Positions 1-63,048 of a stretch of DNA of 63,048 nucleotides are shown here, piece by piece. Both the position numbers and the translations under genes were made by a program. How positions within the stretch are numbered: the first letter of the stretch is position 1; every line of letters starts with the position of its first letter. The stretch lies in IMG/VR virus record IMGVR_UViG_3300049328_000002, positions 1 through 63,048 of that record; one strand, written 5' to 3'. This DNA is from a virus (lineage: Duplodnaviria > Caudoviricetes). A model generated the notes under the pieces. That model ran no database searches. It had not been told where the DNA came from and saw only the letters and a program-made list of their open reading frames with translations.

Positions 1-127
1 TCCCGTATGGCACGGAATGAAACTACGCGAGATTAAAGAAGCTATCCGCGCCGAATTACGGCAAGGCGCGGTTGCCGGTAGCGGCGACGATGCGCGGTTG
101 CTTAGTGCCGATATGGTGCGACCTGGG
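1..127. repeat. Terminal direct repeat (assembly overlap), identical to 62922-63048
   Basis: Exact 127-nt identity of both ends; an ORF reads through the junction. Confidence 0.95.
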
Positions 128-295
128 GAAGAGAAGCGCGCCGACACACTCACGCGCGCAGCGTATGCCGCCGTCAATCGGATCAGCGGCGCGAAGAAAG
201 GACAACGTACGTTCTTCCGCGAGCTGGAAAAATCAACCAATGGCGATAGCGACGAATCCGTTTACGCATTCTTTGTATTCCGCGAGGTGGACTAA
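17..295 (+). CDS. Hypothetical early protein, 3' part (true start at 62842, across the circular junction)
   Basis: ATG at 62842 after a GGGGGA RBS is in frame with this ORF; its stop overlaps the next ATG (TAATG). Confidence 0.75.
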   Translation: MKLREIKEAIRAELRQGAVAGSGDDARLLSADMVRPGEEKRADTLTRAAYAAVNRISGAKKGQRTFFRELEKSTNGDSDESVYAFFVFREVD

Positions 296-777
296 TGAAC
301 ATCGCAGACGAAATTAAAAGACATATGGCGCTGGCATTCTTCGGTAGCGCGTATGCCGATATGGCGGAAGAGTGCGGCGAACCGTTACAAGGCGAAATTA
401 TGGATCAATTGCCGGACGAGATAGACGCGGCGGCGATCCATGCGGCGGATACGCTGGCAATGGACATGGAGCGCGTTAGATACAACGTCGCAACCGGGCA
501 CATGGAAGAACAGCGCACGCTAACGCTCGAATTGATCTATAAGCGCGCGCTCGCGATCAATCTTTTATCCGATGACAAAGGCGACCGGCCTTTTACCGCT
601 GAAATGTTTGGCCACTACTGCGCGATGCAAGCAATGGGGCACGGCGTCGGTTTGTACGATGCATTCGGGAGTGCGGTTTATCAAGCAATCGTTGTTCCGT
701 ATGTTGAGTTTAGTTCGTGCTCACTGCAAAAGGACTATTTCACGGCGCCGGCAGACGAGGGAACTAGCGATGAATAG
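295..777 (+). CDS. Hypothetical early protein
   Basis: GAGGTGG RBS, TAATG coupling, 160 aa. Confidence 0.8.
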   Translation: MNIADEIKRHMALAFFGSAYADMAEECGEPLQGEIMDQLPDEIDAAAIHAADTLAMDMERVRYNVATGHMEEQRTLTLELIYKRALAINLLSDDKGDRPFTAEMFGHYCAMQAMGHGVGLYDAFGSAVYQAIVVPYVEFSSCSLQKDYFTAPADEGTSDE

Positions 778-1156
778 CGAAGCGCGTACAGTGTTGCAAT
801 CGGTTCGCGAGTTCATCCGACAGCCGTACGCATGGCCCGGCGGATATCCGAAATTCCTTGTAATGGACGATGGCGAAACAATCTGCGCGACGTGCGCCCG
901 CGCTGAATATCGGCAGATAAGTAACGCCACTCGGCACGGTTTGCGGGACGGCTGGCAAGCTGGCGCCGTAGCGCTGCATATGGAAGGCGAGCCGTTACAG
1001 TGCGGCCATTGCAGCGGGGAAATATTCAGCGCGTATGGTGTGCCGGACGAGGATAGTTGTAATTGCGACGATTACTCATGGCATGGCGAGGTGCACGCCA
1101 GCGCATGCCCGCTTGCGGGTAAGCCTATGGCCAGTAGCGACGAGGTGGCGGAATGA
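770..1156 (+). CDS. Hypothetical Cys-rich (Zn-binding) early protein
   Basis: GAGG RBS before ATG 770; YAWPGGYP, CxxC and CxHC motifs. Confidence 0.75.
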   Translation: MNSEARTVLQSVREFIRQPYAWPGGYPKFLVMDDGETICATCARAEYRQISNATRHGLRDGWQAGAVALHMEGEPLQCGHCSGEIFSAYGVPDEDSCNCDDYSWHGEVHASACPLAGKPMASSDEVAE

Positions 1157-1272
1157 ACGGTTACCGTATAACTAAGCGTGCGTTCTATGCAGCCGGCGGA
1201 TTCTCGAATCCGCGCTTGTATCGGCGCATGGTTAGCGGACGCTGGCAACACTACAGGGAGTCTGCAGAATGA
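1153..1272 (+). CDS. Small basic hypothetical protein (39 aa)
   Basis: ATGA overlaps at both ends, GAGG RBS; MNGYRITKRAFYAAGGFSNPRLYRR...; below the ORF-track cutoff. Confidence 0.65.
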   Translation: MNGYRITKRAFYAAGGFSNPRLYRRMVSGRWQHYRESAE

Positions 1273-1475
1273 CGATTATCTATATCCGCCTCATCCTAAC
1301 CGCACTGGTCGCACTGTACGCGCTGCTAAACTGCGGTTATTACCTCATCACTGGCCAGTATGCCGATGCGCTGGCGACGCTGCTATACAGCGGCATAGCG
1401 TCGCTACTGGTAGCGCCTAGTGCGGATCAGTACGCGGCATGGTGCGAGTTCGTTGATAAACATACGCCACGCTAA
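1269..1475 (+). CDS. Small membrane protein (2 TM)
   Basis: Two hydrophobic segments, GGAG RBS, followed by a terminator. Confidence 0.7.
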   Translation: MTIIYIRLILTALVALYALLNCGYYLITGQYADALATLLYSGIASLLVAPSADQYAAWCEFVDKHTPR

Positions 1476-1499
1476 CCCGCTCAACCGTCTATCTGCCTT

Positions 1500-1522
1500 G
1501 CCCGCTTAATGCGGGCTTTTTT
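1500..1522 (+). terminator. Rho-independent terminator ending the early operon
   Basis: GCCCGC-TTAAT-GCGGGC followed by T6. Confidence 0.85.
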
Positions 1523-1742
1523 ATGTCCGCTATTCCTACCTACTAACGTGCCGCTCTGACCTGGAGCGCGTGCACTCCCGCATTACTGAATTAAATCTAT
1601 CGGCTGTACCGCATGGCATGGGACTGCATAGGTGCGCCGCTGTGCCTCATTGCATGTGATGCGCTATGCAGGTATTGCCGTGTGTCGCTACGTGGCGCGC
1701 GTGGCATGCTAGGCGCGCTCAAAGATACTCACGCATGCCGGC

Positions 1743-1789
1743 GGGTCCCTCCTTCCCTGTACCGACGTACGCGGGGGCGCAGAGCCCCG
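1743..1789 (+). other. cos: cos site: cosQ-like GGGTCCC plus cosN with predicted 12-nt overhang GGGGCGCAGAGC (1774-1785)
   Basis: One mismatch to the Chi cohesive end GGTGCGCAGAGC; flanking dyad CGGGG/CCCCG; lambda cosQ is GGGTCCT; terminase is GpA-type. Confidence 0.75.
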
Positions 1790-1970
1790 TTTCTACAAAA
1801 TTTGCGGAATCCGTTAAGGCACCACCTCTATAACTAGCGGTAATCCGTCTACTCGGTTGGATTCCTGCGAGGAATGTTTTATTCGACTGGCGGTTGTGCG
1901 AGATCTCGTTCAATTCACGCTCGAGCCACAGGGCCGATGTGACGTGACCCCGCGGTTCGGCTACCTGGTG

Positions 1971-2273
1971 CTACAGCTCGTCGTCATCGTCGGGTGGCAT
2001 CGCCAGCAGATCATCGTCATCGTCCTCGCCGTCATCCGGCAGATCGAGGAAGTCGTCATCGTCGTCGAGCTTCGCCTGGTACGGTCGCCAGGCTTGCAGC
2101 GGACAGATCGTGCTCGAGCACTCGCGGATGTCCCGGCGGTTGTAGCCGGTACAGTGAAGACACATTGCTTTGATGGCGTTCGCACGACCTCCGACGCGAT
2201 CGTAGGCTTTCGTGACGATATTGACGGCACTACTCGGTACGACGGCCATGTGAGCGGTTTGGCGTTCGTTCAT
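1971..2273 (-). CDS. Hypothetical Cys-rich protein with acidic DDDDEL tail
   Basis: AGGAG RBS before ATG 2273; CxxC...CxxxxC. Confidence 0.7.
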   Translation of the reverse strand: MNERQTAHMAVVPSSAVNIVTKAYDRVGGRANAIKAMCLHCTGYNRRDIRECSSTICPLQAWRPYQAKLDDDDDFLDLPDDGEDDDDDLLAMPPDDDDEL

Positions 2274-2460
2274 TTCGACACTCCTGGGTGGGTGATATGG
2301 ATGTTCGGCGACCCCCGTTTTCCATATATGTTTCAGATCGAGATGACGCGAACGCACATAGGGTAGTACGTAGGTAGCGGGTACGGCAAGAAAACGATTT
2401 AAGAAACATTCGCTGCACGGTTGTATCAGCCAGGGTGTCGGCGGCTGTTGAAATGTTGCC

Positions 2461-2766
2461 GCGAAGTGGCACTGGACTGGATGTACCGGAAAAACGGCAC
2501 TTTCGGGTTAGCTGGAATTTTGGCGATAATTTTTTATTTTCCATTACGCGGAGTCAGAACTAGGGTTTATCCAGTCCATCCAGTCCAGTTTGGATAAAAA
2601 ATAACCAATTTCAGCACATTTGATACAGCTAAGCGGCACACTCATGGCCAGAATCAATCGACAAAGTGGCTGATGCCATTTAGCGGCATGCCACTTTGCA
2701 GATAAGCCATTTAGCGACTCAGTAAATCATCCCATTTAGTGGCGCATCGATCCTTTGCCACTTTGC
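2461..2766. repeat. Iteron-like GCCAYTTWGC array plus AT-rich tract; candidate replication origin
   Basis: Forward copies at 2675, 2690, 2706, 2731, 2757; inverted copies at 2461, 2628, 2661; AT-rich about 2515-2620; next to the primase-helicase gene. Confidence 0.55.
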
Positions 2767-2784
2767 GACGAGAAACTTAGCGGC

Positions 2785-2810
2785 AAAAAGAAGGGCCGCA
2801 TCGCGGCCCT
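2785..2810 (-). terminator. Rho-independent terminator after primase-helicase
   Basis: Minus strand AGGGCCGC-GAT-GCGGCCCT-TCTTTTT. Confidence 0.85.
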
Positions 2811-2814
2811 GTCG

Positions 2815-5325
2815 TCATAGCTCGTTGTCCTCGAACTCTCGCATTCGTCGTTTCAGGAACGAGCGCACCTTCTCGGAATCGACGAATAGACCGTGGCCTT
2901 CGTCCGACTGGAACTGCTCGATTCGACGGGACCAGAACCGCCGCCAATCGCCCTGAACGCGAATCCGACCGAGCACTTCCCAACCGTGTCGTTGCAGCAT
3001 CGAGCTCATGGTCTTCGGCGCTGGGAAGTCGATACCGCGGCCAACCATCTGGTCGCTGAGCACGCCGAGATCCAGCAGCTCGTAGCTGATTTCCGGGGCG
3101 ACGTTCTCACCGATCAGGTCGTCGAGCTGCTGCACGAACTCCGGCTTCGCCTGGCGCACCATGAAGTTGCGAGCCGACGTGACCGGCGCGTCGCCGCGAG
3201 GGTTGAATTCGCTGCTCTGCTCGTGCTTGAGCAACCACTGGCGCAGTGCGCCGGCCGACTCTTCGAAGGTCCGATACAGCAGCTCGTAGTAGTCAGGGTT
3301 CTCGTCCTTGAACGTGTCGAGCAGATCCTTTCGCTGCCATCGGCTGAACAACACCAGGTAGCGCCGGCTGTCGTCATCGATCGGCAGCGCATCCTTGTAG
3401 TTCGTGAACAGCAGGTACGAGGTGGTGTTCCTCGCGTTGTAGGATGCCTTGCCCTTCGGATGCACTTCGATCGTGTTGTTCGTGATGAACGGCTTGATCG
3501 AGTTGATGACCTCGTAGCGGTCGTGCTTGATCAGCCTGACCTCTTCGATGCACGCGAGGCACTGGCCGATCACCCAGTCGCTGAAGTCCGACTCGAGGAT
3601 CTTCGCATTGACCATGCGCACGTTGGTCGTCCCCATGATTGCGCGCAGCATCTCGGCGAAGAACGTCTTGCCGTCACCCTGGACACCCTGCATGACGATC
3701 GCATAGTTCGCATGTTGGCCGGGGTTCTGCACGACCCAGCTGATCCAGTCGAGGAACATGCGGCGCTCGCCCTCGTCGCCGATCAGGTGGGCCAGGTGGT
3801 TCTTGACCCGCTCGATGTTGCGCTTGTCGCGCGGCAGCAGCTTCTCGGGGACTTCAGGGATCTCGTGCTCGGGGTAGGTGTTGGCGAACGTGCCTTCCGC
3901 GGTGTGATAGATCGCATCGCGACCCGGCTCGTAGCGGCGGCCGGCGACGACGCTGATCTTGAAGAGATTAAGCGCGAGCTCGTGCGCCTTCGATGAAGGT
4001 GCCGTCTTGCCGTCGATGATGTCCTTCTTCGTCAGCGACTCGCGGTCGTACATCGCGTTGAAGCCTTGCTGCGATGCTGCGATCTTCGAGGTGGTGTTGA
4101 AGAACTTGTCGTCGCTGGTGTCGTAGATCCACGGCCGGCACCACTGCGGCGTCTTCTCGTTTTTCTTCGGCGAGTACGCGATGGCTTTCTTGATATCGAC
4201 CAGCGGGATCTTCGTTCCGGTAATGGCTTCGCGCCGCGACTTGGCGATCTGAGCCACGGCCGCTCGAGCGAGAACGTCGATTTCAGCTTCCTGCGCCTGC
4301 TTCCGTGCCTTCTCCCATTCGCGCAGATTCTTCGCGCCCATGAAGGCGTCGCACAGCTTGACGGTCAGCTCCTGGGTGGTGTTCTCGACCGCTTCCTTCG
4401 ACAGCCGCAGGATGTACCTGGCTGTGATCGGCGCCTTGCGTTTGCCTTCAACCTTGAAGCCGTTCCAGCGGCGATCGAGCGCATCGGCGTCGTAGTTGTC
4501 CGCGGTCTCGGCCCACTCGTGCCAGAACTTTTGGCCGGTCTCCTCGCCGTCGAACTGGTGGTACAGCGCCATGCCGATCTGCAACCAGGTGTCGTAATCG
4601 TCCGGGTTTGGCACCAGGAGCAGGCGCGCACGCAGCTCGTCCTCGCTGATGTCGACCGGCGCCGAGTCTTCGAGGAACGGGTTGTCGGTATCGAGCTGCT
4701 TCGCCTGCTGGCGCGCGGCTTTCTGGACGACCCAACCTTCCTTCTCCGCGAGCTCGTCGAAGTACGCGAGCAGCAATTCGATCTGCTCGACCGTCACGGT
4801 CGTCAGTTCGTTCGCCTGGGTGTTGAGCGGGTTGTCGCCGTGCGGCCATTCGTAGGCGCGGCCGGTGTCCGGGTGCGTATGGTAGGCAACGAATTGCTGG
4901 CCATCGCCGAGGACTTCGATCAGCTGCTTGTCGCCCCACTCGTCGGTGTAGACGGTCGAGCGCATCTTGCGGAACGGCTCGTCGGTTCGGAAAACCATGA
5001 GCCGCTTCGGCGCGCGGCCGATCCGCACAGGTGCGTCGCCGATATTGAATCGAATCCATTCTTCGATCTTGTCGGCGATCGTTTCATCGAGCACGTCGAT
5101 GTCGATCGCGGGGGTGTGCCTGGTGGTGATGCCGGCACCGGACCAACGGTGCCCATTCTCGAGCCATTCTTGAAGCTGCGGTTTTGTCGATCGAGCCTTC
5201 TGCCAACCATCGAATCCGGGCGCTTTCTTACCAACCTGAATCGGGATGACGTTGTACCCGTTATCGATCAACGCAGCGCCGTGCTGGGCCAGATAGTCGA
5301 CCCTACGCGCTACCTCGTCCGACAT
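2815..5325 (-). CDS. Primase-polymerase / PriCT-2 / P-loop helicase fusion (DNA primase-helicase)
   Basis: N-terminal Prim-Pol (GWQ, IDIDV), PriCT-2-like DYDTWLQIGMAL, Walker A GVQGDGKT, Walker B IEE. Confidence 0.9.
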   Translation of the reverse strand: MSDEVARRVDYLAQHGAALIDNGYNVIPIQVGKKAPGFDGWQKARSTKPQLQEWLENGHRWSGAGITTRHTPAIDIDVLDETIADKIEEWIRFNIGDAPVRIGRAPKRLMVFRTDEPFRKMRSTVYTDEWGDKQLIEVLGDGQQFVAYHTHPDTGRAYEWPHGDNPLNTQANELTTVTVEQIELLLAYFDELAEKEGWVVQKAARQQAKQLDTDNPFLEDSAPVDISEDELRARLLLVPNPDDYDTWLQIGMALYHQFDGEETGQKFWHEWAETADNYDADALDRRWNGFKVEGKRKAPITARYILRLSKEAVENTTQELTVKLCDAFMGAKNLREWEKARKQAQEAEIDVLARAAVAQIAKSRREAITGTKIPLVDIKKAIAYSPKKNEKTPQWCRPWIYDTSDDKFFNTTSKIAASQQGFNAMYDRESLTKKDIIDGKTAPSSKAHELALNLFKISVVAGRRYEPGRDAIYHTAEGTFANTYPEHEIPEVPEKLLPRDKRNIERVKNHLAHLIGDEGERRMFLDWISWVVQNPGQHANYAIVMQGVQGDGKTFFAEMLRAIMGTTNVRMVNAKILESDFSDWVIGQCLACIEEVRLIKHDRYEVINSIKPFITNNTIEVHPKGKASYNARNTTSYLLFTNYKDALPIDDDSRRYLVLFSRWQRKDLLDTFKDENPDYYELLYRTFEESAGALRQWLLKHEQSSEFNPRGDAPVTSARNFMVRQAKPEFVQQLDDLIGENVAPEISYELLDLGVLSDQMVGRGIDFPAPKTMSSMLQRHGWEVLGRIRVQGDWRRFWSRRIEQFQSDEGHGLFVDSEKVRSFLKRRMREFEDNEL

Positions 5326-5327
5326 GG

Positions 5328-5600
5328 CTAATTAATCTCAAGCGGTTTGCGGAAATATTCGTTGGGTGCCACTTTGCGGCCGAGTTTTTCCTCGATCTTC
5401 ATGGCAGAGGCTTCGCTGCATTCACCGCGGCGAACCGAGTAGGCGAGCGTCGAATGGTCGATATCGACCAGCTTGGCGAACTGACGAAGCGTGCCGCGTC
5501 CGGTCAGATCGTGAGCGATGTTAGTCATCAGGAAGCGCAGGCGGGCACAGGCCCTGGTCGCATCGTCTTCGTAGTCGTCTACCCAATTGGGGAAGCGCAT
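5328..5600 (-). CDS. HTH DNA-binding protein (Cro-like)
   Basis: TLRQFAKLVDIDHSTLAYSVRRG HTH; start taken at MRFP. Confidence 0.7.
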   Translation of the reverse strand: MRFPNWVDDYEDDATRACARLRFLMTNIAHDLTGRGTLRQFAKLVDIDHSTLAYSVRRGECSEASAMKIEEKLGRKVAPNEYFRKPLEIN

Positions 5601-5668
5601 TCCATAGGCCCTCGGCTCGGTGGGGTGAAGAAAAGTTGCAATTAACATAAATTTTCTGTTGACAGAAA

Positions 5669-5683
5669 TCAACCAAATGTTGA
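5669..5683. promoter_or_regulatory. TCAAC-N5-GTTGA box in the divergent promoter region
   Basis: TCAACCAAATGTTGA, preceded by TTGACA at 5659. Confidence 0.7.
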
Positions 5684-5725
5684 ATCTTATGTCCGCCCGC
5701 TCAATCTGACCTGGAGCCCACCAGC

Positions 5726-6214
5726 ATGAGCCATACCCGTCGAAGTCTCCAAACATCGGTGATCGAGTTCATGACCGCCACCGATCAGGCAGTCAATAAA
5801 TTTGATGCAAAAATGATCACCCTGTACACCGGGATGCAGCTCGAAGAATTGTCGGAAAAGCTCCAAGCGATCCAGGGTGGCTGCATCAACGAGGCTGATC
5901 GCAACCATTTCAAATTCGTCGTTGACGTGCTCGAGCAATTAGCCGACGAATTCAAGCGCGGACACCACCTCGGCGACGTTCTTCGCTGCGACTATCAGCA
6001 GCTTCTCGATGCCGATATCGATCTCGCCTGGGTGTCGCTCGGCGCCGCGTTCTCGACCAGCATAGACGCCGAAGGCGCGATCGACGAAGTCGCTCGATCG
6101 AATCTCGACAAGGCGCCCGGCGGTCGCGTGACCCGCGATGCGAACGGCAAGGTGCAGAAGCCCGAAGGTTGGTCGCCGCCGAACCTCTTACCGTTCGTCG
6201 CAACCGTCGAATAA
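5726..6214 (+). CDS. MazG-like NTP pyrophosphohydrolase
   Basis: EELSE...DADID...SNLDK...RDANGKVQKPEGW pattern of the DR2231-like all-alpha NTP-PPases. Confidence 0.8.
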   Translation: MSHTRRSLQTSVIEFMTATDQAVNKFDAKMITLYTGMQLEELSEKLQAIQGGCINEADRNHFKFVVDVLEQLADEFKRGHHLGDVLRCDYQQLLDADIDLAWVSLGAAFSTSIDAEGAIDEVARSNLDKAPGGRVTRDANGKVQKPEGWSPPNLLPFVATVE

Positions 6215-6232
6215 AAAAATTTGCCCACAGAG

Positions 6233-6247
6233 TCACCCGTTTGTTGA
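6233..6247. promoter_or_regulatory. TCAAC-N5-GTTGA box
   Basis: TCACCCGTTTGTTGA, intergenic. Confidence 0.65.
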
Positions 6248-6304
6248 TTACGGCCAGATCAGCAGGCGTCAACCGTATCGGCCAACCTCATGAGGAAAAC
6301 GAAA

Positions 6305-6661
6305 ATGTCCATTGAAACTCTGCTGCAAGACCTGACCGCTGCAGTCCAAGCCAACACCGCGGCCCTGCAAGGCAAGGCCCACGCAACCGCCGGCAAGGCC
6401 GAGACCAAAGCCACCACGGGCAAGACCGACAAGGCCGCATCCGCGAACAAGTCGAAGATCAGCAAGGCGGAAATGCAGGCTGCTCTGAACAAGGTCAAAG
6501 AGGAAAAAGGCACCGCAGCCGCGAAGAAACTGATCGCCAATGCAGGCTTCGACAAACTGGCCGAAGTCAGCGAGGACAAGTACCAGGAACTGTACGACGC
6601 GGCCAAAGCCGAACTCGGTGAAGGCGGCGACGACGACACCGGCAGCGACGACGGTCTGTAA
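6305..6661 (+). CDS. Conserved replication-module protein (Ala/Lys-rich linker, helical C-terminal domain)
   Basis: GAGG RBS; usual first gene of the DUF2800-DUF2815-polymerase module. Confidence 0.75.
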   Translation: MSIETLLQDLTAAVQANTAALQGKAHATAGKAETKATTGKTDKAASANKSKISKAEMQAALNKVKEEKGTAAAKKLIANAGFDKLAEVSEDKYQELYDAAKAELGEGGDDDTGSDDGL

Positions 6662-6664
6662 TTT

Positions 6665-7978
6665 GTGACCGAGCACGGAATCAATCTCGCCGCGCTCGCG
6701 CAAGACCGAGGCTCGCACTCGGTCTTTGCGCCTTCCGCATCGCCGATGTGGATGGGTTGCAGCGGATCGCTGATTCCGAACCTGCTTGCGCCGGACACGG
6801 CCGGGCGGGACGCCGCGGAAGGCACGGTCGGCCATTACGTCGGCGAGACCTGGCTGAAGAGCGGCAAGCGACCAACCCACCTGATCGGCACCGTCGAATG
6901 GGTTGAAGAAGGCGATTGGGGATTCCTGATCGAGATCGACGAGGTGATGCTGGATTTCGTTCAGCAGTACGTCGATTGGTGCGAACTCCTGCCGGGCGAT
7001 CACTACGTCGAGCAGCGAGTCTATTTCTCGCAGATCACGCCGATTCCGAATCAGGGCGGGACTGCCGATCATGTCGTTTGCCGATTGCACGTCATGATCA
7101 TCACGGACCTGAAGTACGGCAAAGGCATTTGGGTCTTCGCCGAGAACAATTCGCAGTTATTGCTGTACGCGCTCGGGTTCTTCTACGAGTGGGACTGGCT
7201 CTACGATTTCCAGACGATCGTGATCCGCGTGGCGCAACCGCGGCTCAATAACTTCGACGAGTGGACGATCACTCGCGAAGAACTGCTCGCGTTCGCCGAG
7301 TACGCGCGCGAGCGGGCGCATGCCGCCTGGGTGATCGACGCGCCGCGCACGCCGAGCGAGAAAGCCTGCCAGTGGTGCAACGTCAAAGCGACGTGCACGG
7401 CGAACGCGAAGTTGCAGATCGACCTGATGGCCGCGGCGTTCGATGACCTCGGTGCGCCGGTCACGCACGAGCAGATGGAAGAGTTCGTCGACGACCTGGC
7501 GCTCACCGTCATTCCGCAGACGGTGCCGATCGTCACGCTTAGCACCGAAGACCTGGCCGTGCTGTATTCGTTTCGCAAGATGGCCGAGAGCTGGTGGAAG
7601 GCCGTTTCGCTCGAGCTGTTCCGCCGCGCTCAACTCGGCGAGCCGATCCCCGGTCAGAAGCTGGTGGAATCGCGGTCGCGCCGCGTCTTTCGCAATAGCG
7701 AAGCCGCGGCGAAAGAATTGAAACGCCTCGGCGTACCTGAGTCGCGCATTTGGGAGAAGAAAATTCTCTCGCCCGCGCAAGCCGAGATCGAACTTAAGAA
7801 AAAAGGGCATCGGACGAAAGACCTGCCCAACCTACTTTCCGACCTGGTGCACAAGCCAGTCGGCAAGGCAACGCTGGCGCCGATCTCAGATAAGCGAGTC
7901 GCGCTGGTGGACATCTCAGGTATCGCATTCGAAGACCTGAGCGAAACCCGTGAATCCGACGAAGACGAGGAATATTGA
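6665..7978 (+). CDS. Cas4-like / DUF2800 PD-(D/E)XK exonuclease
   Basis: HSVFAPS, GTAD, DLKYG, QLLLYALG, CQWC...C. Confidence 0.9.
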   Translation: MTEHGINLAALAQDRGSHSVFAPSASPMWMGCSGSLIPNLLAPDTAGRDAAEGTVGHYVGETWLKSGKRPTHLIGTVEWVEEGDWGFLIEIDEVMLDFVQQYVDWCELLPGDHYVEQRVYFSQITPIPNQGGTADHVVCRLHVMIITDLKYGKGIWVFAENNSQLLLYALGFFYEWDWLYDFQTIVIRVAQPRLNNFDEWTITREELLAFAEYARERAHAAWVIDAPRTPSEKACQWCNVKATCTANAKLQIDLMAAAFDDLGAPVTHEQMEEFVDDLALTVIPQTVPIVTLSTEDLAVLYSFRKMAESWWKAVSLELFRRAQLGEPIPGQKLVESRSRRVFRNSEAAAKELKRLGVPESRIWEKKILSPAQAEIELKKKGHRTKDLPNLLSDLVHKPVGKATLAPISDKRVALVDISGIAFEDLSETRESDEDEEY

Positions 7979-7979
7979 A

Positions 7980-8627
7980 ATGGCAGCTCTCGAAATCAAG
8001 AAAAAGGTAACAAACGCAGTTCTCTACACCAACGGTTGCATCCGAATCGACAACGTGCGCGTATCGTTCCCGCATCTCGATGTGCCTTACGCTGGCAAAA
8101 ACGGTGACGACACCGATGACAACGGCAAGAAGAAAACGCCGAAGTTTGGCATCGTCGGCATGTTGCCTAAATCGAGTCACGTTGCTGCGAAGGATCTGAT
8201 CAAGCAAGCGATGGACGAACTTCTCGCGGCGAACGACAACGCGAAAGTGGCTGCGGATAAGAAGTTCATCCGCAACGGTGACGACTCTGATCGCGAAGAG
8301 TACGCAGATCATTGGACGGTGTCAGCGCGCGAAGAACGCCAGCCGGCGATCCGAAATCAGCGCGGGGAATTGATCACCGATCCGAAAAAGATCGCCGATA
8401 TGATCTACGGCGGCTGCTATTGCAACATTCTGATCAGACCCTGGTATCAGGACGGCAAGAAGACAGGAGCCGGTTATGGTAAGCGTGTGAATGCCGGCCT
8501 GGTCGGCGTGCAGTTTGTCCGTGACGGCGATTCCTTCGGTGAAGGTCGTATCGACGACACCGACGCCTGGGACGACGTATCCAGCAGCAGCGGCGGTGAC
8601 GGCTTCGACGATGACGACGATCTGTAA
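7980..8627 (+). CDS. ssb: Single-stranded DNA-binding protein (DUF2815, gp2.5-like)
   Basis: NVRVSFPHL, IYGGCY, GVQFVRDGDSFG; acidic tail. Confidence 0.88.
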   Translation: MAALEIKKKVTNAVLYTNGCIRIDNVRVSFPHLDVPYAGKNGDDTDDNGKKKTPKFGIVGMLPKSSHVAAKDLIKQAMDELLAANDNAKVAADKKFIRNGDDSDREEYADHWTVSAREERQPAIRNQRGELITDPKKIADMIYGGCYCNILIRPWYQDGKKTGAGYGKRVNAGLVGVQFVRDGDSFGEGRIDDTDAWDDVSSSSGGDGFDDDDDL

Positions 8628-8646
8628 GTCGCATTCCGTCTGAAGC

Positions 8647-8681
8647 AAAGCCCGGTGTGGGGATTCCCATATCGGGCTTTT
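8647..8681 (+). terminator. Rho-independent terminator
   Basis: AAAGCCCGGTGTGGG-GATT-CCCATATCGGGCTTTT. Confidence 0.8.
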
Positions 8682-8696
8682 CATTGAGTCCTCGCT

Positions 8697-10739
8697 ATGG
8701 CCATTCGCAGATACACCGAACCGCGGCCGGAAGCCGTGTTCGACGTTGAGTGTTACATCGACTATTTCATGATCGGCTTCCGCGACATCGAGCGAGGTCG
8801 CACGAAGGCATTCGAATTTTACGACGGGTGCGGCCTCGATCGGCCTGGCATCGCGAAGCTACTCCGTCTTTGGCGCCTGTTCTCGTTCAACGGCAATCGT
8901 TACGACATGCTGATGTTGGCGGCAGCGATGAACGGCTGTGACAACGAGCAGCTTAAAGACATCAGTGATCGAATTATTATCGGCGGCTTGACCCCCTGGC
9001 AGTTTGAAGAGAAATACGGCTGGTCTCTGCCTGGTTTCATAGACCACGTCGACCTGATCGAAGTCGCGCCGGGCGTGGCGAGCCTGAAAATCTACGGCGG
9101 CCGGCTGCACTCGAAGCGCATGCAGGATCTGCCGATCGACCCTAGCGCGAACATCGCGCCACACCAGCGCCCGGTGATGGTCACGTACAACGGCAACGAC
9201 CTGGCCACGACCGCGGATCTGCGTCACGAGCTGCGAGAGCAGATCGCGCTGCGCGAGCGCATGAGCGACGAGTACGGCATCGATCTGCGCTCCAAATCCG
9301 ATGCGCAGGTGGCCGAGGCTGTCATCAAGAAGCAGATCGAACAGGAGCTCGGGCGCAAGGTCTACAGGCCCGACATCGAGCCGGGCTCGTCGTTCAAATA
9401 CCTGGCGCCGCGCTTCATCACCTTCCAGACGCCGCAGATGCGGGCGTTGCTTGATGATGTGAAGTCGGCGTTTTTCACGATCAACTACGACGGCACGGTG
9501 AAGATGCCGCAGATCCTCGAGTCCGCGAAGATCGCGATCGGCGATGGCGTCTACCGCATGGGTATCGGCGGTCTGCACAGCTCCGAGAAATCCGTCAGTC
9601 ACTATTCAGATGACGAGATCGGGATATACGACCGCGACGTGGCCAGTTACTACCCGATGCTGATCCTCGGTACGCAGCTCGCGCCGAAGCATCTCGGGCC
9701 GGCGTTCCTGAAGGTCTACAAGGGGCACGTCGATGCGCGCCTCGAGTGCAAAAAGCGCGGCGACAAGGCCGGCGCCAACAGCCGCAAGATCATGGTGAAC
9801 GGCACGTTCGGCAAACTCGGATCGCCGTATTCGATCTTCTACGCGCCGAACCTGATGATTCAGGTGACGATTACCGGGCAGCTCGCGCTGCTGATGCTGA
9901 TCGAATTGCTTGAGCTGGCTGGCTTCGAGGTGATATCGGCCAACACGGACGGCGTCGTAACGCGCGTCGAGCGCCATCGGAAAGACGACTTCGACGCGAT
10001 CCTTTTCGACTGGGAGCTCGCGACCGACTTCACCACGGAAGAAACGCAGTACCGCAGCCTGCATTCGCGCGACGTGAACAACTACATCGCGATTCCCGTC
10101 GAGGGCAAGCCGAAAACCAAGGGCGCGTACGCCCCATCCGGGCCGGGTCTGCCAGCCTCGAGCGGCCTGATGAAGAACCCCGCGAACGCTATCAGCGTGG
10201 ACGCCGCGGTCGAGTACCTGAAGGACGGCACGCCGCTATACGAGACGATCGAGTGGTGCGACGACATCCGCCGGTTCGTGAACGTGCGCCAGGTGAAGGG
10301 CGGCGCCGAGCGCGAAGGCGAATATCTCGGCAAAGCGATTCGCTGGTACTACGCGGAGGGCGTGCGCGGCGGTATCCATTACGTCACGAACGGCAATTCC
10401 GTGCCGAGATCCGAGGGGGCGATGCCGCTCATGGAGCTGCCCGATCGCCTACCCGACGATGTCGACTTCGACTGGTACGCGCGCGAGGCGGACGGGATCT
10501 TGCGCGACGTGGGCGTGAAGGCGCCGAAGCTGATCCAGCGCCGCATGGAGATGCGCGAGGGTTTCGCGCTCGCGCGCCTGCCCGACGCGAAGAACATCCA
10601 CACGGTCGACCTGTCGACGATGGTCGGCATCTGCGGCCAGGAGCTGAAGGGTCGACACGATAAATGGGTCGAGTACGACGAGAAACCGAGTGGGCATCGA
10701 GAGTGCCCAAAATGTGTTCGCGCGATGGGTGGCCTGTAG
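8697..10739 (+). CDS. DNA polymerase, family B, with 3'-5' exonuclease and C-terminal Zn-finger-like extension
   Basis: Exo motifs FDVE, FNGNRYD, YNGND; Pol motifs DVASYYP, KIMVNGTFGK, SANTDG. Confidence 0.9.
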   Translation: MAIRRYTEPRPEAVFDVECYIDYFMIGFRDIERGRTKAFEFYDGCGLDRPGIAKLLRLWRLFSFNGNRYDMLMLAAAMNGCDNEQLKDISDRIIIGGLTPWQFEEKYGWSLPGFIDHVDLIEVAPGVASLKIYGGRLHSKRMQDLPIDPSANIAPHQRPVMVTYNGNDLATTADLRHELREQIALRERMSDEYGIDLRSKSDAQVAEAVIKKQIEQELGRKVYRPDIEPGSSFKYLAPRFITFQTPQMRALLDDVKSAFFTINYDGTVKMPQILESAKIAIGDGVYRMGIGGLHSSEKSVSHYSDDEIGIYDRDVASYYPMLILGTQLAPKHLGPAFLKVYKGHVDARLECKKRGDKAGANSRKIMVNGTFGKLGSPYSIFYAPNLMIQVTITGQLALLMLIELLELAGFEVISANTDGVVTRVERHRKDDFDAILFDWELATDFTTEETQYRSLHSRDVNNYIAIPVEGKPKTKGAYAPSGPGLPASSGLMKNPANAISVDAAVEYLKDGTPLYETIEWCDDIRRFVNVRQVKGGAEREGEYLGKAIRWYYAEGVRGGIHYVTNGNSVPRSEGAMPLMELPDRLPDDVDFDWYAREADGILRDVGVKAPKLIQRRMEMREGFALARLPDAKNIHTVDLSTMVGICGQELKGRHDKWVEYDEKPSGHRECPKCVRAMGGL

Positions 10740-11003
10740 ATGCGCGAGATCGAGATTGAGCGACCTGCCTCCCAGTACGCGCAACGCCGCGGCTGGTTCG
10801 AAATAAAGATTGAACGGGCCAGCCGGCGGGGATTCCCCGATCGGTTCTACGCGCGCCGCGGCCGTGTCGTGCTCGTCGAATACAAGGCCCCTGGCGAACC
10901 ACCGAGCGGGCAGCAAGCAATACGACATCGAGAACTCCGCGACGCTGGCGTGGAAGTGTTCGTGATCGACAACCTGGACGACGCCTATGAGCTGTTTCGA
11001 TGA
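10740..11003 (+). CDS. VRR-NUC nuclease (resolvase-like)
   Basis: GFPDR...VEYKAPG...QQ. Confidence 0.9.
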   Translation: MREIEIERPASQYAQRRGWFEIKIERASRRGFPDRFYARRGRVVLVEYKAPGEPPSGQQAIRHRELRDAGVEVFVIDNLDDAYELFR

Positions 11004-12582
11004 CATGATCGCCGCGCAATTCGCGGACGTGCGCTTCACGCGCGATAACCTGCATTTCTATCAGTTTGAAGAAGCGGTCCCGTTCCTTTACGAGAATCCG
11101 TTTTCCGCGCTCTTCATCGACATGGGCTTAGGTAAGACTATCAGCAGCCTGACGGTGATCGTCGATCTGCTATCGGACTTCGACACTGACGACCCTGTCC
11201 TTGTCGTAGGACCGCTTCGCGTGGCGACTGAGACCTGGCCGACTGAAATCGCATCGTGGGAGCACACCGCGCCGTTCACGTATTCGTTGATTCACGCGAT
11301 GGACGACGACCCCCGATTGAAGGATGCGCGTGACCGAGCTCGAGCGTACGGTCGGACGGAAGGTCTTAGCACAGCCGACATCAACAAAATGATCGGTCGG
11401 GCTGAGACTGCGGAGGGTGAGCGCATTCGGCGCGATGCGGCCGTGAGTCGCAAGCCGATCCATATCATCAGTCGCGACTGGCTCGAATGGCTGTGCAATT
11501 TCTGGAAGGGCAAGTGGCCGTATCGCACGGTAATCATCGACGAGTCGAGCAGTTTCAAAGATCACAATTCTGCCCGATTTAACGCTATAAAGAAGATTAG
11601 AAACACGGACGGTCTAATAACTCGGATGCACTTGCTGACTGCGACACCTGCGGCCGAATCGTACGAACATCTGTTTCCGCAGATCTGGTTGCTCGATCGT
11701 GGTGAACGCCTCGGTAAGAACATCACGAGTTACCGCAAGGAATACTTCGATTACAACCAATATTCGAGGAAGTACACCCTGCGATCTGGTTCTGAAGAAA
11801 AAATTCTCGAATTGATCAGCGACATCTGCCTGGTGATGAAGGTCGAAGACTATCTCGATCTCGAGAAGCCGGTCATCGTGCCGCGGCCCGTCCATTTGTC
11901 GGAGCAGCAGATGGCTCTCTACAAGGAGATGGAAACCGAGTTCGTTGTCACGCTGCCTGACGGCACGGAAGTCGAAGCTGAGACAGCGGCGGCGTTGTCG
12001 CAAAAATTGCTTCAGATGGCGTCCGGTGTGTTGTACGAGACCTACTTCGATGTTGATGTCGACACCGACGACATGAAGAAGGTTAAGCGCATCCACCATC
12101 TTCACGATCACAAGATCGATATGTTGAAGCAGATCGTCGAAGAGTCTCAGGGCGAGCCTATCCTGGTTGGCTATCATCACAAAGCATCGCTCGATCGGCT
12201 GAAAAAAGCGTTCCCGAAAGCGGTGGTGATGGACAAGGAAGGCAAGGTCATCAAGAAGTGGAACGCTCGAAAAATACCGATGCTGTTGATGCACCCGCAG
12301 TCCGGCGGTCACGGTCTGAACTTGCAGCAGGGTGGTCACAACATCGTGTTCTTCGACTTGCCCTGGTCGTTAGAGCTCTACCTGCAATTCATCGGTCGAC
12401 TTGCGCGCCAGGGGCAAACCGCCGTCGTTGTTGTGCAATTGTTGATATCGAGCGGCACGCTCGACGAGTTCGTGTGGCAGTGCTTGTCGGACAAGGAAGA
12501 CGCTCAGGATCGACTATTTTCAATCCTGAAACGCCTGATCCGGCGTCATCGGAGCCAGAAATCCCTACAGAACGCCGCCTGA
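10987..12582 (+). CDS. SNF2-family helicase
   Basis: DMGLGKT, DESS, LTATP, GHGLNLQ, QFIGRLARQGQ. Confidence 0.93.
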   Translation: MSCFDDMIAAQFADVRFTRDNLHFYQFEEAVPFLYENPFSALFIDMGLGKTISSLTVIVDLLSDFDTDDPVLVVGPLRVATETWPTEIASWEHTAPFTYSLIHAMDDDPRLKDARDRARAYGRTEGLSTADINKMIGRAETAEGERIRRDAAVSRKPIHIISRDWLEWLCNFWKGKWPYRTVIIDESSSFKDHNSARFNAIKKIRNTDGLITRMHLLTATPAAESYEHLFPQIWLLDRGERLGKNITSYRKEYFDYNQYSRKYTLRSGSEEKILELISDICLVMKVEDYLDLEKPVIVPRPVHLSEQQMALYKEMETEFVVTLPDGTEVEAETAAALSQKLLQMASGVLYETYFDVDVDTDDMKKVKRIHHLHDHKIDMLKQIVEESQGEPILVGYHHKASLDRLKKAFPKAVVMDKEGKVIKKWNARKIPMLLMHPQSGGHGLNLQQGGHNIVFFDLPWSLELYLQFIGRLARQGQTAVVVVQLLISSGTLDEFVWQCLSDKEDAQDRLFSILKRLIRRHRSQKSLQNAA

Positions 12583-12604
12583 AGGACTTAACTTAACGAT
12601 AGTT

Positions 12605-12619
12605 TCCACAAACGGTTGA
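12605..12619. promoter_or_regulatory. TCAAC-N5-GTTGA box upstream of the repressor-like gene
   Basis: TCCACAAACGGTTGA. Confidence 0.7.
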
Positions 12620-12662
12620 AAGTGTTACAGTCCGCCGACACACCCTTTCAGGAAGTAGTCGA

Positions 12663-13352
12663 ATGGGTTCAACAGCGGAATTTAGAAGACTGTTCGTTCA
12701 GCGGCTCAACCAGGCGTGCGACCTTTCGAAGCTGGTTCCGGAGCCACACCACGGGCGGCAAACGTACATTGCCGATAAGCTCGATGTGACGAAGGAGTCG
12801 GTCAGCAAATGGTTCAAGGGGGTGTCGGTCCCGAAACACGGGCTGATGTCAAAACTTGCTGACCTTCTCGAATGCGATCAGACATGGTTGGCGTTTGGCA
12901 TACAGGCAGAAATTTCTCGCTCCGAGCGCAGGATTCATGCGAACCGAGCCGATGGTGCTGTTCAATTGGTTTGGGGTTTGATAACCCTGGAAGGTGGCCA
13001 CTGCGGAGCGCCTTCAAAGAATGACTCCCGCAGGGAATACGTCGATTTTTATTGCACTTTGCGAGGTGCGATTTATCCTATTTATGTATCTCTCGCTCGT
13101 GAAGTTTCCAAACACCGCTACGAAGCGATCCTGCCAAAAGAATACGAAGAGGTGCGGACCATCGCCGTCGTCCCTGCCGGCGTAGGTAGATACCACTTCC
13201 TTGACATGCAGCTCTCGAAGATCCAAGAGCACAAAGCCCGCAAGGGTGGATCTGTCGTCGTGGGCTTCAATCGCGCGGAAAGTGAGAAATATACAACAGG
13301 TAGCGACACCTGGCCGCGGATTCGATCTTTCATTGATTTGACCTGGCAATAG
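12663..13352 (+). CDS. XRE-family HTH regulator (repressor-like)
   Basis: QTYIADKLDVTKESVSKWFKG...LADLLECDQTWLAFG. Confidence 0.85.
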   Translation: MGSTAEFRRLFVQRLNQACDLSKLVPEPHHGRQTYIADKLDVTKESVSKWFKGVSVPKHGLMSKLADLLECDQTWLAFGIQAEISRSERRIHANRADGAVQLVWGLITLEGGHCGAPSKNDSRREYVDFYCTLRGAIYPIYVSLAREVSKHRYEAILPKEYEEVRTIAVVPAGVGRYHFLDMQLSKIQEHKARKGGSVVVGFNRAESEKYTTGSDTWPRIRSFIDLTWQ

Positions 13353-13462
13353 ATCGTTCAGTATGTTTTTCCGGGCTGTCGGCGCACTTCCTCGCGCCGA
13401 CACAGGGACCGGGGTGGCGATCATGACGGTCTGCCGCCCCAGCATTTCCCTTGCCTAAAAAT

Positions 13463-13477
13463 TCAACCGTTTATTGA
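13463..13477. promoter_or_regulatory. TCAAC-N5-GTTGA box upstream of the packaging operon
   Basis: TCAACCGTTTATTGA. Confidence 0.65.
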
Positions 13478-13545
13478 TTCATTGCGGTTTATGCTGCGCT
13501 GCCTCTTCCTGTGCGTGGCGGTTTCGCGATATATTCAATGAATAT

Positions 13546-13788
13546 ATGGCGATTAAGACGAAGAACAAGGTGCTGATCGACTTCGAGTCCCGCGTGGATC
13601 TCGGGCCGACGTACGCCGCGAGACTGATCGGCATCGCCTATCCCACCTATGCGGCCTATCGCTCCGGCAGCCGCGAACTCCCTGACTATCATCGCAATCA
13701 CGTTCAAGCGCTGCTGCTGCTCGCGCCGGAAGTGTTGAGCGATCTCAAAGAGGAACATGCCTATGGCAGCGCGCTCAGACAGTCTTGA
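13546..13788 (+). CDS. Small HTH DNA-binding protein
   Basis: PTYAARLIGIAYPTYAAYRSGSR. Confidence 0.75.
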   Translation: MAIKTKNKVLIDFESRVDLGPTYAARLIGIAYPTYAAYRSGSRELPDYHRNHVQALLLLAPEVLSDLKEEHAYGSALRQS

Positions 13789-14314
13789 CCAGGAAAGCCG
13801 CGCGATGATCTTCGAAGGTTGCAACCTGTCGGAGTTGGGTCGCATCTTCCATATGGATCACCGCGTTCTCGTAGAAAAACTGCACGGCGTATCGCCGTCA
13901 GGAAAGCGCGGCAAAGGTGAAACCTATTTAATTCACGAGGTCGCTCCCTACCTTGTGAAGCCGATTCAGGACATCGAGACGTACATCAAGCGGATGAATC
14001 ACGCTGATCTGCCGAAGATGCTCACGAAGGAATTTTGGGCAGGTCAGCGGTCGAAGCAGGAATATCTGCTGAAGGCCGGCGACCTGTGGCCCACCTCCGA
14101 GGTTGTAAAGAATGTCGGCGAGCTGATGAAGCTCGTGGCAATGAGCGCGAAGTTGACGCGAGACACCGTTGAGCGCCAGGTCGAGCTGACCGATCGCCAG
14201 CGGGCAATCATCACTACGCAGATGGATGGAATGTTGCGCGACCTGCGCGCACAGGTCATCAAAACTTTCGGACAAGATCTGACGGTTGCTGAAGTTGAAG
14301 ACGACGAGTTATAG
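13757..14314 (+). CDS. terS: Terminase small subunit (DUF1441-like)
   Basis: N-terminal winged HTH and coiled coil; immediately before the large subunit. Confidence 0.85.
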   Translation: MPMAARSDSLDQESRAMIFEGCNLSELGRIFHMDHRVLVEKLHGVSPSGKRGKGETYLIHEVAPYLVKPIQDIETYIKRMNHADLPKMLTKEFWAGQRSKQEYLLKAGDLWPTSEVVKNVGELMKLVAMSAKLTRDTVERQVELTDRQRAIITTQMDGMLRDLRAQVIKTFGQDLTVAEVEDDEL

Positions 14315-16364
14315 AACGGTCGGCGATATTATCGTCGCCCTGGCGGATCTTATCGAACCGCCAGAACGCATCTCGGTTTCCCAGGCCGCGGAAAAATATC
14401 GCTATGTGAATCAGCCGGGCGCCTACGTCGGCCCCTGGTTGAACGACACGGTGTCGTACATGGTCGAGCCGATGGACACGTTCGCGTCCCCGGAATTCAC
14501 CGGGCTGATATTCGTGGGGCCTGCGCAGAGTGGCAAGACCGACAGCTTGATCATTAACGCTGTCGTCTACGCTGTAAAGGTCGACCCGCTCGACATGATG
14601 ATCGTGTCGCCGTCGATGAGCGAGTCGCGCGACTTCTCAATGCGGCGTATCGATCGCCTAAACCGGCACAGCGAAGAGGTCGGTGTGATGTTGGTGCCTG
14701 GCGCCGACCACGACAACACGTTCGACAAAACCTACGTCAACGGCATGCTGCTCTCGCTAACATGGCCGACGCCGAGCACGCTTGCCGGCAAACCGATTGC
14801 GCGCGTGGTTATCACCGACCGCGACCGCATGGACGACGATATTGGTGGCGACGGGGAAGTGTTCGACCTTGCCTCGAAGCGGAACACCACGTTCGGCTCT
14901 TATGCGATGACCGTGGCCGAGTCCTCGCCGAGCCGCGGCGTTGAAAACTTAAAGTGGATTCCGCAGACGCTGCACGAGGCACCACCGGCAGGGGGCATCC
15001 TGTCCCTGTATAACAGGGGTGATCGTCGTCGATGGTACTGGGCGTGTCCGATCTGCCAGCTGTACTTCGAAGGTCGGTTCGAAATGCTGACCTATGACGA
15101 CTGGCATGGTGCGACGAACCTCGATCGCGCTGACACGGTTCGCATGGTGTGCCCGCACTGCGCGCACAAGATCCATCCAGACGATCGCGAGGAAATGCAG
15201 CGTTGGGGTATATGGGTCCGCGACGGCCAGGCTGTCGACAAACATGGTCGACTATTCGGCCCGAAGCCGCGGACGCTGATCGCTTCGTTCTGGTTGCGCG
15301 GTGTCGCTGCTGCATTCACGAATTGGAAGAAGCTGGTTGCCCTGTATCTCGACGCGATGGATGCGTATAGCCGCAATGGTTCAGAAGAAGCGCTGAAGAA
15401 ATTCTACAACAACGATCTCGGCGAGCCGTACTATCCGAAAGCTCTGCAAGAAATGCGTCTCCCTGAAACGCTGAAGGCTCGCGCTGAGAAGTTGGAAGAG
15501 CGAAAGGTTCCGGCAGACGTGCGTTTCCTCGTTGCCACGGTCGATGTGCAAAACAACTGGTTCGTGGTGCAGGTGTTCGGCATCCTGCCTGGCCAGCCGT
15601 TCGACACGGTCGTCATCGACCGCTACGAGGTCCGTAACTCTAAGCGCACCGATGATGATGACAATGCGCTGTGGGTGAAGCCCGCCACCTATCTCGAGGA
15701 CTGGGACGAACTGGTCGAGCATGTCATCGAGAAGGAATATCCGCTCGATGACGATTCGGGCCGCGTGATGCAGATCAAGATGGTGGGCTGTGACTCCGGC
15801 GGTAAGAAGGGTGCGACCACGATGGCGTACAACTTCTATCGCAAACTGCGCGAGAGCAACAAGCATCGCAGGTTTATCTTGCTGAAGGGCGACCACGTAC
15901 CGAACCAGCCGCGCACGCGCATCAGCTACCCGGACAGCAGCCGGAAGGATTCGAAGGCCGGCGCTCGAGGCGACATCCCGCTGCTTCTCCTGAACTCCAA
16001 CATGCTGAAAGACGACCTCAACGGCCGCTTGGACTGCATCGAGCCGGCGAAGGGGATGTACCGGACGCCGGACTGGTTGTCCGACTCGTTCTACGGCGAG
16101 CTGTGCAGCGAGGTGCGTACGCCGAAGGGTTGGGAGCACACCAGCAGCGCCCGAAACGAAGCCTGGGATTTGAGCTATTACTGCATCGGGCTATGCGTTT
16201 CTGAGCTGATTCGTATCGAGCATATCGACTGGTTGAACCCGCCCCGGTGGGCAGCGCCGTGGGATCAGAACGACCTGGTCCGCACCCCCGAAGAGGGGCG
16301 CAGGTTTACAGGCACTGCCGAAGGGAACTATGATTTCGCAAAATTCGGGAAAGCCTTAGCCTAA
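14286..16364 (+). CDS. terL: Terminase large subunit (lambda GpA family)
   Basis: GPAQSGKT, SSPS, GDRRRWYWACPIC, TVDVQ, DSGG, RNEAWDL. Confidence 0.95.
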   Translation: MLKLKTTSYRTVGDIIVALADLIEPPERISVSQAAEKYRYVNQPGAYVGPWLNDTVSYMVEPMDTFASPEFTGLIFVGPAQSGKTDSLIINAVVYAVKVDPLDMMIVSPSMSESRDFSMRRIDRLNRHSEEVGVMLVPGADHDNTFDKTYVNGMLLSLTWPTPSTLAGKPIARVVITDRDRMDDDIGGDGEVFDLASKRNTTFGSYAMTVAESSPSRGVENLKWIPQTLHEAPPAGGILSLYNRGDRRRWYWACPICQLYFEGRFEMLTYDDWHGATNLDRADTVRMVCPHCAHKIHPDDREEMQRWGIWVRDGQAVDKHGRLFGPKPRTLIASFWLRGVAAAFTNWKKLVALYLDAMDAYSRNGSEEALKKFYNNDLGEPYYPKALQEMRLPETLKARAEKLEERKVPADVRFLVATVDVQNNWFVVQVFGILPGQPFDTVVIDRYEVRNSKRTDDDDNALWVKPATYLEDWDELVEHVIEKEYPLDDDSGRVMQIKMVGCDSGGKKGATTMAYNFYRKLRESNKHRRFILLKGDHVPNQPRTRISYPDSSRKDSKAGARGDIPLLLLNSNMLKDDLNGRLDCIEPAKGMYRTPDWLSDSFYGELCSEVRTPKGWEHTSSARNEAWDLSYYCIGLCVSELIRIEHIDWLNPPRWAAPWDQNDLVRTPEEGRRFTGTAEGNYDFAKFGKALA

Positions 16365-16367
16365 AAG

Positions 16368-16402
16368 TCCACAAACGGGTGACTGCTTCCACAAACGGTT
16401 GA
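16368..16402. promoter_or_regulatory. Tandem TCAAC-N5-GTTGA boxes (20-bp period) before the head genes
   Basis: TCCACAAACGGGTGA at 16368; TCCACAAACGGTTGA at 16388. Confidence 0.75.
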
Positions 16403-16421
16403 CGACCTTGAGAGTCTGTAA

Positions 16422-16652
16422 ATGGCGATGAGCCCGCAGGAAGTGCAAACGAAACTGACCGAAGCGCGTGCTGCGTATCACCAGCTCGCGACCGGAACGA
16501 TGGCTCGCGTCTTCGTTGACCAGAACGGCGAGCGCGTCGAGTTTGCCGCTGCGAATGCCGGCCGGCTGTACCAGTACATCCTCGAACTCGAACGCCTGGG
16601 CATGCCGCCCTGTGGCGCACCTTCCAACGGACCTGCGGGATTCATCTTCTAA
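16422..16652 (+). CDS. Head-tail joining protein (gpW-like)
   Basis: EARAAYHQLATG...DQNGERVEF...LYQYI; between terminase and portal. Confidence 0.9.
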   Translation: MAMSPQEVQTKLTEARAAYHQLATGTMARVFVDQNGERVEFAAANAGRLYQYILELERLGMPPCGAPSNGPAGFIF

Positions 16653-18281
16653 GTGGGCGCCTCGTCGAAAGTTGAAGTAACTACGGTGCAGAAACTGGCT
16701 CTTGGTGGCGGGATCGAGGGTGCTGATCGCACATCGCGCGAACTGTTCACCTGGACGCCGCCGATCATTTCGCCGGACCAGCAGATAAACCCGAACAAGG
16801 ATATGGCCGATGCGCGCGGCCGTGACTCCGTCCAGAACGATGGATACGCGCTCGGCGCGATCCAGACGCACCGGGACAGCATCGTCGGTTCGCAGTACCG
16901 CGTAAACGCGCAGCCCGACTTCGAAATCCTCGGCGCCGACGAAGCGTGGGCCGAGGAATTCCAGAAGGTCACGGAGTCCCGCTTTAACCTCCTGGCCGAT
17001 AGCCCCGATGCCTGGTTCGATGCGTCTCGCCGGAACACGCTCACCGAGATGATCCGCTTGGCGATCGGCGGCTTCATGATGACCGGCGAAGTGCTCGCGA
17101 CCGTTGAGTGGGTCCGCAAGCAGATGCGTCCGTTCCGTACCGCGATCCAGATGATCGCGCCTGCGCGCCTGAGTAACCCCGACTTCGCATCGGACGATCG
17201 CTTCCTGCGTCGTGGCGTTGTACGTGATGTCTACGGCGCCTCGCAATCCTATTGGATTCGCAGCGCGCACCCTTCCGAGATATACGACGAGACTTCGTGG
17301 TACTGGAAAAACATCCCGGCGACGAAGCCTTGGGGTCGCTTGCAGGTCATCCACATCGTCGAGCAGCTTCAGCCGGATCAGACGCGCGGCATCGCCGACA
17401 TGGTTTCCGTGTTGAAGCAGATGCGGATGACGCGGAAGTTTCAAGACATCGTGCTTCAGAACGCGGTTGTGAATGCAACGTACGCCGCGGCGATCGAGTC
17501 TGAGCTGCCGAAGGAAATGGTGTTCGGCGCGATGGGCGCTGGCCAGGCCGGCTTCGCCGAGATGTTGAATCAGTACATGACCGCGCTGACGGAGTACGTC
17601 AAAGGGTCCGACAACATCGCGATCGACGGCGTGAAAATGCCGCACCTGTTCCCCGGCACGAAACTCAATCTGCATCAGATGGGAACGCCGGGCGGCGTGG
17701 GCACGGAGTTCGAAGAATCCTTGCTGCGCCATACCGCCGCGGCGCTGGGTTTGTCGTACGAGCAATTCAGCCGCGACTACTCGAAAACGAATTACAGCTC
17801 GGCCCGCGCCAGCATGGGCGAGACGTGGAAGTACATGCAGGGCCGCAAGAAGGTTGTCGCCGATAAGCTGGCGAAGATCGTTTACGTGCTGTGGATGGAA
17901 GAAGAACTCAACGCCGGCAATCTGCCGCTGCCGCCGGGCAAGACGAAAGACATCTTCTATGACCCGGTCATGCGTGAGGCGCTGACCGCGAGCTCATGGA
18001 TCGGCGCGAGCCGCGGACAGATCGACGAGCTCAAAGAAACTCAGAGCGCGATCATGCGGATCAAATCCGGCCTGTCGACGTACGAGATCGAGTGCGCGCG
18101 GCTCGGTGAGGACTTCCGCCGCATCTTCAAACAGCGTGCGCGTGAAGACCGCATGCTGAAAGACCTCGGTCTCGTGATCGATCTCAACGCGACCAAGCCG
18201 GGCCAGAACGACCGTCAACAGACAATGACCGACGACGATGATGCTGACGACGACGGTTCGAAAAAAGGAGCCGAGAAATGA
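16653..18281 (+). CDS. Portal protein (lambda gpB family)
   Basis: QTRG, SYEQFSRDYSKTNYSSARAS, IDELKE. Confidence 0.95.
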   Translation: MGASSKVEVTTVQKLALGGGIEGADRTSRELFTWTPPIISPDQQINPNKDMADARGRDSVQNDGYALGAIQTHRDSIVGSQYRVNAQPDFEILGADEAWAEEFQKVTESRFNLLADSPDAWFDASRRNTLTEMIRLAIGGFMMTGEVLATVEWVRKQMRPFRTAIQMIAPARLSNPDFASDDRFLRRGVVRDVYGASQSYWIRSAHPSEIYDETSWYWKNIPATKPWGRLQVIHIVEQLQPDQTRGIADMVSVLKQMRMTRKFQDIVLQNAVVNATYAAAIESELPKEMVFGAMGAGQAGFAEMLNQYMTALTEYVKGSDNIAIDGVKMPHLFPGTKLNLHQMGTPGGVGTEFEESLLRHTAAALGLSYEQFSRDYSKTNYSSARASMGETWKYMQGRKKVVADKLAKIVYVLWMEEELNAGNLPLPPGKTKDIFYDPVMREALTASSWIGASRGQIDELKETQSAIMRIKSGLSTYEIECARLGEDFRRIFKQRAREDRMLKDLGLVIDLNATKPGQNDRQQTMTDDDDADDDGSKKGAEK

Positions 18282-19591
18282 GCGAGCAGATCGCACGCGC
18301 CGCGCTGGCGCGAATGAATATGCGCGAGGTCGCTATATCGACCCACTGCAACACCCTGGCCGCTGACCTGCGGCAGATGGCCTTGGCTGATGCAAAGGTT
18401 GAAGCCGAGCGTTTCGACGAGCGTCGTTCCGATCTGTGTGCTGCATACGGCTACTCGACGAGCGAGCAGCGCAAGCCCTTCGCGTTTGCAGAAGGCATGG
18501 CGATCATCCCGGTGTCGGGCTCCCTGATTAATCGTTTCGGCGGCAGTTGGGGATGGGTCACTGGTTACAACTTCATTCGGTCTCAGATCAACCTGGCCCT
18601 GGCCGACGACGATGTAAAGGGGATCATCCTCGATCTGAATAGTTATGGTGGTGAAGCTGCGGGTGTTTTCGAGCTGAGCACGGACATCCGCGCCGCGCGT
18701 GACCAGAAACCCATTCTCGGCGTGATTGATTCGAACTGCTACAGCGCGTGCTATGCGATCGGATCTGCGTGCAGTCGGCTCGTCATCACGCCAAGCGGCG
18801 GCGCGGGCAGCATCGGCGTAGTCGCCATGCACGTCAACCAAGGCCCCATGCTGGAACAGTGGGGTCTCGAAGTCACCCTGATTCATTCCGGCGATCACAA
18901 GGTCGACGGCAACCCCTTCGAGAAGCTGTCGAAGGAAGTGCGTGCCGACATCCAGAAAGGCGTCGACAAATCGCGCGCAGCGTTCGTCGCCCTGGTCGCC
19001 GAGAACCGAAACATGGATGCGCAGGCGGTGCACGACACCGAAGCTCGCATCTATCGCGCCGAGGACGCAGTTGCCCTCGGTCTTGTCGACGCTATCGCAA
19101 CGCCGACCGAGGCGGTGCAGGCGTTTTTCACCGAGCTTTCCGGCTCGACATCAACCGAGGAAATGAGTATGGACCCCAAAGTAAACGAGCCGGGAGCCGC
19201 CGATAAAGCTGCTGCCGACAAAGCCGCAGCCGATCAAGCTGCTGCGAATCAACAGGCTGCTGCTGATGCGCGCACCGCTGAGCGCACCCGCATCGCCGGC
19301 ATCACTCAATGCGAGGAAGCCAAAGGCCGCGAGAAGTTGGCGAGCCACCTGGCGCTGAGCACTGATATGTCGGTGGACGCTGCCAAGGCTGTTCTTGCGG
19401 CATCCGCTCAAGAAGCGGCACCCGCGCCTGCCGCTGCGGCCAATCCGTTCAAGGAAGCAATGGACGGTGGCAAACACCCGGAGGTCGGCGTGGATGCCGG
19501 CGCCAAGGGTGGCGAGAACGGCGACGGCGGCGAAAACATGGCGTCGCAGATCCTGGCCGCGCAGTCGATGGCCACGGGCGTCAAACACTAA
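18278..19591 (+). CDS. Prohead protease (S49, gpC-like) with C-terminal scaffold domain
   Basis: LNSYGG, SACYAIGSAC, GSIGV. Confidence 0.93.
   Translation: MSEQIARAALARMNMREVAISTHCNTLAADLRQMALADAKVEAERFDERRSDLCAAYGYSTSEQRKPFAFAEGMAIIPVSGSLINRFGGSWGWVTGYNFIRSQINLALADDDVKGIILDLNSYGGEAAGVFELSTDIRAARDQKPILGVIDSNCYSACYAIGSACSRLVITPSGGAGSIGVVAMHVNQGPMLEQWGLEVTLIHSGDHKVDGNPFEKLSKEVRADIQKGVDKSRAAFVALVAENRNMDAQAVHDTEARIYRAEDAVALGLVDAIATPTEAVQAFFTELSGSTSTEEMSMDPKVNEPGAADKAAADKAAADQAAANQQAAADARTAERTRIAGITQCEEAKGREKLASHLALSTDMSVDAAKAVLAASAQEAAPAPAAAANPFKEAMDGGKHPEVGVDAGAKGGENGDGGENMASQILAAQSMATGVKH
19163..19591 (+). CDS. Nested in-frame scaffolding protein (Nu3-like)
   Basis: Internal GAGG RBS before in-frame ATG 19163/19169; Ala-rich; same arrangement as lambda C/Nu3. 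Confidence 0.6.
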   Translation: MSMDPKVNEPGAADKAAADKAAADQAAANQQAAADARTAERTRIAGITQCEEAKGREKLASHLALSTDMSVDAAKAVLAASAQEAAPAPAAAANPFKEAMDGGKHPEVGVDAGAKGGENGDGGENMASQILAAQSMATGVKH

Positions 19592-19636
19592 CCTGCCGCA
19601 ACCGGCAAAACATTTTCATTAATCAGGAGATCGACA

Positions 19637-20287
19637 ATGAACAAACCGATCCTGGCCGGCAGCGAGACGCTGGAACTCCCGGTCGCGGTACAACTTTTCG
19701 CAGGTGAGGCGCCCATCACGACGAACCGTGCGCAAGGTGCCACGAGCATCAAGCTGCCGCAGTACGCGGTCATCGCGCTCGTCGCTGACAAGATCGTCCG
19801 GTACAACGCGGCAGGCAACGATGGTTCGGAGAAAGCAGTCGGCATTCTTGCCGACGAGCTCGACACGATCGCCTACCCTGGCGCGTGGGCTCCGTATTAC
19901 ACAGGCGGCGATTTCAATCACAAGGCGCTGGTGTTCCCCGCGCTCGTGAGCGCAGCAGTCGCCGATGGTGACAACACGGGCAACGGTACTGTCGGCAGCC
20001 TGACCGTCAACGCAGGCGCCCCGGCCGAAACCTGGACGCTTACGCTGATCACCGCAGCGGCTAACGGCGGCACTTTCTCCGTCGTCGGTTCCGTGTCCGG
20101 CGCGAAGGCGAATGCGACGGTCGGCTCTGCTTACAACAACGGATCGGTCGCGTTCACGATCGCGGACGGCTCGACTGACTTTGTTGTCGGCGACACCTTC
20201 ACGATCCAGGCGACTCAGCCGACGTTGACGCAGGCGCGAGCAGTTTTCGCTGCGTTGTCCACCATCAAAATCAGCAAGACGATCTAA
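19637..20287 (+). CDS. Head decoration protein (gpD-like) with inserted beta-rich domain
   Basis: AVGIL...YYTGGDFNHKALVFP; position before the major capsid gene. Confidence 0.85.
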   Translation: MNKPILAGSETLELPVAVQLFAGEAPITTNRAQGATSIKLPQYAVIALVADKIVRYNAAGNDGSEKAVGILADELDTIAYPGAWAPYYTGGDFNHKALVFPALVSAAVADGDNTGNGTVGSLTVNAGAPAETWTLTLITAAANGGTFSVVGSVSGAKANATVGSAYNNGSVAFTIADGSTDFVVGDTFTIQATQPTLTQARAVFAALSTIKISKTI

Positions 20288-20329
20288 TCAGTCGCCTTCA
20301 AACGAGACAATCAAGGAGCTCACGCAATC

Positions 20330-21379
20330 ATGTTCACTCCGCTCGATCTGGCGACCCTTCTCGCGGTTCGCCAAAAGCAACAGGTGATCGCACCCTTCTG
20401 GCTGAATTTCTTCGGCCGGACGTTGGCGTTCGAAACCCCGTACATCGACTTCGAAGAGGTCAATCGCCGGTACAAGAAGCTCGCACCGTTCGTTGCGCCG
20501 AACGTGCAAGGTCGTGTCATCACGACGCAGGGCTCGCGCATGCAGCGCTTCTCCCCGGCGTACGTGAAGCCGAAGTCGGTCATCGATCCGACCAAGGTGA
20601 TCGTGCGCCAGGTCGGCGAGACGATGTATCAGCCGATGTCCAACGCGCAGCGCCGCCTGGCGGTGATCGCCGAGGAAGTCAAAGAGCAGAAGACCCGCAT
20701 CGCGAACCGCGAAGAGTGGCTGGCGGCACATGCCATTATCAATGGTCGCGTGACCATCGCGGGCGAGGACTATCCGACGAAGGAAGTCGACTTCGGTCGC
20801 GACCCGAGTCTGACGTACACCCTGACCGGCGGCGCACGTTGGAGCCAGAACACGGGTGCTCCGCTGACGAACATCCTTGCCGCACGGCGCAACGTGAACA
20901 AGCTGTCCGGCCTGGTCGCGAATCGCTTGATCTTCGGTGTCGACGCCTGGGATCTGTTCGTCGAACGCCTGGGTCTCAACAACCCGACCACCGGCAGCCT
21001 GCTCGATCGTAACTTCCGCGGCTCGGATACCGACATCACCCGCATGCTCAACGGCTACGAAGGCGCAGAGCTGGCGGGTCGATTCACCGGCTCCAACGGC
21101 GCGAGCTTCGAGTGCTGGGTCTACAACGGCAGCTACGAAGACGACGATGGCAACGAGCAGCCGTTCCTCAACAGCTACGACGTGGTTGGTGTCGGTGCTG
21201 TCGATGGCGTGCGCTGCTACGGCGCAATCATGGATGGTCATGCGGGCTACAAGGCGCTCCCGGTCTTCATGAAGAACTGGGAAGAGAACGATCCGTATGT
21301 CGAGTACATCCTGTCGCAGAGCTCGCCGCTCATGGTGCCGGGTGAGCCGAACGCTACGTTCCGCATCCGCGTGAACTGA
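20330..21379 (+). CDS. Major capsid protein (lambda gpE family)
   Basis: LAPFVAP, PAYVKPK, REEWLAA, VDFGRD, SQSSPLMVP. Confidence 0.95.
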   Translation: MFTPLDLATLLAVRQKQQVIAPFWLNFFGRTLAFETPYIDFEEVNRRYKKLAPFVAPNVQGRVITTQGSRMQRFSPAYVKPKSVIDPTKVIVRQVGETMYQPMSNAQRRLAVIAEEVKEQKTRIANREEWLAAHAIINGRVTIAGEDYPTKEVDFGRDPSLTYTLTGGARWSQNTGAPLTNILAARRNVNKLSGLVANRLIFGVDAWDLFVERLGLNNPTTGSLLDRNFRGSDTDITRMLNGYEGAELAGRFTGSNGASFECWVYNGSYEDDDGNEQPFLNSYDVVGVGAVDGVRCYGAIMDGHAGYKALPVFMKNWEENDPYVEYILSQSSPLMVPGEPNATFRIRVN

Positions 21380-21386
21380 TCGAACT

Positions 21387-21419
21387 GGCGACGCGCCGCT
21401 ACGGGCGTCGCCGCTTTTT
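21387..21419 (+). terminator. Terminator after the capsid gene
   Basis: GGCGACGC...GCGTCGCC followed by a T5 tract. Confidence 0.7.
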
Positions 21420-21450
21420 CAAAAATCGAATTTGTTAGGAGACACAGATC

Positions 21451-21738
21451 ATGCCGAAGCGCATTCCCGTTCAAAGCATCGTCCTGCACCGCGAAGGCAA
21501 GCAGGTCATCCCGAAGGTCGGTGAACCCTTCATGTTCACGGAAGACGAACTGGCCGACATCAAGCAGGCCAATCCGAAGGCGATTCGCCACGTCGTCAAC
21601 GAAGACGCCATGCCGGTCGACGGCGATGTGCCGATCGACATGGTCGACGACGAGCCTGTGAAGGGCGATCCCACAGACAAAAAGACCGGCGGCAAAGGCG
21701 GCAAAGCTGGCAAATCCGAGAAATCGGACGAGCTGTAA
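21451..21738 (+). CDS. Head-associated protein (gpFI position)
   Basis: AGGAG RBS; synteny; ends KSDEL. Confidence 0.7.
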   Translation: MPKRIPVQSIVLHREGKQVIPKVGEPFMFTEDELADIKQANPKAIRHVVNEDAMPVDGDVPIDMVDDEPVKGDPTDKKTGGKGGKAGKSEKSDEL

Positions 21739-22100
21739 TGGCATTTGACTTCGCTGCATTGAAGTCACGTAGCCGCCAGGCGTTGCACGACGCTCTGGCG
21801 GTTCCGGCCGACTACATCGACGAGGATCTTGTTATGCCTGCGGAGCTGACTGTTCGCTGGCATAACAAGATCAATCGTTTCAACAGCGCCGACGAACTCG
21901 GCCTGGCGGAATACATCGAAGGTATCGATCGCGTCATCTTCAACATCCCGCAGCTCGAGGCGCAGGGTGTTGTGTTGAAGGCCGGCGGTGAGGTGACGTT
22001 GACGCACCCGGCATTTGAAGGCGCTGTGCTGGTGCTGTCTGCGAAAGAGCCACAGGTCGGCCCGATCGAAGAAATTTGGCTCGTCGGGAAACGGACGTGA
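21738..22100 (+). CDS. Head-tail joining protein (gpFII-like)
   Basis: Size and synteny. Confidence 0.7.
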   Translation: MAFDFAALKSRSRQALHDALAVPADYIDEDLVMPAELTVRWHNKINRFNSADELGLAEYIEGIDRVIFNIPQLEAQGVVLKAGGEVTLTHPAFEGAVLVLSAKEPQVGPIEEIWLVGKRT

Positions 22101-22717
22101 CGACGACATTCGTCGACATCGAAGGTCTCAAGGACGCCGAGTCGTATTTCCGGCGCGTTCCGGAAGTCGCGCAGAAAGCTGCGCTCCTGGCGATCAACCA
22201 GGTCACGCAGCGCGATGCGATGAAAATGGCGCAGGACGCGATATACGACGACGTGGCTTTTCCAAAAGGCTATCTTTCCGGCGACCGTCTTTACGTCTCC
22301 AAGAAGGCAACTGGCGGCGACCTCGAGGCGATCATCGTGGCGCGCAAGCGAGCGACCAGCCTGGCGCGATTCGCGCAGGGTCAGCCGGTCGGCAACCAGA
22401 TGAAGAACGGTGTGCGCGTGCAGGTGAAGCGCGGATCTTCCGTCCATCTGCGCCGCGCCTGGCTGGTGAAGTTGAATACCGGCGCGAGCAAGGACGAAGA
22501 CAATTACAACATCGGGCTGGCGCTGCGCGTGAACCCCGGTGAATCGATACAGGGGAAATACAGCGCGCACAGCTCCTGGCTGGTGCCCGGTGTGATCGCG
22601 CTGCTGTACGGCCCTTCGGTCGATCAGATCTTCCGTGAGGTGGCCAGCGACATCTCCCCTGCTGTGGGGCAGAAGCTGGCCGACGAGTTCTTCCGTCAAT
22701 TCGATAGGTTGCTGTGA
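22097..22717 (+). CDS. Neck / tail completion protein (gpZ-like)
   Basis: LAIN...TSLARF...LYGPSVDQ; GTGA coupling. Confidence 0.8.
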   Translation: MTTTFVDIEGLKDAESYFRRVPEVAQKAALLAINQVTQRDAMKMAQDAIYDDVAFPKGYLSGDRLYVSKKATGGDLEAIIVARKRATSLARFAQGQPVGNQMKNGVRVQVKRGSSVHLRRAWLVKLNTGASKDEDNYNIGLALRVNPGESIQGKYSAHSSWLVPGVIALLYGPSVDQIFREVASDISPAVGQKLADEFFRQFDRLL

Positions 22718-23238
22718 TGCCAATGCCGAAGCGTCTCGCCGTGCTGATTGCACTGTGCGATCACCTGAAGAAGATCACGCCCACCAACGGTTATGAGAGC
22801 GACTTGAGCGAGGCGGTTTTCCGCGGTCGGTCGATCATCGGCGCCGAGCGGCCGCCCAACCCGATGATCTCGATCATCGAAGCGCCTCGCCCCGACGTGG
22901 CTCTCTTCGGCGGCGAGCGGAAAGAGCTGCGTCATGACCAGTGGACGTTGCTGATCCAGGGCACGTCGGATGACGACAAGACAAATCCTTCCGACTCTGC
23001 GTATCACCTTTGCGCCGAAGTAGAGATGCAACTGGCCAGGATCAACGCAACCAGGAGCGAGACCGGCTCGCCGCTGTATCCGCAGGAATGGATGCTCGGC
23101 GGGCTGATCAGCAGCCTGGAAATTGCACCTCCGGTGGTACGCCCCCCGGAGGACAGAGTTTCGGCCTCGGCTTATTTCTTCCTGCCGATCAGGTTGGGGG
23201 TCGCAGTCGAGACAGGTCGGCCGTATACTGCGGCCTAA
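22714..23238 (+). CDS. Tail terminator (gpU-like)
   Basis: ITPTNGY...VFRGR; position before the tail tube gene. Confidence 0.75.
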   Translation: MMPMPKRLAVLIALCDHLKKITPTNGYESDLSEAVFRGRSIIGAERPPNPMISIIEAPRPDVALFGGERKELRHDQWTLLIQGTSDDDKTNPSDSAYHLCAEVEMQLARINATRSETGSPLYPQEWMLGGLISSLEIAPPVVRPPEDRVSASAYFFLPIRLGVAVETGRPYTAA

Positions 23239-23273
23239 TCAACAAACAGTTGACTCGTTCAACAAACGGTTGA
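23239..23273. promoter_or_regulatory. Tandem TCAAC-N5-GTTGA boxes (20-bp period) before the tail tube gene
   Basis: TCAACAAACAGTTGA at 23239; TCAACAAACGGTTGA at 23259. Confidence 0.8.
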
Positions 23274-23300
23274 AACTTTAACTTTAGAGGAACCGCAATC

Positions 23301-24086
23301 ATGGCAGGTCCGGGCAAGGAATATATCGTTGGCAAAGGCCGACTCTTTTTCGACAAGTTCCCCGCGGGTCAAGTGACCGGCGAGGGTGAACGCTATCTCG
23401 GTAACACCCCCGAGCTGACAACTTCGGCCGACTCGGAAACGCTGGATCATTTCGACAGCGACGAGGGTCTGAACGTGAAGGACGAGTCGGTGACGATCGA
23501 AACGTCGCTGACGGGCCAGTTCACCACCGACAACATCTCGGCAGAGAACATCGCCGAATGGTTCGGCGGCGATCTCGAACAGCTCACGATCGCATCGGCG
23601 TCCGGCCAGACGCAGGTGATCACTGCGAAGCTCGGTCGCTTCTTCCAGATCGGTGCGAGCCCCACCACGCCGAACGGCGCGCGGAACATCACCATCACGA
23701 CGATCACGAAAATCGTCGGGGGTATGCCAACACCCGTGACTGCATCCGGCAACTTCGAGTACGACTTAGAGAATGGCCGCGTCTACATCGAGCCCGATGC
23801 GCCTGGCGTAGAAGAAGAAGACGAGCTCACCGTCACCTACGGCGTTGCGGCCGGTTCGCGCACATTGATCGTAGGTAAAGGTCAGGAGGTCCGCGGAGCA
23901 CTGCGCTTCCTCTCGAAGAACCCGGTCGGCAATCAGCGCAACTATTTCTGGCCGTATGTGAAGCTGACCAGCAATGGCGACTACGCGCTGAAAGGCGACG
24001 ACTGGCAAACGATGTCGTTCTCGATCGAGTTCTTGAAAAAGGATGCGACGACCGAGCGCGTGTACGTCGAAGCGATCGACGCATAA
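23301..24086 (+). CDS. Major tail tube protein
   Basis: GKGRLFF...RYLGNTPE...NPVG...GDYALKGDDW. Confidence 0.88.
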   Translation: MAGPGKEYIVGKGRLFFDKFPAGQVTGEGERYLGNTPELTTSADSETLDHFDSDEGLNVKDESVTIETSLTGQFTTDNISAENIAEWFGGDLEQLTIASASGQTQVITAKLGRFFQIGASPTTPNGARNITITTITKIVGGMPTPVTASGNFEYDLENGRVYIEPDAPGVEEEDELTVTYGVAAGSRTLIVGKGQEVRGALRFLSKNPVGNQRNYFWPYVKLTSNGDYALKGDDWQTMSFSIEFLKKDATTERVYVEAIDA

Positions 24087-24119
24087 CCCGCTGTGTTCGA
24101 GATCGCGTAAGCGCCAAGC

Positions 24120-24146
24120 AAAGGGGCAACGGGCGTTGCCCCTTTT
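24120..24146 (+). terminator. Terminator after the tail tube gene
   Basis: AAAGGGGCAAC-GGGC-GTTGCCCCTTTT. Confidence 0.8.
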
Positions 24147-24167
24147 CACATTCCGAGATAGGTCGTC

Positions 24168-24641
24168 ATGGCACTTAAAGACATCGTCGTTCAGCGTGAA
24201 ACTATCCGATTCAACGGCGGCGAATTCGAGGTTCGCGCCATTAACTTCGACGTGATCAATCGCATCATGGTCGAAGGTCAGCGCGGCGAACTCGATCGCG
24301 CGATTCAATTTCTCGAAGAATCCTTGCATCCCGAAACGAAGACTTCGAGCGAAGCGGACCTCATCGGCTCGCTCTCGACGCTCGTGATGGAGATGCCGCA
24401 CCTGGTTGCGAAGGTCGTCGCGTACTGCGCCGACGAGCCTGACCAGGTTGCCACCTTCGCCGGGCTCAGCCTGTCCGTGCAGCTCGACGCCATTCTCGCG
24501 ATCTGCAAACTCACATTCACCGGAGACGACTCAATAAAAAAGTTCCTGGCTTCGGTGATCGAGCTGATGGTGATGATGCGGAAATCAGCGAAGCCAGCAG
24601 TGGAAGGCGCGACAGCCGCATTGGCTGGTATGAAGGCTTGA
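24168..24641 (+). CDS. Tail assembly chaperone (gpG-like)
   Basis: Between tail tube and tape measure genes; contains a slippery site. Confidence 0.85.
   Translation: MALKDIVVQRETIRFNGGEFEVRAINFDVINRIMVEGQRGELDRAIQFLEESLHPETKTSSEADLIGSLSTLVMEMPHLVAKVVAYCADEPDQVATFAGLSLSVQLDAILAICKLTFTGDDSIKKFLASVIELMVMMRKSAKPAVEGATAALAGMKA
24536..24542 (+). other. Programmed -1 ribosomal frameshift site A_AAA_AAG
   Basis: In-frame X XXY YYZ heptamer; the -1 frame is open from 24542 to the stop at 24856. Confidence 0.85.
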
Positions 24642-24856
24642 GGAAGGACGTGTCGCTGCTGCTCGCGAATGGGCACGGTGACGCGAGGTTCTACCCGATT
24701 TATCGGTTGTGGGAAGAAGCGAACATCATCATCGAACGCCTCAACGCACAACTCGGATCGGAAGCCACCTTGATCCAGCTCGCAATAGGCGCGGCGATCG
24801 ACAAGAAGGCCGGCAAACAATTTCAGAAAACGATTAAGCGGCTCATGGGGTACTGA
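24542..24856 (+). CDS. Tail assembly chaperone, frameshifted C-terminal part (gpGT-like)
   Basis: -1 frame VPGFGDR...WYEGLRKDVSLLLANGH; includes ORF 24638-24856. Confidence 0.8.
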   Translation, partial: VPGFGDRADGDDAEISEASSGRRDSRIGWYEGLRKDVSLLLANGHGDARFYPIYRLWEEANIIIERLNAQLGSEATLIQLAIGAAIDKKAGKQFQKTIKRLMGY

Positions 24857-24883
24857 GTCGCTACCTGACGCGAGAGTGGTGAC

Positions 24884-27800
24884 GTGGCTGACGAATCAAA
24901 AGACATCGAGTTACGAATCCGCGCGAGGGACTACAGCCAGAAGACCCTCGATCAACTCGTCGACACGCTCAACGAACTCAGCGACGCACAGTCGAAGCAG
25001 CAGGATGCCGCCAAACGCGGCGAGGCGTCGGCCAAGGAACTTGAAGCCTCGTACCAGAAGCTCGAGAAAGCCGCCCGCGCGCTGATCGGTCAGAGCAATC
25101 TCACCAAGGTCTTCGAAACCCAGTCTCGAGCACTCGCCGAAGCATCGACGCGCGCCGCTGCCGCGCGCAAGGCGCAGGACGAGTACACGAAATCCCTGGC
25201 CGGCGTCGAGACGGTCACGAAGAAGCAGCAAATCGCCCTAGATAAGCTCGCCAGATCGGTCGTTGCAGCCGAGCGTGCTCAGCAGAAGGCCGAAGACCGA
25301 GTCGCCCGCACAACCGCCAAACTAGCCGAATATGGCATAGCCGCTGACCAGGTCGGCGCCGCTCAGGCGCGGATCGCCGCAGCCGTCACTCAGGCGAATG
25401 CCGCACTCGAGCGCCAGGACCGCGCGCTGGACACCATCGACGCGGATCTGAAGAAGGTCCAGCAGTCGGCCGGGCAAGACACCTTCGAGAAGCAGGCCGC
25501 TGATGCCGCTAAGTTGGTGCGAGCCTCCGAGTACGTGCGCTGGTGGACGGACGCCCTCGAAGCGAAGGAAGAGGTCGAGCGTCGTACCTCCGCTGCCGAG
25601 GCGTTCCGCAAGGAGCTCGATGGCGCTGCGGATCTCAGGAAAGCCGCCGAGTACGTCCGCTGGTGGACCGGCGCCCTCGAAGAGAAAGAAGCTGTCGAGC
25701 GTCGTGCCGCCGATACCGCGGCGTTCCGCAAGGAGCTCGACGGCGCTGCGGATCTCAGGAAGGCATCCGAGTACGTTCGCTTCTGGACCCAAGCGCTCGA
25801 GGCGAAGGAATCCGCCGAAGCGAAGTCCGCGGCCGACGCGAGCCTGCTCAAAGAATTCCGAGATCTCGGCGTCGAATCCGAGCGGTCTGCGAAGTCGGTG
25901 GGCCGTGCCGCTCACGCGATCGACGAGCTGGCCGTGGCCAACTCGAAAGCGGGCGACTCCGTGCGCCAGGTGGTCGATCCGACATCCGTCCTGGTCAAGA
26001 CGCTCGACGGTCTCGAGTCAGCCGTTGCCGGCGGCGTTCGTGCGCAGGCGCAGTTCGCGGCCGAGATGGAAAAGACCGGGAAGTCGACGGTCGATGTGCG
26101 GGCCGAGTTGCAGCAACTTTCTCGCGCACAAAGCGGTGCAGCCTCGATCGCCACCTTGGCCGATCGTTTCGCCAACACCCGGTCGGCCGCAGCCGGCGCC
26201 GCGGTTGAACTGCGCCAGGCGCGCAACGAGGTCTTGCAGTACGCCCGCGCCGTGCAGGCAGCCGACGCCCCGAACGATCAACTGGTCGCGTCGCTACGCG
26301 AGGCTGAAGCCCGCCTCGCCGCTGCCGAGCGCCGGTATCAAACATTCGCGGCGGCAACGGCGAAGCTGAAAGGTGATCTCAGCGCTGCCGGCGTCAACGT
26401 GCGCAACCTGGCCAGCGAGATCTCGCGATTGCAGAACGTCGCACAGCGAGCGACGAAGACTTCGAACGACCTGGCAGCCGGCGTGAGCCGGATGAACAAC
26501 GAGTCAGGCAAAGGTAAGTCGGCCTGGCAGTTGCTCACGAGCGGCCAGCGCACGACGTTGTCGCTGACGCAGCGCCTGCGCGGCGAAGTGCTCGCACTCA
26601 CCACGACGTACGTGGGTCTGTACGCGGCGATCGAGGGTGTCAGCAGCGTGCTCGATGCCGTCCAGCAGCGCGCAGCGTCGAATGCACGCCTGTCCACCGC
26701 GTTCGGTGCCGACCAGGTTGGCGCGCAGATGGAGTACGCGCGTGCGCAGGCGGAACGACTCGGCATCGCCTTACCGCAGGTCGCCGAGCAGTACGCGAAG
26801 ATCTCGCTCGCCGCGCAAGCCGCTGGTCTGAATCTGCAAGAAACGCGATTCGTCTTCGAGTCGTTCGCTGAAGTCGGCAAGGTCTACAACCTGACCAAAG
26901 ACGAACTCGACGGCGTGTTCAAAGCCATCGAGCAGATCTTCAGCAAAGGTTCGGTGCAGGCGGAAGAACTGCGCGGCCAGTTGGGCGATCGTCTGACCGG
27001 CGCGTTCTACGAGTTTGCGAAATCAGTCGGCGCGACGACGGCGGAACTCGGCGATTGGATGAAGGAAGGGCAAGTCTCTTCCGAGATGATGTTGTTGTTC
27101 GCGAATCAGTTCCGCAGCAAGGTGGCCCCGCAGCTCGCCGATGCGACGGGTACAGCGGCAAGCGAGATGGCTCGCTTCGAAACGGCAATCTACGACCTGA
27201 AGCTCGCCGTGGCCGACAGCGGCTTCCTCGAAGAATTCACCAACGCCGTTCGCAAGCTGACCGAGTTCATGAAGTCGGACGACGGCAAGAAGCTGGCCGA
27301 AGGTCTCGGTGAAGGGCTGACCGCGCTCGCGAAAGGGTTCGTGTTCCTGCTCGACAACATCGACGGCGTGAAGACTGCATTGAAGGGTTTCGCGGCCGTC
27401 TACGCAGCGACGCGAATCCTTGCGTTCGTTGGTCAGGTGAACGAGCTGGTCGTCGGATTTAAAGCCTTGCAAGCCGCTTCGCCGGCAACCGCAGCTGCAC
27501 TCACTCGTGTCGGCGCCGCAGCTGCGGCCGGTGCCGCTGGTTTCTCGTTCGGCTCCTGGCTGCGCGATGAATTCCCTGCGGTGCGCGGTGCTGCGAATGG
27601 GTTGATCGGCATTTTCGATTACATGTGGACCGCCATCAATGGGGCAAGGAAGGTGGTCCTCACCGAGTATGTTGGCGGCGTGAAAGACATGTTCACCGCG
27701 CTGTACAACATCGTCGTCAAAATCATGAAGGAGATCGGCGAGTTCGTGGTTGAAGCGGCTCGCTCTTTCGGCCTCGACGAATTCGCCGATAGCCTTGCGA

Positions 27801-29248
27801 CCAAAGTGACCGGACTCGCAGAGAAGAAGATCGTCGGCTTTGGCGAGCGTACGAAACAACTGCGGCAGGAAATTCAGGAAGAGCTCGGTCGCATTCAAGG
27901 GTTGATCAAAGACAGCTTCGATGTCGAGTACGCCGAGCAGGCAAGGAAAAATCAGAAGGAACAACCTGCTGCTGCGAAGCAGAGGGTCGACAAGAATGCC
28001 CCGTCGCCGAGCGGGCTCGATCCTAATCGCGAAAAGGAACTGCTCGATAAAATCAAAACACTGCGCGATGCCGGCGATAAAGAGGCGAAGAAGGCTGCTG
28101 AGAAAGCCGCCAAAGAGCGCGCGAAACTCGAAGAGGATGTCGCTAAGGAAATCGCCAAGATCGACGACTCGATCGCCGAGCAGAAGGCGAAGACGATCGA
28201 AGAAAAACTCGCGCTGATCGAGCGTGAATACCGCGACCTGTTCGTCAAGCTGGACAAACTCGGCGGCAGCGAAGCACTAAGCGGCCTGGTGAAGATCGAC
28301 GAACTGATCGAGCTGCGCAAAGCGGCCGAGCGGCAGAAGCTGATCGCCGAAGAACGTGAGAAGTCGATCGAGGATGTCCGTAAAAAAGAGGAAGAAGTAA
28401 ACCGCCTGGTCGAGATCCGCGACGCACAGATCGAAGCGGTTAACGCTCGCCAGCAAGCCGGCCTGATCACAGAACTCGAAGCACGGAAGCAGATCGCGGA
28501 GATTCAAAATACCGCGGCACCGGGCATCGTCGCTGGTGCTCAAGCCGTGCGCGACATGATCGCCTCCGTGAAAGACCCGGAGGTGCGCGCCGCGCTCGAG
28601 CTGATCGCCGCCCGCATGGACCAGATTGCAGCGTCGGCGGCAACCATCCCTGACGTGTTGATCTCGCAGGCGCAGATCCTCGAACAGTGGGCGGAAGGTC
28701 TCGCGGATGTCGGCCTGGCTGCGGCCGACGCTGCGCTCGAGACTGGCAGTCTCAGCGAAGGTTTCAAAGCAGCCTGGCAAGAGTTTCGGAAATTCGCTTC
28801 GGACTTCCTGCGGCAGATCGCGAAGATGATCTTGCAGCAGATCATTCTTAACGCGCTTAAGAGCAACCCTTACACCGCTGGTGCCGCTAGTTTTCTGAGC
28901 AGCATGACCGCCGGTCAGAACCATCTCGGCGGCATCGTCGGTGCTGTGAACAGCCGCAAGGTGCAGGTCGACCCCGCGGTGTTCGCGAATGCGCGTCGCT
29001 ATCACAACGGCGGCATGCCAGGTCTCGCATCCGACGAAGTGCCGACGATCCTGCAAACCGGCGAAGAAGTCCTGTCACGCAATGATCCGCGCAACGCGAT
29101 GAACGGCGGCGGCATGTCTCAGCGTGCGCAGGACATCAAGATCGTCAATACGTTCGACGCAGCTGCCGTCGTCGCTGAAGGTCTCAACTCAGCCGAGGGT
29201 GTTCGCACCGTACTCAACATCGTTCGACAGAATCGGGGTTCTATGTAA
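24884..29248 (+). CDS. Tape measure protein
   Basis: 1454 aa, Ala-rich and helical; QIFSKGSVQAEELRGQLGDRL tape-measure motif. Confidence 0.95.
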   Translation: MADESKDIELRIRARDYSQKTLDQLVDTLNELSDAQSKQQDAAKRGEASAKELEASYQKLEKAARALIGQSNLTKVFETQSRALAEASTRAAAARKAQDEYTKSLAGVETVTKKQQIALDKLARSVVAAERAQQKAEDRVARTTAKLAEYGIAADQVGAAQARIAAAVTQANAALERQDRALDTIDADLKKVQQSAGQDTFEKQAADAAKLVRASEYVRWWTDALEAKEEVERRTSAAEAFRKELDGAADLRKAAEYVRWWTGALEEKEAVERRAADTAAFRKELDGAADLRKASEYVRFWTQALEAKESAEAKSAADASLLKEFRDLGVESERSAKSVGRAAHAIDELAVANSKAGDSVRQVVDPTSVLVKTLDGLESAVAGGVRAQAQFAAEMEKTGKSTVDVRAELQQLSRAQSGAASIATLADRFANTRSAAAGAAVELRQARNEVLQYARAVQAADAPNDQLVASLREAEARLAAAERRYQTFAAATAKLKGDLSAAGVNVRNLASEISRLQNVAQRATKTSNDLAAGVSRMNNESGKGKSAWQLLTSGQRTTLSLTQRLRGEVLALTTTYVGLYAAIEGVSSVLDAVQQRAASNARLSTAFGADQVGAQMEYARAQAERLGIALPQVAEQYAKISLAAQAAGLNLQETRFVFESFAEVGKVYNLTKDELDGVFKAIEQIFSKGSVQAEELRGQLGDRLTGAFYEFAKSVGATTAELGDWMKEGQVSSEMMLLFANQFRSKVAPQLADATGTAASEMARFETAIYDLKLAVADSGFLEEFTNAVRKLTEFMKSDDGKKLAEGLGEGLTALAKGFVFLLDNIDGVKTALKGFAAVYAATRILAFVGQVNELVVGFKALQAASPATAAALTRVGAAAAAGAAGFSFGSWLRDEFPAVRGAANGLIGIFDYMWTAINGARKVVLTEYVGGVKDMFTALYNIVVKIMKEIGEFVVEAARSFGLDEFADSLATKVTGLAEKKIVGFGERTKQLRQEIQEELGRIQGLIKDSFDVEYAEQARKNQKEQPAAAKQRVDKNAPSPSGLDPNREKELLDKIKTLRDAGDKEAKKAAEKAAKERAKLEEDVAKEIAKIDDSIAEQKAKTIEEKLALIEREYRDLFVKLDKLGGSEALSGLVKIDELIELRKAAERQKLIAEEREKSIEDVRKKEEEVNRLVEIRDAQIEAVNARQQAGLITELEARKQIAEIQNTAAPGIVAGAQAVRDMIASVKDPEVRAALELIAARMDQIAASAATIPDVLISQAQILEQWAEGLADVGLAAADAALETGSLSEGFKAAWQEFRKFASDFLRQIAKMILQQIILNALKSNPYTAGAASFLSSMTAGQNHLGGIVGAVNSRKVQVDPAVFANARRYHNGGMPGLASDEVPTILQTGEEVLSRNDPRNAMNGGGMSQRAQDIKIVNTFDAAAVVAEGLNSAEGVRTVLNIVRQNRGSM
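25523..25850 (+). repeat. Three 120-bp (40-aa) tandem repeats in the tape measure gene
   Basis: A[SA]EYVR[WF]WTxALExKE units start at 25523, 25643, 25763. Confidence 0.9.
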
Positions 29249-30139
29249 ATGGCGTATTCAACGGGCACAGCGACAAACCGCGCAGATCTGATGACAAAGA
29301 TGATCGCGTTCCTGACCACGGATAGCAGCCTGGTCGCGGCAAATCAAAACTGGGATGTGCTCAGCACGGCAGGCGCAGGTACGGACTTTCTTCTGCGTGG
29401 ACCAGGCTTAGCCGAACTCGATCAGATCCACGTTCGCCTCTATTCGGGCTCAATCCCCGATTCCGATATTTTCGGCTGGTCTATTCAAGGGTTCACCTCG
29501 TACAACGCGAGCTTGGCCCATGATCTGCAACCCGGCATCAGTAGCATTGCCGGCATGGCGCTGTGGGATAGCCCGATGCCGTACTGGTTCGTAGCGAACG
29601 GTCGCCGCTTCGTCGTTGTTGTGAAGGTCTCGACTGTCTACGTGTCGCTCTATGCAGGATTCATTCTGCCGTACGCGACGCCGAGCGAGTTTCCTTATCC
29701 GCTGTATGTCGCAGGTTCGCACGAATCCGCGACAACTGATCGTTGGTCAGCCTCAACACACGACGTGGGCGGGTTCTTCGACCCCTCCGATGGAAACGCA
29801 TACTTCCGCCACAACGATGGCGCTTGGTTGACGTTCGCAAATTACAGCAACGGATCAGGGAACTCACGCCAGAGTGCCGACGCAAACTTGAGCTGGCCGT
29901 ATGAAACTGATCTTCAATTGCGCGAGAACAACGACGGTACGCGCACGCTTCTGCCTGTGATTCTGTACTCGAGTTATAGCGGCGGAAACGTCTATGGCGA
30001 ACTGGACGGCGTGTTCTTTCTTCCGGGCTTCGGTATCGCCGCAGAAGACACCATAACCATCGGCAGTGATACCTACTTCGTTTTTCAAAGCGTCTACCGA
30101 ACCGATCGTCGCGCTTATGCGGCCCTGAAATTGGAGTAA
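29249..30139 (+). CDS. Virion structural (tail) protein
   Basis: YWFVANGRR, YATPSEFPYPL, GELDG; follows the tape measure gene. Confidence 0.8.
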   Translation: MAYSTGTATNRADLMTKMIAFLTTDSSLVAANQNWDVLSTAGAGTDFLLRGPGLAELDQIHVRLYSGSIPDSDIFGWSIQGFTSYNASLAHDLQPGISSIAGMALWDSPMPYWFVANGRRFVVVVKVSTVYVSLYAGFILPYATPSEFPYPLYVAGSHESATTDRWSASTHDVGGFFDPSDGNAYFRHNDGAWLTFANYSNGSGNSRQSADANLSWPYETDLQLRENNDGTRTLLPVILYSSYSGGNVYGELDGVFFLPGFGIAAEDTITIGSDTYFVFQSVYRTDRRAYAALKLE

Positions 30140-30145
30140 TTGAGA

Positions 30146-31135
30146 ATGGCATACGCATCAGGCGTCGCCTCGAGCCTCGACGATTTCCTCGCGCAGCTTG
30201 TCACGTTCGCAGTCACGAATGCGGGCTTCACCAACCTCGGAAGCGTCGCGTCATCCAGTGGCACAGGCGCTCGAACGATCCAGCGCATTCAGAAAGGTTC
30301 TATCGTTTGGAACATGACGCGCTCAGCGAACAACAACGAACTGATGGCTGCTATGAGCTACGGCGCGGCGGCTGCTGGCATGGCGTTGAGCTCGATCACG
30401 TCCACAGTCGGCAGCATGGGAGGTGCAGCAACACAGCAGTATTGGACCGGGATGTCCACCTGGGCTTTCACAGGGCCGTTCGTCGGGCATTATTTTTTCA
30501 CGGACGGCACATGCGTCTACGCTGTCTTGGAAGTTGCCGCCGGCATCTACAACCACTTCTCGTTCGGCAATATGACGAAAATCGGCGGGTGGGCAGGTGG
30601 CGAGTATCTGACTGGGGGTTGGTATCAGAATACGACGACCTCGGGTGGAAACGTAATATTCAGGCCGTGGAATGATGGCTTTCAGCGCTGCCCATTTCCT
30701 GACATCAGTCAGACCGTCAGTCAAAACCTCGGTACGTATTTCAGAACAGCGGACGCGAATGCGCAAGCCGACTTCGCGATGTGCACCGCATATGGCCAGG
30801 CGCCGTTCCACGGGATGTTTGTCGGTGACGGCGACCAAGGTAGCTACGCTCAGTCGTCGTTCTACGGTCGTTTGATCCGTCGCACACCCAACGTATCTAC
30901 GCAGAGAACGCCGCTGTTCCCCGGCATCATGCGTCGGTACGTAGCCGCTTCAAGTTTGTATCAGATCGGCGCTACGTTCCCAAACGTGGCGTTTTGCAAG
31001 TTCGCCCCGAACATCAACCCGAAGGACATCATCAATACCGACTGGCAGATATTCCCGATCACTCAGCGCACTGGCGGTAATGGGGTGCTTGCCGCTCTAT
31101 CCGGCGAGTTCGCGATTGCCTATCGGCGAGTGTGA
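30146..31135 (+). CDS. Virion structural (tail) protein
   Basis: MAY.SG.A N-terminus like the preceding gene; HFSFG. Confidence 0.75.
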   Translation: MAYASGVASSLDDFLAQLVTFAVTNAGFTNLGSVASSSGTGARTIQRIQKGSIVWNMTRSANNNELMAAMSYGAAAAGMALSSITSTVGSMGGAATQQYWTGMSTWAFTGPFVGHYFFTDGTCVYAVLEVAAGIYNHFSFGNMTKIGGWAGGEYLTGGWYQNTTTSGGNVIFRPWNDGFQRCPFPDISQTVSQNLGTYFRTADANAQADFAMCTAYGQAPFHGMFVGDGDQGSYAQSSFYGRLIRRTPNVSTQRTPLFPGIMRRYVAASSLYQIGATFPNVAFCKFAPNINPKDIINTDWQIFPITQRTGGNGVLAALSGEFAIAYRRV

Positions 31136-31138
31136 TCG

Positions 31139-32842
31139 ATGGCGAACTACGACGGTCTGCTTGTTTCGATAATCGCGTACCCTTCGGGTGTAGGTCGCGC
31201 ACCGTGGCTTGACGAACCGATTTCGCTCCAGCTTGGCGCCCCGTGGATGGCGACGGGCATTCGTATCGGTTCTCGCACGAGCACGCAGCCTGTCGACGAA
31301 CCGCGCTTAAATTCCGGTGGTAACGGCGCGTTCTCGATCGGATTCGGTGCGTTGTTCTACAACCGGGTTCAGATCGACCCGTCGATTATCGATCTCGGCA
31401 ACCTACTCACTGTGCAGACGCGCCAGGTCCATCTTTGGAACGGCTACCTGCAACCGATGGATCTGGAATCCATTCAGTCGATCAACGCCGAAGGCGTCTA
31501 TATAAACACACCTGTCCCGGTGCCTTCGACGCTCGGGCCGCTGCAAGAGGTCATATACACGCTGACCGGCGACACCGAAGGTCCGGGGCAGATCGATGCG
31601 CAATTCGCTTGGACGATCGAGGGCGACGAATACTTCCTTCGCGTTATCGGCAATCGCATCGTGGTGTTCCCTTTCCTGGCCGATTGGAAAGACGGTATCT
31701 CGGAGCAGCTGAGTTGGATGTCGAGTGTTGAGCGCTCGTACGACGGTAGTGAGCAACGGCGCGAGCTGCGGAATGCGCCGAGGAAGAACCTTCAGTATCA
31801 GATCAAGCTGCTCGATCGCAACGACTCCGCTCGATTCGAGAACATCCTGTTCGGTTGGCAGGGCCGCAGCTTCGCAGTGCCGATCCCCACCTCGCGCACG
31901 CGCTTGACTGCGACGGTCGGCGCCGCTTCGTCGATCCTGCCGATCGACACTCGCGATCGAGGGTTCTACGCCGGCCAGGCCGCAGTAATCATGCTCAGCT
32001 CGAAGGAGTTCGAAGCGGTCGAGATTGCCACCGTCAGCGACTCGCAGGTCACACTGGTCAGACCCACGGCGCAAAGCTGGCCGAAGTCGGCGTATGTCTT
32101 CGCCGCCGGCACGGCCCATTTGCAGCAGCAGCAGGTATTCAATCGCGCCAATGATTTCTACGGCAGCTCGCCGCTCAACTGGGACTTCTCTGTAACCGAC
32201 CAGAACGCCAACGTGCAGACGGGTGCTGCGGCCGTGACGTATCGCTCGCAAGAGGTCTACCTGGTCAAACCGAATTGGAGCTCGCGGCCGTCGTACACCT
32301 TTCAGGATATGTTCGACGTGTTCGGCGTTGACGACGTTGGTGCACTCGATTACGCGACGACCTCAGACTGGCCGACGATCATCCGACAACACGCATATCA
32401 GTTTCGCACGCGCGCTGACATCGCGGCCTTTCGTCGTTTCCTGCGCCGCCGCTCCGGTCGTGTCGTCCCTGCATGGATACCCTCATGGAACGACGATTTC
32501 ATTGTCACCGAGGATGTCGAGTCGTCGGCAGGTGTGCTTACGGTCATCGACAACGGCTACCGCACCTTCGTTGATGCGCATGAGGTGCGCAGAGACATCG
32601 CGATATTCCGGCGCGGAGTGGCATTGCCGATCATGCGTCGAATCACAGATGTCGTCGACAACTTCGACGGTACGGTCAACCTGGTCCTCGATACGACAGT
32701 CGGCGCGACGTTCCCCACAGAGCAGATCAAACGTGTCTGTCACATGAACCTGTTCCGGCTCGGCAGCGACTCGGTGACGCTGCAATGGCATACCGACATA
32801 GCCATGTCGGCGACGCTCAATTTCATCATGGTCAAAGGTTAG
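31139..32842 (+). CDS. Distal tail / tail assembly protein
   Basis: EQRRELR..PR, GR...WIPSW; synteny. Confidence 0.75.
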   Translation: MANYDGLLVSIIAYPSGVGRAPWLDEPISLQLGAPWMATGIRIGSRTSTQPVDEPRLNSGGNGAFSIGFGALFYNRVQIDPSIIDLGNLLTVQTRQVHLWNGYLQPMDLESIQSINAEGVYINTPVPVPSTLGPLQEVIYTLTGDTEGPGQIDAQFAWTIEGDEYFLRVIGNRIVVFPFLADWKDGISEQLSWMSSVERSYDGSEQRRELRNAPRKNLQYQIKLLDRNDSARFENILFGWQGRSFAVPIPTSRTRLTATVGAASSILPIDTRDRGFYAGQAAVIMLSSKEFEAVEIATVSDSQVTLVRPTAQSWPKSAYVFAAGTAHLQQQQVFNRANDFYGSSPLNWDFSVTDQNANVQTGAAAVTYRSQEVYLVKPNWSSRPSYTFQDMFDVFGVDDVGALDYATTSDWPTIIRQHAYQFRTRADIAAFRRFLRRRSGRVVPAWIPSWNDDFIVTEDVESSAGVLTVIDNGYRTFVDAHEVRRDIAIFRRGVALPIMRRITDVVDNFDGTVNLVLDTTVGATFPTEQIKRVCHMNLFRLGSDSVTLQWHTDIAMSATLNFIMVKG

Positions 32843-32846
32843 AACG

Positions 32847-33668
32847 ATGGCGTTCAACGATCTCGAAATATCGATCTTCGGCGGCAAGCCTGTCGAGCTG
32901 TATCAGTTCTCCGTGCTCGGCGCGTATTGGCGCTACACCACGGAAGATCGGGTAGTCACCTTCAACGGCGCGGACTACGCCCCAATGGCCGGCCTGAAGC
33001 GTGGATCGATCAAGGTCACGCAGAACGTCGAGAAGGGCGAGCAGCGCATACAGGTCCGCGGCGATTCGGAAATTGCTCGAGAGTATCTGATTTCGCCGCC
33101 GTCAGAGCCAGTCGGCGTTCGCATCTTCTCGAAGCATCGCGGCGATCCTGACTACATCATCCGTTGGCGCGGCCGTGTGCAGAACTGCGCGTGGGAAGAG
33201 AACACGGCGTTCGCGACCCTGCTTTGCGTGCAGGCGAACACGTCGCTGAAGCAGCCAGGGCTTCGTCGATCCTATCAATACAGCTGCCCGTACGATCTGT
33301 ATGGCCCTGGTTGCAAGGTGAACCGCTCGGCGTACGAAGTCATCGGAGAAGTCATAGCGATCAACGGTCTGTTCCTTGCGTTCGATTCCGGTGACAGCTT
33401 CCCTGACGGGTATTTCGCTGGCGGCTATTTCGTTTGGGAAGGTACGACCGGCCGTCAGGAAACTCGAATGATCACGGCGTCGACCGGCTCGATCATTCAA
33501 TCGCAGCTGACCACGATCGGATTGACGGTCGGCGACATCGTGCGCTTCTACCCTGGCTGCAATCACTCGATTCAGACGTGCTACACCAAATTTAACAACG
33601 CTGAGAATTTCGGCGGGATGCCGTTCATTCCGACAACCAACCCGTTCGCTGGCGCGACGATGTTCTGA
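32847..33668 (+). CDS. Tail hub protein (BR0599 / gpL-like, Cys motif)
   Basis: CPYDLYGPGC...PGCNHS..TC..KFNN..NFGGMP. Confidence 0.88.
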   Translation: MAFNDLEISIFGGKPVELYQFSVLGAYWRYTTEDRVVTFNGADYAPMAGLKRGSIKVTQNVEKGEQRIQVRGDSEIAREYLISPPSEPVGVRIFSKHRGDPDYIIRWRGRVQNCAWEENTAFATLLCVQANTSLKQPGLRRSYQYSCPYDLYGPGCKVNRSAYEVIGEVIAINGLFLAFDSGDSFPDGYFAGGYFVWEGTTGRQETRMITASTGSIIQSQLTTIGLTVGDIVRFYPGCNHSIQTCYTKFNNAENFGGMPFIPTTNPFAGATMF

Positions 33669-33678
33669 GGATCGAATC

Positions 33679-33903
33679 ATGTGGGTACAGCTGATAGTTA
33701 TGCTGGTGATGATGGTGCTGTCGTACGCACTGGCACCGAAACCGAAGACACAGAGCGCGGCCGTGCAGGAAGGTGAAGTGCCGACCGCAAGCGCGAGCGA
33801 CCCTATCCCTGTCGTGTTCGGTGAAGTCGAGCTCTCCCAGCAGAACGTCGTCTGGTGGGGCGATCCGAACACAGTCCCGATCAAGACGAAGTCCGGCAAA
33901 TGA
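33679..33903 (+). CDS. Small tail assembly protein
   Basis: PTA...PIPVVFG...NVVWWGD. Confidence 0.8.
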   Translation: MWVQLIVMLVMMVLSYALAPKPKTQSAAVQEGEVPTASASDPIPVVFGEVELSQQNVVWWGDPNTVPIKTKSGK

Positions 33904-34100
33904 AGATCAGGATAGAAGACGCGCGAGCGTTGGGTTACTGCGTGCCTGGTCTGCAACGGATGTGCGCCAGGTACGGAATAGATTTTCGAGATGCTGTTCG
34001 GAACGGGCTTGATTCGAGTCGACTCCCGGCAGACGACGCAATGGTGCAGGCGCTGCTCGAGCAGGCGCGCAGGCGGGAGACAATGAATGAGCAAGGGTAA
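33900..34100 (+). CDS. Small tail assembly chaperone
   Basis: YCVPG...YGIDF..VRNG; ATGA coupling. Confidence 0.75.
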   Translation: MKIRIEDARALGYCVPGLQRMCARYGIDFRDAVRNGLDSSRLPADDAMVQALLEQARRRETMNEQG

Positions 34101-37100
34101 GAAGGTAACGATTGGATACTGGTACTCGATCGGGTGGCACTCGATTCTTTGCCAGGGTGGCGCGGATGCGATTCTGAAGATCCGCTACGCCGATCGTGAC
34201 GCCTGGGTGGGCAACGTCACAACGAACCAAACCGTCTACATCAACAATCCGAATCTGCTCGGCGGCGAGAAGCGTGAAGGCGGGCTGCAAGGCAACGTCG
34301 ACTTCATGTTCGGCGGCGAGGACCAGCAGGTTAACCCGTACCTCGCGCTGCATTCGAACCGCACGATCATCCCGAATTATTTCGGATCGTTCTCGGATAG
34401 CGGCTTCATCAGCGGCTTCATCCGCATGCTCGCCAATCTAGGTCTCACGGCAAACCAGGCGACAACGCAGAACGGAGGTATGCCGGTCCCTGCGTACCGC
34501 GGCGTCGTCTCGCTGGTGTTCAAGTCGTTCACCTTCGCCGCGATGAACCCGTACATGAAAAACATGGCGGTCACGGTTCGCCGCGTTCCGAAAAGCCTCG
34601 GTGCGGACTACTCCGCGATTACGCTTCATGGCCGGAAGCACGCAAACCCGTCGCACATGATCTACGACGTTCTGACGAACGGGACGTGGGGTCTCGGTTA
34701 CGGCATCGACGACGTGGATGTTACGACGTTCACGACGGCCGCTTTCCGACTCTTCTCTGAAGGGTTTGGCTTGTCTGTCGCTTGGACCAATGAGACGACG
34801 GCCGAGGATTTCATCAACCTGATCCTGCGCCACATCAACGCCACGCTGTACCCGGCGCCCGACACCGGCAAGTACACGCTGAAGCTGATTCGCGACGACT
34901 ACGAGGTTGATGATCTGCCGACGCTCGATCCGAGCAACATCATCAGCCTGAAGTCGTTCCAGCGCGCAGCGCCGACAGACCTGACGAACGAAGTGTCGGT
35001 TCAGTATTTCGATCCCGATCAGAGCAAGACGGCGAAGGTCACGCTGCAAAACCTGGCGTCTATCAAAGCTGTCGGCCGCATCATTCGCCAGGTGATCGAC
35101 TTGCCGGCGATCAGAGACGGAGCCTTGGCCGCTCGCGTCGCGCAGCGAGAGGTGCAGACGCTGAGCACGCCGCTCGCGTCGGCGCAGATCGAGGTCAATC
35201 TGACAACCTGGTCGTGGGCTCGACCTGGCGCAGTGTTCAAGCTGAACTGGCCGAAGCTCGGCATCACGCAACTCATTTGCCGAATCAGCGATGTCGAGTA
35301 CGGCGAGCTGCGCAGTGGGCGCATCGTCCTCAACGTGATCGAAGACGTGTTCGGCCTGCCGGAAACTTCGTACGTCGTGAACGACCCTCCGACGTGGACG
35401 CCGGTTCCGAATGATCTCGGCGACATCACGACGTACCGGCTGCTCGAGTGGCCGTACTACCTGCTGATCCAGAACTTCGGCGAGGATTACGCGACGAGCC
35501 TGGTCGACGAGCGCAACTTCACTGGCGCCATCGCGGCACGCTCTAACGGCACTTGGACCGGCTTTCAGGTCCACGAGCTCGTCGCGGGCAGCTATCGATA
35601 CAACATGTCGAACAGCTTCTCGCCGTGGGTGGGAGTGACGAACGCGATCACCAAGCAACCCACCGACAACGTATGGTCGTACGAGTTCTTCTACAGCGAC
35701 GACGAGATTGAAGTCGGCTCGATCGGCGTGATCGACGATGAATGGGTGCAGGTTACCGCAATCAACCACACCACGATGTCGGTTACTGTGCTCCGCGCCA
35801 TATTCGACAGCGTGCCGGCGACGCACATCGCCGGATCTCGGATCTGGTTCAACCTGCTCGACACGGAATTCGACGATTCAACGACGCGGTTCGAAGGCGA
35901 GACTGTCACCTATAAGCTGCTGCCGGAAGCGGGTTCCGAAGTTCTACCGCTCGCCACCGCGACACCTCGATCGCTGACGCTTCGCGGCCGTCAAGAGCGG
36001 CCGTATCCGCCAGGCAACGTGAAGTTCAATGGTGAATATTTTCCAGCTAACGTGAGCGAGGAATTGAACCTCACCTGGGCGTTCCGTGATCGCACGCAAC
36101 AGACCGCGGCGCCAACGAACTGGACGGCCGGCAACATCGGCCCGGAAGTCGGCACGACAACCACCGTCAAGGTCTATCGATCCGCGGACAACGCGCTGCT
36201 GCACACCGGATCGGCGATTGCATTGACCACGTACTCGGTCGGCAGCGCGCAGATCGGCGACGAGACGAATATCCGCATCGACGTGCTGTCGGTTCGAGCC
36301 GCGCTGGAAAGCTATCAGATCGTCTCGCACACGATGAACCGACTCGTGAGCGGCGACCCGTACTCTGCCATGGTGCTTTCCGATGCGCCGCTCGGCTACT
36401 GGCGCCTGGGTGAAAGCACGGGAGCCACGGTTGCCAATGACAGCAGCGGCAATGCTCGGCACGGGACGACGGTCAGCAGCGTCACGTTCCAGCAAACCGC
36501 CCTGACGGTGACGAGCTCGCTGAATAAAGCAGCGCGGTTTGACGGCGGTGGCTACGTCGGCGTGCCGTATGTTGCCGCGCTGGCCCCATCGGCGGCATTG
36601 ACCGTCGAAACGTGGATGCAGGTTTTCACGAAGCCGACGAGCACCGCCATAAATAGCGTCATTTCCAAAACTGAGACTGGCGGCTACAACATGCAGTTCG
36701 CTGCTACGGCAAGCCGCTTCGAGTTCCTGGTCTATGTCAATGGCGCCTATCTCAGCGCAGGCGTCGCCATGTCGACGATAAATCTCAACGAGACCTATCA
36801 CTGCGTCGGCACTTACGACGGCCGCTACGCGCGCCTGTACATCGACGGAGCCCTGGTTGCCACGGCAGACGCAGGCGCGACGTACCCGATCACCTACTCA
36901 AACAACAACTCGCTGATGATTGGCGCCGATCCTGGCTCGGGCGCGTTGCCTGTATCCGGTCAGTTTTTCAATGGCTATATCGACGAGGTCTCGGTTTACG
37001 GGATCGCCATATCGGCCACGGCCGCGGCGGCACGCTACAAGCTGGGCCGCGGACTGGTGTCGTATCGCGAAGACCCGTTCTTCGACAAGGTCGCCCTGGC

Positions 37101-38397
37101 GATGCACATGGACGGCGCGAACGGATCGACCACCTTTACCGACGTTAAAGGCAAGGTCGTAACTCCAAACGGCAACGCGCAGATCAGCACAACTCAATCG
37201 AAGTTTGGCGGCGCGAGTGCGCTTTTCGATGGGGCTGGGGACTATCTGCAACTCGCGCAGTCCACCGACTTCGATATGACTTCGGACTTCACGTTCGAGT
37301 GCTGGGTGCGGCCGACGACATTCTCGAACAGTCGAGCGATTGTGTCGAAGTACAACAACTCGAGCAACGGGTTCGTGGTCCAATGCGGTACGAGCGGCAC
37401 CGTGGCGTTTTTTGTCGGTACTACGAGCGGCTATCAACTCGTGCAATCCAGCGTTTCCCTGGTCATCAACACCTGGTCGCACATCGCATGCACGATGCGA
37501 GGTAAAACGATGCGCGTTTTCATCAATGGTGTTCTGTCAGGCACGTCAACGTACACGGGAACGATCGGAGTCATCTCGGCTCCGTTGTACATCGGTCGAG
37601 ACCCGCTCGATACGAGCCGCGATTTCAGCGGCAACATCGACGACGTACGGATCACGCGCGTATGCCGCTATACGAAAACATTCGTGCTTTCGCCTGAAGC
37701 GAACCCCGATCGCAACGTGTGCCCGGATACCGAAGATCCGTTCTTCACCGAGACCGCGCTGCTGCTTCACATGAACGGCGCGAACGCATCGACCACCTTC
37801 ACCGATGTCAAAGGTAAGACGGTCACGCCGAGCGGCAATGCGCAGATCAGCACAGCGCAGTCTCGCTTCGGCGGCGCGAGTGCATTGCTCGACGGCACGG
37901 GAGACTTCCTATCCGTGGCCGACTCGGCTGACTTCTCGATCGTCGGCGACTTCACGGTTGAGGCATGGATTCGACCGGCCGTGCTCGGCGGCAACCGCTA
38001 CATCGTTCGTAAGGGCACGTCCTCGAGTTACAACCAGGGGTTCGGTTTGTGCCTGGGCGCAGCCCTGGACGGAAGCATTTTCTTCTACATCGGCAACGGC
38101 TCCGCGCAGAGCGTAACAACTTCTGCCGCCGTGGCGGTCAACGCCTGGTCCCATGTCGCCGCTACGAAGCAGGGGAACACGCTGCGGATCTTCATCAACG
38201 GCACGCTGTCGGCGACGGGAACCTACTCAGGCACCGGGCAGGATGTCGCGCAGGATCTGACGATTGGCCGCGATACGAACGTGCCGGCGCGAGACTTCAA
38301 CGGCTACATCGACGACGTGCGGATCACGCGCGCGGCGCGCTACGTCGACAGCTTCACGCCGCCGAAGATCGCGCATCCGGACGTGGTGATGAGCTGA
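34087..38397 (+). CDS. Tail tip / central fibre protein (gpJ-like) with three C-terminal LamG (ConA-like) domains
   Basis: PAYRG, ANPSHMI, RPYPPGNV; LamG motifs FTxExW, LYIDG, FNGYIDDVRIT. Confidence 0.9.
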   Translation: MSKGKKVTIGYWYSIGWHSILCQGGADAILKIRYADRDAWVGNVTTNQTVYINNPNLLGGEKREGGLQGNVDFMFGGEDQQVNPYLALHSNRTIIPNYFGSFSDSGFISGFIRMLANLGLTANQATTQNGGMPVPAYRGVVSLVFKSFTFAAMNPYMKNMAVTVRRVPKSLGADYSAITLHGRKHANPSHMIYDVLTNGTWGLGYGIDDVDVTTFTTAAFRLFSEGFGLSVAWTNETTAEDFINLILRHINATLYPAPDTGKYTLKLIRDDYEVDDLPTLDPSNIISLKSFQRAAPTDLTNEVSVQYFDPDQSKTAKVTLQNLASIKAVGRIIRQVIDLPAIRDGALAARVAQREVQTLSTPLASAQIEVNLTTWSWARPGAVFKLNWPKLGITQLICRISDVEYGELRSGRIVLNVIEDVFGLPETSYVVNDPPTWTPVPNDLGDITTYRLLEWPYYLLIQNFGEDYATSLVDERNFTGAIAARSNGTWTGFQVHELVAGSYRYNMSNSFSPWVGVTNAITKQPTDNVWSYEFFYSDDEIEVGSIGVIDDEWVQVTAINHTTMSVTVLRAIFDSVPATHIAGSRIWFNLLDTEFDDSTTRFEGETVTYKLLPEAGSEVLPLATATPRSLTLRGRQERPYPPGNVKFNGEYFPANVSEELNLTWAFRDRTQQTAAPTNWTAGNIGPEVGTTTTVKVYRSADNALLHTGSAIALTTYSVGSAQIGDETNIRIDVLSVRAALESYQIVSHTMNRLVSGDPYSAMVLSDAPLGYWRLGESTGATVANDSSGNARHGTTVSSVTFQQTALTVTSSLNKAARFDGGGYVGVPYVAALAPSAALTVETWMQVFTKPTSTAINSVISKTETGGYNMQFAATASRFEFLVYVNGAYLSAGVAMSTINLNETYHCVGTYDGRYARLYIDGALVATADAGATYPITYSNNNSLMIGADPGSGALPVSGQFFNGYIDEVSVYGIAISATAAAARYKLGRGLVSYREDPFFDKVALAMHMDGANGSTTFTDVKGKVVTPNGNAQISTTQSKFGGASALFDGAGDYLQLAQSTDFDMTSDFTFECWVRPTTFSNSRAIVSKYNNSSNGFVVQCGTSGTVAFFVGTTSGYQLVQSSVSLVINTWSHIACTMRGKTMRVFINGVLSGTSTYTGTIGVISAPLYIGRDPLDTSRDFSGNIDDVRITRVCRYTKTFVLSPEANPDRNVCPDTEDPFFTETALLLHMNGANASTTFTDVKGKTVTPSGNAQISTAQSRFGGASALLDGTGDFLSVADSADFSIVGDFTVEAWIRPAVLGGNRYIVRKGTSSSYNQGFGLCLGAALDGSIFFYIGNGSAQSVTTSAAVAVNAWSHVAATKQGNTLRIFINGTLSATGTYSGTGQDVAQDLTIGRDTNVPARDFNGYIDDVRITRAARYVDSFTPPKIAHPDVVMS

Positions 38398-38453
38398 CCT
38401 GGCGGGGGCTCCGGCCCCCGGATTCCCATGGCAGCCATTATGCGTCTACAATG

Positions 38454-38488
38454 TGAACTGTTTGTTGACACGATCAACCATATGTTGA
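38454..38488. promoter_or_regulatory. Tandem TCAAC-N5-GTTGA boxes (20-bp period) before the lysis cassette
   Basis: TGAACTGTTTGTTGA at 38454; TCAACCATATGTTGA at 38474; TTGACA at 38465. Confidence 0.75.
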
Positions 38489-38518
38489 ATCCATAAACGC
38501 TCGGCGGGGGCTCAAACG

Positions 38519-38839
38519 GTGCAGGAATTCTTCGCGGGGGTGGCTGCAAAGTTGGCACGCATGGCCGAACTGGGGCTGCTCGCATCGTATGGGGCTGCTG
38601 CCAATTACGTGTACGTGATGTTGAAGAACGACGACCAGAAATTCTCGATGTTCAAATTCATCGGCTTGTTATTCCTGGCCACGTTCATCGGGAATTTCTT
38701 CGGGGGGTTCATACCGGCCGATACGAAGGTTCGAGATGAACTGTTAATGGGCTTCGGGTTCTGCACGTTTCCTCTGCTCGCCGCTTTGGAATCGAAGATC
38801 TCGCAGCTCGCCATCAAGTATCTCGACAAGCGAGTTTGA
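38519..38839 (+). CDS. Putative holin
   Basis: 106 aa, about 3 TM segments, basic C-terminus; first gene of the cassette. Confidence 0.6.
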   Translation: MQEFFAGVAAKLARMAELGLLASYGAAANYVYVMLKNDDQKFSMFKFIGLLFLATFIGNFFGGFIPADTKVRDELLMGFGFCTFPLLAALESKISQLAIKYLDKRV

Positions 38840-39192
38840 GCATGCTCATAACGACGACACTGATCACGATGCTCTACCTGTGGGTGATCATTCGTGCAGT
38901 TTCATTCTTCAGGCTTCCAGGCGATGCCCGCGACAACGATAAAACAATCGCGGCAGTAATCATCGCGGTGTGTGTGATGTTCATAGTCGCACGCATCACC
39001 ACCTACGTCGTTGAGCCTTGGGTAGTCCGAGGCAACAGCACCTCACAGGCGCTGTGGATCGGCGGCTCGCTACTGAACGCCATGCTCTATCTCGCCATGC
39101 TTCACCAGATGATCGAACACCGTCGCTGCCATCGCGATCGTCGTCATCACCATAGACACCACCAATCACACCCCCACGGAGAACCACGATGA
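38836..39192 (+). CDS. Membrane protein (3 TM, His/Arg-rich tail); holin/antiholin candidate
   Basis: Three hydrophobic segments. Confidence 0.6.
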   Translation: MSMLITTTLITMLYLWVIIRAVSFFRLPGDARDNDKTIAAVIIAVCVMFIVARITTYVVEPWVVRGNSTSQALWIGGSLLNAMLYLAMLHQMIEHRRCHRDRRHHHRHHQSHPHGEPR

Positions 39193-39620
39193 TCACACGT
39201 CGAATTGCCATCATGCCCATGCTCGCCGGACTCGTTCTGGCGTTTTCGCTTACCGCCTGCCAGACCGTCGAATCGAAACCGATGGCTGCACGCCTGGCCG
39301 TCACCGTTGCCACGCTGAAGGTCATCGAAGCGGACAAGACTGATCAGGCCGCACGCGCGCAGCGAGTTGCCGCTGTCGCACGCGACGCGCAGAAGCTGCT
39401 CGATGGTGAGCAGGTCACGCTCGGCGCGATCCAGGCAGCCGTGAAGGCCCGCCTCGATAGCTCCGAGCTTTCGCCTTCCGACCGGATACTCGCGGACACC
39501 CTGGTCGTGATGATCTCGGACGAGCTGCGCGCACGCATCGGCGATGGTCTGCTGAGCCCCGAACAACGCCTCACGGTGAGCACGGTGCTCGACTGGGTCG
39601 CCGTGGCAGCGGGTGGTTGA
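39189..39620 (+). CDS. Lipoprotein
   Basis: Signal peptide ending in lipobox LTAC. Confidence 0.75.
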   Translation: MITRRIAIMPMLAGLVLAFSLTACQTVESKPMAARLAVTVATLKVIEADKTDQAARAQRVAAVARDAQKLLDGEQVTLGAIQAAVKARLDSSELSPSDRILADTLVVMISDELRARIGDGLLSPEQRLTVSTVLDWVAVAAGG

Positions 39621-39623
39621 TCG

Positions 39624-40103
39624 ATGTTCATCACGAGACTGCGCACGGACTGCTATGCGCCAGACGGATCGATTCAAGACGGCGAGTTCGTTCTGACCGC
39701 GCCGCTCATTTGGGAGCTGGCGCCAAACACGCGGCTGATCGTGCCGACGCACTTCATCACCGATTTTGCATCGATCCCGAAGGCACTGCATTTCATGCCG
39801 GGCTTCGATGTGAACGGCCGCTCGCGCGCCGCTTCGGTTCTGCACGACTGGCTGTACTGCGCGCAGAAAGAGGTGCTGGTCTACAACGAGAGCGGCGAAC
39901 TCGACCATGCGCCGTTTTCTCGGCCGCAAGCCGATGCGCTGTTTCGTGATGCGCTGCTCGCAACAAACAATCCGCCGATAGTCGCGCATGCGATGTACGC
40001 GGCCGTGCGCTGCTTCGGCTGGCGCTATTGGGATAAGCGCCACGACGGTCTCGATTCGAATTACGACTTCGCGCTCCCGCAAGACCTCCTTTCCAACCAG
40101 TAG
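39624..40103 (+). CDS. DUF1353 domain protein
   Basis: VP..F.TDFASIP...ASVLHDWLY...ADALF...MYAAVR.FG. Confidence 0.85.
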   Translation: MFITRLRTDCYAPDGSIQDGEFVLTAPLIWELAPNTRLIVPTHFITDFASIPKALHFMPGFDVNGRSRAASVLHDWLYCAQKEVLVYNESGELDHAPFSRPQADALFRDALLATNNPPIVAHAMYAAVRCFGWRYWDKRHDGLDSNYDFALPQDLLSNQ

Positions 40104-40105
40104 AG

Positions 40106-40576
40106 ATGGCCATCATGATTATGAAAAAGACAATTTTTAGCAGCATCGCCGCGCTGGCGTTTATCGCGTACGCGGGCATCGCGAGTGCCGACGAAGCCGT
40201 ATCGGCAACCGGCAACTGGGCCGCGCCAACCGTGTACACCGATGGCACGCAGATCGAGCCCGGCGACATCGTCGAGTACCGCGTCTACACCTCGATCGAC
40301 GGCGCGATCAGCGACGACCCGGAGTCGGCGCACACGAAGGTCACGAGCGGAACGACGCAGGTAATCGAGCTGTCCCTGAAGCCTCGTCCGACGCCGTACG
40401 TGCTGACGATGGGCGTGCGCGCGGTGACGAGCAACGGCGGCATCTCGGATCTGAGTAACTTGATCTCGAAGTCGTTCGCCGTGAAGACGAGCGCAAAACC
40501 GAATGCGCCGACCAGTGTGCAGTTCAACATCACCTGCTCGAGCGGCTGCGTCATCACGCCGATCGAAGCGCCCTAA
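40106..40576 (+). CDS. Secreted FN3-like beta-sandwich protein
   Basis: MKK signal peptide with ASA cleavage site; W.AP...YRVY...VRAV...SDLSN. Confidence 0.7.
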   Translation: MAIMIMKKTIFSSIAALAFIAYAGIASADEAVSATGNWAAPTVYTDGTQIEPGDIVEYRVYTSIDGAISDDPESAHTKVTSGTTQVIELSLKPRPTPYVLTMGVRAVTSNGGISDLSNLISKSFAVKTSAKPNAPTSVQFNITCSSGCVITPIEAP

Positions 40577-40591
40577 TCGGAGATAGCCGCG

Positions 40592-41053
40592 ATGGCCCGC
40601 CTGCATCTTAGTGCCAACCTCAATGCTTTTCTCGACATGCTCGCCACGGCCGAAGGAACGATCGGCCGCGGGGACGACGGCTATAACGTGCAGGTGGGCG
40701 GCGCACTCTTCGACAGCTACAACGACCATCCGCGCGAGGCGGTGTTCCTGCGGAGTTACCGGATCTACTCGACCGCGGCCGGTCGCTACCAGTTCCTCAA
40801 AGCGACATGGGACCAGCTCGCGAAAAAGCTATCGCTTTCCGATTTCTCGCCCGCTTCGCAGGACGAGGCGTGCATCGAGCTGCTGAGACAGAGAAAGGCG
40901 CTCCCACTGATCGAACAGGGCCGTTTTCGCGATGCCGTTGAGCGCGTGAGAACGATATGGGCGAGCTTGCCGGGCGCAGGCTACGGTCAGCGCGAAGTCG
41001 ACCTGGCGAAGCTCTCTGACATTTACGTTAAGGCCGGGGGTGCGCTGGCGTGA
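40592..41053 (+). CDS. Endolysin, lambda R-type lytic transglycosylase
   Basis: AFLDMLA..EGT, STAAGRYQFL..TW, DFSP.SQD, WASLPGAGYGQ. Confidence 0.93.
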   Translation: MARLHLSANLNAFLDMLATAEGTIGRGDDGYNVQVGGALFDSYNDHPREAVFLRSYRIYSTAAGRYQFLKATWDQLAKKLSLSDFSPASQDEACIELLRQRKALPLIEQGRFRDAVERVRTIWASLPGAGYGQREVDLAKLSDIYVKAGGALA

Positions 41054-41469
41054 GTACGAAGGTTCAAACCTATACCAACATCGGTGAACGCCTCGATCTC
41101 GAGGTGCGCCAGGGCTCGACGCTCGGCCCACTCAGAAACACGCTCTACCACAAGCGCGTTAATCCGACCGATCCTCGCGAGCCTGTGGATCTGACCGGCG
41201 CGATCGTACGCGGCATGGTCCGCAAGACTTCGGTCGATCCTGTGGTCGTCGCCGAGTTTGCAATAACGATCGCCGCGGACCCTGCTGATGGTTATTACGA
41301 CTTCGGTCTGTCGGCCAGCGTCACCGCGACCATGCGTGCGACCGCGAACATGACCGCGCGCGAATCGACGTACTACTGGGACACCGAATGTGAGCTGCCG
41401 TCCGGCCGCGTCATTCCGTGCCACTACGGCGCTCTGCGCATCCAAGCCGAGGCTACTCGAGATGAGTGA
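41050..41469 (+). CDS. Fibre-associated adaptor-like protein
   Basis: QG.T...PVDLTG...YYWD.E...G pattern; precedes the collagen-like gene. Confidence 0.65.
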   Translation: MSTKVQTYTNIGERLDLEVRQGSTLGPLRNTLYHKRVNPTDPREPVDLTGAIVRGMVRKTSVDPVVVAEFAITIAADPADGYYDFGLSASVTATMRATANMTARESTYYWDTECELPSGRVIPCHYGALRIQAEATRDE

Positions 41470-43156
41470 TGAATTTGAAATGGAAGTGACGGTGCCAGGC
41501 ACCGAGCTGATCCCCGGCCCGCCGGGCGCTTCCGCATACGAAGTGGCCGTTGAGGAAGGTTTCGATGGCACCGAGGCGGAATGGCTCGAATCGTTGAAGG
41601 GTGACGACGGTGCCCCTGGCCAGGATGGCAGCGACGGTACGGACGGTGCGGACGGTGCACCAGGTGCTGCCGGCCGCTCGGCATATCAGATCGCACTCGA
41701 TAATGGCTTCAGTGGCGACCAGGCTGCATGGCTCGCGTCGCTGAAGGGTGCAGACGGGGATGACGGCGACGACGGTGCGCCTGGCGCTGACGGCGACGCT
41801 GGTAGTTCGGCATATCAGATCGCGCTCGATAATGGTTTCGTCGGTAGCCAGGGGGCATGGCTCGCGTCGCTGAAGGGTGCAGACGGCACTGGCGTATCGA
41901 TCATCGGTTCGCTCGAAGATAGCGCGGATCTGCCGGGGAGCGGCAGCAACGGCGATGCGTATCTGATCGCCGGCAATTTGTGGGTGTGGGCCGCTGACCA
42001 TTGGGAAGACGCCGGCAACATCCAAGGGCCGCAAGGTGTGCCTGGCGTTGACGGCGCGGACGGTGCAGATGGTAGCGACGGTGCGCCGGGTGCTGATGGT
42101 AGCGACGGTGCGCCGGGGATCTCTGCATACCAGGTGGCGCTCAACAATGGTTTCGTCGGCGACCAGGGTGTATGGCTCGCGTCGCTGAAGGGTGAGCCCG
42201 GTGATGACGGTGCAGACGGTGATGACGGTGCTCCCGGTGCCGATGGTGAGGACGGCCGCTCGGCATATCAGGTCGCGCTCGACAACGGCTTCAGTGGCAA
42301 CCAAGCGGCATGGCTCGCGTCGCTGAAGGGCGCAGACGGCGAGCCTGGTGCTGACGGTGCTCCCGGCACCCCCGGCGCGGATGGTGCGCCTGGCGCTGAC
42401 GGCGACGATGGTGATCCGGGGATCTCTGCGTACCAGGTGGCAGTCAACAACGGTTTCATCGGCAATGAGACCGCGTGGCTCGCGTCGCTGAAGGGCGATC
42501 AGGGGGATCAGGGCGAGCCCGGTGCCGATGGTGCGCCTGGCGCAGCTGGCGAGGACGGTGCTCCGGGGATCTCCGCATATCAGGTCGCGCTCAACAATGG
42601 TTTCGTCGGCAACCAGGCGGCATGGCTCGCATCGCTGAAGGGCGCTGACGGCGCCGATGGTGCAGACGGTGAGGATGGCGCCCCTGGTGCTGACGGTGCC
42701 CCCGGTATGCCAGGCGCTGATGGTGAGGATGGCGCCCCTGGTGCTGACGGTGCCCCCGGTATGCCAGGCGCTGATGGTGAGGACGGTGAGCAAGGACCGC
42801 CCGGCCCGAACACAGGCATCACGCTCGTATCGTTCGCCGCGGAAATTGATAACGGCAACTCGGGCGCGGCGAAGACCGTCGACTTCGAGAACGGCAACAA
42901 GCAAAAGATCACGCTCACCGCGGATGCGACGCTGACGATCGCCGAGTTCCCCGGTGTCGGCCATTACCAGCTGCGGATCATTCAGGACGAAACCGGCGAT
43001 TGGGATCTCACGCTCGCCGGCATCAGCTCGAGCCGCTGGCTTGGCGCGACCGCGCAACCTGATCACAACATGGCCCCGGACGGCGAGACGGTGCTGTCGA
43101 TTTTCTTCGACGGCACGAACACCTTGCAGTCCATGTTGAAGGTTGGCCAGCAATGA
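41462..43156 (+). CDS. Collagen-like fibre protein
   Basis: G-X-Y tracts interrupted by seven SAYxxAxxxGFxGxxxxWLxSLKG repeats. Confidence 0.85.
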   Translation: MSDEFEMEVTVPGTELIPGPPGASAYEVAVEEGFDGTEAEWLESLKGDDGAPGQDGSDGTDGADGAPGAAGRSAYQIALDNGFSGDQAAWLASLKGADGDDGDDGAPGADGDAGSSAYQIALDNGFVGSQGAWLASLKGADGTGVSIIGSLEDSADLPGSGSNGDAYLIAGNLWVWAADHWEDAGNIQGPQGVPGVDGADGADGSDGAPGADGSDGAPGISAYQVALNNGFVGDQGVWLASLKGEPGDDGADGDDGAPGADGEDGRSAYQVALDNGFSGNQAAWLASLKGADGEPGADGAPGTPGADGAPGADGDDGDPGISAYQVAVNNGFIGNETAWLASLKGDQGDQGEPGADGAPGAAGEDGAPGISAYQVALNNGFVGNQAAWLASLKGADGADGADGEDGAPGADGAPGMPGADGEDGAPGADGAPGMPGADGEDGEQGPPGPNTGITLVSFAAEIDNGNSGAAKTVDFENGNKQKITLTADATLTIAEFPGVGHYQLRIIQDETGDWDLTLAGISSSRWLGATAQPDHNMAPDGETVLSIFFDGTNTLQSMLKVGQQ

Positions 43157-44559
43157 CGAACATCCATCTGCCGGCGCACGGTGGTCGCCGCTACAGCGAT
43201 CCGACGAAGATCCCAAACGGCAACGTGGTCATGCCGACGCTCGGCGCGCTGACAATGGGCGACGACTATGCAGACGCGGCGTTCTCCGGTGGCAACGTGA
43301 CTACGGTGACGCCGCAGTGGCGCGTCGGCACAAGCGGCACTTGGAACAACGAATCGAACACGTCAACGTCGCCCGCGCATTTCGACGGCCTGTTCGAAGA
43401 GTCGCTGCATCAGTTCCGGTTGCGAGATCCTGCTTCCGGCGCTGTGTCGAACATCGTCAGCGGCACGACGGTGAACGTAGCTGTCGTTGCACCTACGTTG
43501 GGCGACCCGACAGTCATGAGCGTTTCGGTAGTCAACCTGCCGTACAGCGGCGGCAGCGGATTCACAACGCTGACCCCGCAGTGGTCGGTTGCAGGCGAGA
43601 ACAGTTGGACATCGGCGTCGGCAGCTACCGGCTCACCTGCGGTGGTTACAGGTTTGCCCGATCCGTCGACCAGCTACGACTTTCGTTTACGTGCCCAGGG
43701 TGGCGGCGACACGGTATATAGCAATGTCGTGACTGCGACGACCGCGAGCACTGAAGACCCTACCGCAGTACCCATTCTGTTTAGCGACTTCGAGACATAC
43801 ACGATGCCGGGGTCGTGGCAGTTCGGCGCTCAAGATGGCGGAACCGTTGCGCTGTCCACGTCGACCGCGTCGAATTATAACGGCAGCGCGAAGAGTGTGC
43901 GCGGCGTGTATCCCGCGCATATGGGAACGGACGGTGGTGTTTTTATTTGGGGCCTCCAATACCCCGGAGACTACCCTGGCTGGGTGTCGTCTAAGAATGA
44001 AGTGTATGTGCGCTTCTACGCAAAAATGCCGGGAGCTAAATGGGGCTGCAAATTTCTGAAAGTATTCGGCGGGGATAACGGCAACGGCTCCATCTCGAAT
44101 TGCACGTTCGGCCTTGACTACACGGGCGAGAATCCAGGTTCCCTGATTCAAGTATCGTTTGGCGACGGCACAGACCCACATAACGATACTCAGAATGTCA
44201 TTCGATTGGATGGCAGCGATCCCGATTTTGTCGGTAGATCCTACGGGCAGGCCGTCATATCCACGCCGCAAAATGATGCGTGGAATGACTGGGGCACTGG
44301 CTGGCATCTGTTCGAATTTGCCGTTGGTTTTAACTCGGGCACCAGCTCTGCCAACGAGGTGGCCGATGGTTGGTTCATTGTTCGCATTGATGGCGTGACC
44401 TATTTGACGGCCACGAATCTTTTCAATCGTCACTACGCCAGTCCGCCTATCGAAAAGATCGAGCTATTCGGACAGGCGCAGGGCAACAACTCTTCTGCGT
44501 TTGAACTGATGTACGACAACGTGGAAATCACTCAAGGCGCATTTGGGAGTCAAGCATAA
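43153..44559 (+). CDS. FN3-repeat protein with C-terminal jelly-roll (lectin or lyase-like) domain
   Basis: Two FN3-like units (QFRLR, YDFRLRA); SDFE...YVRFYAK...WHLFE...IDG...YDNV. Confidence 0.7.
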   Translation: MTNIHLPAHGGRRYSDPTKIPNGNVVMPTLGALTMGDDYADAAFSGGNVTTVTPQWRVGTSGTWNNESNTSTSPAHFDGLFEESLHQFRLRDPASGAVSNIVSGTTVNVAVVAPTLGDPTVMSVSVVNLPYSGGSGFTTLTPQWSVAGENSWTSASAATGSPAVVTGLPDPSTSYDFRLRAQGGGDTVYSNVVTATTASTEDPTAVPILFSDFETYTMPGSWQFGAQDGGTVALSTSTASNYNGSAKSVRGVYPAHMGTDGGVFIWGLQYPGDYPGWVSSKNEVYVRFYAKMPGAKWGCKFLKVFGGDNGNGSISNCTFGLDYTGENPGSLIQVSFGDGTDPHNDTQNVIRLDGSDPDFVGRSYGQAVISTPQNDAWNDWGTGWHLFEFAVGFNSGTSSANEVADGWFIVRIDGVTYLTATNLFNRHYASPPIEKIELFGQAQGNNSSAFELMYDNVEITQGAFGSQA

Positions 44560-45329
44560 TGTCTATTTTAGGAACCACGAACACTGAATGGGTTACGCCG
44601 TCCAGCATCGGGATGTTTGAAGAGGTGTCCCGGCCAACGTATAACGTTGCGCCGATCACACTGGACCTAACAGGCACGGTCGAGTCGGTTGGTGTGCGTA
44701 TCGATGCGGCAAATGACGTAGCGTTCAAGTTTCGCGTTTTTCGCGGGTCTGATCTTGCCGTCATGGGCACTGCCAGCTTTTCTTCCTCGGAAACCGGGGA
44801 TGTCGTAAAGCCGTTTGACACGCCATTCGCAGGTGAAGCGGGCGAAGATTATTTCGGCGTGGTCATGACCGACACCTACCGCATTATCTTGCAGGGGTCC
44901 GGCACTAGCTACGAAACGCAATACGTAGCAACAGGCAGCTATGCGGCGCCGCCGACTGCAATCAGACCGGCAGTGATATTTGATACGGATAGCCCGGACC
45001 CCTCGTCAGCGAACGACTCGTTCTTCTGGCGTCTCGAAGGGACGATCGGTGCTGTTTCGAATATAGGTGTGAACATCACCGGCATCTACGCACCCAACAG
45101 CGACGAGCTCGTGGCCAATGCGACCGACGTTCCGTTCGTGGTCTACAACGAGTTTGCCGGCACGAAGCTGTACGAAGGAACCGTCGATATCACAGACGGC
45201 GACGCCATGCTCAGCGGTGACGAGCTCGGTAGTGTCGACGACAGCGTGTTCGTCGTCCTGCGGTGGATGGTTGGCGAAGACGAGATCGTATACGCCGGCA
45301 CTGAAACCGTCATCGACACCACGGAGTAA
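44559..45329 (+). CDS. Hypothetical beta-rich (structural?) protein
   Basis: TAATG coupling, 256 aa, acidic. Confidence 0.7.
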   Translation: MSILGTTNTEWVTPSSIGMFEEVSRPTYNVAPITLDLTGTVESVGVRIDAANDVAFKFRVFRGSDLAVMGTASFSSSETGDVVKPFDTPFAGEAGEDYFGVVMTDTYRIILQGSGTSYETQYVATGSYAAPPTAIRPAVIFDTDSPDPSSANDSFFWRLEGTIGAVSNIGVNITGIYAPNSDELVANATDVPFVVYNEFAGTKLYEGTVDITDGDAMLSGDELGSVDDSVFVVLRWMVGEDEIVYAGTETVIDTTE

Positions 45330-45335
45330 CCGTCG

Positions 45336-46571
45336 ATGTCTGTTCGCGCAGGTGGTCGTGTCGGGGGGCAGCGTTACGCTGCCAGCTCGACGTTCATGCC
45401 TTTAGCGGAACCCTTGATCTCGGCTCGAGTCGTGGTGCTGACGCCAGACTCGATCGAGGTGTATGTCACCACGCTAATTCCCGGCTACGGGGTTGTTGCA
45501 ATTGCGACTCGCGATACAGGTGCACCCACGGCGTCGCAGATCATTGATAATATCTCTGACGCAACAGGGACCGAATGCCCGTATGTGGCATTGACCGTCG
45601 TGCCGAGCGGCGAAACGTTAATAGGCACGATCGATCTGTCGACGCTTTCCGGCACTGGTCCCATATACGTTTGGATCGCCGGGGTCGGATTCGGTTACGC
45701 GGGTTATTCAAACGTGCTGGGCCCGACCGCCGTCGAAGATGACGTACCGCCGACGAAGATTCGCATCGCCTGCGGCCGTGTCGGTGGCGTGCGCTATGCC
45801 GGCCTCGGCTTCGGTGCTGCCGATAATCCGGTGGTGCCAACGAAGATCCGCATCGCCTGCGGTCGCGTGGGAGGTGTGCGCTACGCGGGTCTCGGCTTTG
45901 GTGCTGATGAGAATCCGGTGGTGCCGACCAAGCTGCGCATCGCCTGCGGCCGTGTCGCCGGTCTTCGCTATGCCGGCCGTGGCTTCGGTGCTGAAGAGAA
46001 TCCGGCGATCAACCTGGAGTTCGCGTTCGAGCCCTACCTGAACGACATCAGCTGGCACGGCTTCTCGATGATCGGCGAGGTGAACTACGACGCGGTCGCC
46101 TCGCTGGTCGTGACCGCGTTCGACGCCGAGCAGCCGAGCGACAGTGAGTTCGATGAAAGCCTCGAGCAGATGGCTGTCACAGGTGGCGATGTGTTCTTCT
46201 TCGAGCACACAGGCGAGCCGGAACCTGCGCTGCGCCGCGCGTGGATGCAGGTGCGACTCGGCGCTCAGCGCATCCTGTATTCCGATCTGGCGCTCTTGCC
46301 GCACGAAGACTTCGAGCAGGTGAGCGTCACCGACACGTCACCGTACGGCCTGCGCTTCGAGCCGCCGATCGCCGTCAACGAGATCTTGTCCTGGGGTAAC
46401 GTGGTCGGCAGTGGCACGGTGAACATCAACGAGGATACGACGTACGACGTGGACTATCGCGTCAAGGCGTTCACCGTGTACGTGGGGAATTACGAAGAGG
46501 GCTGGCGGGCCAGCGACACGCTGTTTCTCAGCGACATCACGAACGCGCTGTTCGTTGCGATGGAGCTCTAG
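45336..46571 (+). CDS. Hypothetical protein with three 29-aa repeats
   Basis: Last gene of the late operon; contains the repeats below. Confidence 0.75.
   Translation: MSVRAGGRVGGQRYAASSTFMPLAEPLISARVVVLTPDSIEVYVTTLIPGYGVVAIATRDTGAPTASQIIDNISDATGTECPYVALTVVPSGETLIGTIDLSTLSGTGPIYVWIAGVGFGYAGYSNVLGPTAVEDDVPPTKIRIACGRVGGVRYAGLGFGAADNPVVPTKIRIACGRVGGVRYAGLGFGADENPVVPTKLRIACGRVAGLRYAGRGFGAEENPAINLEFAFEPYLNDISWHGFSMIGEVNYDAVASLVVTAFDAEQPSDSEFDESLEQMAVTGGDVFFFEHTGEPEPALRRAWMQVRLGAQRILYSDLALLPHEDFEQVSVTDTSPYGLRFEPPIAVNEILSWGNVVGSGTVNINEDTTYDVDYRVKAFTVYVGNYEEGWRASDTLFLSDITNALFVAMEL
45750..46004 (+). repeat. Three 87-bp tandem repeats (PTKIRIACGRVGGVRYAGLGFGA.ENPVV)
   Basis: Units at 45750, 45837, 45924, with mostly synonymous divergence. 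Confidence 0.9.
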
Positions 46572-46789
46572 CGACGCTCGAACGTACGCTTGCGAGGCAC
46601 GAGTGCGTTGAGAGCGTCGTACCATTCCCGTTTTGTCAATTCGCGCACTTCGATCAGCGGCAGTGTCGGCTCGCAGTGCCGCGGATTGGCGTCAGGCTCA
46701 ACGTCGCAAACAACTAAGCTGGGGCAATGGAATGCTTGCGTGTATCCATCACCGTCCATGCGTTCACCGCAGCCGTTGCAGATCATCAT
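46568..46789 (-). CDS. Small Cys-rich hypothetical protein
   Basis: CNGCG...GDGYT..HCP; GGAG RBS; ATGA coupling. Confidence 0.65.
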   Translation of the reverse strand: MMICNGCGERMDGDGYTQAFHCPSLVVCDVEPDANPRHCEPTLPLIEVRELTKREWYDALNALVPRKRTFERR

Positions 46790-47169
46790 TTCTCTCCGTT
46801 GACGCACCCAGGGCACTTATCTTTGCTGTCGTAGGTCATTTCGCCAACCCAACCTGCCGCGATAGCATCTTGGCGTAGGCGATGCGCTTCCATAACCCCA
46901 TAGCCTCGTTGCGGATGAACCGCAGCAGGCTTGCCGCGATACTCGGCACCGCAGTAGTCGCAGTTCAAGCAGAGCTGCCCGTCAGCCATTGGATTCTCCT
47001 TCCCGCTGATTAATTCGTTGATAACCGACTCGCGGTCTGCCTCGATATCAGCATCGTCTCGCATATCGTCGCCGCACCCATGGCCGCGATCCCAGGCTTT
47101 TCGCAGCAGCTCGCGCAATTCCCTATCTGTGAGAATCTTCATTTCGTACGGCTCGATCTCGCCAGCCAT
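46786..47169 (-). CDS. Hypothetical protein with C-terminal Zn ribbon
   Basis: CDYC...CPGC. Confidence 0.65.
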   Translation of the reverse strand: MAGEIEPYEMKILTDRELRELLRKAWDRGHGCGDDMRDDADIEADRESVINELISGKENPMADGQLCLNCDYCGAEYRGKPAAVHPQRGYGVMEAHRLRQDAIAAGWVGEMTYDSKDKCPGCVNGEK

Positions 47170-47310
47170 TCCAACTGCAGCCAGGTGAGCAGCCCTGGTG
47201 CCCGCAGATCGGGACCGATCCAGCCGAACTCACGACGGCAGTAGGTGCGTGTGCCGATGGTGATTTGTATGGGGTCTTTCATATCTCACTCCTCGCGCTG
47301 TGGTTATCTG

Positions 47311-47547
47311 TCATTTCGCTTTCCAACCTCCGTCACGATATTCGCCGTCAGTCAGCGAGACGACGTATGTTGCTTTCGTTCGCCAGCTCGCGTCGCACTC
47401 GACGCACACGACATGACTGTAGTCACTCGGCGTGTAGTGTCTGCCGTTAAACGCGGAGTAGTTGCACAGCCGATCAATCACCAGCCAGGCGCGTTGCGTG
47501 ATCGGCTTTTTCTTTTCAGGGCACTTGCAGGAGGGGCCGCCGCTCAT
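47311..47547 (-). CDS. Small Cys-rich hypothetical protein
   Basis: GGAGG RBS; CKC...SAFNG..TPSDYS...CVEC. Confidence 0.7.
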   Translation of the reverse strand: MSGGPSCKCPEKKKPITQRAWLVIDRLCNYSAFNGRHYTPSDYSHVVCVECDASWRTKATYVVSLTDGEYRDGGWKAK

Positions 47548-47810
47548 CACGCATTCCCTCCCGTGTGCGCGAGCAGAGAATTGACAGCTTCGCGATTGCC
47601 GGTCTGTATGTTCTCGGTGACGAGCTTCATCACCATATCGGTCGTGTATTTGGTCTGGTCTTGGAGCGCGATGACCTGGCCGACGAAGTGCGAAAGGATG
47701 GCGAGAATTTCTTCGGCGGTGAGCTCGAGACCGCCTTCGCGGATCGACTGCTCGAGCGCCTTCCTGAACTTCAGGTGCCGTTCGTCGGGGGTGACGATTT
47801 TCGTTTTCAT
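47547..47810 (-). CDS. Hypothetical protein
   Basis: GGAG RBS before MKTK. Confidence 0.75.
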   Translation of the reverse strand: MKTKIVTPDERHLKFRKALEQSIREGGLELTAEEILAILSHFVGQVIALQDQTKYTTDMVMKLVTENIQTGNREAVNSLLAHTGGNA

Positions 47811-47835
47811 TGTTGTTCTCCGAAGAATCTGGATG

Positions 47836-47986
47836 GCGGCAGCAGGCGTCGTCGTACAGCAGTGACGCGGTAAGATCCCGAGAGATCTGTTTGAAGTACC
47901 TTTCACTCGGGTCGCCGTGGTGAGTGGCGTTCAAGGCACGGGCACCATCCCGTTCTAACCTACCCGGCGACGACGCCTGCCACCGC
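47836..47986 (-). ncRNA. Candidate structured RNA / 5' leader
   Basis: 19-bp closing stem with G-U pairs on the minus strand; internal hairpins. Confidence 0.4.
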
Positions 47987-48000
47987 ACGAGGCTAGTAAA

Positions 48001-48035
48001 TCACCTCTTTGTTGACTCTGTCAACCATTTGTGGA
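48001..48035. promoter_or_regulatory. Tandem TCAAC-N5-GTTGA boxes (20-bp period)
   Basis: TCACCTCTTTGTTGA at 48001; TCAACCATTTGTGGA at 48021. Confidence 0.7.
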
Positions 48036-48044
48036 ATCGAGGAT

Positions 48045-48359
48045 CTACAAAGAATCGCCTTCGAAGAAGATCCGTTGCCTCGACAGGTACTCGTGCCGCG
48101 CCAGCTCGATGCACCCCTGGCCGTCTGCGGTGTCGTCCAGTCGTTCACCGGGCAGCGTTGTGAAGAAGCTATCGCTCTCCGGGTGCTCCCAGTAGCGCAC
48201 ACCGGGCAGGTCGTGCTCGATGTGCAGGTCGTGCAGCAACGCGTGCAGCGCTGTGAGCAGGCCGTGCTGCGCCTCGCGCGGCGTCGAGCGCACGGCTTCA
48301 AGGTTCGCCCATTTACGGAGTAGTGCTATGCCGTGCGCCCGATCGTCGGCGTATTTCAT
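48045..48359 (-). CDS. Hypothetical protein
   Basis: AGGAGG RBS; RYWEHPESDS motif. Confidence 0.7.
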   Translation of the reverse strand: MKYADDRAHGIALLRKWANLEAVRSTPREAQHGLLTALHALLHDLHIEHDLPGVRYWEHPESDSFFTTLPGERLDDTADGQGCIELARHEYLSRQRIFFEGDSL

Positions 48360-48625
48360 TTTGGTGTGTCCTCCTTAAAGACAATGAATGTTTCGAATAT
48401 CCAGCCGTCCAGCTTGCCGAGTTGCGGCGGGGCAAAGGACGGACGCCCATTAGGGTAGCGACTGTCTTTAACCTCGATCCTTTCCTGAGTCAGCTTTAAG
48501 CCGCGGGCATCGAGCGCCTGACGATAACGCTGATTCCAGAACTGATCGTCGCCACCTTTTTCCGCTTCGCGCCATGCAGCGCGCACATGCTGCTGGTAGT
48601 CAGCAGGGTTGGCTTTGGTCGTCAA
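48356..48625 (-). CDS. Hypothetical protein (paralogous to the C-terminal half of 51403-51909)
   Basis: GGAGG RBS; WNQR...AL..RGL...D.RYP. Confidence 0.7.
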   Translation of the reverse strand: MTTKANPADYQQHVRAAWREAEKGGDDQFWNQRYRQALDARGLKLTQERIEVKDSRYPNGRPSFAPPQLGKLDGWIFETFIVFKEDTPK

Positions 48626-49132
48626 TTAATGAACCCTCCCTGGCGATTCGATGTTGCTGATGTCGTCATACGACATTCGTTTTCTCGTGTTGATCATACC
48701 GCGTGCAGTACGTAGTTCAGCACGTACTCTCATAAGGATTTCACCGAGTTTATTTTTGCCGATGCCGTTGCAGGTGCCCCAATACCAGTCGTTCCAGGTG
48801 TTCACCTCGACGATAACTAACTCACCCGTGTCGATCATCTTCTGTTCCAGCTTCGGATCGCGGAACTTACTGCGTACAAGAGTGAGCATGATTTCAAACC
48901 GTGCCTCGCTCCAATCGTCGCGTCTGTTTGATAGCAGCATGCCGAGCTGCTTCGCCTTGGCCGGACCTTCCGCTCGACTGATCACGTAGCGCGCCTGCTC
49001 ATCAAACGTCTTTGCAGCCTGGTAAGCGTGCTCAACGGTGAAGTAGGTCCGGCCTTCGAACTCGACGTTAGCTGGATAGAAGTTCGACAGGAATTTGTAC
49101 TGTCCCTTTAACCCGAAAATCCCCGTGCTCAT
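48626..49132 (-). CDS. NADAR family (YbiA-like) hydrolase
   Basis: FLSNFY, TVEHAYQAAK, D.YWG, G.N.LG.ILMRVR. Confidence 0.92.
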   Translation of the reverse strand: MSTGIFGLKGQYKFLSNFYPANVEFEGRTYFTVEHAYQAAKTFDEQARYVISRAEGPAKAKQLGMLLSNRRDDWSEARFEIMLTLVRSKFRDPKLEQKMIDTGELVIVEVNTWNDWYWGTCNGIGKNKLGEILMRVRAELRTARGMINTRKRMSYDDISNIESPGRVH

Positions 49133-49397
49133 GTTGAGACTCCCTCGCTTTCTTGATTTGTCGTCGCCAGAAGTCAGAGTGCGCACGTAGCGACTTCGGC
49201 CCTTTGACCGCCGCGCGTGGTGGCGCATCGCCGTTAAGTCGTTCGGGCGCTAAAAGGATCTGCACAGCCAGGCAAATCACCTGAAGCGCTCGCGTGCTGG
49301 AGATGCCGTGCGCTGCCGCAGCCTTGCCCAGCGTCTCTCCGTTAAGTGTGCGTTCGATCAGATCTAGCGACCGAGCGAAGTCCTTCACGCCGCTCAT
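49068..49397 (-). CDS. HTH protein (sigma region 4-like)
   Basis: GETLGKAAAAHGISSTRALQV; start uncertain. Confidence 0.55.
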   Translation of the reverse strand: MSGVKDFARSLDLIERTLNGETLGKAAAAHGISSTRALQVICLAVQILLAPERLNGDAPPRAAVKGPKSLRAHSDFWRRQIKKARESQHEHGDFRVKGTVQIPVELLSS

Positions 49398-49558
49398 GTC
49401 GCGTACTCGGGCAATTCTGTGATGCAGTGCAGCATCGTCATCTCCGTGCGTTGTGTACCCTTGCCGAGAGGTTGCCACAAGACGAACGCCATTCCCATAT
49501 TTAGGGAATCACCTATCTCCTAGCTAGAAGCCGGCGGTCATTTGCATGGACCGCCGAT

Positions 49559-49801
49559 TTGAAGCAACGCCACAGCAGACGCCACAAGGCTTTACGAGCA
49601 ATTCTGAAAGAGACCCGGTTAAAAGCCGGCCTGCGCCAAATTGATCTTTGCAAGCGCCTGGGGCGCGACAAGAACTACGTCTCGCACATCGAAGTCGGCG
49701 ACCGCATGCTCGATGCGCTCGAGTTCATCGACTACGCGGAGGCGCTTGGCGTGCAGGCCGCATGGTTGATCACCAAGTTGAAGCGGCGCGGGCCGTTCTA
49801 G
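49559..49801 (+). CDS. XRE-family HTH regulator
   Basis: LKETRLKAGLRQIDLCKRLG...YVSHIEVGDR.LD..EF. Confidence 0.85.
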   Translation: MKQRHSRRHKALRAILKETRLKAGLRQIDLCKRLGRDKNYVSHIEVGDRMLDALEFIDYAEALGVQAAWLITKLKRRGPF

Positions 49802-50214
49802 TCCGTACTCGCGAAGCCAGTGTGCTTGCTGGCCATGTGGCTCGCCAGGTTCGCGAACGTGCGGTTGCAGCACGGGCATACACCGGCTGCGACGCGGTTC
49901 TTCAATCGCGTTTTAGCCGCTTTCTGCGCACGCTCTCGATGACTCGCCATCTTCGCTTCAGCTTTCGCCGCAGCCGTGCGTTGCCGCTCGCGTGCGATCT
50001 CCGCGTCCTGCTGCTCGACTCGCGCTCTGAGTCGTTCCGCTTCGGATTTGCTGCCATACGCCTGGCCGTGTCCGAACGGGCAGTAGAGCCTCTCGTGGGA
50101 ATTGCGCAATCGACTGTCCGTCCGGTCGTCAACGGCAAAGACGACGTGACAGCTGCAGCACTCGATCGTGACGAACTTAATGCCTATTGCTAACCCGTAG
50201 CCGGTTGCGCTCAT
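49798..50214 (-). CDS. Zn-finger / coiled-coil protein
   Basis: CCSC, YCPFGH, CPCCNRTF.NL..HM..KH. Confidence 0.8.
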   Translation of the reverse strand: MSATGYGLAIGIKFVTIECCSCHVVFAVDDRTDSRLRNSHERLYCPFGHGQAYGSKSEAERLRARVEQQDAEIARERQRTAAAKAEAKMASHRERAQKAAKTRLKNRVAAGVCPCCNRTFANLASHMASKHTGFASTD

Positions 50215-50786
50215 GGTTGCACCGCCCGCCGGGAGAAGGTTGTTCGCGCTCTTCGAAATATCCCCAGCGTTAATTTACTGAAGTCATAATCAAGCGATGC
50301 GATTCGACGCTCGTCTGCCCATATTGGATGAGTGTCTTCGATAAACTGCGCGAACGGTTCCAGCGCTTTTTCCAACTCGACGATGCGCGCTTTCAGTTTG
50401 CCGATCTCCGACACACGATCGCGCCAACCGGGAATAAAATGATCGAGTTCTTCTGTTGCGAACCCACCGCGGCAGTTACAACCTTCGAGATCGACGAGTG
50501 CCTTCTGTTCGCCGTATTGTTTGCAGTAGGAGTCGTACGCTTCAAGGTGCATTGACCACGGGATACCTGGCGCATACCCCTGCACAGGCGCGATCTTTTC
50601 GACCGGCAACTTAGCGATGCGATCGAGGTCGGCGTACATATCACGCATCGCCTTCAGCTCGTGCTCGTGGTGCAAGCGATCGTCGGCGTCGGCTTCCAAC
50701 TCGATAAGACGTTGAAGCGCGCTCTGCCATGCGTCGCGATGTGACTCAAGGTTGTCGGGTTGAATTTTCATCACGTCAGTCCTCAC
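50211..50786 (-). CDS. Hypothetical protein
   Basis: Coupled ORF, 191 aa. Confidence 0.7.
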   Translation of the reverse strand: MRTDVMKIQPDNLESHRDAWQSALQRLIELEADADDRLHHEHELKAMRDMYADLDRIAKLPVEKIAPVQGYAPGIPWSMHLEAYDSYCKQYGEQKALVDLEGCNCRGGFATEELDHFIPGWRDRVSEIGKLKARIVELEKALEPFAQFIEDTHPIWADERRIASLDYDFSKLTLGIFRRARTTFSRRAVQP

Positions 50787-51406
50787 AGTTCGTCGTCATC
50801 GTCGACAGTGACAGGCTCGTCCTTCGGCACGTTGAACTTCGCGACGAAGTCCTTGCCGCGAAACCCCTTCATCGCAGCGGCGATCTTCTGCATGCCGTAG
50901 CTGACGATCAGCGCCTGGAATTTCGCATCGTCGAGCGCGTTGTGGGCCGTGCCGACATCCTTCACCTCGCGGCCGGTCATCTCAGCCAATTCGATGAGCG
51001 TGCGTACGTCGCGCGTCTTCGTGAAATGCCAAGGCTCGGCCAGGCCGACAGACCGATAGGCTGACTTGAGCCAGGCGCCGTCTTCGCACGGACCCTTGAA
51101 CCAGACTGTCGGCACGTCGGCGCTGCGGATGGTGGTGCCGATCACGTCGAGCGCTTCGCGCAGCTTGACCTTGCTCGGCTTATCGCTGAACACGTCACGC
51201 GCGACCGGCGATTGCGTCACCCACCAGCGCAGCGTACTGCCGTCGATATGCCCGTGCCTGATCGTGTCGTCGATGTCGATCTCGAAGTATTGCTGGCCAC
51301 CGAGCTTGCCGGTCTCGGGATCGAAGCGGACGACGCCGATCGACAGGATGGCCGGGTTGTTGGTCGAGACGCCCAGGGTCTCGCAGTCAATGCTGAAGTG
51401 GTTCAC
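50783..51406 (-). CDS. DEDDh 3'-5' exonuclease (Rv2179c / ExoVIII-like)
   Basis: IDCETLG, ILSIG, TLRWW, RDVRT, HNALDDA. Confidence 0.88.
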   Translation of the reverse strand: MNHFSIDCETLGVSTNNPAILSIGVVRFDPETGKLGGQQYFEIDIDDTIRHGHIDGSTLRWWVTQSPVARDVFSDKPSKVKLREALDVIGTTIRSADVPTVWFKGPCEDGAWLKSAYRSVGLAEPWHFTKTRDVRTLIELAEMTGREVKDVGTAHNALDDAKFQALIVSYGMQKIAAAMKGFRGKDFVAKFNVPKDEPVTVDDDDEL

Positions 51407-51909
51407 GAGTGTTGGTCCTCAGTGGGTTTGAATACGATGCAACTACCCTTCGGCCATGGGGGCTCGAATCCCGGCTGCACGCTGAAAGGTTCGGGTGCCT
51501 TGTATGCGAAATCGCCGGGGTAGCGCGGATCGCGCTCTGCGTTAATCGGTCCAATCTGCAAACCGCGATTTTTCAGCGCTGCGATGAACCGCTGATTCCA
51601 CTTCTCGTCAGAGTGGCCTGCAACTCGCAGTGCCTCGCTGAGCAGTTCCCTGTATGTATCTGCCGGGATGTCTTTCAGGTCGCCGTACGGCACGTTGTTG
51701 CATCGGGCTTTGACCCCGCAATGCGAACAGGCATCGAAAGTCACGTAGACGGTCCCCGCGCTCTTGCCGGTACAGTGAACCAACCCCGTCGCGCCGGCAG
51801 GGATCACAGTGCCGCCCGTTGTAATCTCGCGCAGCAGTTCGACGCGCACGCCGACCCAGTCGCGCGCGAATTTTTTACCGCCGTATTTGCCTTTCGCAGT
51901 TGTGCTCAT
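51403..51909 (-). CDS. Hypothetical two-domain protein
   Basis: SH3-like/CxxC N-terminus; C-terminus paralogous to 48356-48625. Confidence 0.7.
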   Translation of the reverse strand: MSTTAKGKYGGKKFARDWVGVRVELLREITTGGTVIPAGATGLVHCTGKSAGTVYVTFDACSHCGVKARCNNVPYGDLKDIPADTYRELLSEALRVAGHSDEKWNQRFIAALKNRGLQIGPINAERDPRYPGDFAYKAPEPFSVQPGFEPPWPKGSCIVFKPTEDQHS

Positions 51910-52205
51910 AGCTCATCGAACTCTCCGTGAAGGCGCCAGAACCGCACGCCGGGTTGCTGGTAGATCTCGTCGCACTCGACTTCCCGCATCGTGTGCGCGA
52001 GCCCTTCGTTGTTCAGCGGCTTGCGAATGAAGTCCATGTCAGGCTTCTTCACCCCCTGGACGAAGAACGACTGGCCGGGCCGCATAGCGGCGACTCGGTC
52101 GACGAGCTTCACCAGGGCCGGGTTGCGCAACTTGGTCTTCAGCTTCCGGGTGGCACGCCGAATGGGCACGCCGTCTTCAACGACGATTTCGCCTAGATCT
52201 CGCAC
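51906..52205 (-). CDS. Small basic putative DNA-binding protein
   Basis: GGAGAGGA RBS; MRPGQSFFV...GVRFWR. Confidence 0.65.
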   Translation of the reverse strand: MRDLGEIVVEDGVPIRRATRKLKTKLRNPALVKLVDRVAAMRPGQSFFVQGVKKPDMDFIRKPLNNEGLAHTMREVECDEIYQQPGVRFWRLHGEFDEL

Positions 52206-52272
52206 TGCTGTCCTCTCCGTCTCAGTGAATCCCCCGCGGCCGGGATGGCGGGCGGGGGTGGTATCGACCTGG

Positions 52273-53814
52273 CTAGGTGGCCGGTCGGTTTGAAGTTTTT
52301 CGCGGGCGCGACCGCCCGTCGTTCAGGTTCCGGGGTATATGCCGACGTAGCACGCCCCCGCTACCATCGTGTATACCCCTGCCGCCGCCAACGGCGAGCA
52401 GGAGGTTGTACCAGTGGACCTCGGCCCACATGCCCCTTTCATCGGGCGTGCAGCGGATCTTCCCCACCAGTCGTTTCAACACGTCGCGCGCAGCCTGGAT
52501 GTCATCGCTGTTCAGGATCTCGCGCATGCTGCTCACGGCCGCGCGCCAGGCGCTCTCGGTCGGCCACGGCAGATCCACGGTTGGCGGCGGCGCCGTTCGC
52601 GCGGCGAGAGCTCGTCGCTTCGCTTCAGCAATGGCCGGCGCCATGATATCGGCCGACACCGTGCCAGCCCGCACCATCGCTTCCAGGGCGGCGACTTCGC
52701 GGTCAGCCGCGGTCTCAGGGTGGGCCAGCTCGCGTTCGGCCTTTGCGCGCTCAATCCGCAGCATTTTCACCCCCTCGTTGATCGCCTCCGGTGACAGCAT
52801 CTCGGCGATCAGCGGCTCGAGGACAGCCGCCTCGATCACCTTGCGCGGGATCGACGCTGAGTTCGTGCAGGCGTACTCGCCGCCGGCCTTGAAGGCGCTG
52901 CATCCATACCGGCGGTTCTTCCCGCCGAACACGACCATCTTCTTCTCGCAGATCCCGCACTCGAGCAGGCCCGACAGCGGATACGTCGCCGTGCGGTCGA
53001 ACTTCGTCCGGCCCACAAAGCGGCGTTGAACACGCGACCAGGTGATCTCGTCGACCCAGGCTTCGCCCGGCTGCACGATCCATTGCTCGCGCGGCCGTTC
53101 GCGGCGTACGCGCTTGCCGCTGTCCGGGTCTTTGAACCACTGGCTCTTGTTCCAGACCACGCGGCCGATGTACTTCTCGTTCTTCAGGATCGCGTGCAGC
53201 GCCGACACGAGCCACTTGCCGCGCACCCCGCACCGCGGTTTCCAGTTCGCGCCAGGTGACGGGATCTCACGGCGGTTGAGGTCGTGCACGATCGCCTTCA
53301 GCGTCTCGCCGTCCGCGTAACGCCGGAACACCTCTTCGACGATCTCGCGGTTGTCGTATGCCTTGCCTCCGGTCGGCCGGCCGGCGAGCGCCCGCATCTC
53401 AAGCGCGGATCGCGTGCGGTCGGCGACGGTGGTGCGGAACTCTTCGGACATGATGCCGCTCATGCCGGCCTGCATGCGGGCCGTACGGGAGTCGCTGTCG
53501 AAGCCGTCCTGCACGGCGAACACGCGCACGCCGCGGAACTTCAACCTGGACAGCATCGGCGCGAGATCCTGCGATCGGCAGAGCCGGGTGAGGTCCATGA
53601 CGACCAGTACATCGCCGGTCGACAGCGCGGCCAGGGCTGCTTGCACACCAGGCCGGTTGCCTGTCGCCGCGCCGCTGATCCCTTCGTCGCTGAACTCGCC
53701 GCCGATCGACAATGAGCGTTGGGCGGCGAACGCGCGGCACACGCGCACCTGGTCGAAGATCGATTGCTCGTCTTGCATGTCGGTGCTGAAGCGGGCGTAG
53801 ATGATGGCTTTCAT
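52273..53814 (-). CDS. int: Large serine recombinase (integrase)
   Basis: YARFS catalytic Ser, DEGISG, RPG, DLTRL.R; recombinase domain; Zn ribbon LSGLLECGIC...YGC; coiled coil. Confidence 0.95.
   Translation of the reverse strand: MKAIIYARFSTDMQDEQSIFDQVRVCRAFAAQRSLSIGGEFSDEGISGAATGNRPGVQAALAALSTGDVLVVMDLTRLCRSQDLAPMLSRLKFRGVRVFAVQDGFDSDSRTARMQAGMSGIMSEEFRTTVADRTRSALEMRALAGRPTGGKAYDNREIVEEVFRRYADGETLKAIVHDLNRREIPSPGANWKPRCGVRGKWLVSALHAILKNEKYIGRVVWNKSQWFKDPDSGKRVRRERPREQWIVQPGEAWVDEITWSRVQRRFVGRTKFDRTATYPLSGLLECGICEKKMVVFGGKNRRYGCSAFKAGGEYACTNSASIPRKVIEAAVLEPLIAEMLSPEAINEGVKMLRIERAKAERELAHPETAADREVAALEAMVRAGTVSADIMAPAIAEAKRRALAARTAPPPTVDLPWPTESAWRAAVSSMREILNSDDIQAARDVLKRLVGKIRCTPDERGMWAEVHWYNLLLAVGGGRGIHDGSGGVLRRHIPRNLNDGRSRPRKTSNRPAT
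52332..52379. other. attP: Putative attP inside the integrase 3' end; contains the tRNA-like 3' end GCCCCCGCTACCA
   Basis: 48-bp dyad: GGGGTATA/TATACCCC and GTAGC/GCTAC share one centre (CC at 52355-52356). Confidence 0.75.
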
Positions 53815-54119
53815 GGGGCGACCGCGTACGAGGTGAATTGATTTTCTTCGTGGCCTTTGATCAACAGTTGCACACGGTCAGGATCTTCCCAGTCCATACT
53901 GCGAACCGCTTCGATTAACCAGTCGCGATCGAGATAATTGAACGCGCCCGCGTAAACATCGCTTTCCATCACCTTGTCGCCACCGGCGTGATGATCGATT
54001 CTAACCAATGGGCGATCATGCTTCACCGTGATCTTTTTGTTCAATAGGTCGACGGTAGGCGTGGTATCGCAGCGGTCGAAAATTCCCGTGATCAGAATGA
54101 CATCGGTCACGACGGACAT
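53811..54119 (-). CDS. Hypothetical protein
   Basis: GGAG RBS; ATGA coupling to int. Confidence 0.75.
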   Translation of the reverse strand: MSVVTDVILITGIFDRCDTTPTVDLLNKKITVKHDRPLVRIDHHAGGDKVMESDVYAGAFNYLDRDWLIEAVRSMDWEDPDRVQLLIKGHEENQFTSYAVAP

Positions 54120-54195
54120 TTCAAAGACTCCGGCAAGGGCTTGGGACGCATGGCGGCTCGGGCGATGATGCGCATTAACTCTAACAACTCAGGGC

Positions 54196-54447
54196 TCATA
54201 ACTCATCCTCGGCCATCAGCTCGTCAATGAAACGGTTGCGCCGCACCTGGTGCTGTCGCTGCTCATACTGCTCACGGCAACGGCGGCACAGCTCGTCACC
54301 TAATGGCGCGCAGGCACCGCACTGGCATTTCGGCTGATCGTGACTTGCGTCGCTACGCTTTTTGTATTCAGCGTAATGCTCGACACAGCGATCTTTCTTG
54401 AACACGGGCTCGCTACAGCAGTCACGCCGACAGAATTTTCGAGCCAT
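54196..54447 (-). CDS. Small Cys-rich protein ending EDEL
   Basis: Multiple Cys/His; TAATG coupling. Confidence 0.7.
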   Translation of the reverse strand: MARKFCRRDCCSEPVFKKDRCVEHYAEYKKRSDASHDQPKCQCGACAPLGDELCRRCREQYEQRQHQVRRNRFIDELMAEDEL

Positions 54448-54872
54448 TATAATTTCACCTCGGGCGGCAGTGGATTCTCAGCGCGGTACTGCGCGACGGT
54501 CTTGCCGAAGTGCTGCTCGGCGCAGGGCTTGCAGTACCACTCGCTGCAATACAGGCACTGGTACATGAAGAGGACTGCACGAGTAGCGCCGCATCGGCAG
54601 GGCATCGTTCCGAGGCGGATGTTCACGCCGGCCGCAGCCTGGCGAACTGTTTCGCGCTTCTGCTCGGCGATGAACGAGAACTTTTCGATCCACTGCGCTT
54701 CGTCGAATTCGGGTTTGGTCTGCTCGCGGAGTCTTGCCGCGACAGCATTTACGCCCTCAACAATTGCCGACACAATCGCCATGTCGGCGCCGTATTGACG
54801 TGCCGCGCCAAGGGCAACGTTGTGGAAACAATCCAGCGCTTCGGCTAATTTCCCTTGGTCAATCTGACCCAT
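54447..54872 (-). CDS. Hypothetical protein with C-terminal Zn finger
   Basis: CRCG...CLYC...CKPCAEQHF. Confidence 0.7.
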   Translation of the reverse strand: MGQIDQGKLAEALDCFHNVALGAARQYGADMAIVSAIVEGVNAVAARLREQTKPEFDEAQWIEKFSFIAEQKRETVRQAAAGVNIRLGTMPCRCGATRAVLFMYQCLYCSEWYCKPCAEQHFGKTVAQYRAENPLPPEVKL

Positions 54873-55111
54873 CACTTCGATCCTCGATAAATCATGTAGA
54901 CAGCTTGAGCCGCACACTCCCACGCACGTTTGCTCTGCTCGTCCATGTGCGACCAGCGCAGGTGCGGCCCGTTCTTCTCGACGCCGCGGACATGCGGGAA
55001 GCGCGACTCGTAGAACGCTTCCATCGCAACCTGGCCGAGCGGCTTTGCGCCGGCATCGCCATGTGACTGAACGGGCTGCTGCGGACGGCCGAGGTTTTCG
55101 AAGTTGTTCAT
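54872..55111 (-). CDS. Hypothetical protein
   Basis: LGQVA.EAF...W......WE..A motif; coupled. Confidence 0.65.
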   Translation of the reverse strand: MNNFENLGRPQQPVQSHGDAGAKPLGQVAMEAFYESRFPHVRGVEKNGPHLRWSHMDEQSKRAWECAAQAVYMIYRGSK

Positions 55112-55112
55112 G

Positions 55113-55373
55113 TCATCGCGCCTTGAAGACTTCGAACTTCATGTGCTCGGCACCGCCAGTATCGACGAGCAGTTCGTTGATCGTTGTTTGGATCAGCGGC
55201 AGCAGGTCGCGATACAGGCACGGTTGCTTCGGCCGGAGCTGATGTTTCGCTTCGCCGGTTGGCCCCTTGGCCCACACGTTGATTAGCCAGCGGTGTGCGC
55301 CAGGCGGCTTAGGGCGATGCCACCGCGGCGAGTCGACCTGGACCTTGCTGTCGAACGTGGCGATCAGGATCAT
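55113..55373 (-). CDS. Hypothetical protein
   Basis: ATGA coupling with the upstream ORF. Confidence 0.6.
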   Translation of the reverse strand: MILIATFDSKVQVDSPRWHRPKPPGAHRWLINVWAKGPTGEAKHQLRPKQPCLYRDLLPLIQTTINELLVDTGGAEHMKFEVFKAR

Positions 55374-55654
55374 TTCGGTGTGCCTTGAAAATTGGCTTGG
55401 TTGCCGAGCGTGCGACAACTCTCGAACGTTTTATCGCACGACAGCTGCCCGCCGTTGTAACGACACACAGCATCTCGGAAGACGCATACGCAGAGGTTTT
55501 CGATCTTCGGTTTCGCCTGCGCTTTATGCCATTCGAGCTTGGCCGTGGCGAGCACCTGACCTTTCGACCAGGTGGGGTGACGGTCACGCAGCGCGACGCA
55601 GATTGCGAGCAAGTCGGTGCGACGAACTACTGAGAATTCGCCTCGCGCGCTCAT
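55370..55654 (-). CDS. Hypothetical protein
   Basis: ATGA coupling with rdgC; Cys-rich C-terminus. Confidence 0.55.
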   Translation of the reverse strand: MSARGEFSVVRRTDLLAICVALRDRHPTWSKGQVLATAKLEWHKAQAKPKIENLCVCVFRDAVCRYNGGQLSCDKTFESCRTLGNQANFQGTPK

Positions 55655-56682
55655 AGCTCGTCATCCTCTTCGTCGACCAGCGCTTCTTCGAGTTTCGCCG
55701 GCTTAGGCACATGCAGACCGCCGAGCTGTTCGATCACGTCGTTCACCAGTGCGGAGTAGCGATTGGCAACGAGCATCGAGAATGAACAGAAGGCATAACG
55801 CTCGTCTCCATCATCCTGCGCGTCGTTGTGCGACTCCATGGTGAAGTCGGTGAACTGCACGCGCTTGAATACGAGCTTGGTGTTGAGCGTGAACACGAGC
55901 ACCCGATCTTCTTCGTCGTCCGGTGCTTCCTCGCCGTACGTCATGCGGAGCTCACTCGGCTCGTAGCCACTCTTGATCAGCTTTTGCACCTCGTCACCGT
56001 AGATGTCACGATCCTTGATGCGGATCGTGCGCTTCTCGGTTCCGTGCAGCACCGCCGCGTCATCAGCTTCGAATACAATGCTGTCGTCGAGGTCACGCAG
56101 ACGAGCGGCGATGGCGACCGTGCGCAGCAGCGACGCCGGGTCATCTTCAGTATCGATCAGGCGGCACTTCGCCATGTCCCACGGCAGCACATGACTCAGC
56201 AGCGAGATCACCTCGTCGGCACGCTTCGCGCTGCTCGTGAACACGAACAGTTTGTTCTTGCCGGTGAACATCACGTACACGATGCTACGGCGGATGAACG
56301 CTTTGGGCAGCAGCTCGTGCTCAACGTCGTCGCGCAGCTGCGCGTACTCTTTGCGTGAGAGTTTCCGATCCTCACGTTCCTCGATCGAAGCGATGCGCTT
56401 CAGCAGATGTTCGTCGCGGACCTTGCCCGGCAGGATGCGTTCGTTGAACTGCACGGCCAGGAGGAAGGTGCCAGGCACGACGGTGTGGAAGAAGACACCT
56501 TCGTCGACCGGGCACACCAGGCCGATGCTGCGCCAGGCTTGCGGGCTTGGATCGAGCGAGACGTGTTTCAGCAGTTCTTCCTCGAACTCTTCGCCGCGGT
56601 TCCGCGACACGTTGCCCAGGTCGATGATGAAGCCGGGTGTCACGGTGTACGCGACGAAGTTCTTGTACGGATGATTCTTCAT
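55651..56682 (-). CDS. rdgC: Recombination-associated protein RdgC
   Basis: SIG.V.P, ERILPG.V, ELLPKAF, SSAKRA. Confidence 0.85.
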   Translation of the reverse strand: MKNHPYKNFVAYTVTPGFIIDLGNVSRNRGEEFEEELLKHVSLDPSPQAWRSIGLVCPVDEGVFFHTVVPGTFLLAVQFNERILPGKVRDEHLLKRIASIEEREDRKLSRKEYAQLRDDVEHELLPKAFIRRSIVYVMFTGKNKLFVFTSSAKRADEVISLLSHVLPWDMAKCRLIDTEDDPASLLRTVAIAARLRDLDDSIVFEADDAAVLHGTEKRTIRIKDRDIYGDEVQKLIKSGYEPSELRMTYGEEAPDDEEDRVLVFTLNTKLVFKRVQFTDFTMESHNDAQDDGDERYAFCSFSMLVANRYSALVNDVIEQLGGLHVPKPAKLEEALVDEEDDEL

Positions 56683-56924
56683 GGGTGTTGGTCCCCGTTG
56701 GGTTTAGATTGTTGGTCGGTAAATTGAGCGAACCTTATGCTGTATTGGAGGTCTTCGAGGTCGCCCACGCAGTCTTCCAATTTATCAGCAACCGATCCCC
56801 TCACCAGCTGTCCTCTTTTTACCCTTGCTGCTTCTTCCTCACGAAACAGAGCCTGGAATTCCGTTTTCAGCAGATCGACGGTCTTCGCCAGTTGCTTCAA
56901 CTTCGCTCTTCGTTTCGCATTCAT
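56679..56924 (-). CDS. Hypothetical coiled-coil protein
   Basis: MNAKRR; coupled at both ends. Confidence 0.7.
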   Translation of the reverse strand: MNAKRRAKLKQLAKTVDLLKTEFQALFREEEAARVKRGQLVRGSVADKLEDCVGDLEDLQYSIRFAQFTDQQSKPNGDQHP

Positions 56925-57358
56925 GACGGATCAACCTCGACAAGATCAAGCGCCGCGCTGAGATGCACGATGGCCGACATGGCGGTGAATTCGGCGAGCG
57001 CAATGGTGTCGGCAGCTGTGTCGCAGCGCTCGATCGTGTCTTCGATGTTCTCTGCGTCGGCGTCGCCCACGACCATGTCGAGCTGCTGGTTAATGCGATC
57101 GATGATCGGGCCGACAGTATTGGCCATGTCGATCAGTGCGGGATGCGCGTTGAGTTTCGGCGTCTGTCCACCGGCCAGGGCGAACAGCATGCGAGCTTCG
57201 CGCAGCCTGGCGTGTGCGGTGAGCAGGATGAGGTGTACACGTTGCTGGTCGGCTGCTGGCGTCGTCGCGGTCTTCGCCTTGATAGCCACTGACGCGGCTT
57301 GAACACCCTGGTCGATCGCAGCGAGTGCGTCGTCGATGAGTTGGTTGATGCTGCTCAT
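56921..57358 (-). CDS. Hypothetical helical protein
   Basis: GGAG RBS; TGATG coupling. Confidence 0.7.
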   Translation of the reverse strand: MSSINQLIDDALAAIDQGVQAASVAIKAKTATTPAADQQRVHLILLTAHARLREARMLFALAGGQTPKLNAHPALIDMANTVGPIIDRINQQLDMVVGDADAENIEDTIERCDTAADTIALAEFTAMSAIVHLSAALDLVEVDPS

Positions 57359-58368
57359 CACTCGTCTCCCGGTGCGGCGGCGAAGCCCGCTTCGGGTTTC
57401 TTCGCCCCTAACTCGAAACAGTGCTTGCGAGCGATATCTGCAAGCTGCTCGACAAGGTTGGTGATCATTCCCTCGTTGCGATGCGGCCGAAAAAAGTCCC
57501 TTGTTTTGAGGATTGCGGTTCTGAATACCATCAGGTCTCGGTACAGGGTGTCGCGATCGATTTCTTTCGGCGAATCGGTTTGAGATTTTTCGCTGATGAC
57601 CTTTACGTCGAGGGCCAAGGATTCTGTGACAGGCGTGCTGGCCATGTGTGTGCCACATCTCTCAACGGCCCACCAACGTTCATGCGCGTAGAACGCGGGT
57701 TTGCCGTAGTACACGGTCAGCTCGTCGAGCGTGCCGATCTTCGTTGCCCACTCAGGCGCGTCTTTCCAGGCGCCCGAAGGATCTATCGCTTCGTCGCGGT
57801 GCTTGATGAACCTGTCATCCATCGGATGCACGCGCAGCCGATCTACCACCGCAGCAATCTTTGCCGGATCGCCTTCACCCGTGACGCTGATGTGGACCGC
57901 GTTCTCGACGCGCGGCTGCGCGAGGTCGATCTTGCTGAACTCCCAGCGCAGCTTGCGCTGCTGCGCTAGGTCGATCTGCTCTTGTTCGGCAGACCGGGCA
58001 TCGACTCTGTAGCGACGATACTCGGCGTCGAGCTTCAACGGGTTCTTCTCGCCGGTCGCGAAGTGGAACTGTTGTGGGGTCAGTTCAACGCCCGCGTAGT
58101 TCATGATGTTGCTTGTGGTGTGCTGCGGCGATGTGAGATCAGCACCAACGCTGTTCGTGAACTCGAATCGGCATGGCTCGCCGCCGATGAACTGCTTCAA
58201 CTGACGCTCGCCCGCCTCGTACGCATCGCGCAGCTTCCGCGTCACGACTTCGGTGAGCTTCACGCCTGAGAGGAACGTGTCGGCGTGGATCAGGTCGTTG
58301 ATCTCGAGCAGCGCCGCGTCGGCGATCTCGTCCAGGGTGTCGCTGTGGTTCTCCGGTGCCAATCCCAT
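57358..58368 (-). CDS. Hypothetical multi-domain protein
   Basis: 336 aa; W.DAPEWA motif. Confidence 0.7.
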   Translation of the reverse strand: MGLAPENHSDTLDEIADAALLEINDLIHADTFLSGVKLTEVVTRKLRDAYEAGERQLKQFIGGEPCRFEFTNSVGADLTSPQHTTSNIMNYAGVELTPQQFHFATGEKNPLKLDAEYRRYRVDARSAEQEQIDLAQQRKLRWEFSKIDLAQPRVENAVHISVTGEGDPAKIAAVVDRLRVHPMDDRFIKHRDEAIDPSGAWKDAPEWATKIGTLDELTVYYGKPAFYAHERWWAVERCGTHMASTPVTESLALDVKVISEKSQTDSPKEIDRDTLYRDLMVFRTAILKTRDFFRPHRNEGMITNLVEQLADIARKHCFELGAKKPEAGFAAAPGDE

Positions 58369-58468
58369 TTCGATTTTTTCCTGTCGTCGGGTGGGTTCCG
58401 GGCAGGGTGTCGCGACCTTCTGGAACACCCAAACCCATTTGAAATTTTTCGCTGCGGCCGGTAGTGAA

Positions 58469-58503
58469 TCACCTGCTTGTTGATCGTGTCAACCGTTTGT
58501 TGA
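58469..58503. promoter_or_regulatory. Tandem TCAAC-N5-GTTGA boxes (20-bp period)
   Basis: TCACCTGCTTGTTGA at 58469; TCAACCGTTTGTTGA at 58489. Confidence 0.75.
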
Positions 58504-58550
58504 ATCTTGCCGCAAAGTGAGCCACGATCGGGTCCATGCCCGAATCGAAC

Positions 58551-58895
58551 TCAGGACTTGCGGGTGATCAGCGCGATCACGAACAGCGCACCGCTCCGGG
58601 TGTAGCTGTCGATGATCTCGATCGTGTAATCGCCGCCGGTTTGCTTCTTCGCTTCTCGCACCGGCCCGGCCAGGTTGTTGCGCACCTGGTCGCGGATCTC
58701 AGCACCGTTCTCGACGTAGTTGGCGAACGAATGATCCTCGTCGACACGCAGCGCCTTGGCCGCGGTCTCACCGATCGCCAGGTCGGCGATGACGCTGGTG
58801 AAGCTCGAGCTGCGCTTCCTGGTTGGCGTGTTCACGTCGTCTTCGACAGTGGCTGCGGCGGCGACAACGCGCTCCGCGATCGGGGTCTTTGCCAT
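58551..58895 (-). CDS. Hypothetical protein (first gene of the leftward arm)
   Basis: GGAG RBS before MAKT. Confidence 0.8.
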   Translation of the reverse strand: MAKTPIAERVVAAAATVEDDVNTPTRKRSSSFTSVIADLAIGETAAKALRVDEDHSFANYVENGAEIRDQVRNNLAGPVREAKKQTGGDYTIEIIDSYTRSGALFVIALITRKS

Positions 58896-58929
58896 CTCAG
58901 GTGCTCCGTTGGATATATGCAATGAATAT

Positions 58930-58960
58930 ATCGTAGCACTACAAGGCGGCACCCTGTCAA
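58930..58960 (-). promoter_or_regulatory. Leftward sigma70-like promoter overlapped by an ACAAGG-N5-CCCTGT operator
   Basis: TTGACA-N19-TACGAT (long spacer); operator at 58941-58957. Confidence 0.55.
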
Positions 58961-59021
58961 ACGAAACCCACTGTCGGTTGACTCGTTGGGCATCAGCTCG
59001 AGAGGCGTCGGGTCGCCGGCC

Positions 59022-59234
59022 AGGTTGCTCGAGTAAGCACTACATCTTGTGTCCGACCAGCTGGAGGATCGCACCACATCTAGTGTTCGGTGCCGCGGTG
59101 AGGTCTGGCGAGGTTGCTCAAGTAAGCGAGCGCAATTTCGCTCGGTAAAGCCAGGGGTGGGCGGGGTCTCGCTAGGTTGCTCAAGTAAGGTCGAGCGGCC
59201 TGGCTTTCTGGAACGGCGGGGTTGCTGAAGTACA
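59022..59234 (+). repeat. Four 16-bp direct repeats AGGTTGCTCRAGTAAG
   Basis: Copies at 59022, 59111, 59174, 59219 (the last is degenerate). Confidence 0.85.
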
Positions 59235-59358
59235 GCTCGAGCGCCAGGTCGCGCACGGCGGCGCGGCCCGGATAGCGAGGTGATGAGGGTGATCGGTGGG
59301 AGGTGGGTGCGAATGTTCCACGAATTGTTCCACGCGACGGCGGACGTGCGCCGCTTTG

Positions 59359-59386
59359 TTGACAAGGTCGCGCCTTGTACTAATCT
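59359..59386 (+). promoter_or_regulatory. Early sigma70 promoter with perfect ACAAGG-N5-CCTTGT operator
   Basis: TTGACA-N16-TAATCT; palindrome at 59362-59378. Confidence 0.7.
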
Positions 59387-59420
59387 GGAATCACTAACCC
59401 GCTACCTGGAGTCCATATAG

Positions 59421-59561
59421 ATGCGCCGCGCCACCTTTCCCTGTTTCCTAGATGCCGCTTGTTTCGCTTATTTCCTGCGGGAAAATGGTGATTCCGTTAG
59501 TCGGTTCTTCCGCGTCAACCGCACATGGTTTGTTTGCTTTGAAAATAATTCGGCCTGCTAG
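59421..59561 (+). CDS. Small hypothetical protein (46 aa)
   Basis: GGAG upstream; lies between two promoters. Confidence 0.45.
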   Translation: MRRATFPCFLDAACFAYFLRENGDSVSRFFRVNRTWFVCFENNSAC

Positions 59562-59617
59562 TTGACAAGGCGCCACCTAGTCACTAGAGTTTGCGCATAC
59601 AGTCAACAAACGGTTGA
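59562..59617 (+). promoter_or_regulatory. Early sigma70 promoter carrying both operator types
   Basis: TTGACA-N17-TAGAGT; ACAAGG-N5-CCTAGT at 59565; TCAACAAACGGTTGA at 59603. Confidence 0.75.
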
Positions 59618-59634
59618 TTCAGGGAGATAGGCAA

Positions 59635-59760
59635 ATGATCAAATACGTAGTGGTTTTCGTGCTGGTGACGATTGGCGCTGGCGCATTCATCGGCGGCGCC
59701 GCTGTCGATACGGTTGAGCGTGCAAGCGCGGATCGCGCGGCATTGCTCGAATCTATCTAA
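59635..59760 (+). CDS. Small membrane peptide (41 aa)
   Basis: GGGAG RBS; MIKYVVVFVLVTIGAGAFIGG. Confidence 0.6.
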   Translation: MIKYVVVFVLVTIGAGAFIGGAAVDTVERASADRAALLESI

Positions 59761-59784
59761 CCGACATTCGCAGGAGTGCAGGCA

Positions 59785-60309
59785 ATGAAAACAGCAAAAG
59801 AAGCGGCAGTTAAAAGCGAAACTGAATTGGCGGTTGCGGATTATCTAACGTCTATCGGCGTCGCGTATTCCGTCGCGCCAGCTGGCGCAGGATTGATCCG
59901 CAATGACAATTGGGAGTGCGACGGCTGGTCAGTGTTGTTCCAATGCCCGGCCCGGAAAGCGGCGGAGCGATTCGATTACTACACTGGCTTAGGGCATCGA
60001 GTTCTGCCGGGCAACGGTAAACCCATGAGCTGGGCTAATGTGCAAAACCCGCGCGAGCTGGAACGCTGGTGCAAGCAAAACGCTAAACCCTTCGCGCCGT
60101 TCGCCGCGTCGGTCCTGTATTCGCTCATCCTTGATAGCAGCGCGGCGCATCAATCTTTTCGCGACTGGTGCGCGGATTACGGTTACAACAATGATTCGAT
60201 AGCGCACCAGCAAACATATAACGAATGTTGCATTAACGCGGAGAAATTGCGCCGCGTATTCACTCGCGAGCAGATGGAACATTTGCAAACTCTGTTACAG
60301 GACTACTAA
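59785..60309 (+). CDS. Hypothetical early protein
   Basis: AGGAG RBS; YYTGLGH, VLYSL..D, F.DWCADYGY..DS. Confidence 0.8.
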   Translation: MKTAKEAAVKSETELAVADYLTSIGVAYSVAPAGAGLIRNDNWECDGWSVLFQCPARKAAERFDYYTGLGHRVLPGNGKPMSWANVQNPRELERWCKQNAKPFAPFAASVLYSLILDSSAAHQSFRDWCADYGYNNDSIAHQQTYNECCINAEKLRRVFTREQMEHLQTLLQDY

Positions 60310-60311
60310 CC

Positions 60312-60596
60312 ATGAATGCCAGCGAACTTAAATACCAGCTCGAAGCGCGCAACACTGAGACGCATTTCTTCAGCCGCGAGAATATGAAATTCGCTGGCGA
60401 TACGATGCGCAACTATGGCGTGCGCTCCGCGACCATCCGTACCAACTATAACGCGGCTGGCGAGTATGTCGGCAAGGACGGCGGAATCGATATGGAAGTT
60501 TGGGAGCTGTACCGCAAACGTCCGGTGAAGCACGGCCTGCAATCCAGCGCCTACTTCGATAAGCAAACATTCGTGCAAGTGTTTCCCGCGCGCTAA
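60312..60596 (+). CDS. Hypothetical early protein
   Basis: AGGA RBS; HFFSRENMKF.G. Confidence 0.8.
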   Translation: MNASELKYQLEARNTETHFFSRENMKFAGDTMRNYGVRSATIRTNYNAAGEYVGKDGGIDMEVWELYRKRPVKHGLQSSAYFDKQTFVQVFPAR

Positions 60597-60599
60597 CAG

Positions 60600-60614
60600 T
60601 CCACAAACAGTTAA
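60600..60614. promoter_or_regulatory. Degenerate TCAAC-N5-GTTGA box
   Basis: TCCACAAACAGTTAA, intergenic. Confidence 0.55.
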
Positions 60615-60634
60615 CTTTATAGGCGGATCGAATC

Positions 60635-61534
60635 ATGGAAACATGGGATCAAGAAGTAGCGCGCAATCGCACACTAGACCAGAAAGCATTGGCTAAACGT
60701 CTGCGCGAACGGCAAGCGCGGCGCGCTCAATACTTCGCATCGTTTGGCGATAAACGAATCGCGCGTCGCGTACTCGCAGGCACCAGCGGCAATTGGCACA
60801 AGCGCCACAATGGCGAACAGGTTTATTTCTGCGATACGTGGCCAGCTGGCTGGCGCGACCTTGGCGACGTGCACGCGATCCGTGATAGCGGCTTTGTGAG
60901 CATCCGCCATAACGGATGGTATGCCGACGATATGCAAAGCGCGCTCATCATTGGCCGCGTATTGCAATTGCCAGCTGCGCGCGACGGTTCGCCGCGCTAT
61001 GTGCCCGCGACGCACTCCAGCGAATGGGATGGCGTTACGCTTTATCTCAATGACGTTTGCGACAATCTGCGCGACGCGGTTTTCCGTGCGGATCGGTGCG
61101 CGGAGATACAAGCGGAAGAGTCGCGCGACGATAACGCCAAGTTTCAAGCGGAACAGCGGATAGAAAGTCTGCGCGAGGATATCAGCACGGCGCGCAAAGC
61201 CTGCTTGACGTTGCTCCGCGAGATGCGGCCGTTTCGTAAGACAAGCAATCTAGTCGTTGACGGCGCGGTTTACCCTAATGATCCAGATGGCCCGCTATTT
61301 GAAGGCGACGGGGAATTCCCGCCGTTCGCCATATTCAACGTTTCGGAACAGAACCATTTACCGGAAAGGTACGCGACCCGCGACGAGGCGCAAATAGCTC
61401 TCGCGAGAATGCAAAGCCCAACTATCTGCAATGTGCTGCGCGCTCGCGTCGCGGACTACTGCGAAGAAATAAAAGAAGCGCGTGCGCGCATTGCCGCGCT
61501 GACTGATAACTATTGGCTCGCGGTAGGGGAATAA
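60635..61534 (+). CDS. Hypothetical early protein
   Basis: 299-aa ORF within the operon. Confidence 0.8.
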   Translation: METWDQEVARNRTLDQKALAKRLRERQARRAQYFASFGDKRIARRVLAGTSGNWHKRHNGEQVYFCDTWPAGWRDLGDVHAIRDSGFVSIRHNGWYADDMQSALIIGRVLQLPAARDGSPRYVPATHSSEWDGVTLYLNDVCDNLRDAVFRADRCAEIQAEESRDDNAKFQAEQRIESLREDISTARKACLTLLREMRPFRKTSNLVVDGAVYPNDPDGPLFEGDGEFPPFAIFNVSEQNHLPERYATRDEAQIALARMQSPTICNVLRARVADYCEEIKEARARIAALTDNYWLAVGE

Positions 61535-61536
61535 TC

Positions 61537-61923
61537 ATGGCGAACATAGCAGCGAACGTTAAGCGGTTGTGCGAGTTAAAGGACATCACGCCAGCGCAAG
61601 CGAAAGAAATTCGCGCGGTATGGTGCAAATTCACTCGCGCGGAGCTAAAGGAAAAGTCGCAAGCCGTGCGCGACCTGATCCAGTACACAAACGGCGGCGC
61701 ATCTTTGTCTACTCGCCGCATGCGCATGGCGTGCATTAACGCGATTTTCGACTCACATGGCATTGAGTACCTTGGGTTAGACCGCCGCACCAATGACGAT
61801 GTTTATTACTGCAATGCTGGCGATACCTACGCGCCGACAATCATATTTCGTGGTCGCGTTTTGTCGGTCGGTTGTTGGGGCGATCTAATCGAACGTAACG
61901 CAATTCGCGAGGTGCAATCATGA
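61537..61923 (+). CDS. Hypothetical early protein
   Basis: HGIEY...YCNAGDTYAPTI...WGD. Confidence 0.8.
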   Translation: MANIAANVKRLCELKDITPAQAKEIRAVWCKFTRAELKEKSQAVRDLIQYTNGGASLSTRRMRMACINAIFDSHGIEYLGLDRRTNDDVYYCNAGDTYAPTIIFRGRVLSVGCWGDLIERNAIREVQS

Positions 61924-62159
61924 AAATAGAAAATCCGAAATGCCCCACATGCGGCGCCGTTTGTGTCGGAACCATTGAGCGCGTTACAGGGGTTGCCTGC
62001 ATTGTTGAGGATGAAAGCGAGCCGGGTACATTCGAGTATGAAGGCGGAACCGAAATAATTTGGGATTCGCAAAAAACAGTAGCGGACAACACTGGCCGCG
62101 TCACAGTGACGTGCGATAACGGCCATGAGTGGCCTACGCACATTAGCGAGGTGGAATAG
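61920..62159 (+). CDS. Small Zn-ribbon protein
   Basis: CPTCG...CDNGHEW; GAGG RBS. Confidence 0.75.
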   Translation: MKIENPKCPTCGAVCVGTIERVTGVACIVEDESEPGTFEYEGGTEIIWDSQKTVADNTGRVTVTCDNGHEWPTHISEVE

Positions 62160-62162
62160 GCC

Positions 62163-62639
62163 ATGAAACAACTAGCACAAGAAATAATCGACCTGTACGC
62201 GCAAGGATTGTCCGGCATGGATATGCCGCTACTTCAGCGGCTCATTGATCTAGGCGATCAAGCGGCGGAAATTATTAGCATGTGCGACCAGATAGACCGC
62301 ATGCAATCGGCGCTGGTAGCGGCAGAAAGTTTTATCAGCGGCTTTGAAGATGACGAAATGCAGGAAGGTATAGACGAATTGCTGGCCATGCTGCGCGCTG
62401 AAATGCCGTTGTCCGCGTTACCTCCGGGTACGCGCATCCTTTCTATTCATGGAGAATGCGACGATGGCGACGCGGGACCGCGCAGCACTGGCCCGAATGC
62501 AATCGGCACTATCCTGGAAGGTGGCTTGATCGATGGCCATTACCCGGTAGGGTTTGAAAACGGAACATCTGTTTTCATCACTCCCGCCGAATTGAGCGAC
62601 GCGGAGCAGTACCGCGTACTGGTTAACGAGGTGCAATAG
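62163..62639 (+). CDS. Hypothetical acidic early protein
   Basis: GAGGTGG RBS, 158 aa. Confidence 0.75.
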   Translation: MKQLAQEIIDLYAQGLSGMDMPLLQRLIDLGDQAAEIISMCDQIDRMQSALVAAESFISGFEDDEMQEGIDELLAMLRAEMPLSALPPGTRILSIHGECDDGDAGPRSTGPNAIGTILEGGLIDGHYPVGFENGTSVFITPAELSDAEQYRVLVNEVQ

Positions 62640-62827
62640 TGAAGCGCGTAACTATCAAACCCGAATTGACCGCACGCGAAGCGGCGGCGCTTGCGCAGTT
62701 TCTTAAGCGCGTCGGATTCTACGAGGTGCGTGTTAACGCGGTTGACGATGCGGAATGTTATCTGATCCGCGACGCGCTAGACGAGGTTCGTAACGCACTG
62801 GCCAGCGCTGGTTACGCGCCGCGCTAA
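62639..62827 (+). CDS. Small hypothetical early protein
   Basis: ALAQFLKR...ALA.AGYAPR; GAGG RBS. Confidence 0.75.
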   Translation: MKRVTIKPELTAREAAALAQFLKRVGFYEVRVNAVDDAECYLIRDALDEVRNALASAGYAPR

Positions 62828-62841
62828 TAGGGGGAAAAGAA

Positions 62842-63048
62842 ATGTTAAAACTTGAATGTGCGCACGCTGATACGTGCCTCGCGGACTACTGGTCCGGGCA
62901 TCACTTGCCGCATGTACAGATTCCCGTATGGCACGGAATGAAACTACGCGAGATTAAAGAAGCTATCCGCGCCGAATTACGGCAAGGCGCGGTTGCCGGT
63001 AGCGGCGACGATGCGCGGTTGCTTAGTGCCGATATGGTGCGACCTGGG
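62842..63048 (+). CDS. Hypothetical early protein, 5' part (continues to 295)
   Basis: MLKLECAHADTCLADYWSGHH..., in frame with ORF 17-295. Confidence 0.75.
   Translation, partial: MLKLECAHADTCLADYWSGHHLPHVQIPVWHGMKLREIKEAIRAELRQGAVAGSGDDARLLSADMVRPG

Follow-up and report, generated by a model that had tools for sequence, protein, structure and literature searches.

The stretch of DNA analyzed here, a window of 63,048 nucleotides, is the complete 63-kb genome of a Chi/Nazgul-like (Casjensviridae-type) phage. We called its genes anew using self-trained codon log-odds, a procedure in which the C-termini depend only on which stop-defined open reading frames (ORFs) count as genes. Among the 83 called proteins, eight end in [DN]EL, and these are the eight that an initial annotation, made from the letters alone, had picked out. 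The near matches that it added (SSB, the 123-aa protein, and the Cas4-like nuclease) are also present, with the 123-aa gene starting at position 6290 instead of 6305. The window tails hold 3-6 D/E among their last 10 residues and have DEL, NEL, or DDL at the C terminus.

Tagged proteins and near matches in the window.
Protein	C terminus	Coordinates	Strand	Tail codons	Remarks
Cys-rich protein, 100 aa	DDDDEL	1971..2273	-	1974-1991	Coding status well supported
Primase-helicase (Prim-Pol, PriCT_2, DUF5906)	EDNEL	2815..5325	-	2818-2835	836 aa
Helical protein, 123 aa (phrog_7721)	SDDGL (near match)	6290..6661	+		Basic disordered linker
DUF2800 / PD-(D/E)XK Cas4-like nuclease	EDEEY (near match)	6665..7978	+		Aromatic end
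T7 gp2.5-like / Enc34-type SSB	DDDDDL	7950..8627	+	8607-8624	Matches phrog_112 (Gp2.5-like), PF10991
Small terminase subunit TerS (DUF1441, phrog_141)	EDDEL	13763 or 13805..14314	+	14294-14311	
DUF7443 protein	KSDEL	21451..21738	+		Directly 3' of major capsid gene; Lys/Gly-rich linker; TAATG overlap with next gene
Rv2179c-like DEDD 3'-5' exonuclease	DDDDEL	50783..51406	-		GTGA overlap with next ORF
Protein of 99 aa (phrog_7200)	EFDEL	51906..52205	-		ATGA overlap with next gene
Orphan ORF, 69 aa	AEDEL	54196..54405	-		Internal IDEL six residues upstream; weak coding score (7-8)
RdgC (PF04381)	EDDEL	55651..56682	-		21-residue C-terminal extension; ATGA overlap with next gene

The number of shared C-termini is far above expectation. 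Eight [DN]EL ends were observed against 0.04-0.12 expected, the lower value (0.044) following from composition and the higher one (0.115) from the internal rate of the motif, which occupies 26 of 18,749 positions within the window proteins (binomial P = 4.9e-13). When 83 internal tripeptides were drawn 5,000 times, the most frequent identical tripeptide never exceeded 4 copies, while DEL was observed 7 times at the C-termini. The same holds in 8 related genomes, where 3-12 proteins per genome end in [DE][DE]L against 0.12-0.19 expected. For the orphan ORF at 54196, the homologue search found none; the protein collection's own gene call contains the same 69-aa product.

The tails lie outside the folded parts of the proteins. 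Pfam domains of the tagged proteins finish 18-37 residues short of the C terminus, and that of the DEDD exonuclease ends near residue 175 of 207. The solved chains of bacterial RdgC stop 2-4 residues past the last aligned motif and lack the extension. In the AlphaFold2 model of the SSB, the core has a pLDDT above 90, whereas the last 15 residues are at about 53. Together, these data suggest that the tails are an add-on to folded domains. The 100-aa Cys-rich protein carries internal tandem acidic-LL repeats besides its tail.

Homologues keep the tail, as the initial annotation had anticipated, including orthologues whose bodies have diverged to 34-59% identity. The four homologues of the Cys-rich protein are 56-79% identical to it, and all five sequences, query included, end in DDDEL. 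The best 120 homologues of RdgC all end in an acidic stretch followed by L, I, or F (120/120). Elsewhere the exact letters drift while the character of the tail persists: orthologues of the primase-helicase end in DDDDEL (twice), DDDDQL, EKDEL, and VDDDL, those of the DUF7443 protein in AADDL, GDDEI, KNDDL, KEEEL, and ADDDL, and those of the phrog_7200 protein in AYDDL, SFDEL, EDDEL (twice), and KDEEL. The last gene adjoins rdgC in relatives and has the tail in 6 of the 7 genomes that possess it. An acidic-hydrophobic tail is found in 53/53 related loci of the 123-aa protein, and 41/71 orthologues of the Cas4-like nuclease have an acidic tail whose last residue is L, V, F, or I. Phage AXY1 has an independent Rv2179c-like exonuclease that also ends in EDDEEL. 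The motif is broader than (D/N)EL: it is an acidic run followed by one terminal aliphatic or aromatic residue, of which [DN]EL is this genome's version. The tail of the SSB is likely its archetype.

Several observations indicate that the peptide, not the DNA, is under selection. Within the window the tails are written with different codons (CTG, CTA, or TTA for Leu, GAG or GAA for Glu, GAC or GAT for Asp) and with all three stops, so that the variation first noticed for Leu, Glu, and stop codons extends to Asp. Across 619 called genes, the motif occurs in 62; of the 4,516 remaining ORFs with 30 aa or more, only 2 have it, one being the annotated TerS of MA11. The early reading that selection acts on the peptide is borne out by this near-absence from non-coding frames and by the synonymous variation. 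Its accompanying caveat, that translational coupling could explain some tails, found no backing in the same genes, since tagged genes (23 coupled, 39 uncoupled) and untagged ones (237 coupled, 320 uncoupled) do not differ (Fisher p = 0.50). Stop/start overlaps are thus not the main site of the motif, and 39 of the 359 uncoupled genes carry it. The Leu codons of tails on uncoupled genes follow genome usage; in ATGA-coupled tagged genes, Leu is kept by way of the rare CTA (8/23 against 5% genome-wide). In the window itself, the gene at 1971 has no coupled downstream gene, the primase-helicase stop lies in ...CTATGA with no downstream ORF starting there, and TerS overlaps the start of TerL by 29 nt, which is not an ATGA-type coupling.

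The proteins that carry the tail are almost confined to DNA replication, recombination, modification, and packaging, which agrees with, and adds modification to, the functions named at the outset. In 74 related replication modules, the tail is present in 71/74 SSBs, 53/53 copies of the 125-aa protein, 46/50 TerS, 43/61 primase-helicases, and 41/71 Cas4-like nucleases. Seven families have it in 16-71 related loci each, B-type polymerases among related loci in 16/36; it is rare on VRR-NUC proteins (3/64) and was found on none of 54 TerL proteins. In single lineages the tail also occurs on exonucleases, on DNA methyltransferases (as in MA11 and SD11), and on proteins resembling RusA and ParB. G000 has an untagged SNF2 helicase and an untagged DNA polymerase, both with orthologues that carry the tail. 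The structural block of the window (14286-46571, + strand) has 29 of its 30 genes untagged. The absence from capsid, tail, and lysis proteins described earlier therefore stands, except for the DUF7443 protein, which the same description had itself listed as tagged. Judged from these sequence comparisons, the tail is a lineage trait.

The last residue of the tail (L, V, I, F, or M) agrees among non-homologous proteins of one genome. In an Enc34-like clade, the primase, the 125-aa protein, the Cas4-like nuclease, the SSB, and TerS all end in V; our reading of a primer printed in PMC5686142 gives ...DEV as the end of the SSB of Enc34, whose host is Enterobacter. In locus L068, I closes the acidic tails of the 125-aa protein, the nuclease, the SSB, and TerS; its primase has the same last residue but no acidic run. 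Further lineages use I, F, or M, and the last residue of TerS tracks the dialect of its genome across related loci. Phages of Enterobacterales also differ: MA11 (Pectobacterium) uses L, and SD11 (Salmonella) I, M, and L. Among 19 representatives sharing less than 50% identity in the Cas4 core, a sample from which relatedness was not removed, 75 of 108 within-genome tail pairs have the same last residue; shuffling yields 36 on average and 53 at most (0 of 5,000 shuffles reach 75). The common residue is encoded by differing codons, so gene conversion does not explain the agreement.

Such dialects across non-homologous proteins suggest one co-evolving reader. The single hub proposed in the initial annotation fits this within-genome agreement, but phylogenetically independent pairs are too few for the co-variation to reach significance: each protein pair yields 1-6 contrasts (the L tests 4-6), with p values of 0.5-1 in the comparisons listed. 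Where the partners differed, they did so mostly in the same direction (about 1-2 same, 0-1 opposite); the rest showed no difference. The SSBs of phiAxp2, L110, and L087 have recently changed their last residue without other proteins following, which suggests that L, I, M, and V may to some extent replace one another.

We propose that the tails are probably a selected short linear motif, a docking tag of the T7 gp2.5/gp4 type generalized to a dozen clients. A flexible acidic run with one hydrophobic cap bearing the free carboxylate, like the tail of the phage's own gp2.5-like SSB, would have been appended to unrelated DNA-transaction proteins: the primase-helicase, the SSB, nucleases, an SNF2 helicase, RdgC, and TerS, joined in relatives by DNA polymerase, DNA methyltransferases, and RusA- and ParB-like proteins. 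The acidic run would dock electrostatically on a basic surface, and the last side chain would enter a pocket of the common reader. In this way the enzymes could be concentrated, and could exchange, where phage DNA replicates or recombines. The acidic tails of T7 gp2.5 and gp4, which end in Phe, act on T7 DNA polymerase in this manner. The reader may be the DNA polymerase, a host factor, or the gp2.5-like SSB, which would offer its ssDNA groove. A family-B polymerase as universal reader was rejected: MA11, SD11, and the V and I clades have another polymerase, and the 16 tagged B-type polymerases carry the tail themselves. TerS and the DUF7443 head-region protein do not belong to the replisome, which counts against the docking reading, as do the untagged helicase and polymerase of G000 and the isolated changes of the last residue in SSBs.

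A bolder version of the docking reading is tentative, and we hold it to be somewhat less probable than its negation. Phages with a gp2.5-like SSB module (Casjensviridae and kin) may encode an “address code” in which one motif links as many as a dozen unrelated proteins to a single reader that evolves with them and the last residue is a lineage dialect that keeps the machineries of co-infecting relatives orthogonal. This arrangement would amount to a viral version of the SSB-Ct or clamp hubs with the roles inverted, bringing replication, recombination, DNA modification, and packaging into one assembly. The clients of such a code would be the primase-helicase, SSB, nucleases, helicase, polymerase, RdgC, methyltransferases, resolvase, ParB-like protein, TerS, and head-region protein.

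The tails could instead act in cis and without a hub, as DNA mimics that fold onto the basic DNA-binding surface of their own protein for auto-inhibition or for discrimination between ssDNA and dsDNA, with the cap as a generic anchor. Every annotated client binds or acts on DNA. According to portions of PMC5686142, the Enc34 SSB without its tail binds dsDNA as well as ssDNA, and in crystals the tail sits in the DNA-binding sheet of a neighboring molecule; passages of PMC10359462 describe a competition between the T7 gp2.5 tail and ssDNA for the OB fold. This explanation nevertheless seems unlikely to us as the whole account: each of the unrelated folds would need a pocket for the same residue and would have to switch jointly from L to V, I, or F in each lineage, something difficult to account for unless a reader is shared. 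The two modes of action are compatible, and T7 gp2.5 does both.

It is improbable that the tail is a proteostasis or termination signal read by the host, either a cap that blocks recognition of C-terminal degrons or a timed degron. Bacterial proteolysis is controlled by C-terminal residues, and a host reader would likewise place one motif on many proteins. Still, ssrA-type degrons have non-polar last three to five residues (...LAA-like), whereas the last five residues here are mostly D/E. The tag is also confined to DNA-handling proteins and missing from nearly all of the structural block and from TerL, and phages that infect Enterobacterales (MA11, SD11, and Enc34) use different dialects. Shielding from a protease, the alternative offered at the outset, gains no support from these data.

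Much less probable again is a role in capsid targeting, by which proheads would take up the tagged proteins for injection along with the DNA, the DUF7443 protein being part of the system. The head module does hold one tagged gene, and the tagged methyltransferases of MA11 and SD11 recall the anti-restriction proteins that some other phages inject, but an 836-aa primase-helicase, an SSB, and TerS are unexpected in virions, and the known capsid-targeting sequences are N-terminal. Least probable of all is a by-product of overlapping stops and starts (...CTATGA), a repeated DNA word, gene conversion between tails, or chance: GAGCTATGA is present three times on the - strand and 4 of the 8 [DN]EL genes overlap a downstream start, but against this stand the lack of association with coupling, the nearly motif-free non-coding frames, the synonymous codons that differ within and between genomes, and the binomial P of 5e-13.

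If the tails are docking tags, one short peptide would organize most of the DNA metabolism of a large and widespread phage family (Chi-like, Enc34-like, and Nazgul-like). The two-protein paradigm of T7 would become a proteome-scale code, suggesting that packaging, through TerS, is physically coupled to replication. Small unknown proteins with the tail would be predicted to act at phage DNA, and a single peptide could be used as bait for the reader. The L, V, I, and F dialects would offer a test case for the co-evolution of a short linear motif and its reader, and the tails might be put to use as tags for orthogonal recruitment. Annotators should not trim the ends of such proteins or dismiss them as low-complexity noise.

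The tails are most likely a docking tag that these proteins have in common, comparable to the tail of SSB; what is unusual here is the large scale and the many unrelated DNA-handling proteins involved. PCNA PIP-boxes and the beta-clamp motif QL[SD]LF are short, often C-terminal, and bring polymerases, nucleases, methyltransferases, and helicases to replicating DNA. The tails resemble them in being short linear motifs on many DNA enzymes but differ in having no Q and no paired hydrophobic positions: in place of the paired Leu/Phe of the clamp consensus there is an acidic run and then one hydrophobic residue. No clamp family was seen among the 27 of 83 window proteins in which it was sought (20 Pfam, 19 PHROGs). 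In T4, gp43, gp55, and gp33 carry closely similar, interchangeable hydrophobic-acidic C-terminal epitopes on flexible linkers that address one hub, as described in sections of PMC2988020. This, too, is a similar C-terminal motif on unrelated proteins, but the T4 hub is the clamp gp45, and the T4 motif is mainly hydrophobic, whereas the one described here is mainly acidic with a single cap. Bacterial SSB ends in the SSB-Ct motif (...DDDIPF). The acidic run and the hydrophobic carboxy-terminus are shared with this tip, which extracts of PMC7293020 present as a protein-protein docking element in DNA metabolism. The polarity is inverted: bacteria have one tagged SSB and many reader enzymes, while here many enzymes (8-9) are tagged. 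The I-P-F tip is absent from the window tails, PF occurring only in the distant loci L121-L125 and in one L061 protein.

The nearest relatives are gp2.5 and gp4 of T7. The terminal Phe of gp2.5 is, going by the titles of referenced papers, reportedly essential, and suppressors are said to map to gene 5. Parts of two sources describe the gp2.5 tail as contacting polymerase and helicase (PMC10359462) and the gp4 tails as binding basic patches of gp5 (PMC12593628). As in T7, the phage described here has an unstructured, acid-rich extension past the folded domain with a hydrophobic cap, carries it on both the gp2.5-family SSB and the primase-helicase of the same genome, and conserves the hydrophobic C-terminal residue, which is mostly aliphatic (L, V, I, or M) where T7 has Phe. 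The polymerase is of a different family and is swapped between lineages, and docking is here a prediction from this comparison. An acidic ...DF end is found on 2 of the 23 T7 proteins examined (gp2.5 and gp4), against 8-9 tagged proteins in this phage and up to 12-13 in relatives, and the tagged set here also takes in nucleases, RdgC, SNF2 helicase, methyltransferases, TerS, and a head-region protein.

All eight proteins that the initial annotation had described as ending in one acidic tag carry the ends assigned to them in our own gene call, and the proposed families, like the near matches on the SSB, the 6290-6661 product and the Cas4-like nuclease, were recovered as well (see the table). 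The tag is a short acidic run followed by one hydrophobic last residue, in the window mostly [DN]EL. Genes were called with a home-made, self-trained codon log-odds model, which gave 83 genes and 91% coverage. C-termini depend solely on which stop-defined ORFs count as genes, making the choice of start irrelevant, and the 343-, 100- and 69-aa ORFs were also called independently in the protein collection. Among 83 proteins, the expected number of [DN]EL ends is 0.044 from composition and 0.115 from the internal frequency of the motif (26 of 18,749 positions; binomial P = 4.9e-13). The DEL end alone occurs seven times, and in 5,000 draws of 83 internal tripeptides never more than four were identical. 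The 54196 ORF has no homologue in a collection of 5.8 billion proteins, although its 69-aa product is among the proteins called there for this contig. Reading KSDEL as a KDEL-type retention signal was dropped because bacteria have no endoplasmic reticulum.

Features of the window and of related loci, with the C-terminal ends of their products (near matches to the tag in brackets)
Feature	Position	Strand	C-terminal end
1971 protein	1971-2273	(-)	DDDDEL
Primase-helicase	2815-5325	(-)	EDNEL
123-aa product (125-aa protein family)	6290-6661	(+)	(SDDGL)
SSB, gp2.5-like			(DDDDDL)
Internal ...AWDD... motif of the SSB	~8570-8585
Polymerase phrog_1252 (Pol II-like, family B)	8697-10739	(+)
Repressor-like regulator (phrog_2967)	12786-13352	(+)
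TerS	13763-14314	(+)	EDDEL
TerL	14286-16364	(+)	FGKALA
Structural block	14286-46571	(+)
DUF7443 protein	21451-21738	(+)	KSDEL
Cas4-like nuclease (DUF2800)			(EDEEY)
Rv2179c-like exonuclease	50783-51406	(-)	DDDDEL
51906 protein	51906-52205	(-)	EFDEL
Large serine recombinase (Resolvase + Recombinase + Zn_ribbon_recom)	52273-53814	(-)
54196 protein	54196-54405	(-)	AEDEL
RdgC	55651-56682	(-)	EDDEL
Polymerase phrog_17, locus L096	10721-12718
Polymerase phrog_17, phage MA11	14079-16163

The caveat that overlap with the next gene's start could produce some of the tags did not hold up. In eight related genomes, tagged genes are coupled in 23 cases and uncoupled in 39, against 237 and 320 for untagged genes (Fisher p = 0.50), and 39 of the 359 uncoupled genes carry the tag. 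Among those of the window, the 1971, primase-helicase, SSB, TerS and 54196 genes are uncoupled, and the 21451, 50783, 51906 and rdgC genes coupled. On uncoupled genes the terminal leucine is written CTG 16, CTC 9, TTG 5, CTT 4, TTA 3 and CTA 2 times, approximately the genome-wide usage. The rare CTA ends 8 of the 23 coupled genes, compared with 5% genome-wide, as expected if the ATGA overlap forces an A at the third position while the leucine must stay. Uncalled ORFs of at least 30 aa end in the motif in 2 of 4,516 cases, against 62 of 619 called genes, one of these two being a gene that the caller missed, annotated in phage MA11 as TerS. The coupling, codon, reading-frame and binomial results thus contradict an origin of the tags in coupling, DNA words or chance.

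The window, 63,048 bases long, spans an entire virus record. Protein identities place its phage, as a distant relative, among the siphophages of Casjensviridae type ("Chi-like" or "Nazgul-like"): the DNA polymerase shares 53% identity with its counterpart in Burkholderia phage AH2, and the large terminase about 60% with those of Chi-like phages infecting Pectobacterium, Proteus and Salmonella. Megablast with 9.8 kb of the window found no near-identical phage in the phage collection, and relatives were found through protein searches instead of nucleotide matches. The window has no tRNA gene according to ARAGORN and no Rfam family at gathering thresholds; hence the DUF2815-associated RNA, a motif described upstream of related SSB genes (preprint 10.64898/2026.10.21.760695), was not detected there at those thresholds. 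The large serine recombinase and the phrog_2967 regulator suggest a temperate lifestyle. The recombinase block separates rdgC from the 51906 gene; since these two form a conserved pair of immediate neighbours in the relative G001 and in phages AXY1, MA11 and SD-11_S17, the block may have been inserted between them.

Homologues keep the tail. In two complete IMG/VR relatives, whose primases are 58-59% identical to that of the window, it is present on the primase-helicase, the 125-aa protein, SSB, TerS, the DUF7443 protein, the 51906 family and RdgC, always as an acidic run with Leu or Ile on protein bodies only 34-59% identical. Their SNF2 helicases end in DDDEL and EDDEL, the window helicase having no tag, and their polymerases end in acidic residues with no hydrophobic one after them. 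Counts of [DE][DE]L ends, for an expectation of 0.12-0.19 per genome, were 8/83 in the window, 12/85 and 8/81 in the relatives G001 and G002, 4/74 in AH2, 9/79 in AXY1, 7/84 in phiAxp-2, 9/66 in MA11 and 3/67 in SD-11_S17. The comparison phages gave 0/78 (AchV4), 1/72 (JG054), 0/86 (CAjan) and 0/86 (ACF1). Two of these are not truly negative: the Cas4-like nuclease, SSB and polymerase of ACF1 all end in DLF, and AchV4 has acidic tails ending in LF, LL, LA and GL. A search for related loci seeded with RdgC returned none, and RdgC orthologues were gathered from the genome searches and the protein collection. The best 120 homologues (35-100% identity), most of them on metagenomic contigs of phage size, without exception finish in an acidic run capped by L (112), I (6) or F (2). 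Bacterial RdgC chains of known structure (2OWY, 306 aa; 2OWL, 303 aa) stop 2-4 residues past the last aligned motif, and the phage protein extends 21 residues beyond their end. The 1971 protein has four homologues, and all five sequences end in DDDEL. In this family a conserved Cys-rich (CxxC...C...C) N-terminal domain precedes one to three additional acidic-LL/FL repeats inside each protein and then the terminal motif, an arrangement that resembles a multivalent form of the tag.

Which proteins carry the tag was surveyed in 80 IMG/VR loci around the SSB gene, many of them partial, and twelve genomes, which together gave 74 distinct SSB-bearing modules. Where the gene is present, an acidic-hydrophobic tail ends the SSB in 71 of 74 loci, the 125-aa protein in 53 of 53, TerS in 46 of 50, the primase-helicase in 43 of 61, the Cas4-like nuclease in 41 of 71, the SNF2 helicase in 20 of 70, the B-type DNA polymerase in 16 of 36, VRR-NUC in 3 of 64 and TerL in none of 54. 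Other clients are specific to one lineage. Among them are, in AXY1, a second Rv2179c-like exonuclease; in MA11, a C5 DNA methyltransferase; in SD-11_S17, a Dam methyltransferase; in G001, a DUF4031 protein; and in AH2, by annotation, a RusA-like resolvase and a ParB-like protein. Because of this survey, and because only 1 of the 30 genes of the structural block is tagged, the tag is a property of DNA-acting proteins of many unrelated folds. TerL itself, in the window and in the 54 related loci, has conserved small non-polar residues at its end (...ALA, ...LLA or ...MLA), which look like a second C-terminal signature with a different partner.

The last residue of the tails is non-random among L, I, V, M and F and tends to agree across the proteins of one genome, forming what we call a dialect. 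In a 14-member Enc34-like clade, V ends the primase-helicase, 125-aa protein, Cas4-like nuclease, SSB and TerS, the exceptions being I on the 125-aa protein of L105 and L106 and an L105 primase with no such tail. Locus L068 has acidic tails ending in I on its 125-aa protein, Cas4-like nuclease, SSB and TerS, and a primase that ends in I with no acidic run; in L064, the locus most closely related to it, the residue is L. The I dialect recurs in three other loci (L086, L103 and L109), F is used in L116 (three proteins) and L121-L125, LF on three ACF1 proteins and M on three phiAxp-2 proteins. Taking one representative per group below 50% Cas4-core identity (19 genomes), the last residue is identical in 75 of 108 within-genome tail pairs. 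Shuffling within families averaged 36.1 and peaked at 53, with none of 5,000 shuffles reaching 75, a statistic that ignores kinship; the outcome was unchanged at 60, 70 and 90% cut-offs. Gene conversion between tails does not explain the agreement, because the shared residue is encoded differently from gene to gene (V by GTT, GTG or GTA; L by TTG, CTG, CTT or CTC; I by ATC, ATA or ATT). An independent-pairs test on the tree, setting the SSB terminal residue against five other families for L, V and I, offered 1-6 contrasts per comparison (4-6 for L), of which about 1-2 went the same way, 0-1 the opposite way and the rest showed no difference; among the comparisons listed, p was 0.5-1 with these few contrasts. 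The sample holds only 3-5 independent dialect switches, and several recent changes in a single protein, such as those in the SSBs of phiAxp-2, L110 and L087, are not matched by the other tails. We take the dialects as good but not conclusive evidence for one shared binding partner, or reader. Two further ends were observed. In the V and I clades (loci L080-L109), the SNF2 helicase ends in a Trp-acidic motif (...VWDDEE, ...IWDD, ...VWE) and not an acidic-aliphatic one. The Cas4-like nuclease and primase of the I clade also end in it, and SSBs have the similar ...AWDD... directly upstream of the tail; this motif may be a second docking element. Ends like those of host SSBs (...DDDIPF, ...DCPF, ...DSPF) occur on the small protein, primase and SSB in L061 (on its 124-aa protein) and L121-L125, and hint that some distant lineages rely on the host SSB-Ct system instead, by reading or mimicking it.

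These patterns bear on what the tails do. Purely cis-acting DNA mimicry, in which each tail serves its own protein, would account for acidic tails on DNA-binding proteins and may coexist with docking, as in T7 gp2.5. It gives no account of unrelated folds sharing and co-switching their last residue, and we regard it as unlikely. We give still less credence to a host proteostasis signal, with which neither the confinement of the tag to DNA enzymes nor the differing dialects among phages of Enterobacterales hosts is easily squared: there is L in MA11, I, M and L in SD-11_S17, and ...DEV at the end of the Enc34 SSB, as read from a primer in PMC5686142 (the L088 SSB has the identical end). Co-packaging of the tagged proteins into capsids is very improbable for an 836-aa primase-helicase, SSB and TerS.

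Docking onto a shared reader has a model in the SSB itself, which belongs to the T7 gp2.5/Enc34 ORF6 family. The terminal Phe of T7 gp2.5 is reportedly essential, and its suppressors are said to map to the polymerase gene. An acidic ...DF end is found on 2 of 23 translated class II proteins of T7, gp2.5 and gp4. The gp2.5 tail contacts polymerase and helicase and is a competitor of ssDNA at the OB fold (PMC10359462), and the gp4 tails tether the polymerase by binding to two basic patches on it (PMC12593628). Crystals of the Enc34 SSB have the acidic tail in the DNA-binding sheet of a neighbouring molecule, and the protein without its tail binds dsDNA (PMC5686142). Most simply read, the tag is probably the SSB tail, extended by this lineage to many proteins as a shared docking element, for which we infer binding. 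The acidic run would provide long-range attraction to a basic surface of the reader, the terminal side chain and its carboxylate would fit a pocket, and clients would be concentrated, while exchanging, on replicating and recombining phage DNA. The predicted SSB core is confidently folded and its last 15 residues have a pLDDT of about 53, which supports a flexible appendage. Co-folding of the SSB core (residues 1-200) with the last 97 residues of the primase-helicase gave an ipSAE of 0.00 in both runs, with controls not folded, and so counts neither for nor against binding. The family-B polymerase was rejected as universal reader because a different polymerase is used by MA11, SD-11_S17 and both the V and I clades, and many B-type polymerases are themselves tagged. 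The alternative, phrog_17, ends in ...FYRKD, is never tagged and has the same map position, the slot between SSB and VRR-NUC holding one or the other of these unrelated types according to lineage. Candidate readers are a polymerase of either type, the SSB groove, the primase-helicase or a host factor. The 6290-6661 and 21451-21738 products both have a Lys-rich low-complexity basic linker as well as an acidic tail, so that each molecule could both bind tails and offer one. The AlphaFold2 model of the former is helical (pLDDT 73) and has no Foldseek match in the PDB at E <= 0.001.

In the full-text literature searched, no paper turned up that describes such a tag as common to several proteins of Casjensviridae, Chi-like or Nazgul-like phages. 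From its sequence alone, the tag resembles the T7 gp2.5/gp4 tails, having the sequence features of that class. It differs from the bacterial SSB-Ct in lacking the IPF tip and in its inverted polarity, one SSB carrying the motif there and many phage enzymes here. It also differs from clamp-binding motifs, having no paired hydrophobic positions (Pfam and/or PHROGs scans, which covered 27 of the 83 window proteins, showed no clamp), and is not of the ssrA-like degron type. The closest conceptual precedent for a tag shared around one hub is phage T4, where gp43, gp55 and gp33 have interchangeable C-terminal clamp-binding epitopes (PMC2988020). The principle is already known from two T7 proteins. 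What appears to be new is the scale, with 8-13 clients per genome, the breadth of clients, which include DNA methyltransferases, RdgC, TerS and a head-region protein, and the existence of genome-wide dialects.

Follow-up and report, generated by a model that had tools for sequence, protein, structure and literature searches.

A candidate attP site in the last codons of a phage serine integrase gene, matching the 3' end of initiator tRNA-Met

The tools chiefly used for inserting DNA unidirectionally are serine integrases. In Bxb1 and PhiC31 the attP site is intergenic and the attB sites lie in protein-coding genes, and this is also how, to our knowledge, the natural sites of serine integrases are usually described. 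Phage attachment sites may also lie within genes: in the mycobacteriophage BPs, which has a tyrosine integrase, attP is located in the repressor gene and integration changes the C-terminus of the repressor. Integrases of the SSV1 type, which are archaeal tyrosine recombinases with a tRNA gene as their target, have their own gene split in two by integration. A 2015 reference work, the Islander paper, names the integrases of Mx8 and SSV as extending across attP and notes that no targeting of tRNA genes by serine integrases was known (PMC4383910). For Mx8, a review on myxophages places attP in int, with integration giving rise to a new int 3' end and to altered specificity or behaviour (PMC6070905). 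The serine recombinase DsiB of Dehalococcoides has, as described by McMurdie et al. (2011, PMC3146451), a 3' end that overlaps attP or attL and is antisense to the 3' end of tmRNA; its stop codon and C-terminus vary with whether the element is integrated, which according to the same authors may matter for regulation. Our literature searches turned up no paper on serine integrases whose attP is embedded in int at an initiator tRNA, although cases may be listed in the Islander/TIGER supplementary tables.

The locus described here lies in a whole virus record consisting of one 63,048-bp contig with 59% GC, to which we refer in its full length as the window and in which no tRNA gene was found. A 48-bp dyad at 52332-52379 is, in our view, very probably the attP site of a temperate phage's serine integrase, located within the last 35 codons of the integrase's own gene and with 13 bp matching the initiator tRNA-Met of the host. 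The features on which this reading is built are the following:

52273 to 53814, minus strand: large serine integrase gene (int), 513 aa in the free-phage isoform (open reading frame, Pfam, AF2, Foldseek)
52332 to 52379, no strand assigned: proposed attP core, a 48-bp imperfect dyad symmetric at 15 of 23 positions (sequence, related sites)
52355 to 52356, no strand assigned: CC, read as GG on the int strand, proposed as the crossover dinucleotide; in codon G487 at the dyad centre
52354 to 52366, plus strand: 13-mer GCCCCCGCTACCA, the same 13 bases with which initiator-type tRNA-Met genes of gammaproteobacterial metagenome-assembled genomes end (acceptor strand plus ACCA)
52276 to 52353, minus strand: tail specific to the free-phage form, VLRRHIPRNLNDGRSRPRKTSNRPAT, codons 488-513 (open reading frame; its replacement is visible in relatives)

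Judged by its sequence, the protein has the attributes of a large serine recombinase, namely catalytic, Recombinase and zinc-ribbon domains together with a short dyad attP, the last as predicted in silico. Pfam places a Resolvase domain (PF00239, E 1.3e-27) at residues 3-146, a Recombinase domain (PF07508) at 156-266 and a zinc ribbon (Zn_ribbon_recom, PF13408) at 279-333, with serine recombinase domains being the only ones found and none of the tyrosine recombinase kind. R8 and S10 are nearly invariant in alignments of 40 and of 115 sequences, C286, C289, C305 and C316 are invariant in both, and the open reading frame is intact, with all of the family-invariant catalytic and zinc-ribbon residues present. 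The AF2 model, which was built on 115 sequences and has a mean pLDDT of 86.9, contains long helices at 324-407 in keeping with a coiled-coil insertion, and Foldseek matches it over its full length to the Bxb1 and PhiC31 integrase-DNA complexes. The C-terminus reads ...HDGSGGVLRRHIPRNLNDGRSRPRKTSNRPAT, and the end of the tail, ...SNRPAT, was not recognised as a degradation tag. When 50,697 deposited phage records were searched with the integrase protein, the best match had less than 35% identity, and a megablast of 51000-55000 against the same number of phage records gave no match.

The dyad is built in two tiers. On the plus strand, its outer arms GGGGTATA (52332-52339) and TATACCCC (52372-52379) form an 8-bp inverted repeat (I9) that is 100% complementary and 32 nt apart, and its inner arms GTAGC (52347-52351) and GCTAC (52360-52364) enclose the central CC at 52355-52356. 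Since the int strand here reads GGT AGC GGG GGC, that is G484-S-G-G487, the dyad corresponds to codons 479-495 and the proposed crossover falls in codon 487. A preliminary description of this DNA, made from the sequence, had given the dyad, its arms, the CC centre and the position in the last int codons, all of which proved exact when compared with the sequence and the list of inverted repeats. Taken by itself, the symmetry is unremarkable and within the range of chance: 15 of 63,000 centres in the window reach a symmetry of at least 15, as against 2-11 in 20 mononucleotide shuffles, and five window centres have perfect 8-bp arms at the spacing of the dyad. The significance of the site derives instead from the coincidence of the dyad with a tRNA-identical 13-mer, GCCCCCGCTACCA, of which the 63,048-bp window has a single copy, and from comparison with relatives.

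The comparison draws on proteins as well as on DNA. Searching 5.8 billion proteins produced a list of 120 homologues with 51-100% identity, and among those listed the nearest overall at the protein level, P0002 (82% identity), shares part of the window tail. GSGG stands near the C-terminus in 84 of the 120; eight end exactly in GSGG-RI (P0005, P0009, P0065, P0085, P0101, P0102, P0109 and P0118), and the other GSGG homologues carry variable tails of 2-38 residues, or 7-38 when P0117 is left aside. P0117 is a 589-aa outlier, its only GSGG being at its own C-terminus. A single-protein scan of bacterial genome contigs found no relative; an alignment-based scan yielded 80 bacterial-genome and 80 viral-contig loci, which together with two single-protein matches make 162, two contigs having been fetched twice. 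These loci were tallied by local tblastn and ARAGORN with the strict core pattern TGGT[AT]GCGGGG. At 47 of the 162, the int stop codon falls within an antisense tRNA-Met(CAT) gene, and at 77 an antisense core occupies the last codons while the stop has no complete tRNA around it, these being attP in its free form, hybrid sites or viral contigs that end at the tRNA through trimming. The core is in the sense orientation at one locus, the stop lies in an antisense tRNA-Leu(CAG) at one and in an antisense tRNA-Phe(GAA) at another, 20 loci are without a core by the strict pattern, and 15 are cut by contig ends.

On the int strand, the tRNA genes of the relatives read TGGTAGCGGGGGCAGGATTTGA..., or, in a longer reading, TGGTAGCGGGGGCAGGATTTGAACC..., from which it follows that the last 13 bases of the tRNA equal window positions 52354-52366 at 13 of 13 places, including the T that had earlier been left as A or T when a match to the initiator tRNA end was put forward. 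The window's 13-mer is likewise identical to the tRNA ends in L003, L004, L008-L013, L016, L023, L050 and L079. The relatives' tRNA-Met genes are of the initiator type, and their tRNAs carry a GGG/CCC anticodon stem, which is typical of initiators. Past the core, the tRNA reads GGC AGG ATT TGA, or G-R-I-stop, and GSGG-RI-stop is indeed found inside the tRNA in L003, L004, L079 and others. The prophage C-terminus predicted in the preliminary description is thus a naturally occurring one, found in 8 of the 120 proteins and at many loci. Members of the integrase family number in the hundreds and are spread over Gamma-, Beta- and Alphaproteobacteria, Terriglobia, Bdellovibrionota and Opitutaceae; near the closer relatives, the tRNA genes lie in metagenome-assembled genomes labelled Gammaproteobacteria, Steroidobacteraceae and Woeseiaceae, in addition to Povalibacter uvarum. 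The nearest integrase in a bacterial genome is that of L079, with 69% identity on the best segment, and no close prophage copy of the phage was found among the bacterial-genome loci.

Both types of junction are present in integrated relatives. On the 1.2-Mb contig of L079, the 13-bp core occurs twice, at 674 and 9407, 8.7 kb apart: at 9407, integrase codons are followed by the core and then by the tRNA, and at 674 a hairpin-rich, host terminator-like flank precedes the core, which is followed by CGTGCTAC..., the first 8 bases being the same as those after the window core. The phage-side halves carry matching outer arms, CGGGTAGAT and ATCTACCCG, at the same distance from GG as in the window. 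In four of five genomes searched for exact copies, the 13-mer is present as a pair on one strand, the copies being 8.7, 10.6, 18.8 and 26.7 kb apart and each pair including the tRNA junction (a reversed-pattern control gave 0-1 matches per strand; far and near junctions were compared by eye). The elements in G001-G004 are flanked by a 13-bp direct repeat, which extends to 18 bp in G003, and in G004 and G001 the arms are again symmetric about GG, the latter being the cultured strain Povalibacter uvarum DSM 26723 with its 10.6-kb element of related kind. The proposal that attP lies inside int is borne out in L079, G001, G003 and G004, where both junctions fall exactly at the core. It is also illustrated by L179 and L180, which are identical at 300 of 300 positions upstream of the core and then diverge, L179 continuing into a free-type tail (GSGGRIRHLL...) and L180 into a tRNA, with the ending GSGGRI-stop; one gene lineage therefore has two natural 3' ends, with attP within int.

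The related sites share the same two-tier architecture, with arms that differ widely yet remain complementary (gtagataacc/ggttatctac in L161, tctctgggtg/cacccggaga in L150 and GGGGTATA/TATACCCC in the window), a co-variation that is the pattern predicted for a dimer-binding dyad. Serine recombinases require the crossover centre to lie inside the block shared by both sites. The CC centre of the window lies inside the block identical to the tRNA, and in 30 of the 47 unique related sites, defined as those without a recognisable T-arm after the core, the symmetry is best about the GG at core positions 11-12. On both counts the centre first proposed for the window holds, and we infer that 52355-52356 is probably the dinucleotide at which the strands are cut. 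The position of crossover may differ between lineages, since in that of L179 and L180 the identity with the tRNA spans 19 bp, and the symmetry about GG is, by eye, poor in L179.

The way in which the core is translated varies, with 115 of the 120 homologues falling into five classes of core frame and orientation. It is read as GSGG on the antisense strand in frame 2 and as VAGA on the antisense strand in frame 1 (for example in L128), and integrated VAGA forms continue ...VAGxGFEPxTF[GR]L-stop, the stop being the antisense of the anticodon loop; on the sense strand it is read as ARPRYQ (L083, L182). The PPLP (7 proteins) and APATN (3 proteins) classes fit the remaining frames of the sense strand by back-translation, which is the basis of their assignment because two viral-contig scans and a metagenome scan found no DNA for these tails. 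As the same core is used in at least three combinations of frame and orientation at the DNA level, it is the DNA site that is conserved and not the peptide. Separately, what looks like conservation of the peptide is partly a mirror effect of the dyad, a point against a role for the tail, as can be seen in L090, where ggtagatgg gives G-R-W and its complement ccatctac gives I-H-L.

With attP in the last int codons and matching the end of the initiator tRNA, insertion should exchange the 26-residue tail for two residues and a stop. The steps proposed here are modelled on the established scheme for large serine recombinases: integrase dimers would bind attP and the tRNA-borne attB, both sites would be cut at the central CC (52355-52356), and rotation and religation would follow. 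At one junction, phage DNA would provide the tRNA gene with an end that is still correct, and int, running antisense into the tRNA, would end in G-S-G-G-R-I-stop with loss of its tail. The tail codons, and with them the early genes that follow int (52205 to about 46.3 kb), would come to lie at the far end of the prophage. We infer that the phage of the window is itself able to integrate by this route. In the free phage, int is placed by the list of open reading frames within a long minus-strand block, the surroundings of which are as follows:

53811 to 54119: small open reading frame upstream of int, overlapping its start
46338 to 52205, minus strand: co-oriented genes downstream of int (open reading frame lists, family matches)
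within 46338 to 52205, minus strand: phrog_7200 protein (family match)
50783 to 51406, minus strand: Rv2179c-like 3'-5' exonuclease (family match)
48626 to 49228, minus strand: NADAR protein (family match)
49559 to 49801, plus strand: HTH_3 gene, 2.5 kb from int (family match)

Because the genes from 52205 to about 46338 are co-oriented downstream of int, integration would place them at the other end of the prophage, with int staying at the tRNA junction, a separation that the preliminary description had anticipated and that the gene order supports. PHROGs and Pfam gave no family match for the small open reading frames upstream of int among the 11 neighbouring ones scanned. A sigma-70 scan of 45.5-56 kb, which is uninformative for a soil phage of 59% GC, returned the HTH_3 gene at 49559-49801 as its sole promoter-like match and no promoter-like site on the minus strand, and terminator-like sites in 45.5-56 kb occurred only at the level of shuffled sequence.

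Whether the exchange of C-termini has consequences is a separate matter, and the chance that it is a neutral by-product of the position of attP, with the tail having no role and the isoforms behaving alike, we put at a little under even. From one homologue to the next the tails differ greatly, both in length and in sequence, and that of the window is without the [IL]P-x-S-[ST]-R motif that many relatives have, yet a C-terminal motif of the type [ILMV]P.[STR][STK][RK] recurs in all five classes (43 of 84, 8 of 10, 6 of 11, 6 of 7 and 3 of 3). In the AF2 model, the linker at 473-485 has a pLDDT below 50, whereas a beta-strand is predicted at 489-494 and the block 491-500 has a mean pLDDT of 81. 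It can be argued that the prophage isoform must suffice for excision, given that it is encoded by the sole int copy in the lysogen and so has to be excision-competent; against this stands the comparable change in Mx8, which, according to the myxophage review, alters the behaviour of the integrase (PMC6070905). Neutrality is also opposed by pN being lower than pS in 10 of 10 pairs of the 22-codon tails of L091, L095, L096, L100 and L102, although these pairs are few, related and not independent, and constraints on the att site confound the measure.

The modelled beta-strand of the tail and, in one subfamily, the excess of pS over pN are weak hints of a functional switch between isoforms, which we offer as a testable hypothesis and not as a result. 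It is possible, albeit doubtful, that the arrangement goes further, and that a very large, so far undescribed family of integrases, proteobacterial and other, with the initiator tRNA as attB and attP in their own 3' end, senses whether the element is free or integrated, with the tail tuning activity or stability and the transcript of the tail-less GSGG-RI form running antisense into a strongly expressed tRNA, so as to provide a built-in control of directionality or expression that needs no extra regulators. In such a state-sensing system, the free-form tail would be a docked beta-strand with a basic tail in the window, or an -LAA ending in the sister subfamily. The sequence -LAA acts as a degron, and it ends the free-form tails of L007, L091-L100, L102, L112 and L117 in that subfamily.

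That the embedded site is vestigial, belonging to a lytic or plasmid-like phage that has inherited the tRNA match as a relic, we consider quite improbable. The attP form is the only one found, no attL or attR junction of the phage having been seen, and in the probable source, soil run X1, a contig at depth 206 covers the region with the arrangement of the window; across 50500-54500, the three soil runs X1-X3 gave no joint or loose end at 52355, and the intact attP form spans this position in the X1 contig and in a 188-nt X2 contig. Since contigs hide rare forms, such a search is silent on integration and not negative. A relic would also agree with the results of PHROGs and Pfam, which, in the 11 neighbouring open reading frames, recognised no recombination directionality factor and, apart from the one HTH gene at 49559-49801, no repressor near int. 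It is, on the other hand, hard to reconcile with a 13-mer that equals the tRNA end at all of its 13 positions, with dyad arms that are intact, and with an undamaged integrase reading frame in which every family-invariant catalytic and zinc-ribbon residue is kept. We give next to no credence to the idea that the phage has its real attP at another place, such as an intergenic region, and that dyad and tRNA match are coincidental, for although 14 other centres in the window have equal or better symmetry, the core occupies the same place at the integrase 3' end in more than 120 related loci, with the junctions exactly there, and the 13-mer is unique in the window.

Read as the attP of a temperate phage within its own serine integrase gene, the site exemplifies, cleanly and in full for a free phage, an arrangement that is widespread but has been little described. 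The window is the complete genome of a free phage at high coverage, and the family it belongs to departs from two rules, that of an intergenic attP and that of no tRNA targets. The corresponding attB is among the most conserved of bacterial sequences and could therefore give rise to broad-host integration tools, and with the integration-dependent C-terminus, regulation becomes a hypothesis that can be tested directly for a serine enzyme, for which the element of Povalibacter uvarum DSM 26723 could serve as a model.

Set beside the known systems, the integrase resembles those of Bxb1 and PhiC31 in its domain set and fold and in its short dyad attP. With integrases of the SSV1 type it shares the location of attP inside int (PMC4383910), but a short tail is trimmed here in place of the gene being split. 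The analogy with BPs that the preliminary description had drawn is apt insofar as in both cases attP lies in a gene and a phage protein acquires another C-terminus on integration; it fails in the gene affected, which here is int itself and not a repressor gene, and is a loose one because the attP of BPs lies in the repressor gene. As in the IntP/IntX case of Mx8, attP is situated within the int coding sequence and integration changes the int 3' end, with the differences that Mx8 has a tyrosine recombinase and that in the present system the enzyme is a large serine recombinase, its site a simple dyad and its target the initiator tRNA gene. The likeness to DsiB lies in a serine recombinase whose 3' end runs antisense over the 3' end of the target RNA gene, as it does at the 47 tRNA-Met loci; the DsiB elements differ in being islands and not phages, in targeting tmRNA (ssrA) with a 20-bp identity block, and in that DsiB is CcrB-like and has a small companion recombinase, DsiA, whereas here the target is tRNA-Met(CAT) and a scan of 10 neighbouring open reading frames revealed no further gene with a resolvase domain. 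Mx8 IntP/IntX and DsiB are thus closer precedents than BPs.

Both the free and the integrated form of the integrase gene (int) can be found among the relatives of the window integrase. A 10.6-kb element in Povalibacter uvarum DSM 26723 (G001:C1:872441-883081; integrase loci L012 and L163) carries the 13-bp tRNA-Met core on both flanks, and its integrase ends in GSGG-RI-stop within tRNA-Met; being a cultured type strain, this bacterium may offer a laboratory model for such elements. In one metagenome assembly, moreover, a single int gene occurs with two distinct 3' ends (loci L179 and L180, identical at 300 of 300 nt upstream), namely a free-type tail versus a tRNA-terminated end, with identity to the tRNA extending over 19 bp as against the 13 bp of the core. 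Additional cores with free-type flanks lie within bacterial and metagenome contigs (L197, which has one core in sense and one in antisense, L016:3798, and G002:C8, the contig of L167), and these extra copies look like tandem or hybrid sites left by successive insertions.

The peptides on either side of GSGG, the core as translated in int, are conserved in the integrase alignment consensus, with G-R-W before it and I-H-L-P after it. In the related locus L090 these two peptides are encoded, respectively, by the reverse-complementary dyad arms ggtagatgg and ccatctac, and protein conservation therefore partly mirrors the DNA site. In the window, the left outer arm of the 48-bp dyad, the proposed attP, is overlapped by a further repeat:

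52229-52255 and 52312-52338: inverted repeat, 27 nt, 70% complementary, bracketing the int stop codon.

The window also has a G+C-rich hairpin between int and the next gene, and at 49472-49801 the single sigma-70-like promoter match in 45.5-56 kb lies directly upstream of an HTH_3 gene (49559-49801), a plus-strand gene embedded within a minus-strand gene block and a candidate immunity regulator.

Beyond GSGG, the free-form tails of one subfamily (L007, L091-L100, L102, L112, L117) end in -LAA, as in ...FSKLLAA and ...ANRLAA, and that of L108 in -LSA; these ends resemble ssrA-type C-terminal degrons, and integration would entail their loss.

Other tRNAs may be used by more distant members. The int stop codons of two loci on genome contigs, L037 and L057 (~30% identity), lie inside antisense tRNA-Leu(CAG) and tRNA-Phe(GAA) rather than tRNA-Met, which suggests retargeting within the integrase family. 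The cultured Rhizobium phage RR1-A (L168, JF974314.1) encodes a recombinase (24035-25666, 31% identical) that ends in ...RVVAGERFEQSPQIILGRFVA and has TGGTAGCGGG among the last codons of its gene, and this phage may likewise embed a tRNA-directed attP in int, at another tRNA.
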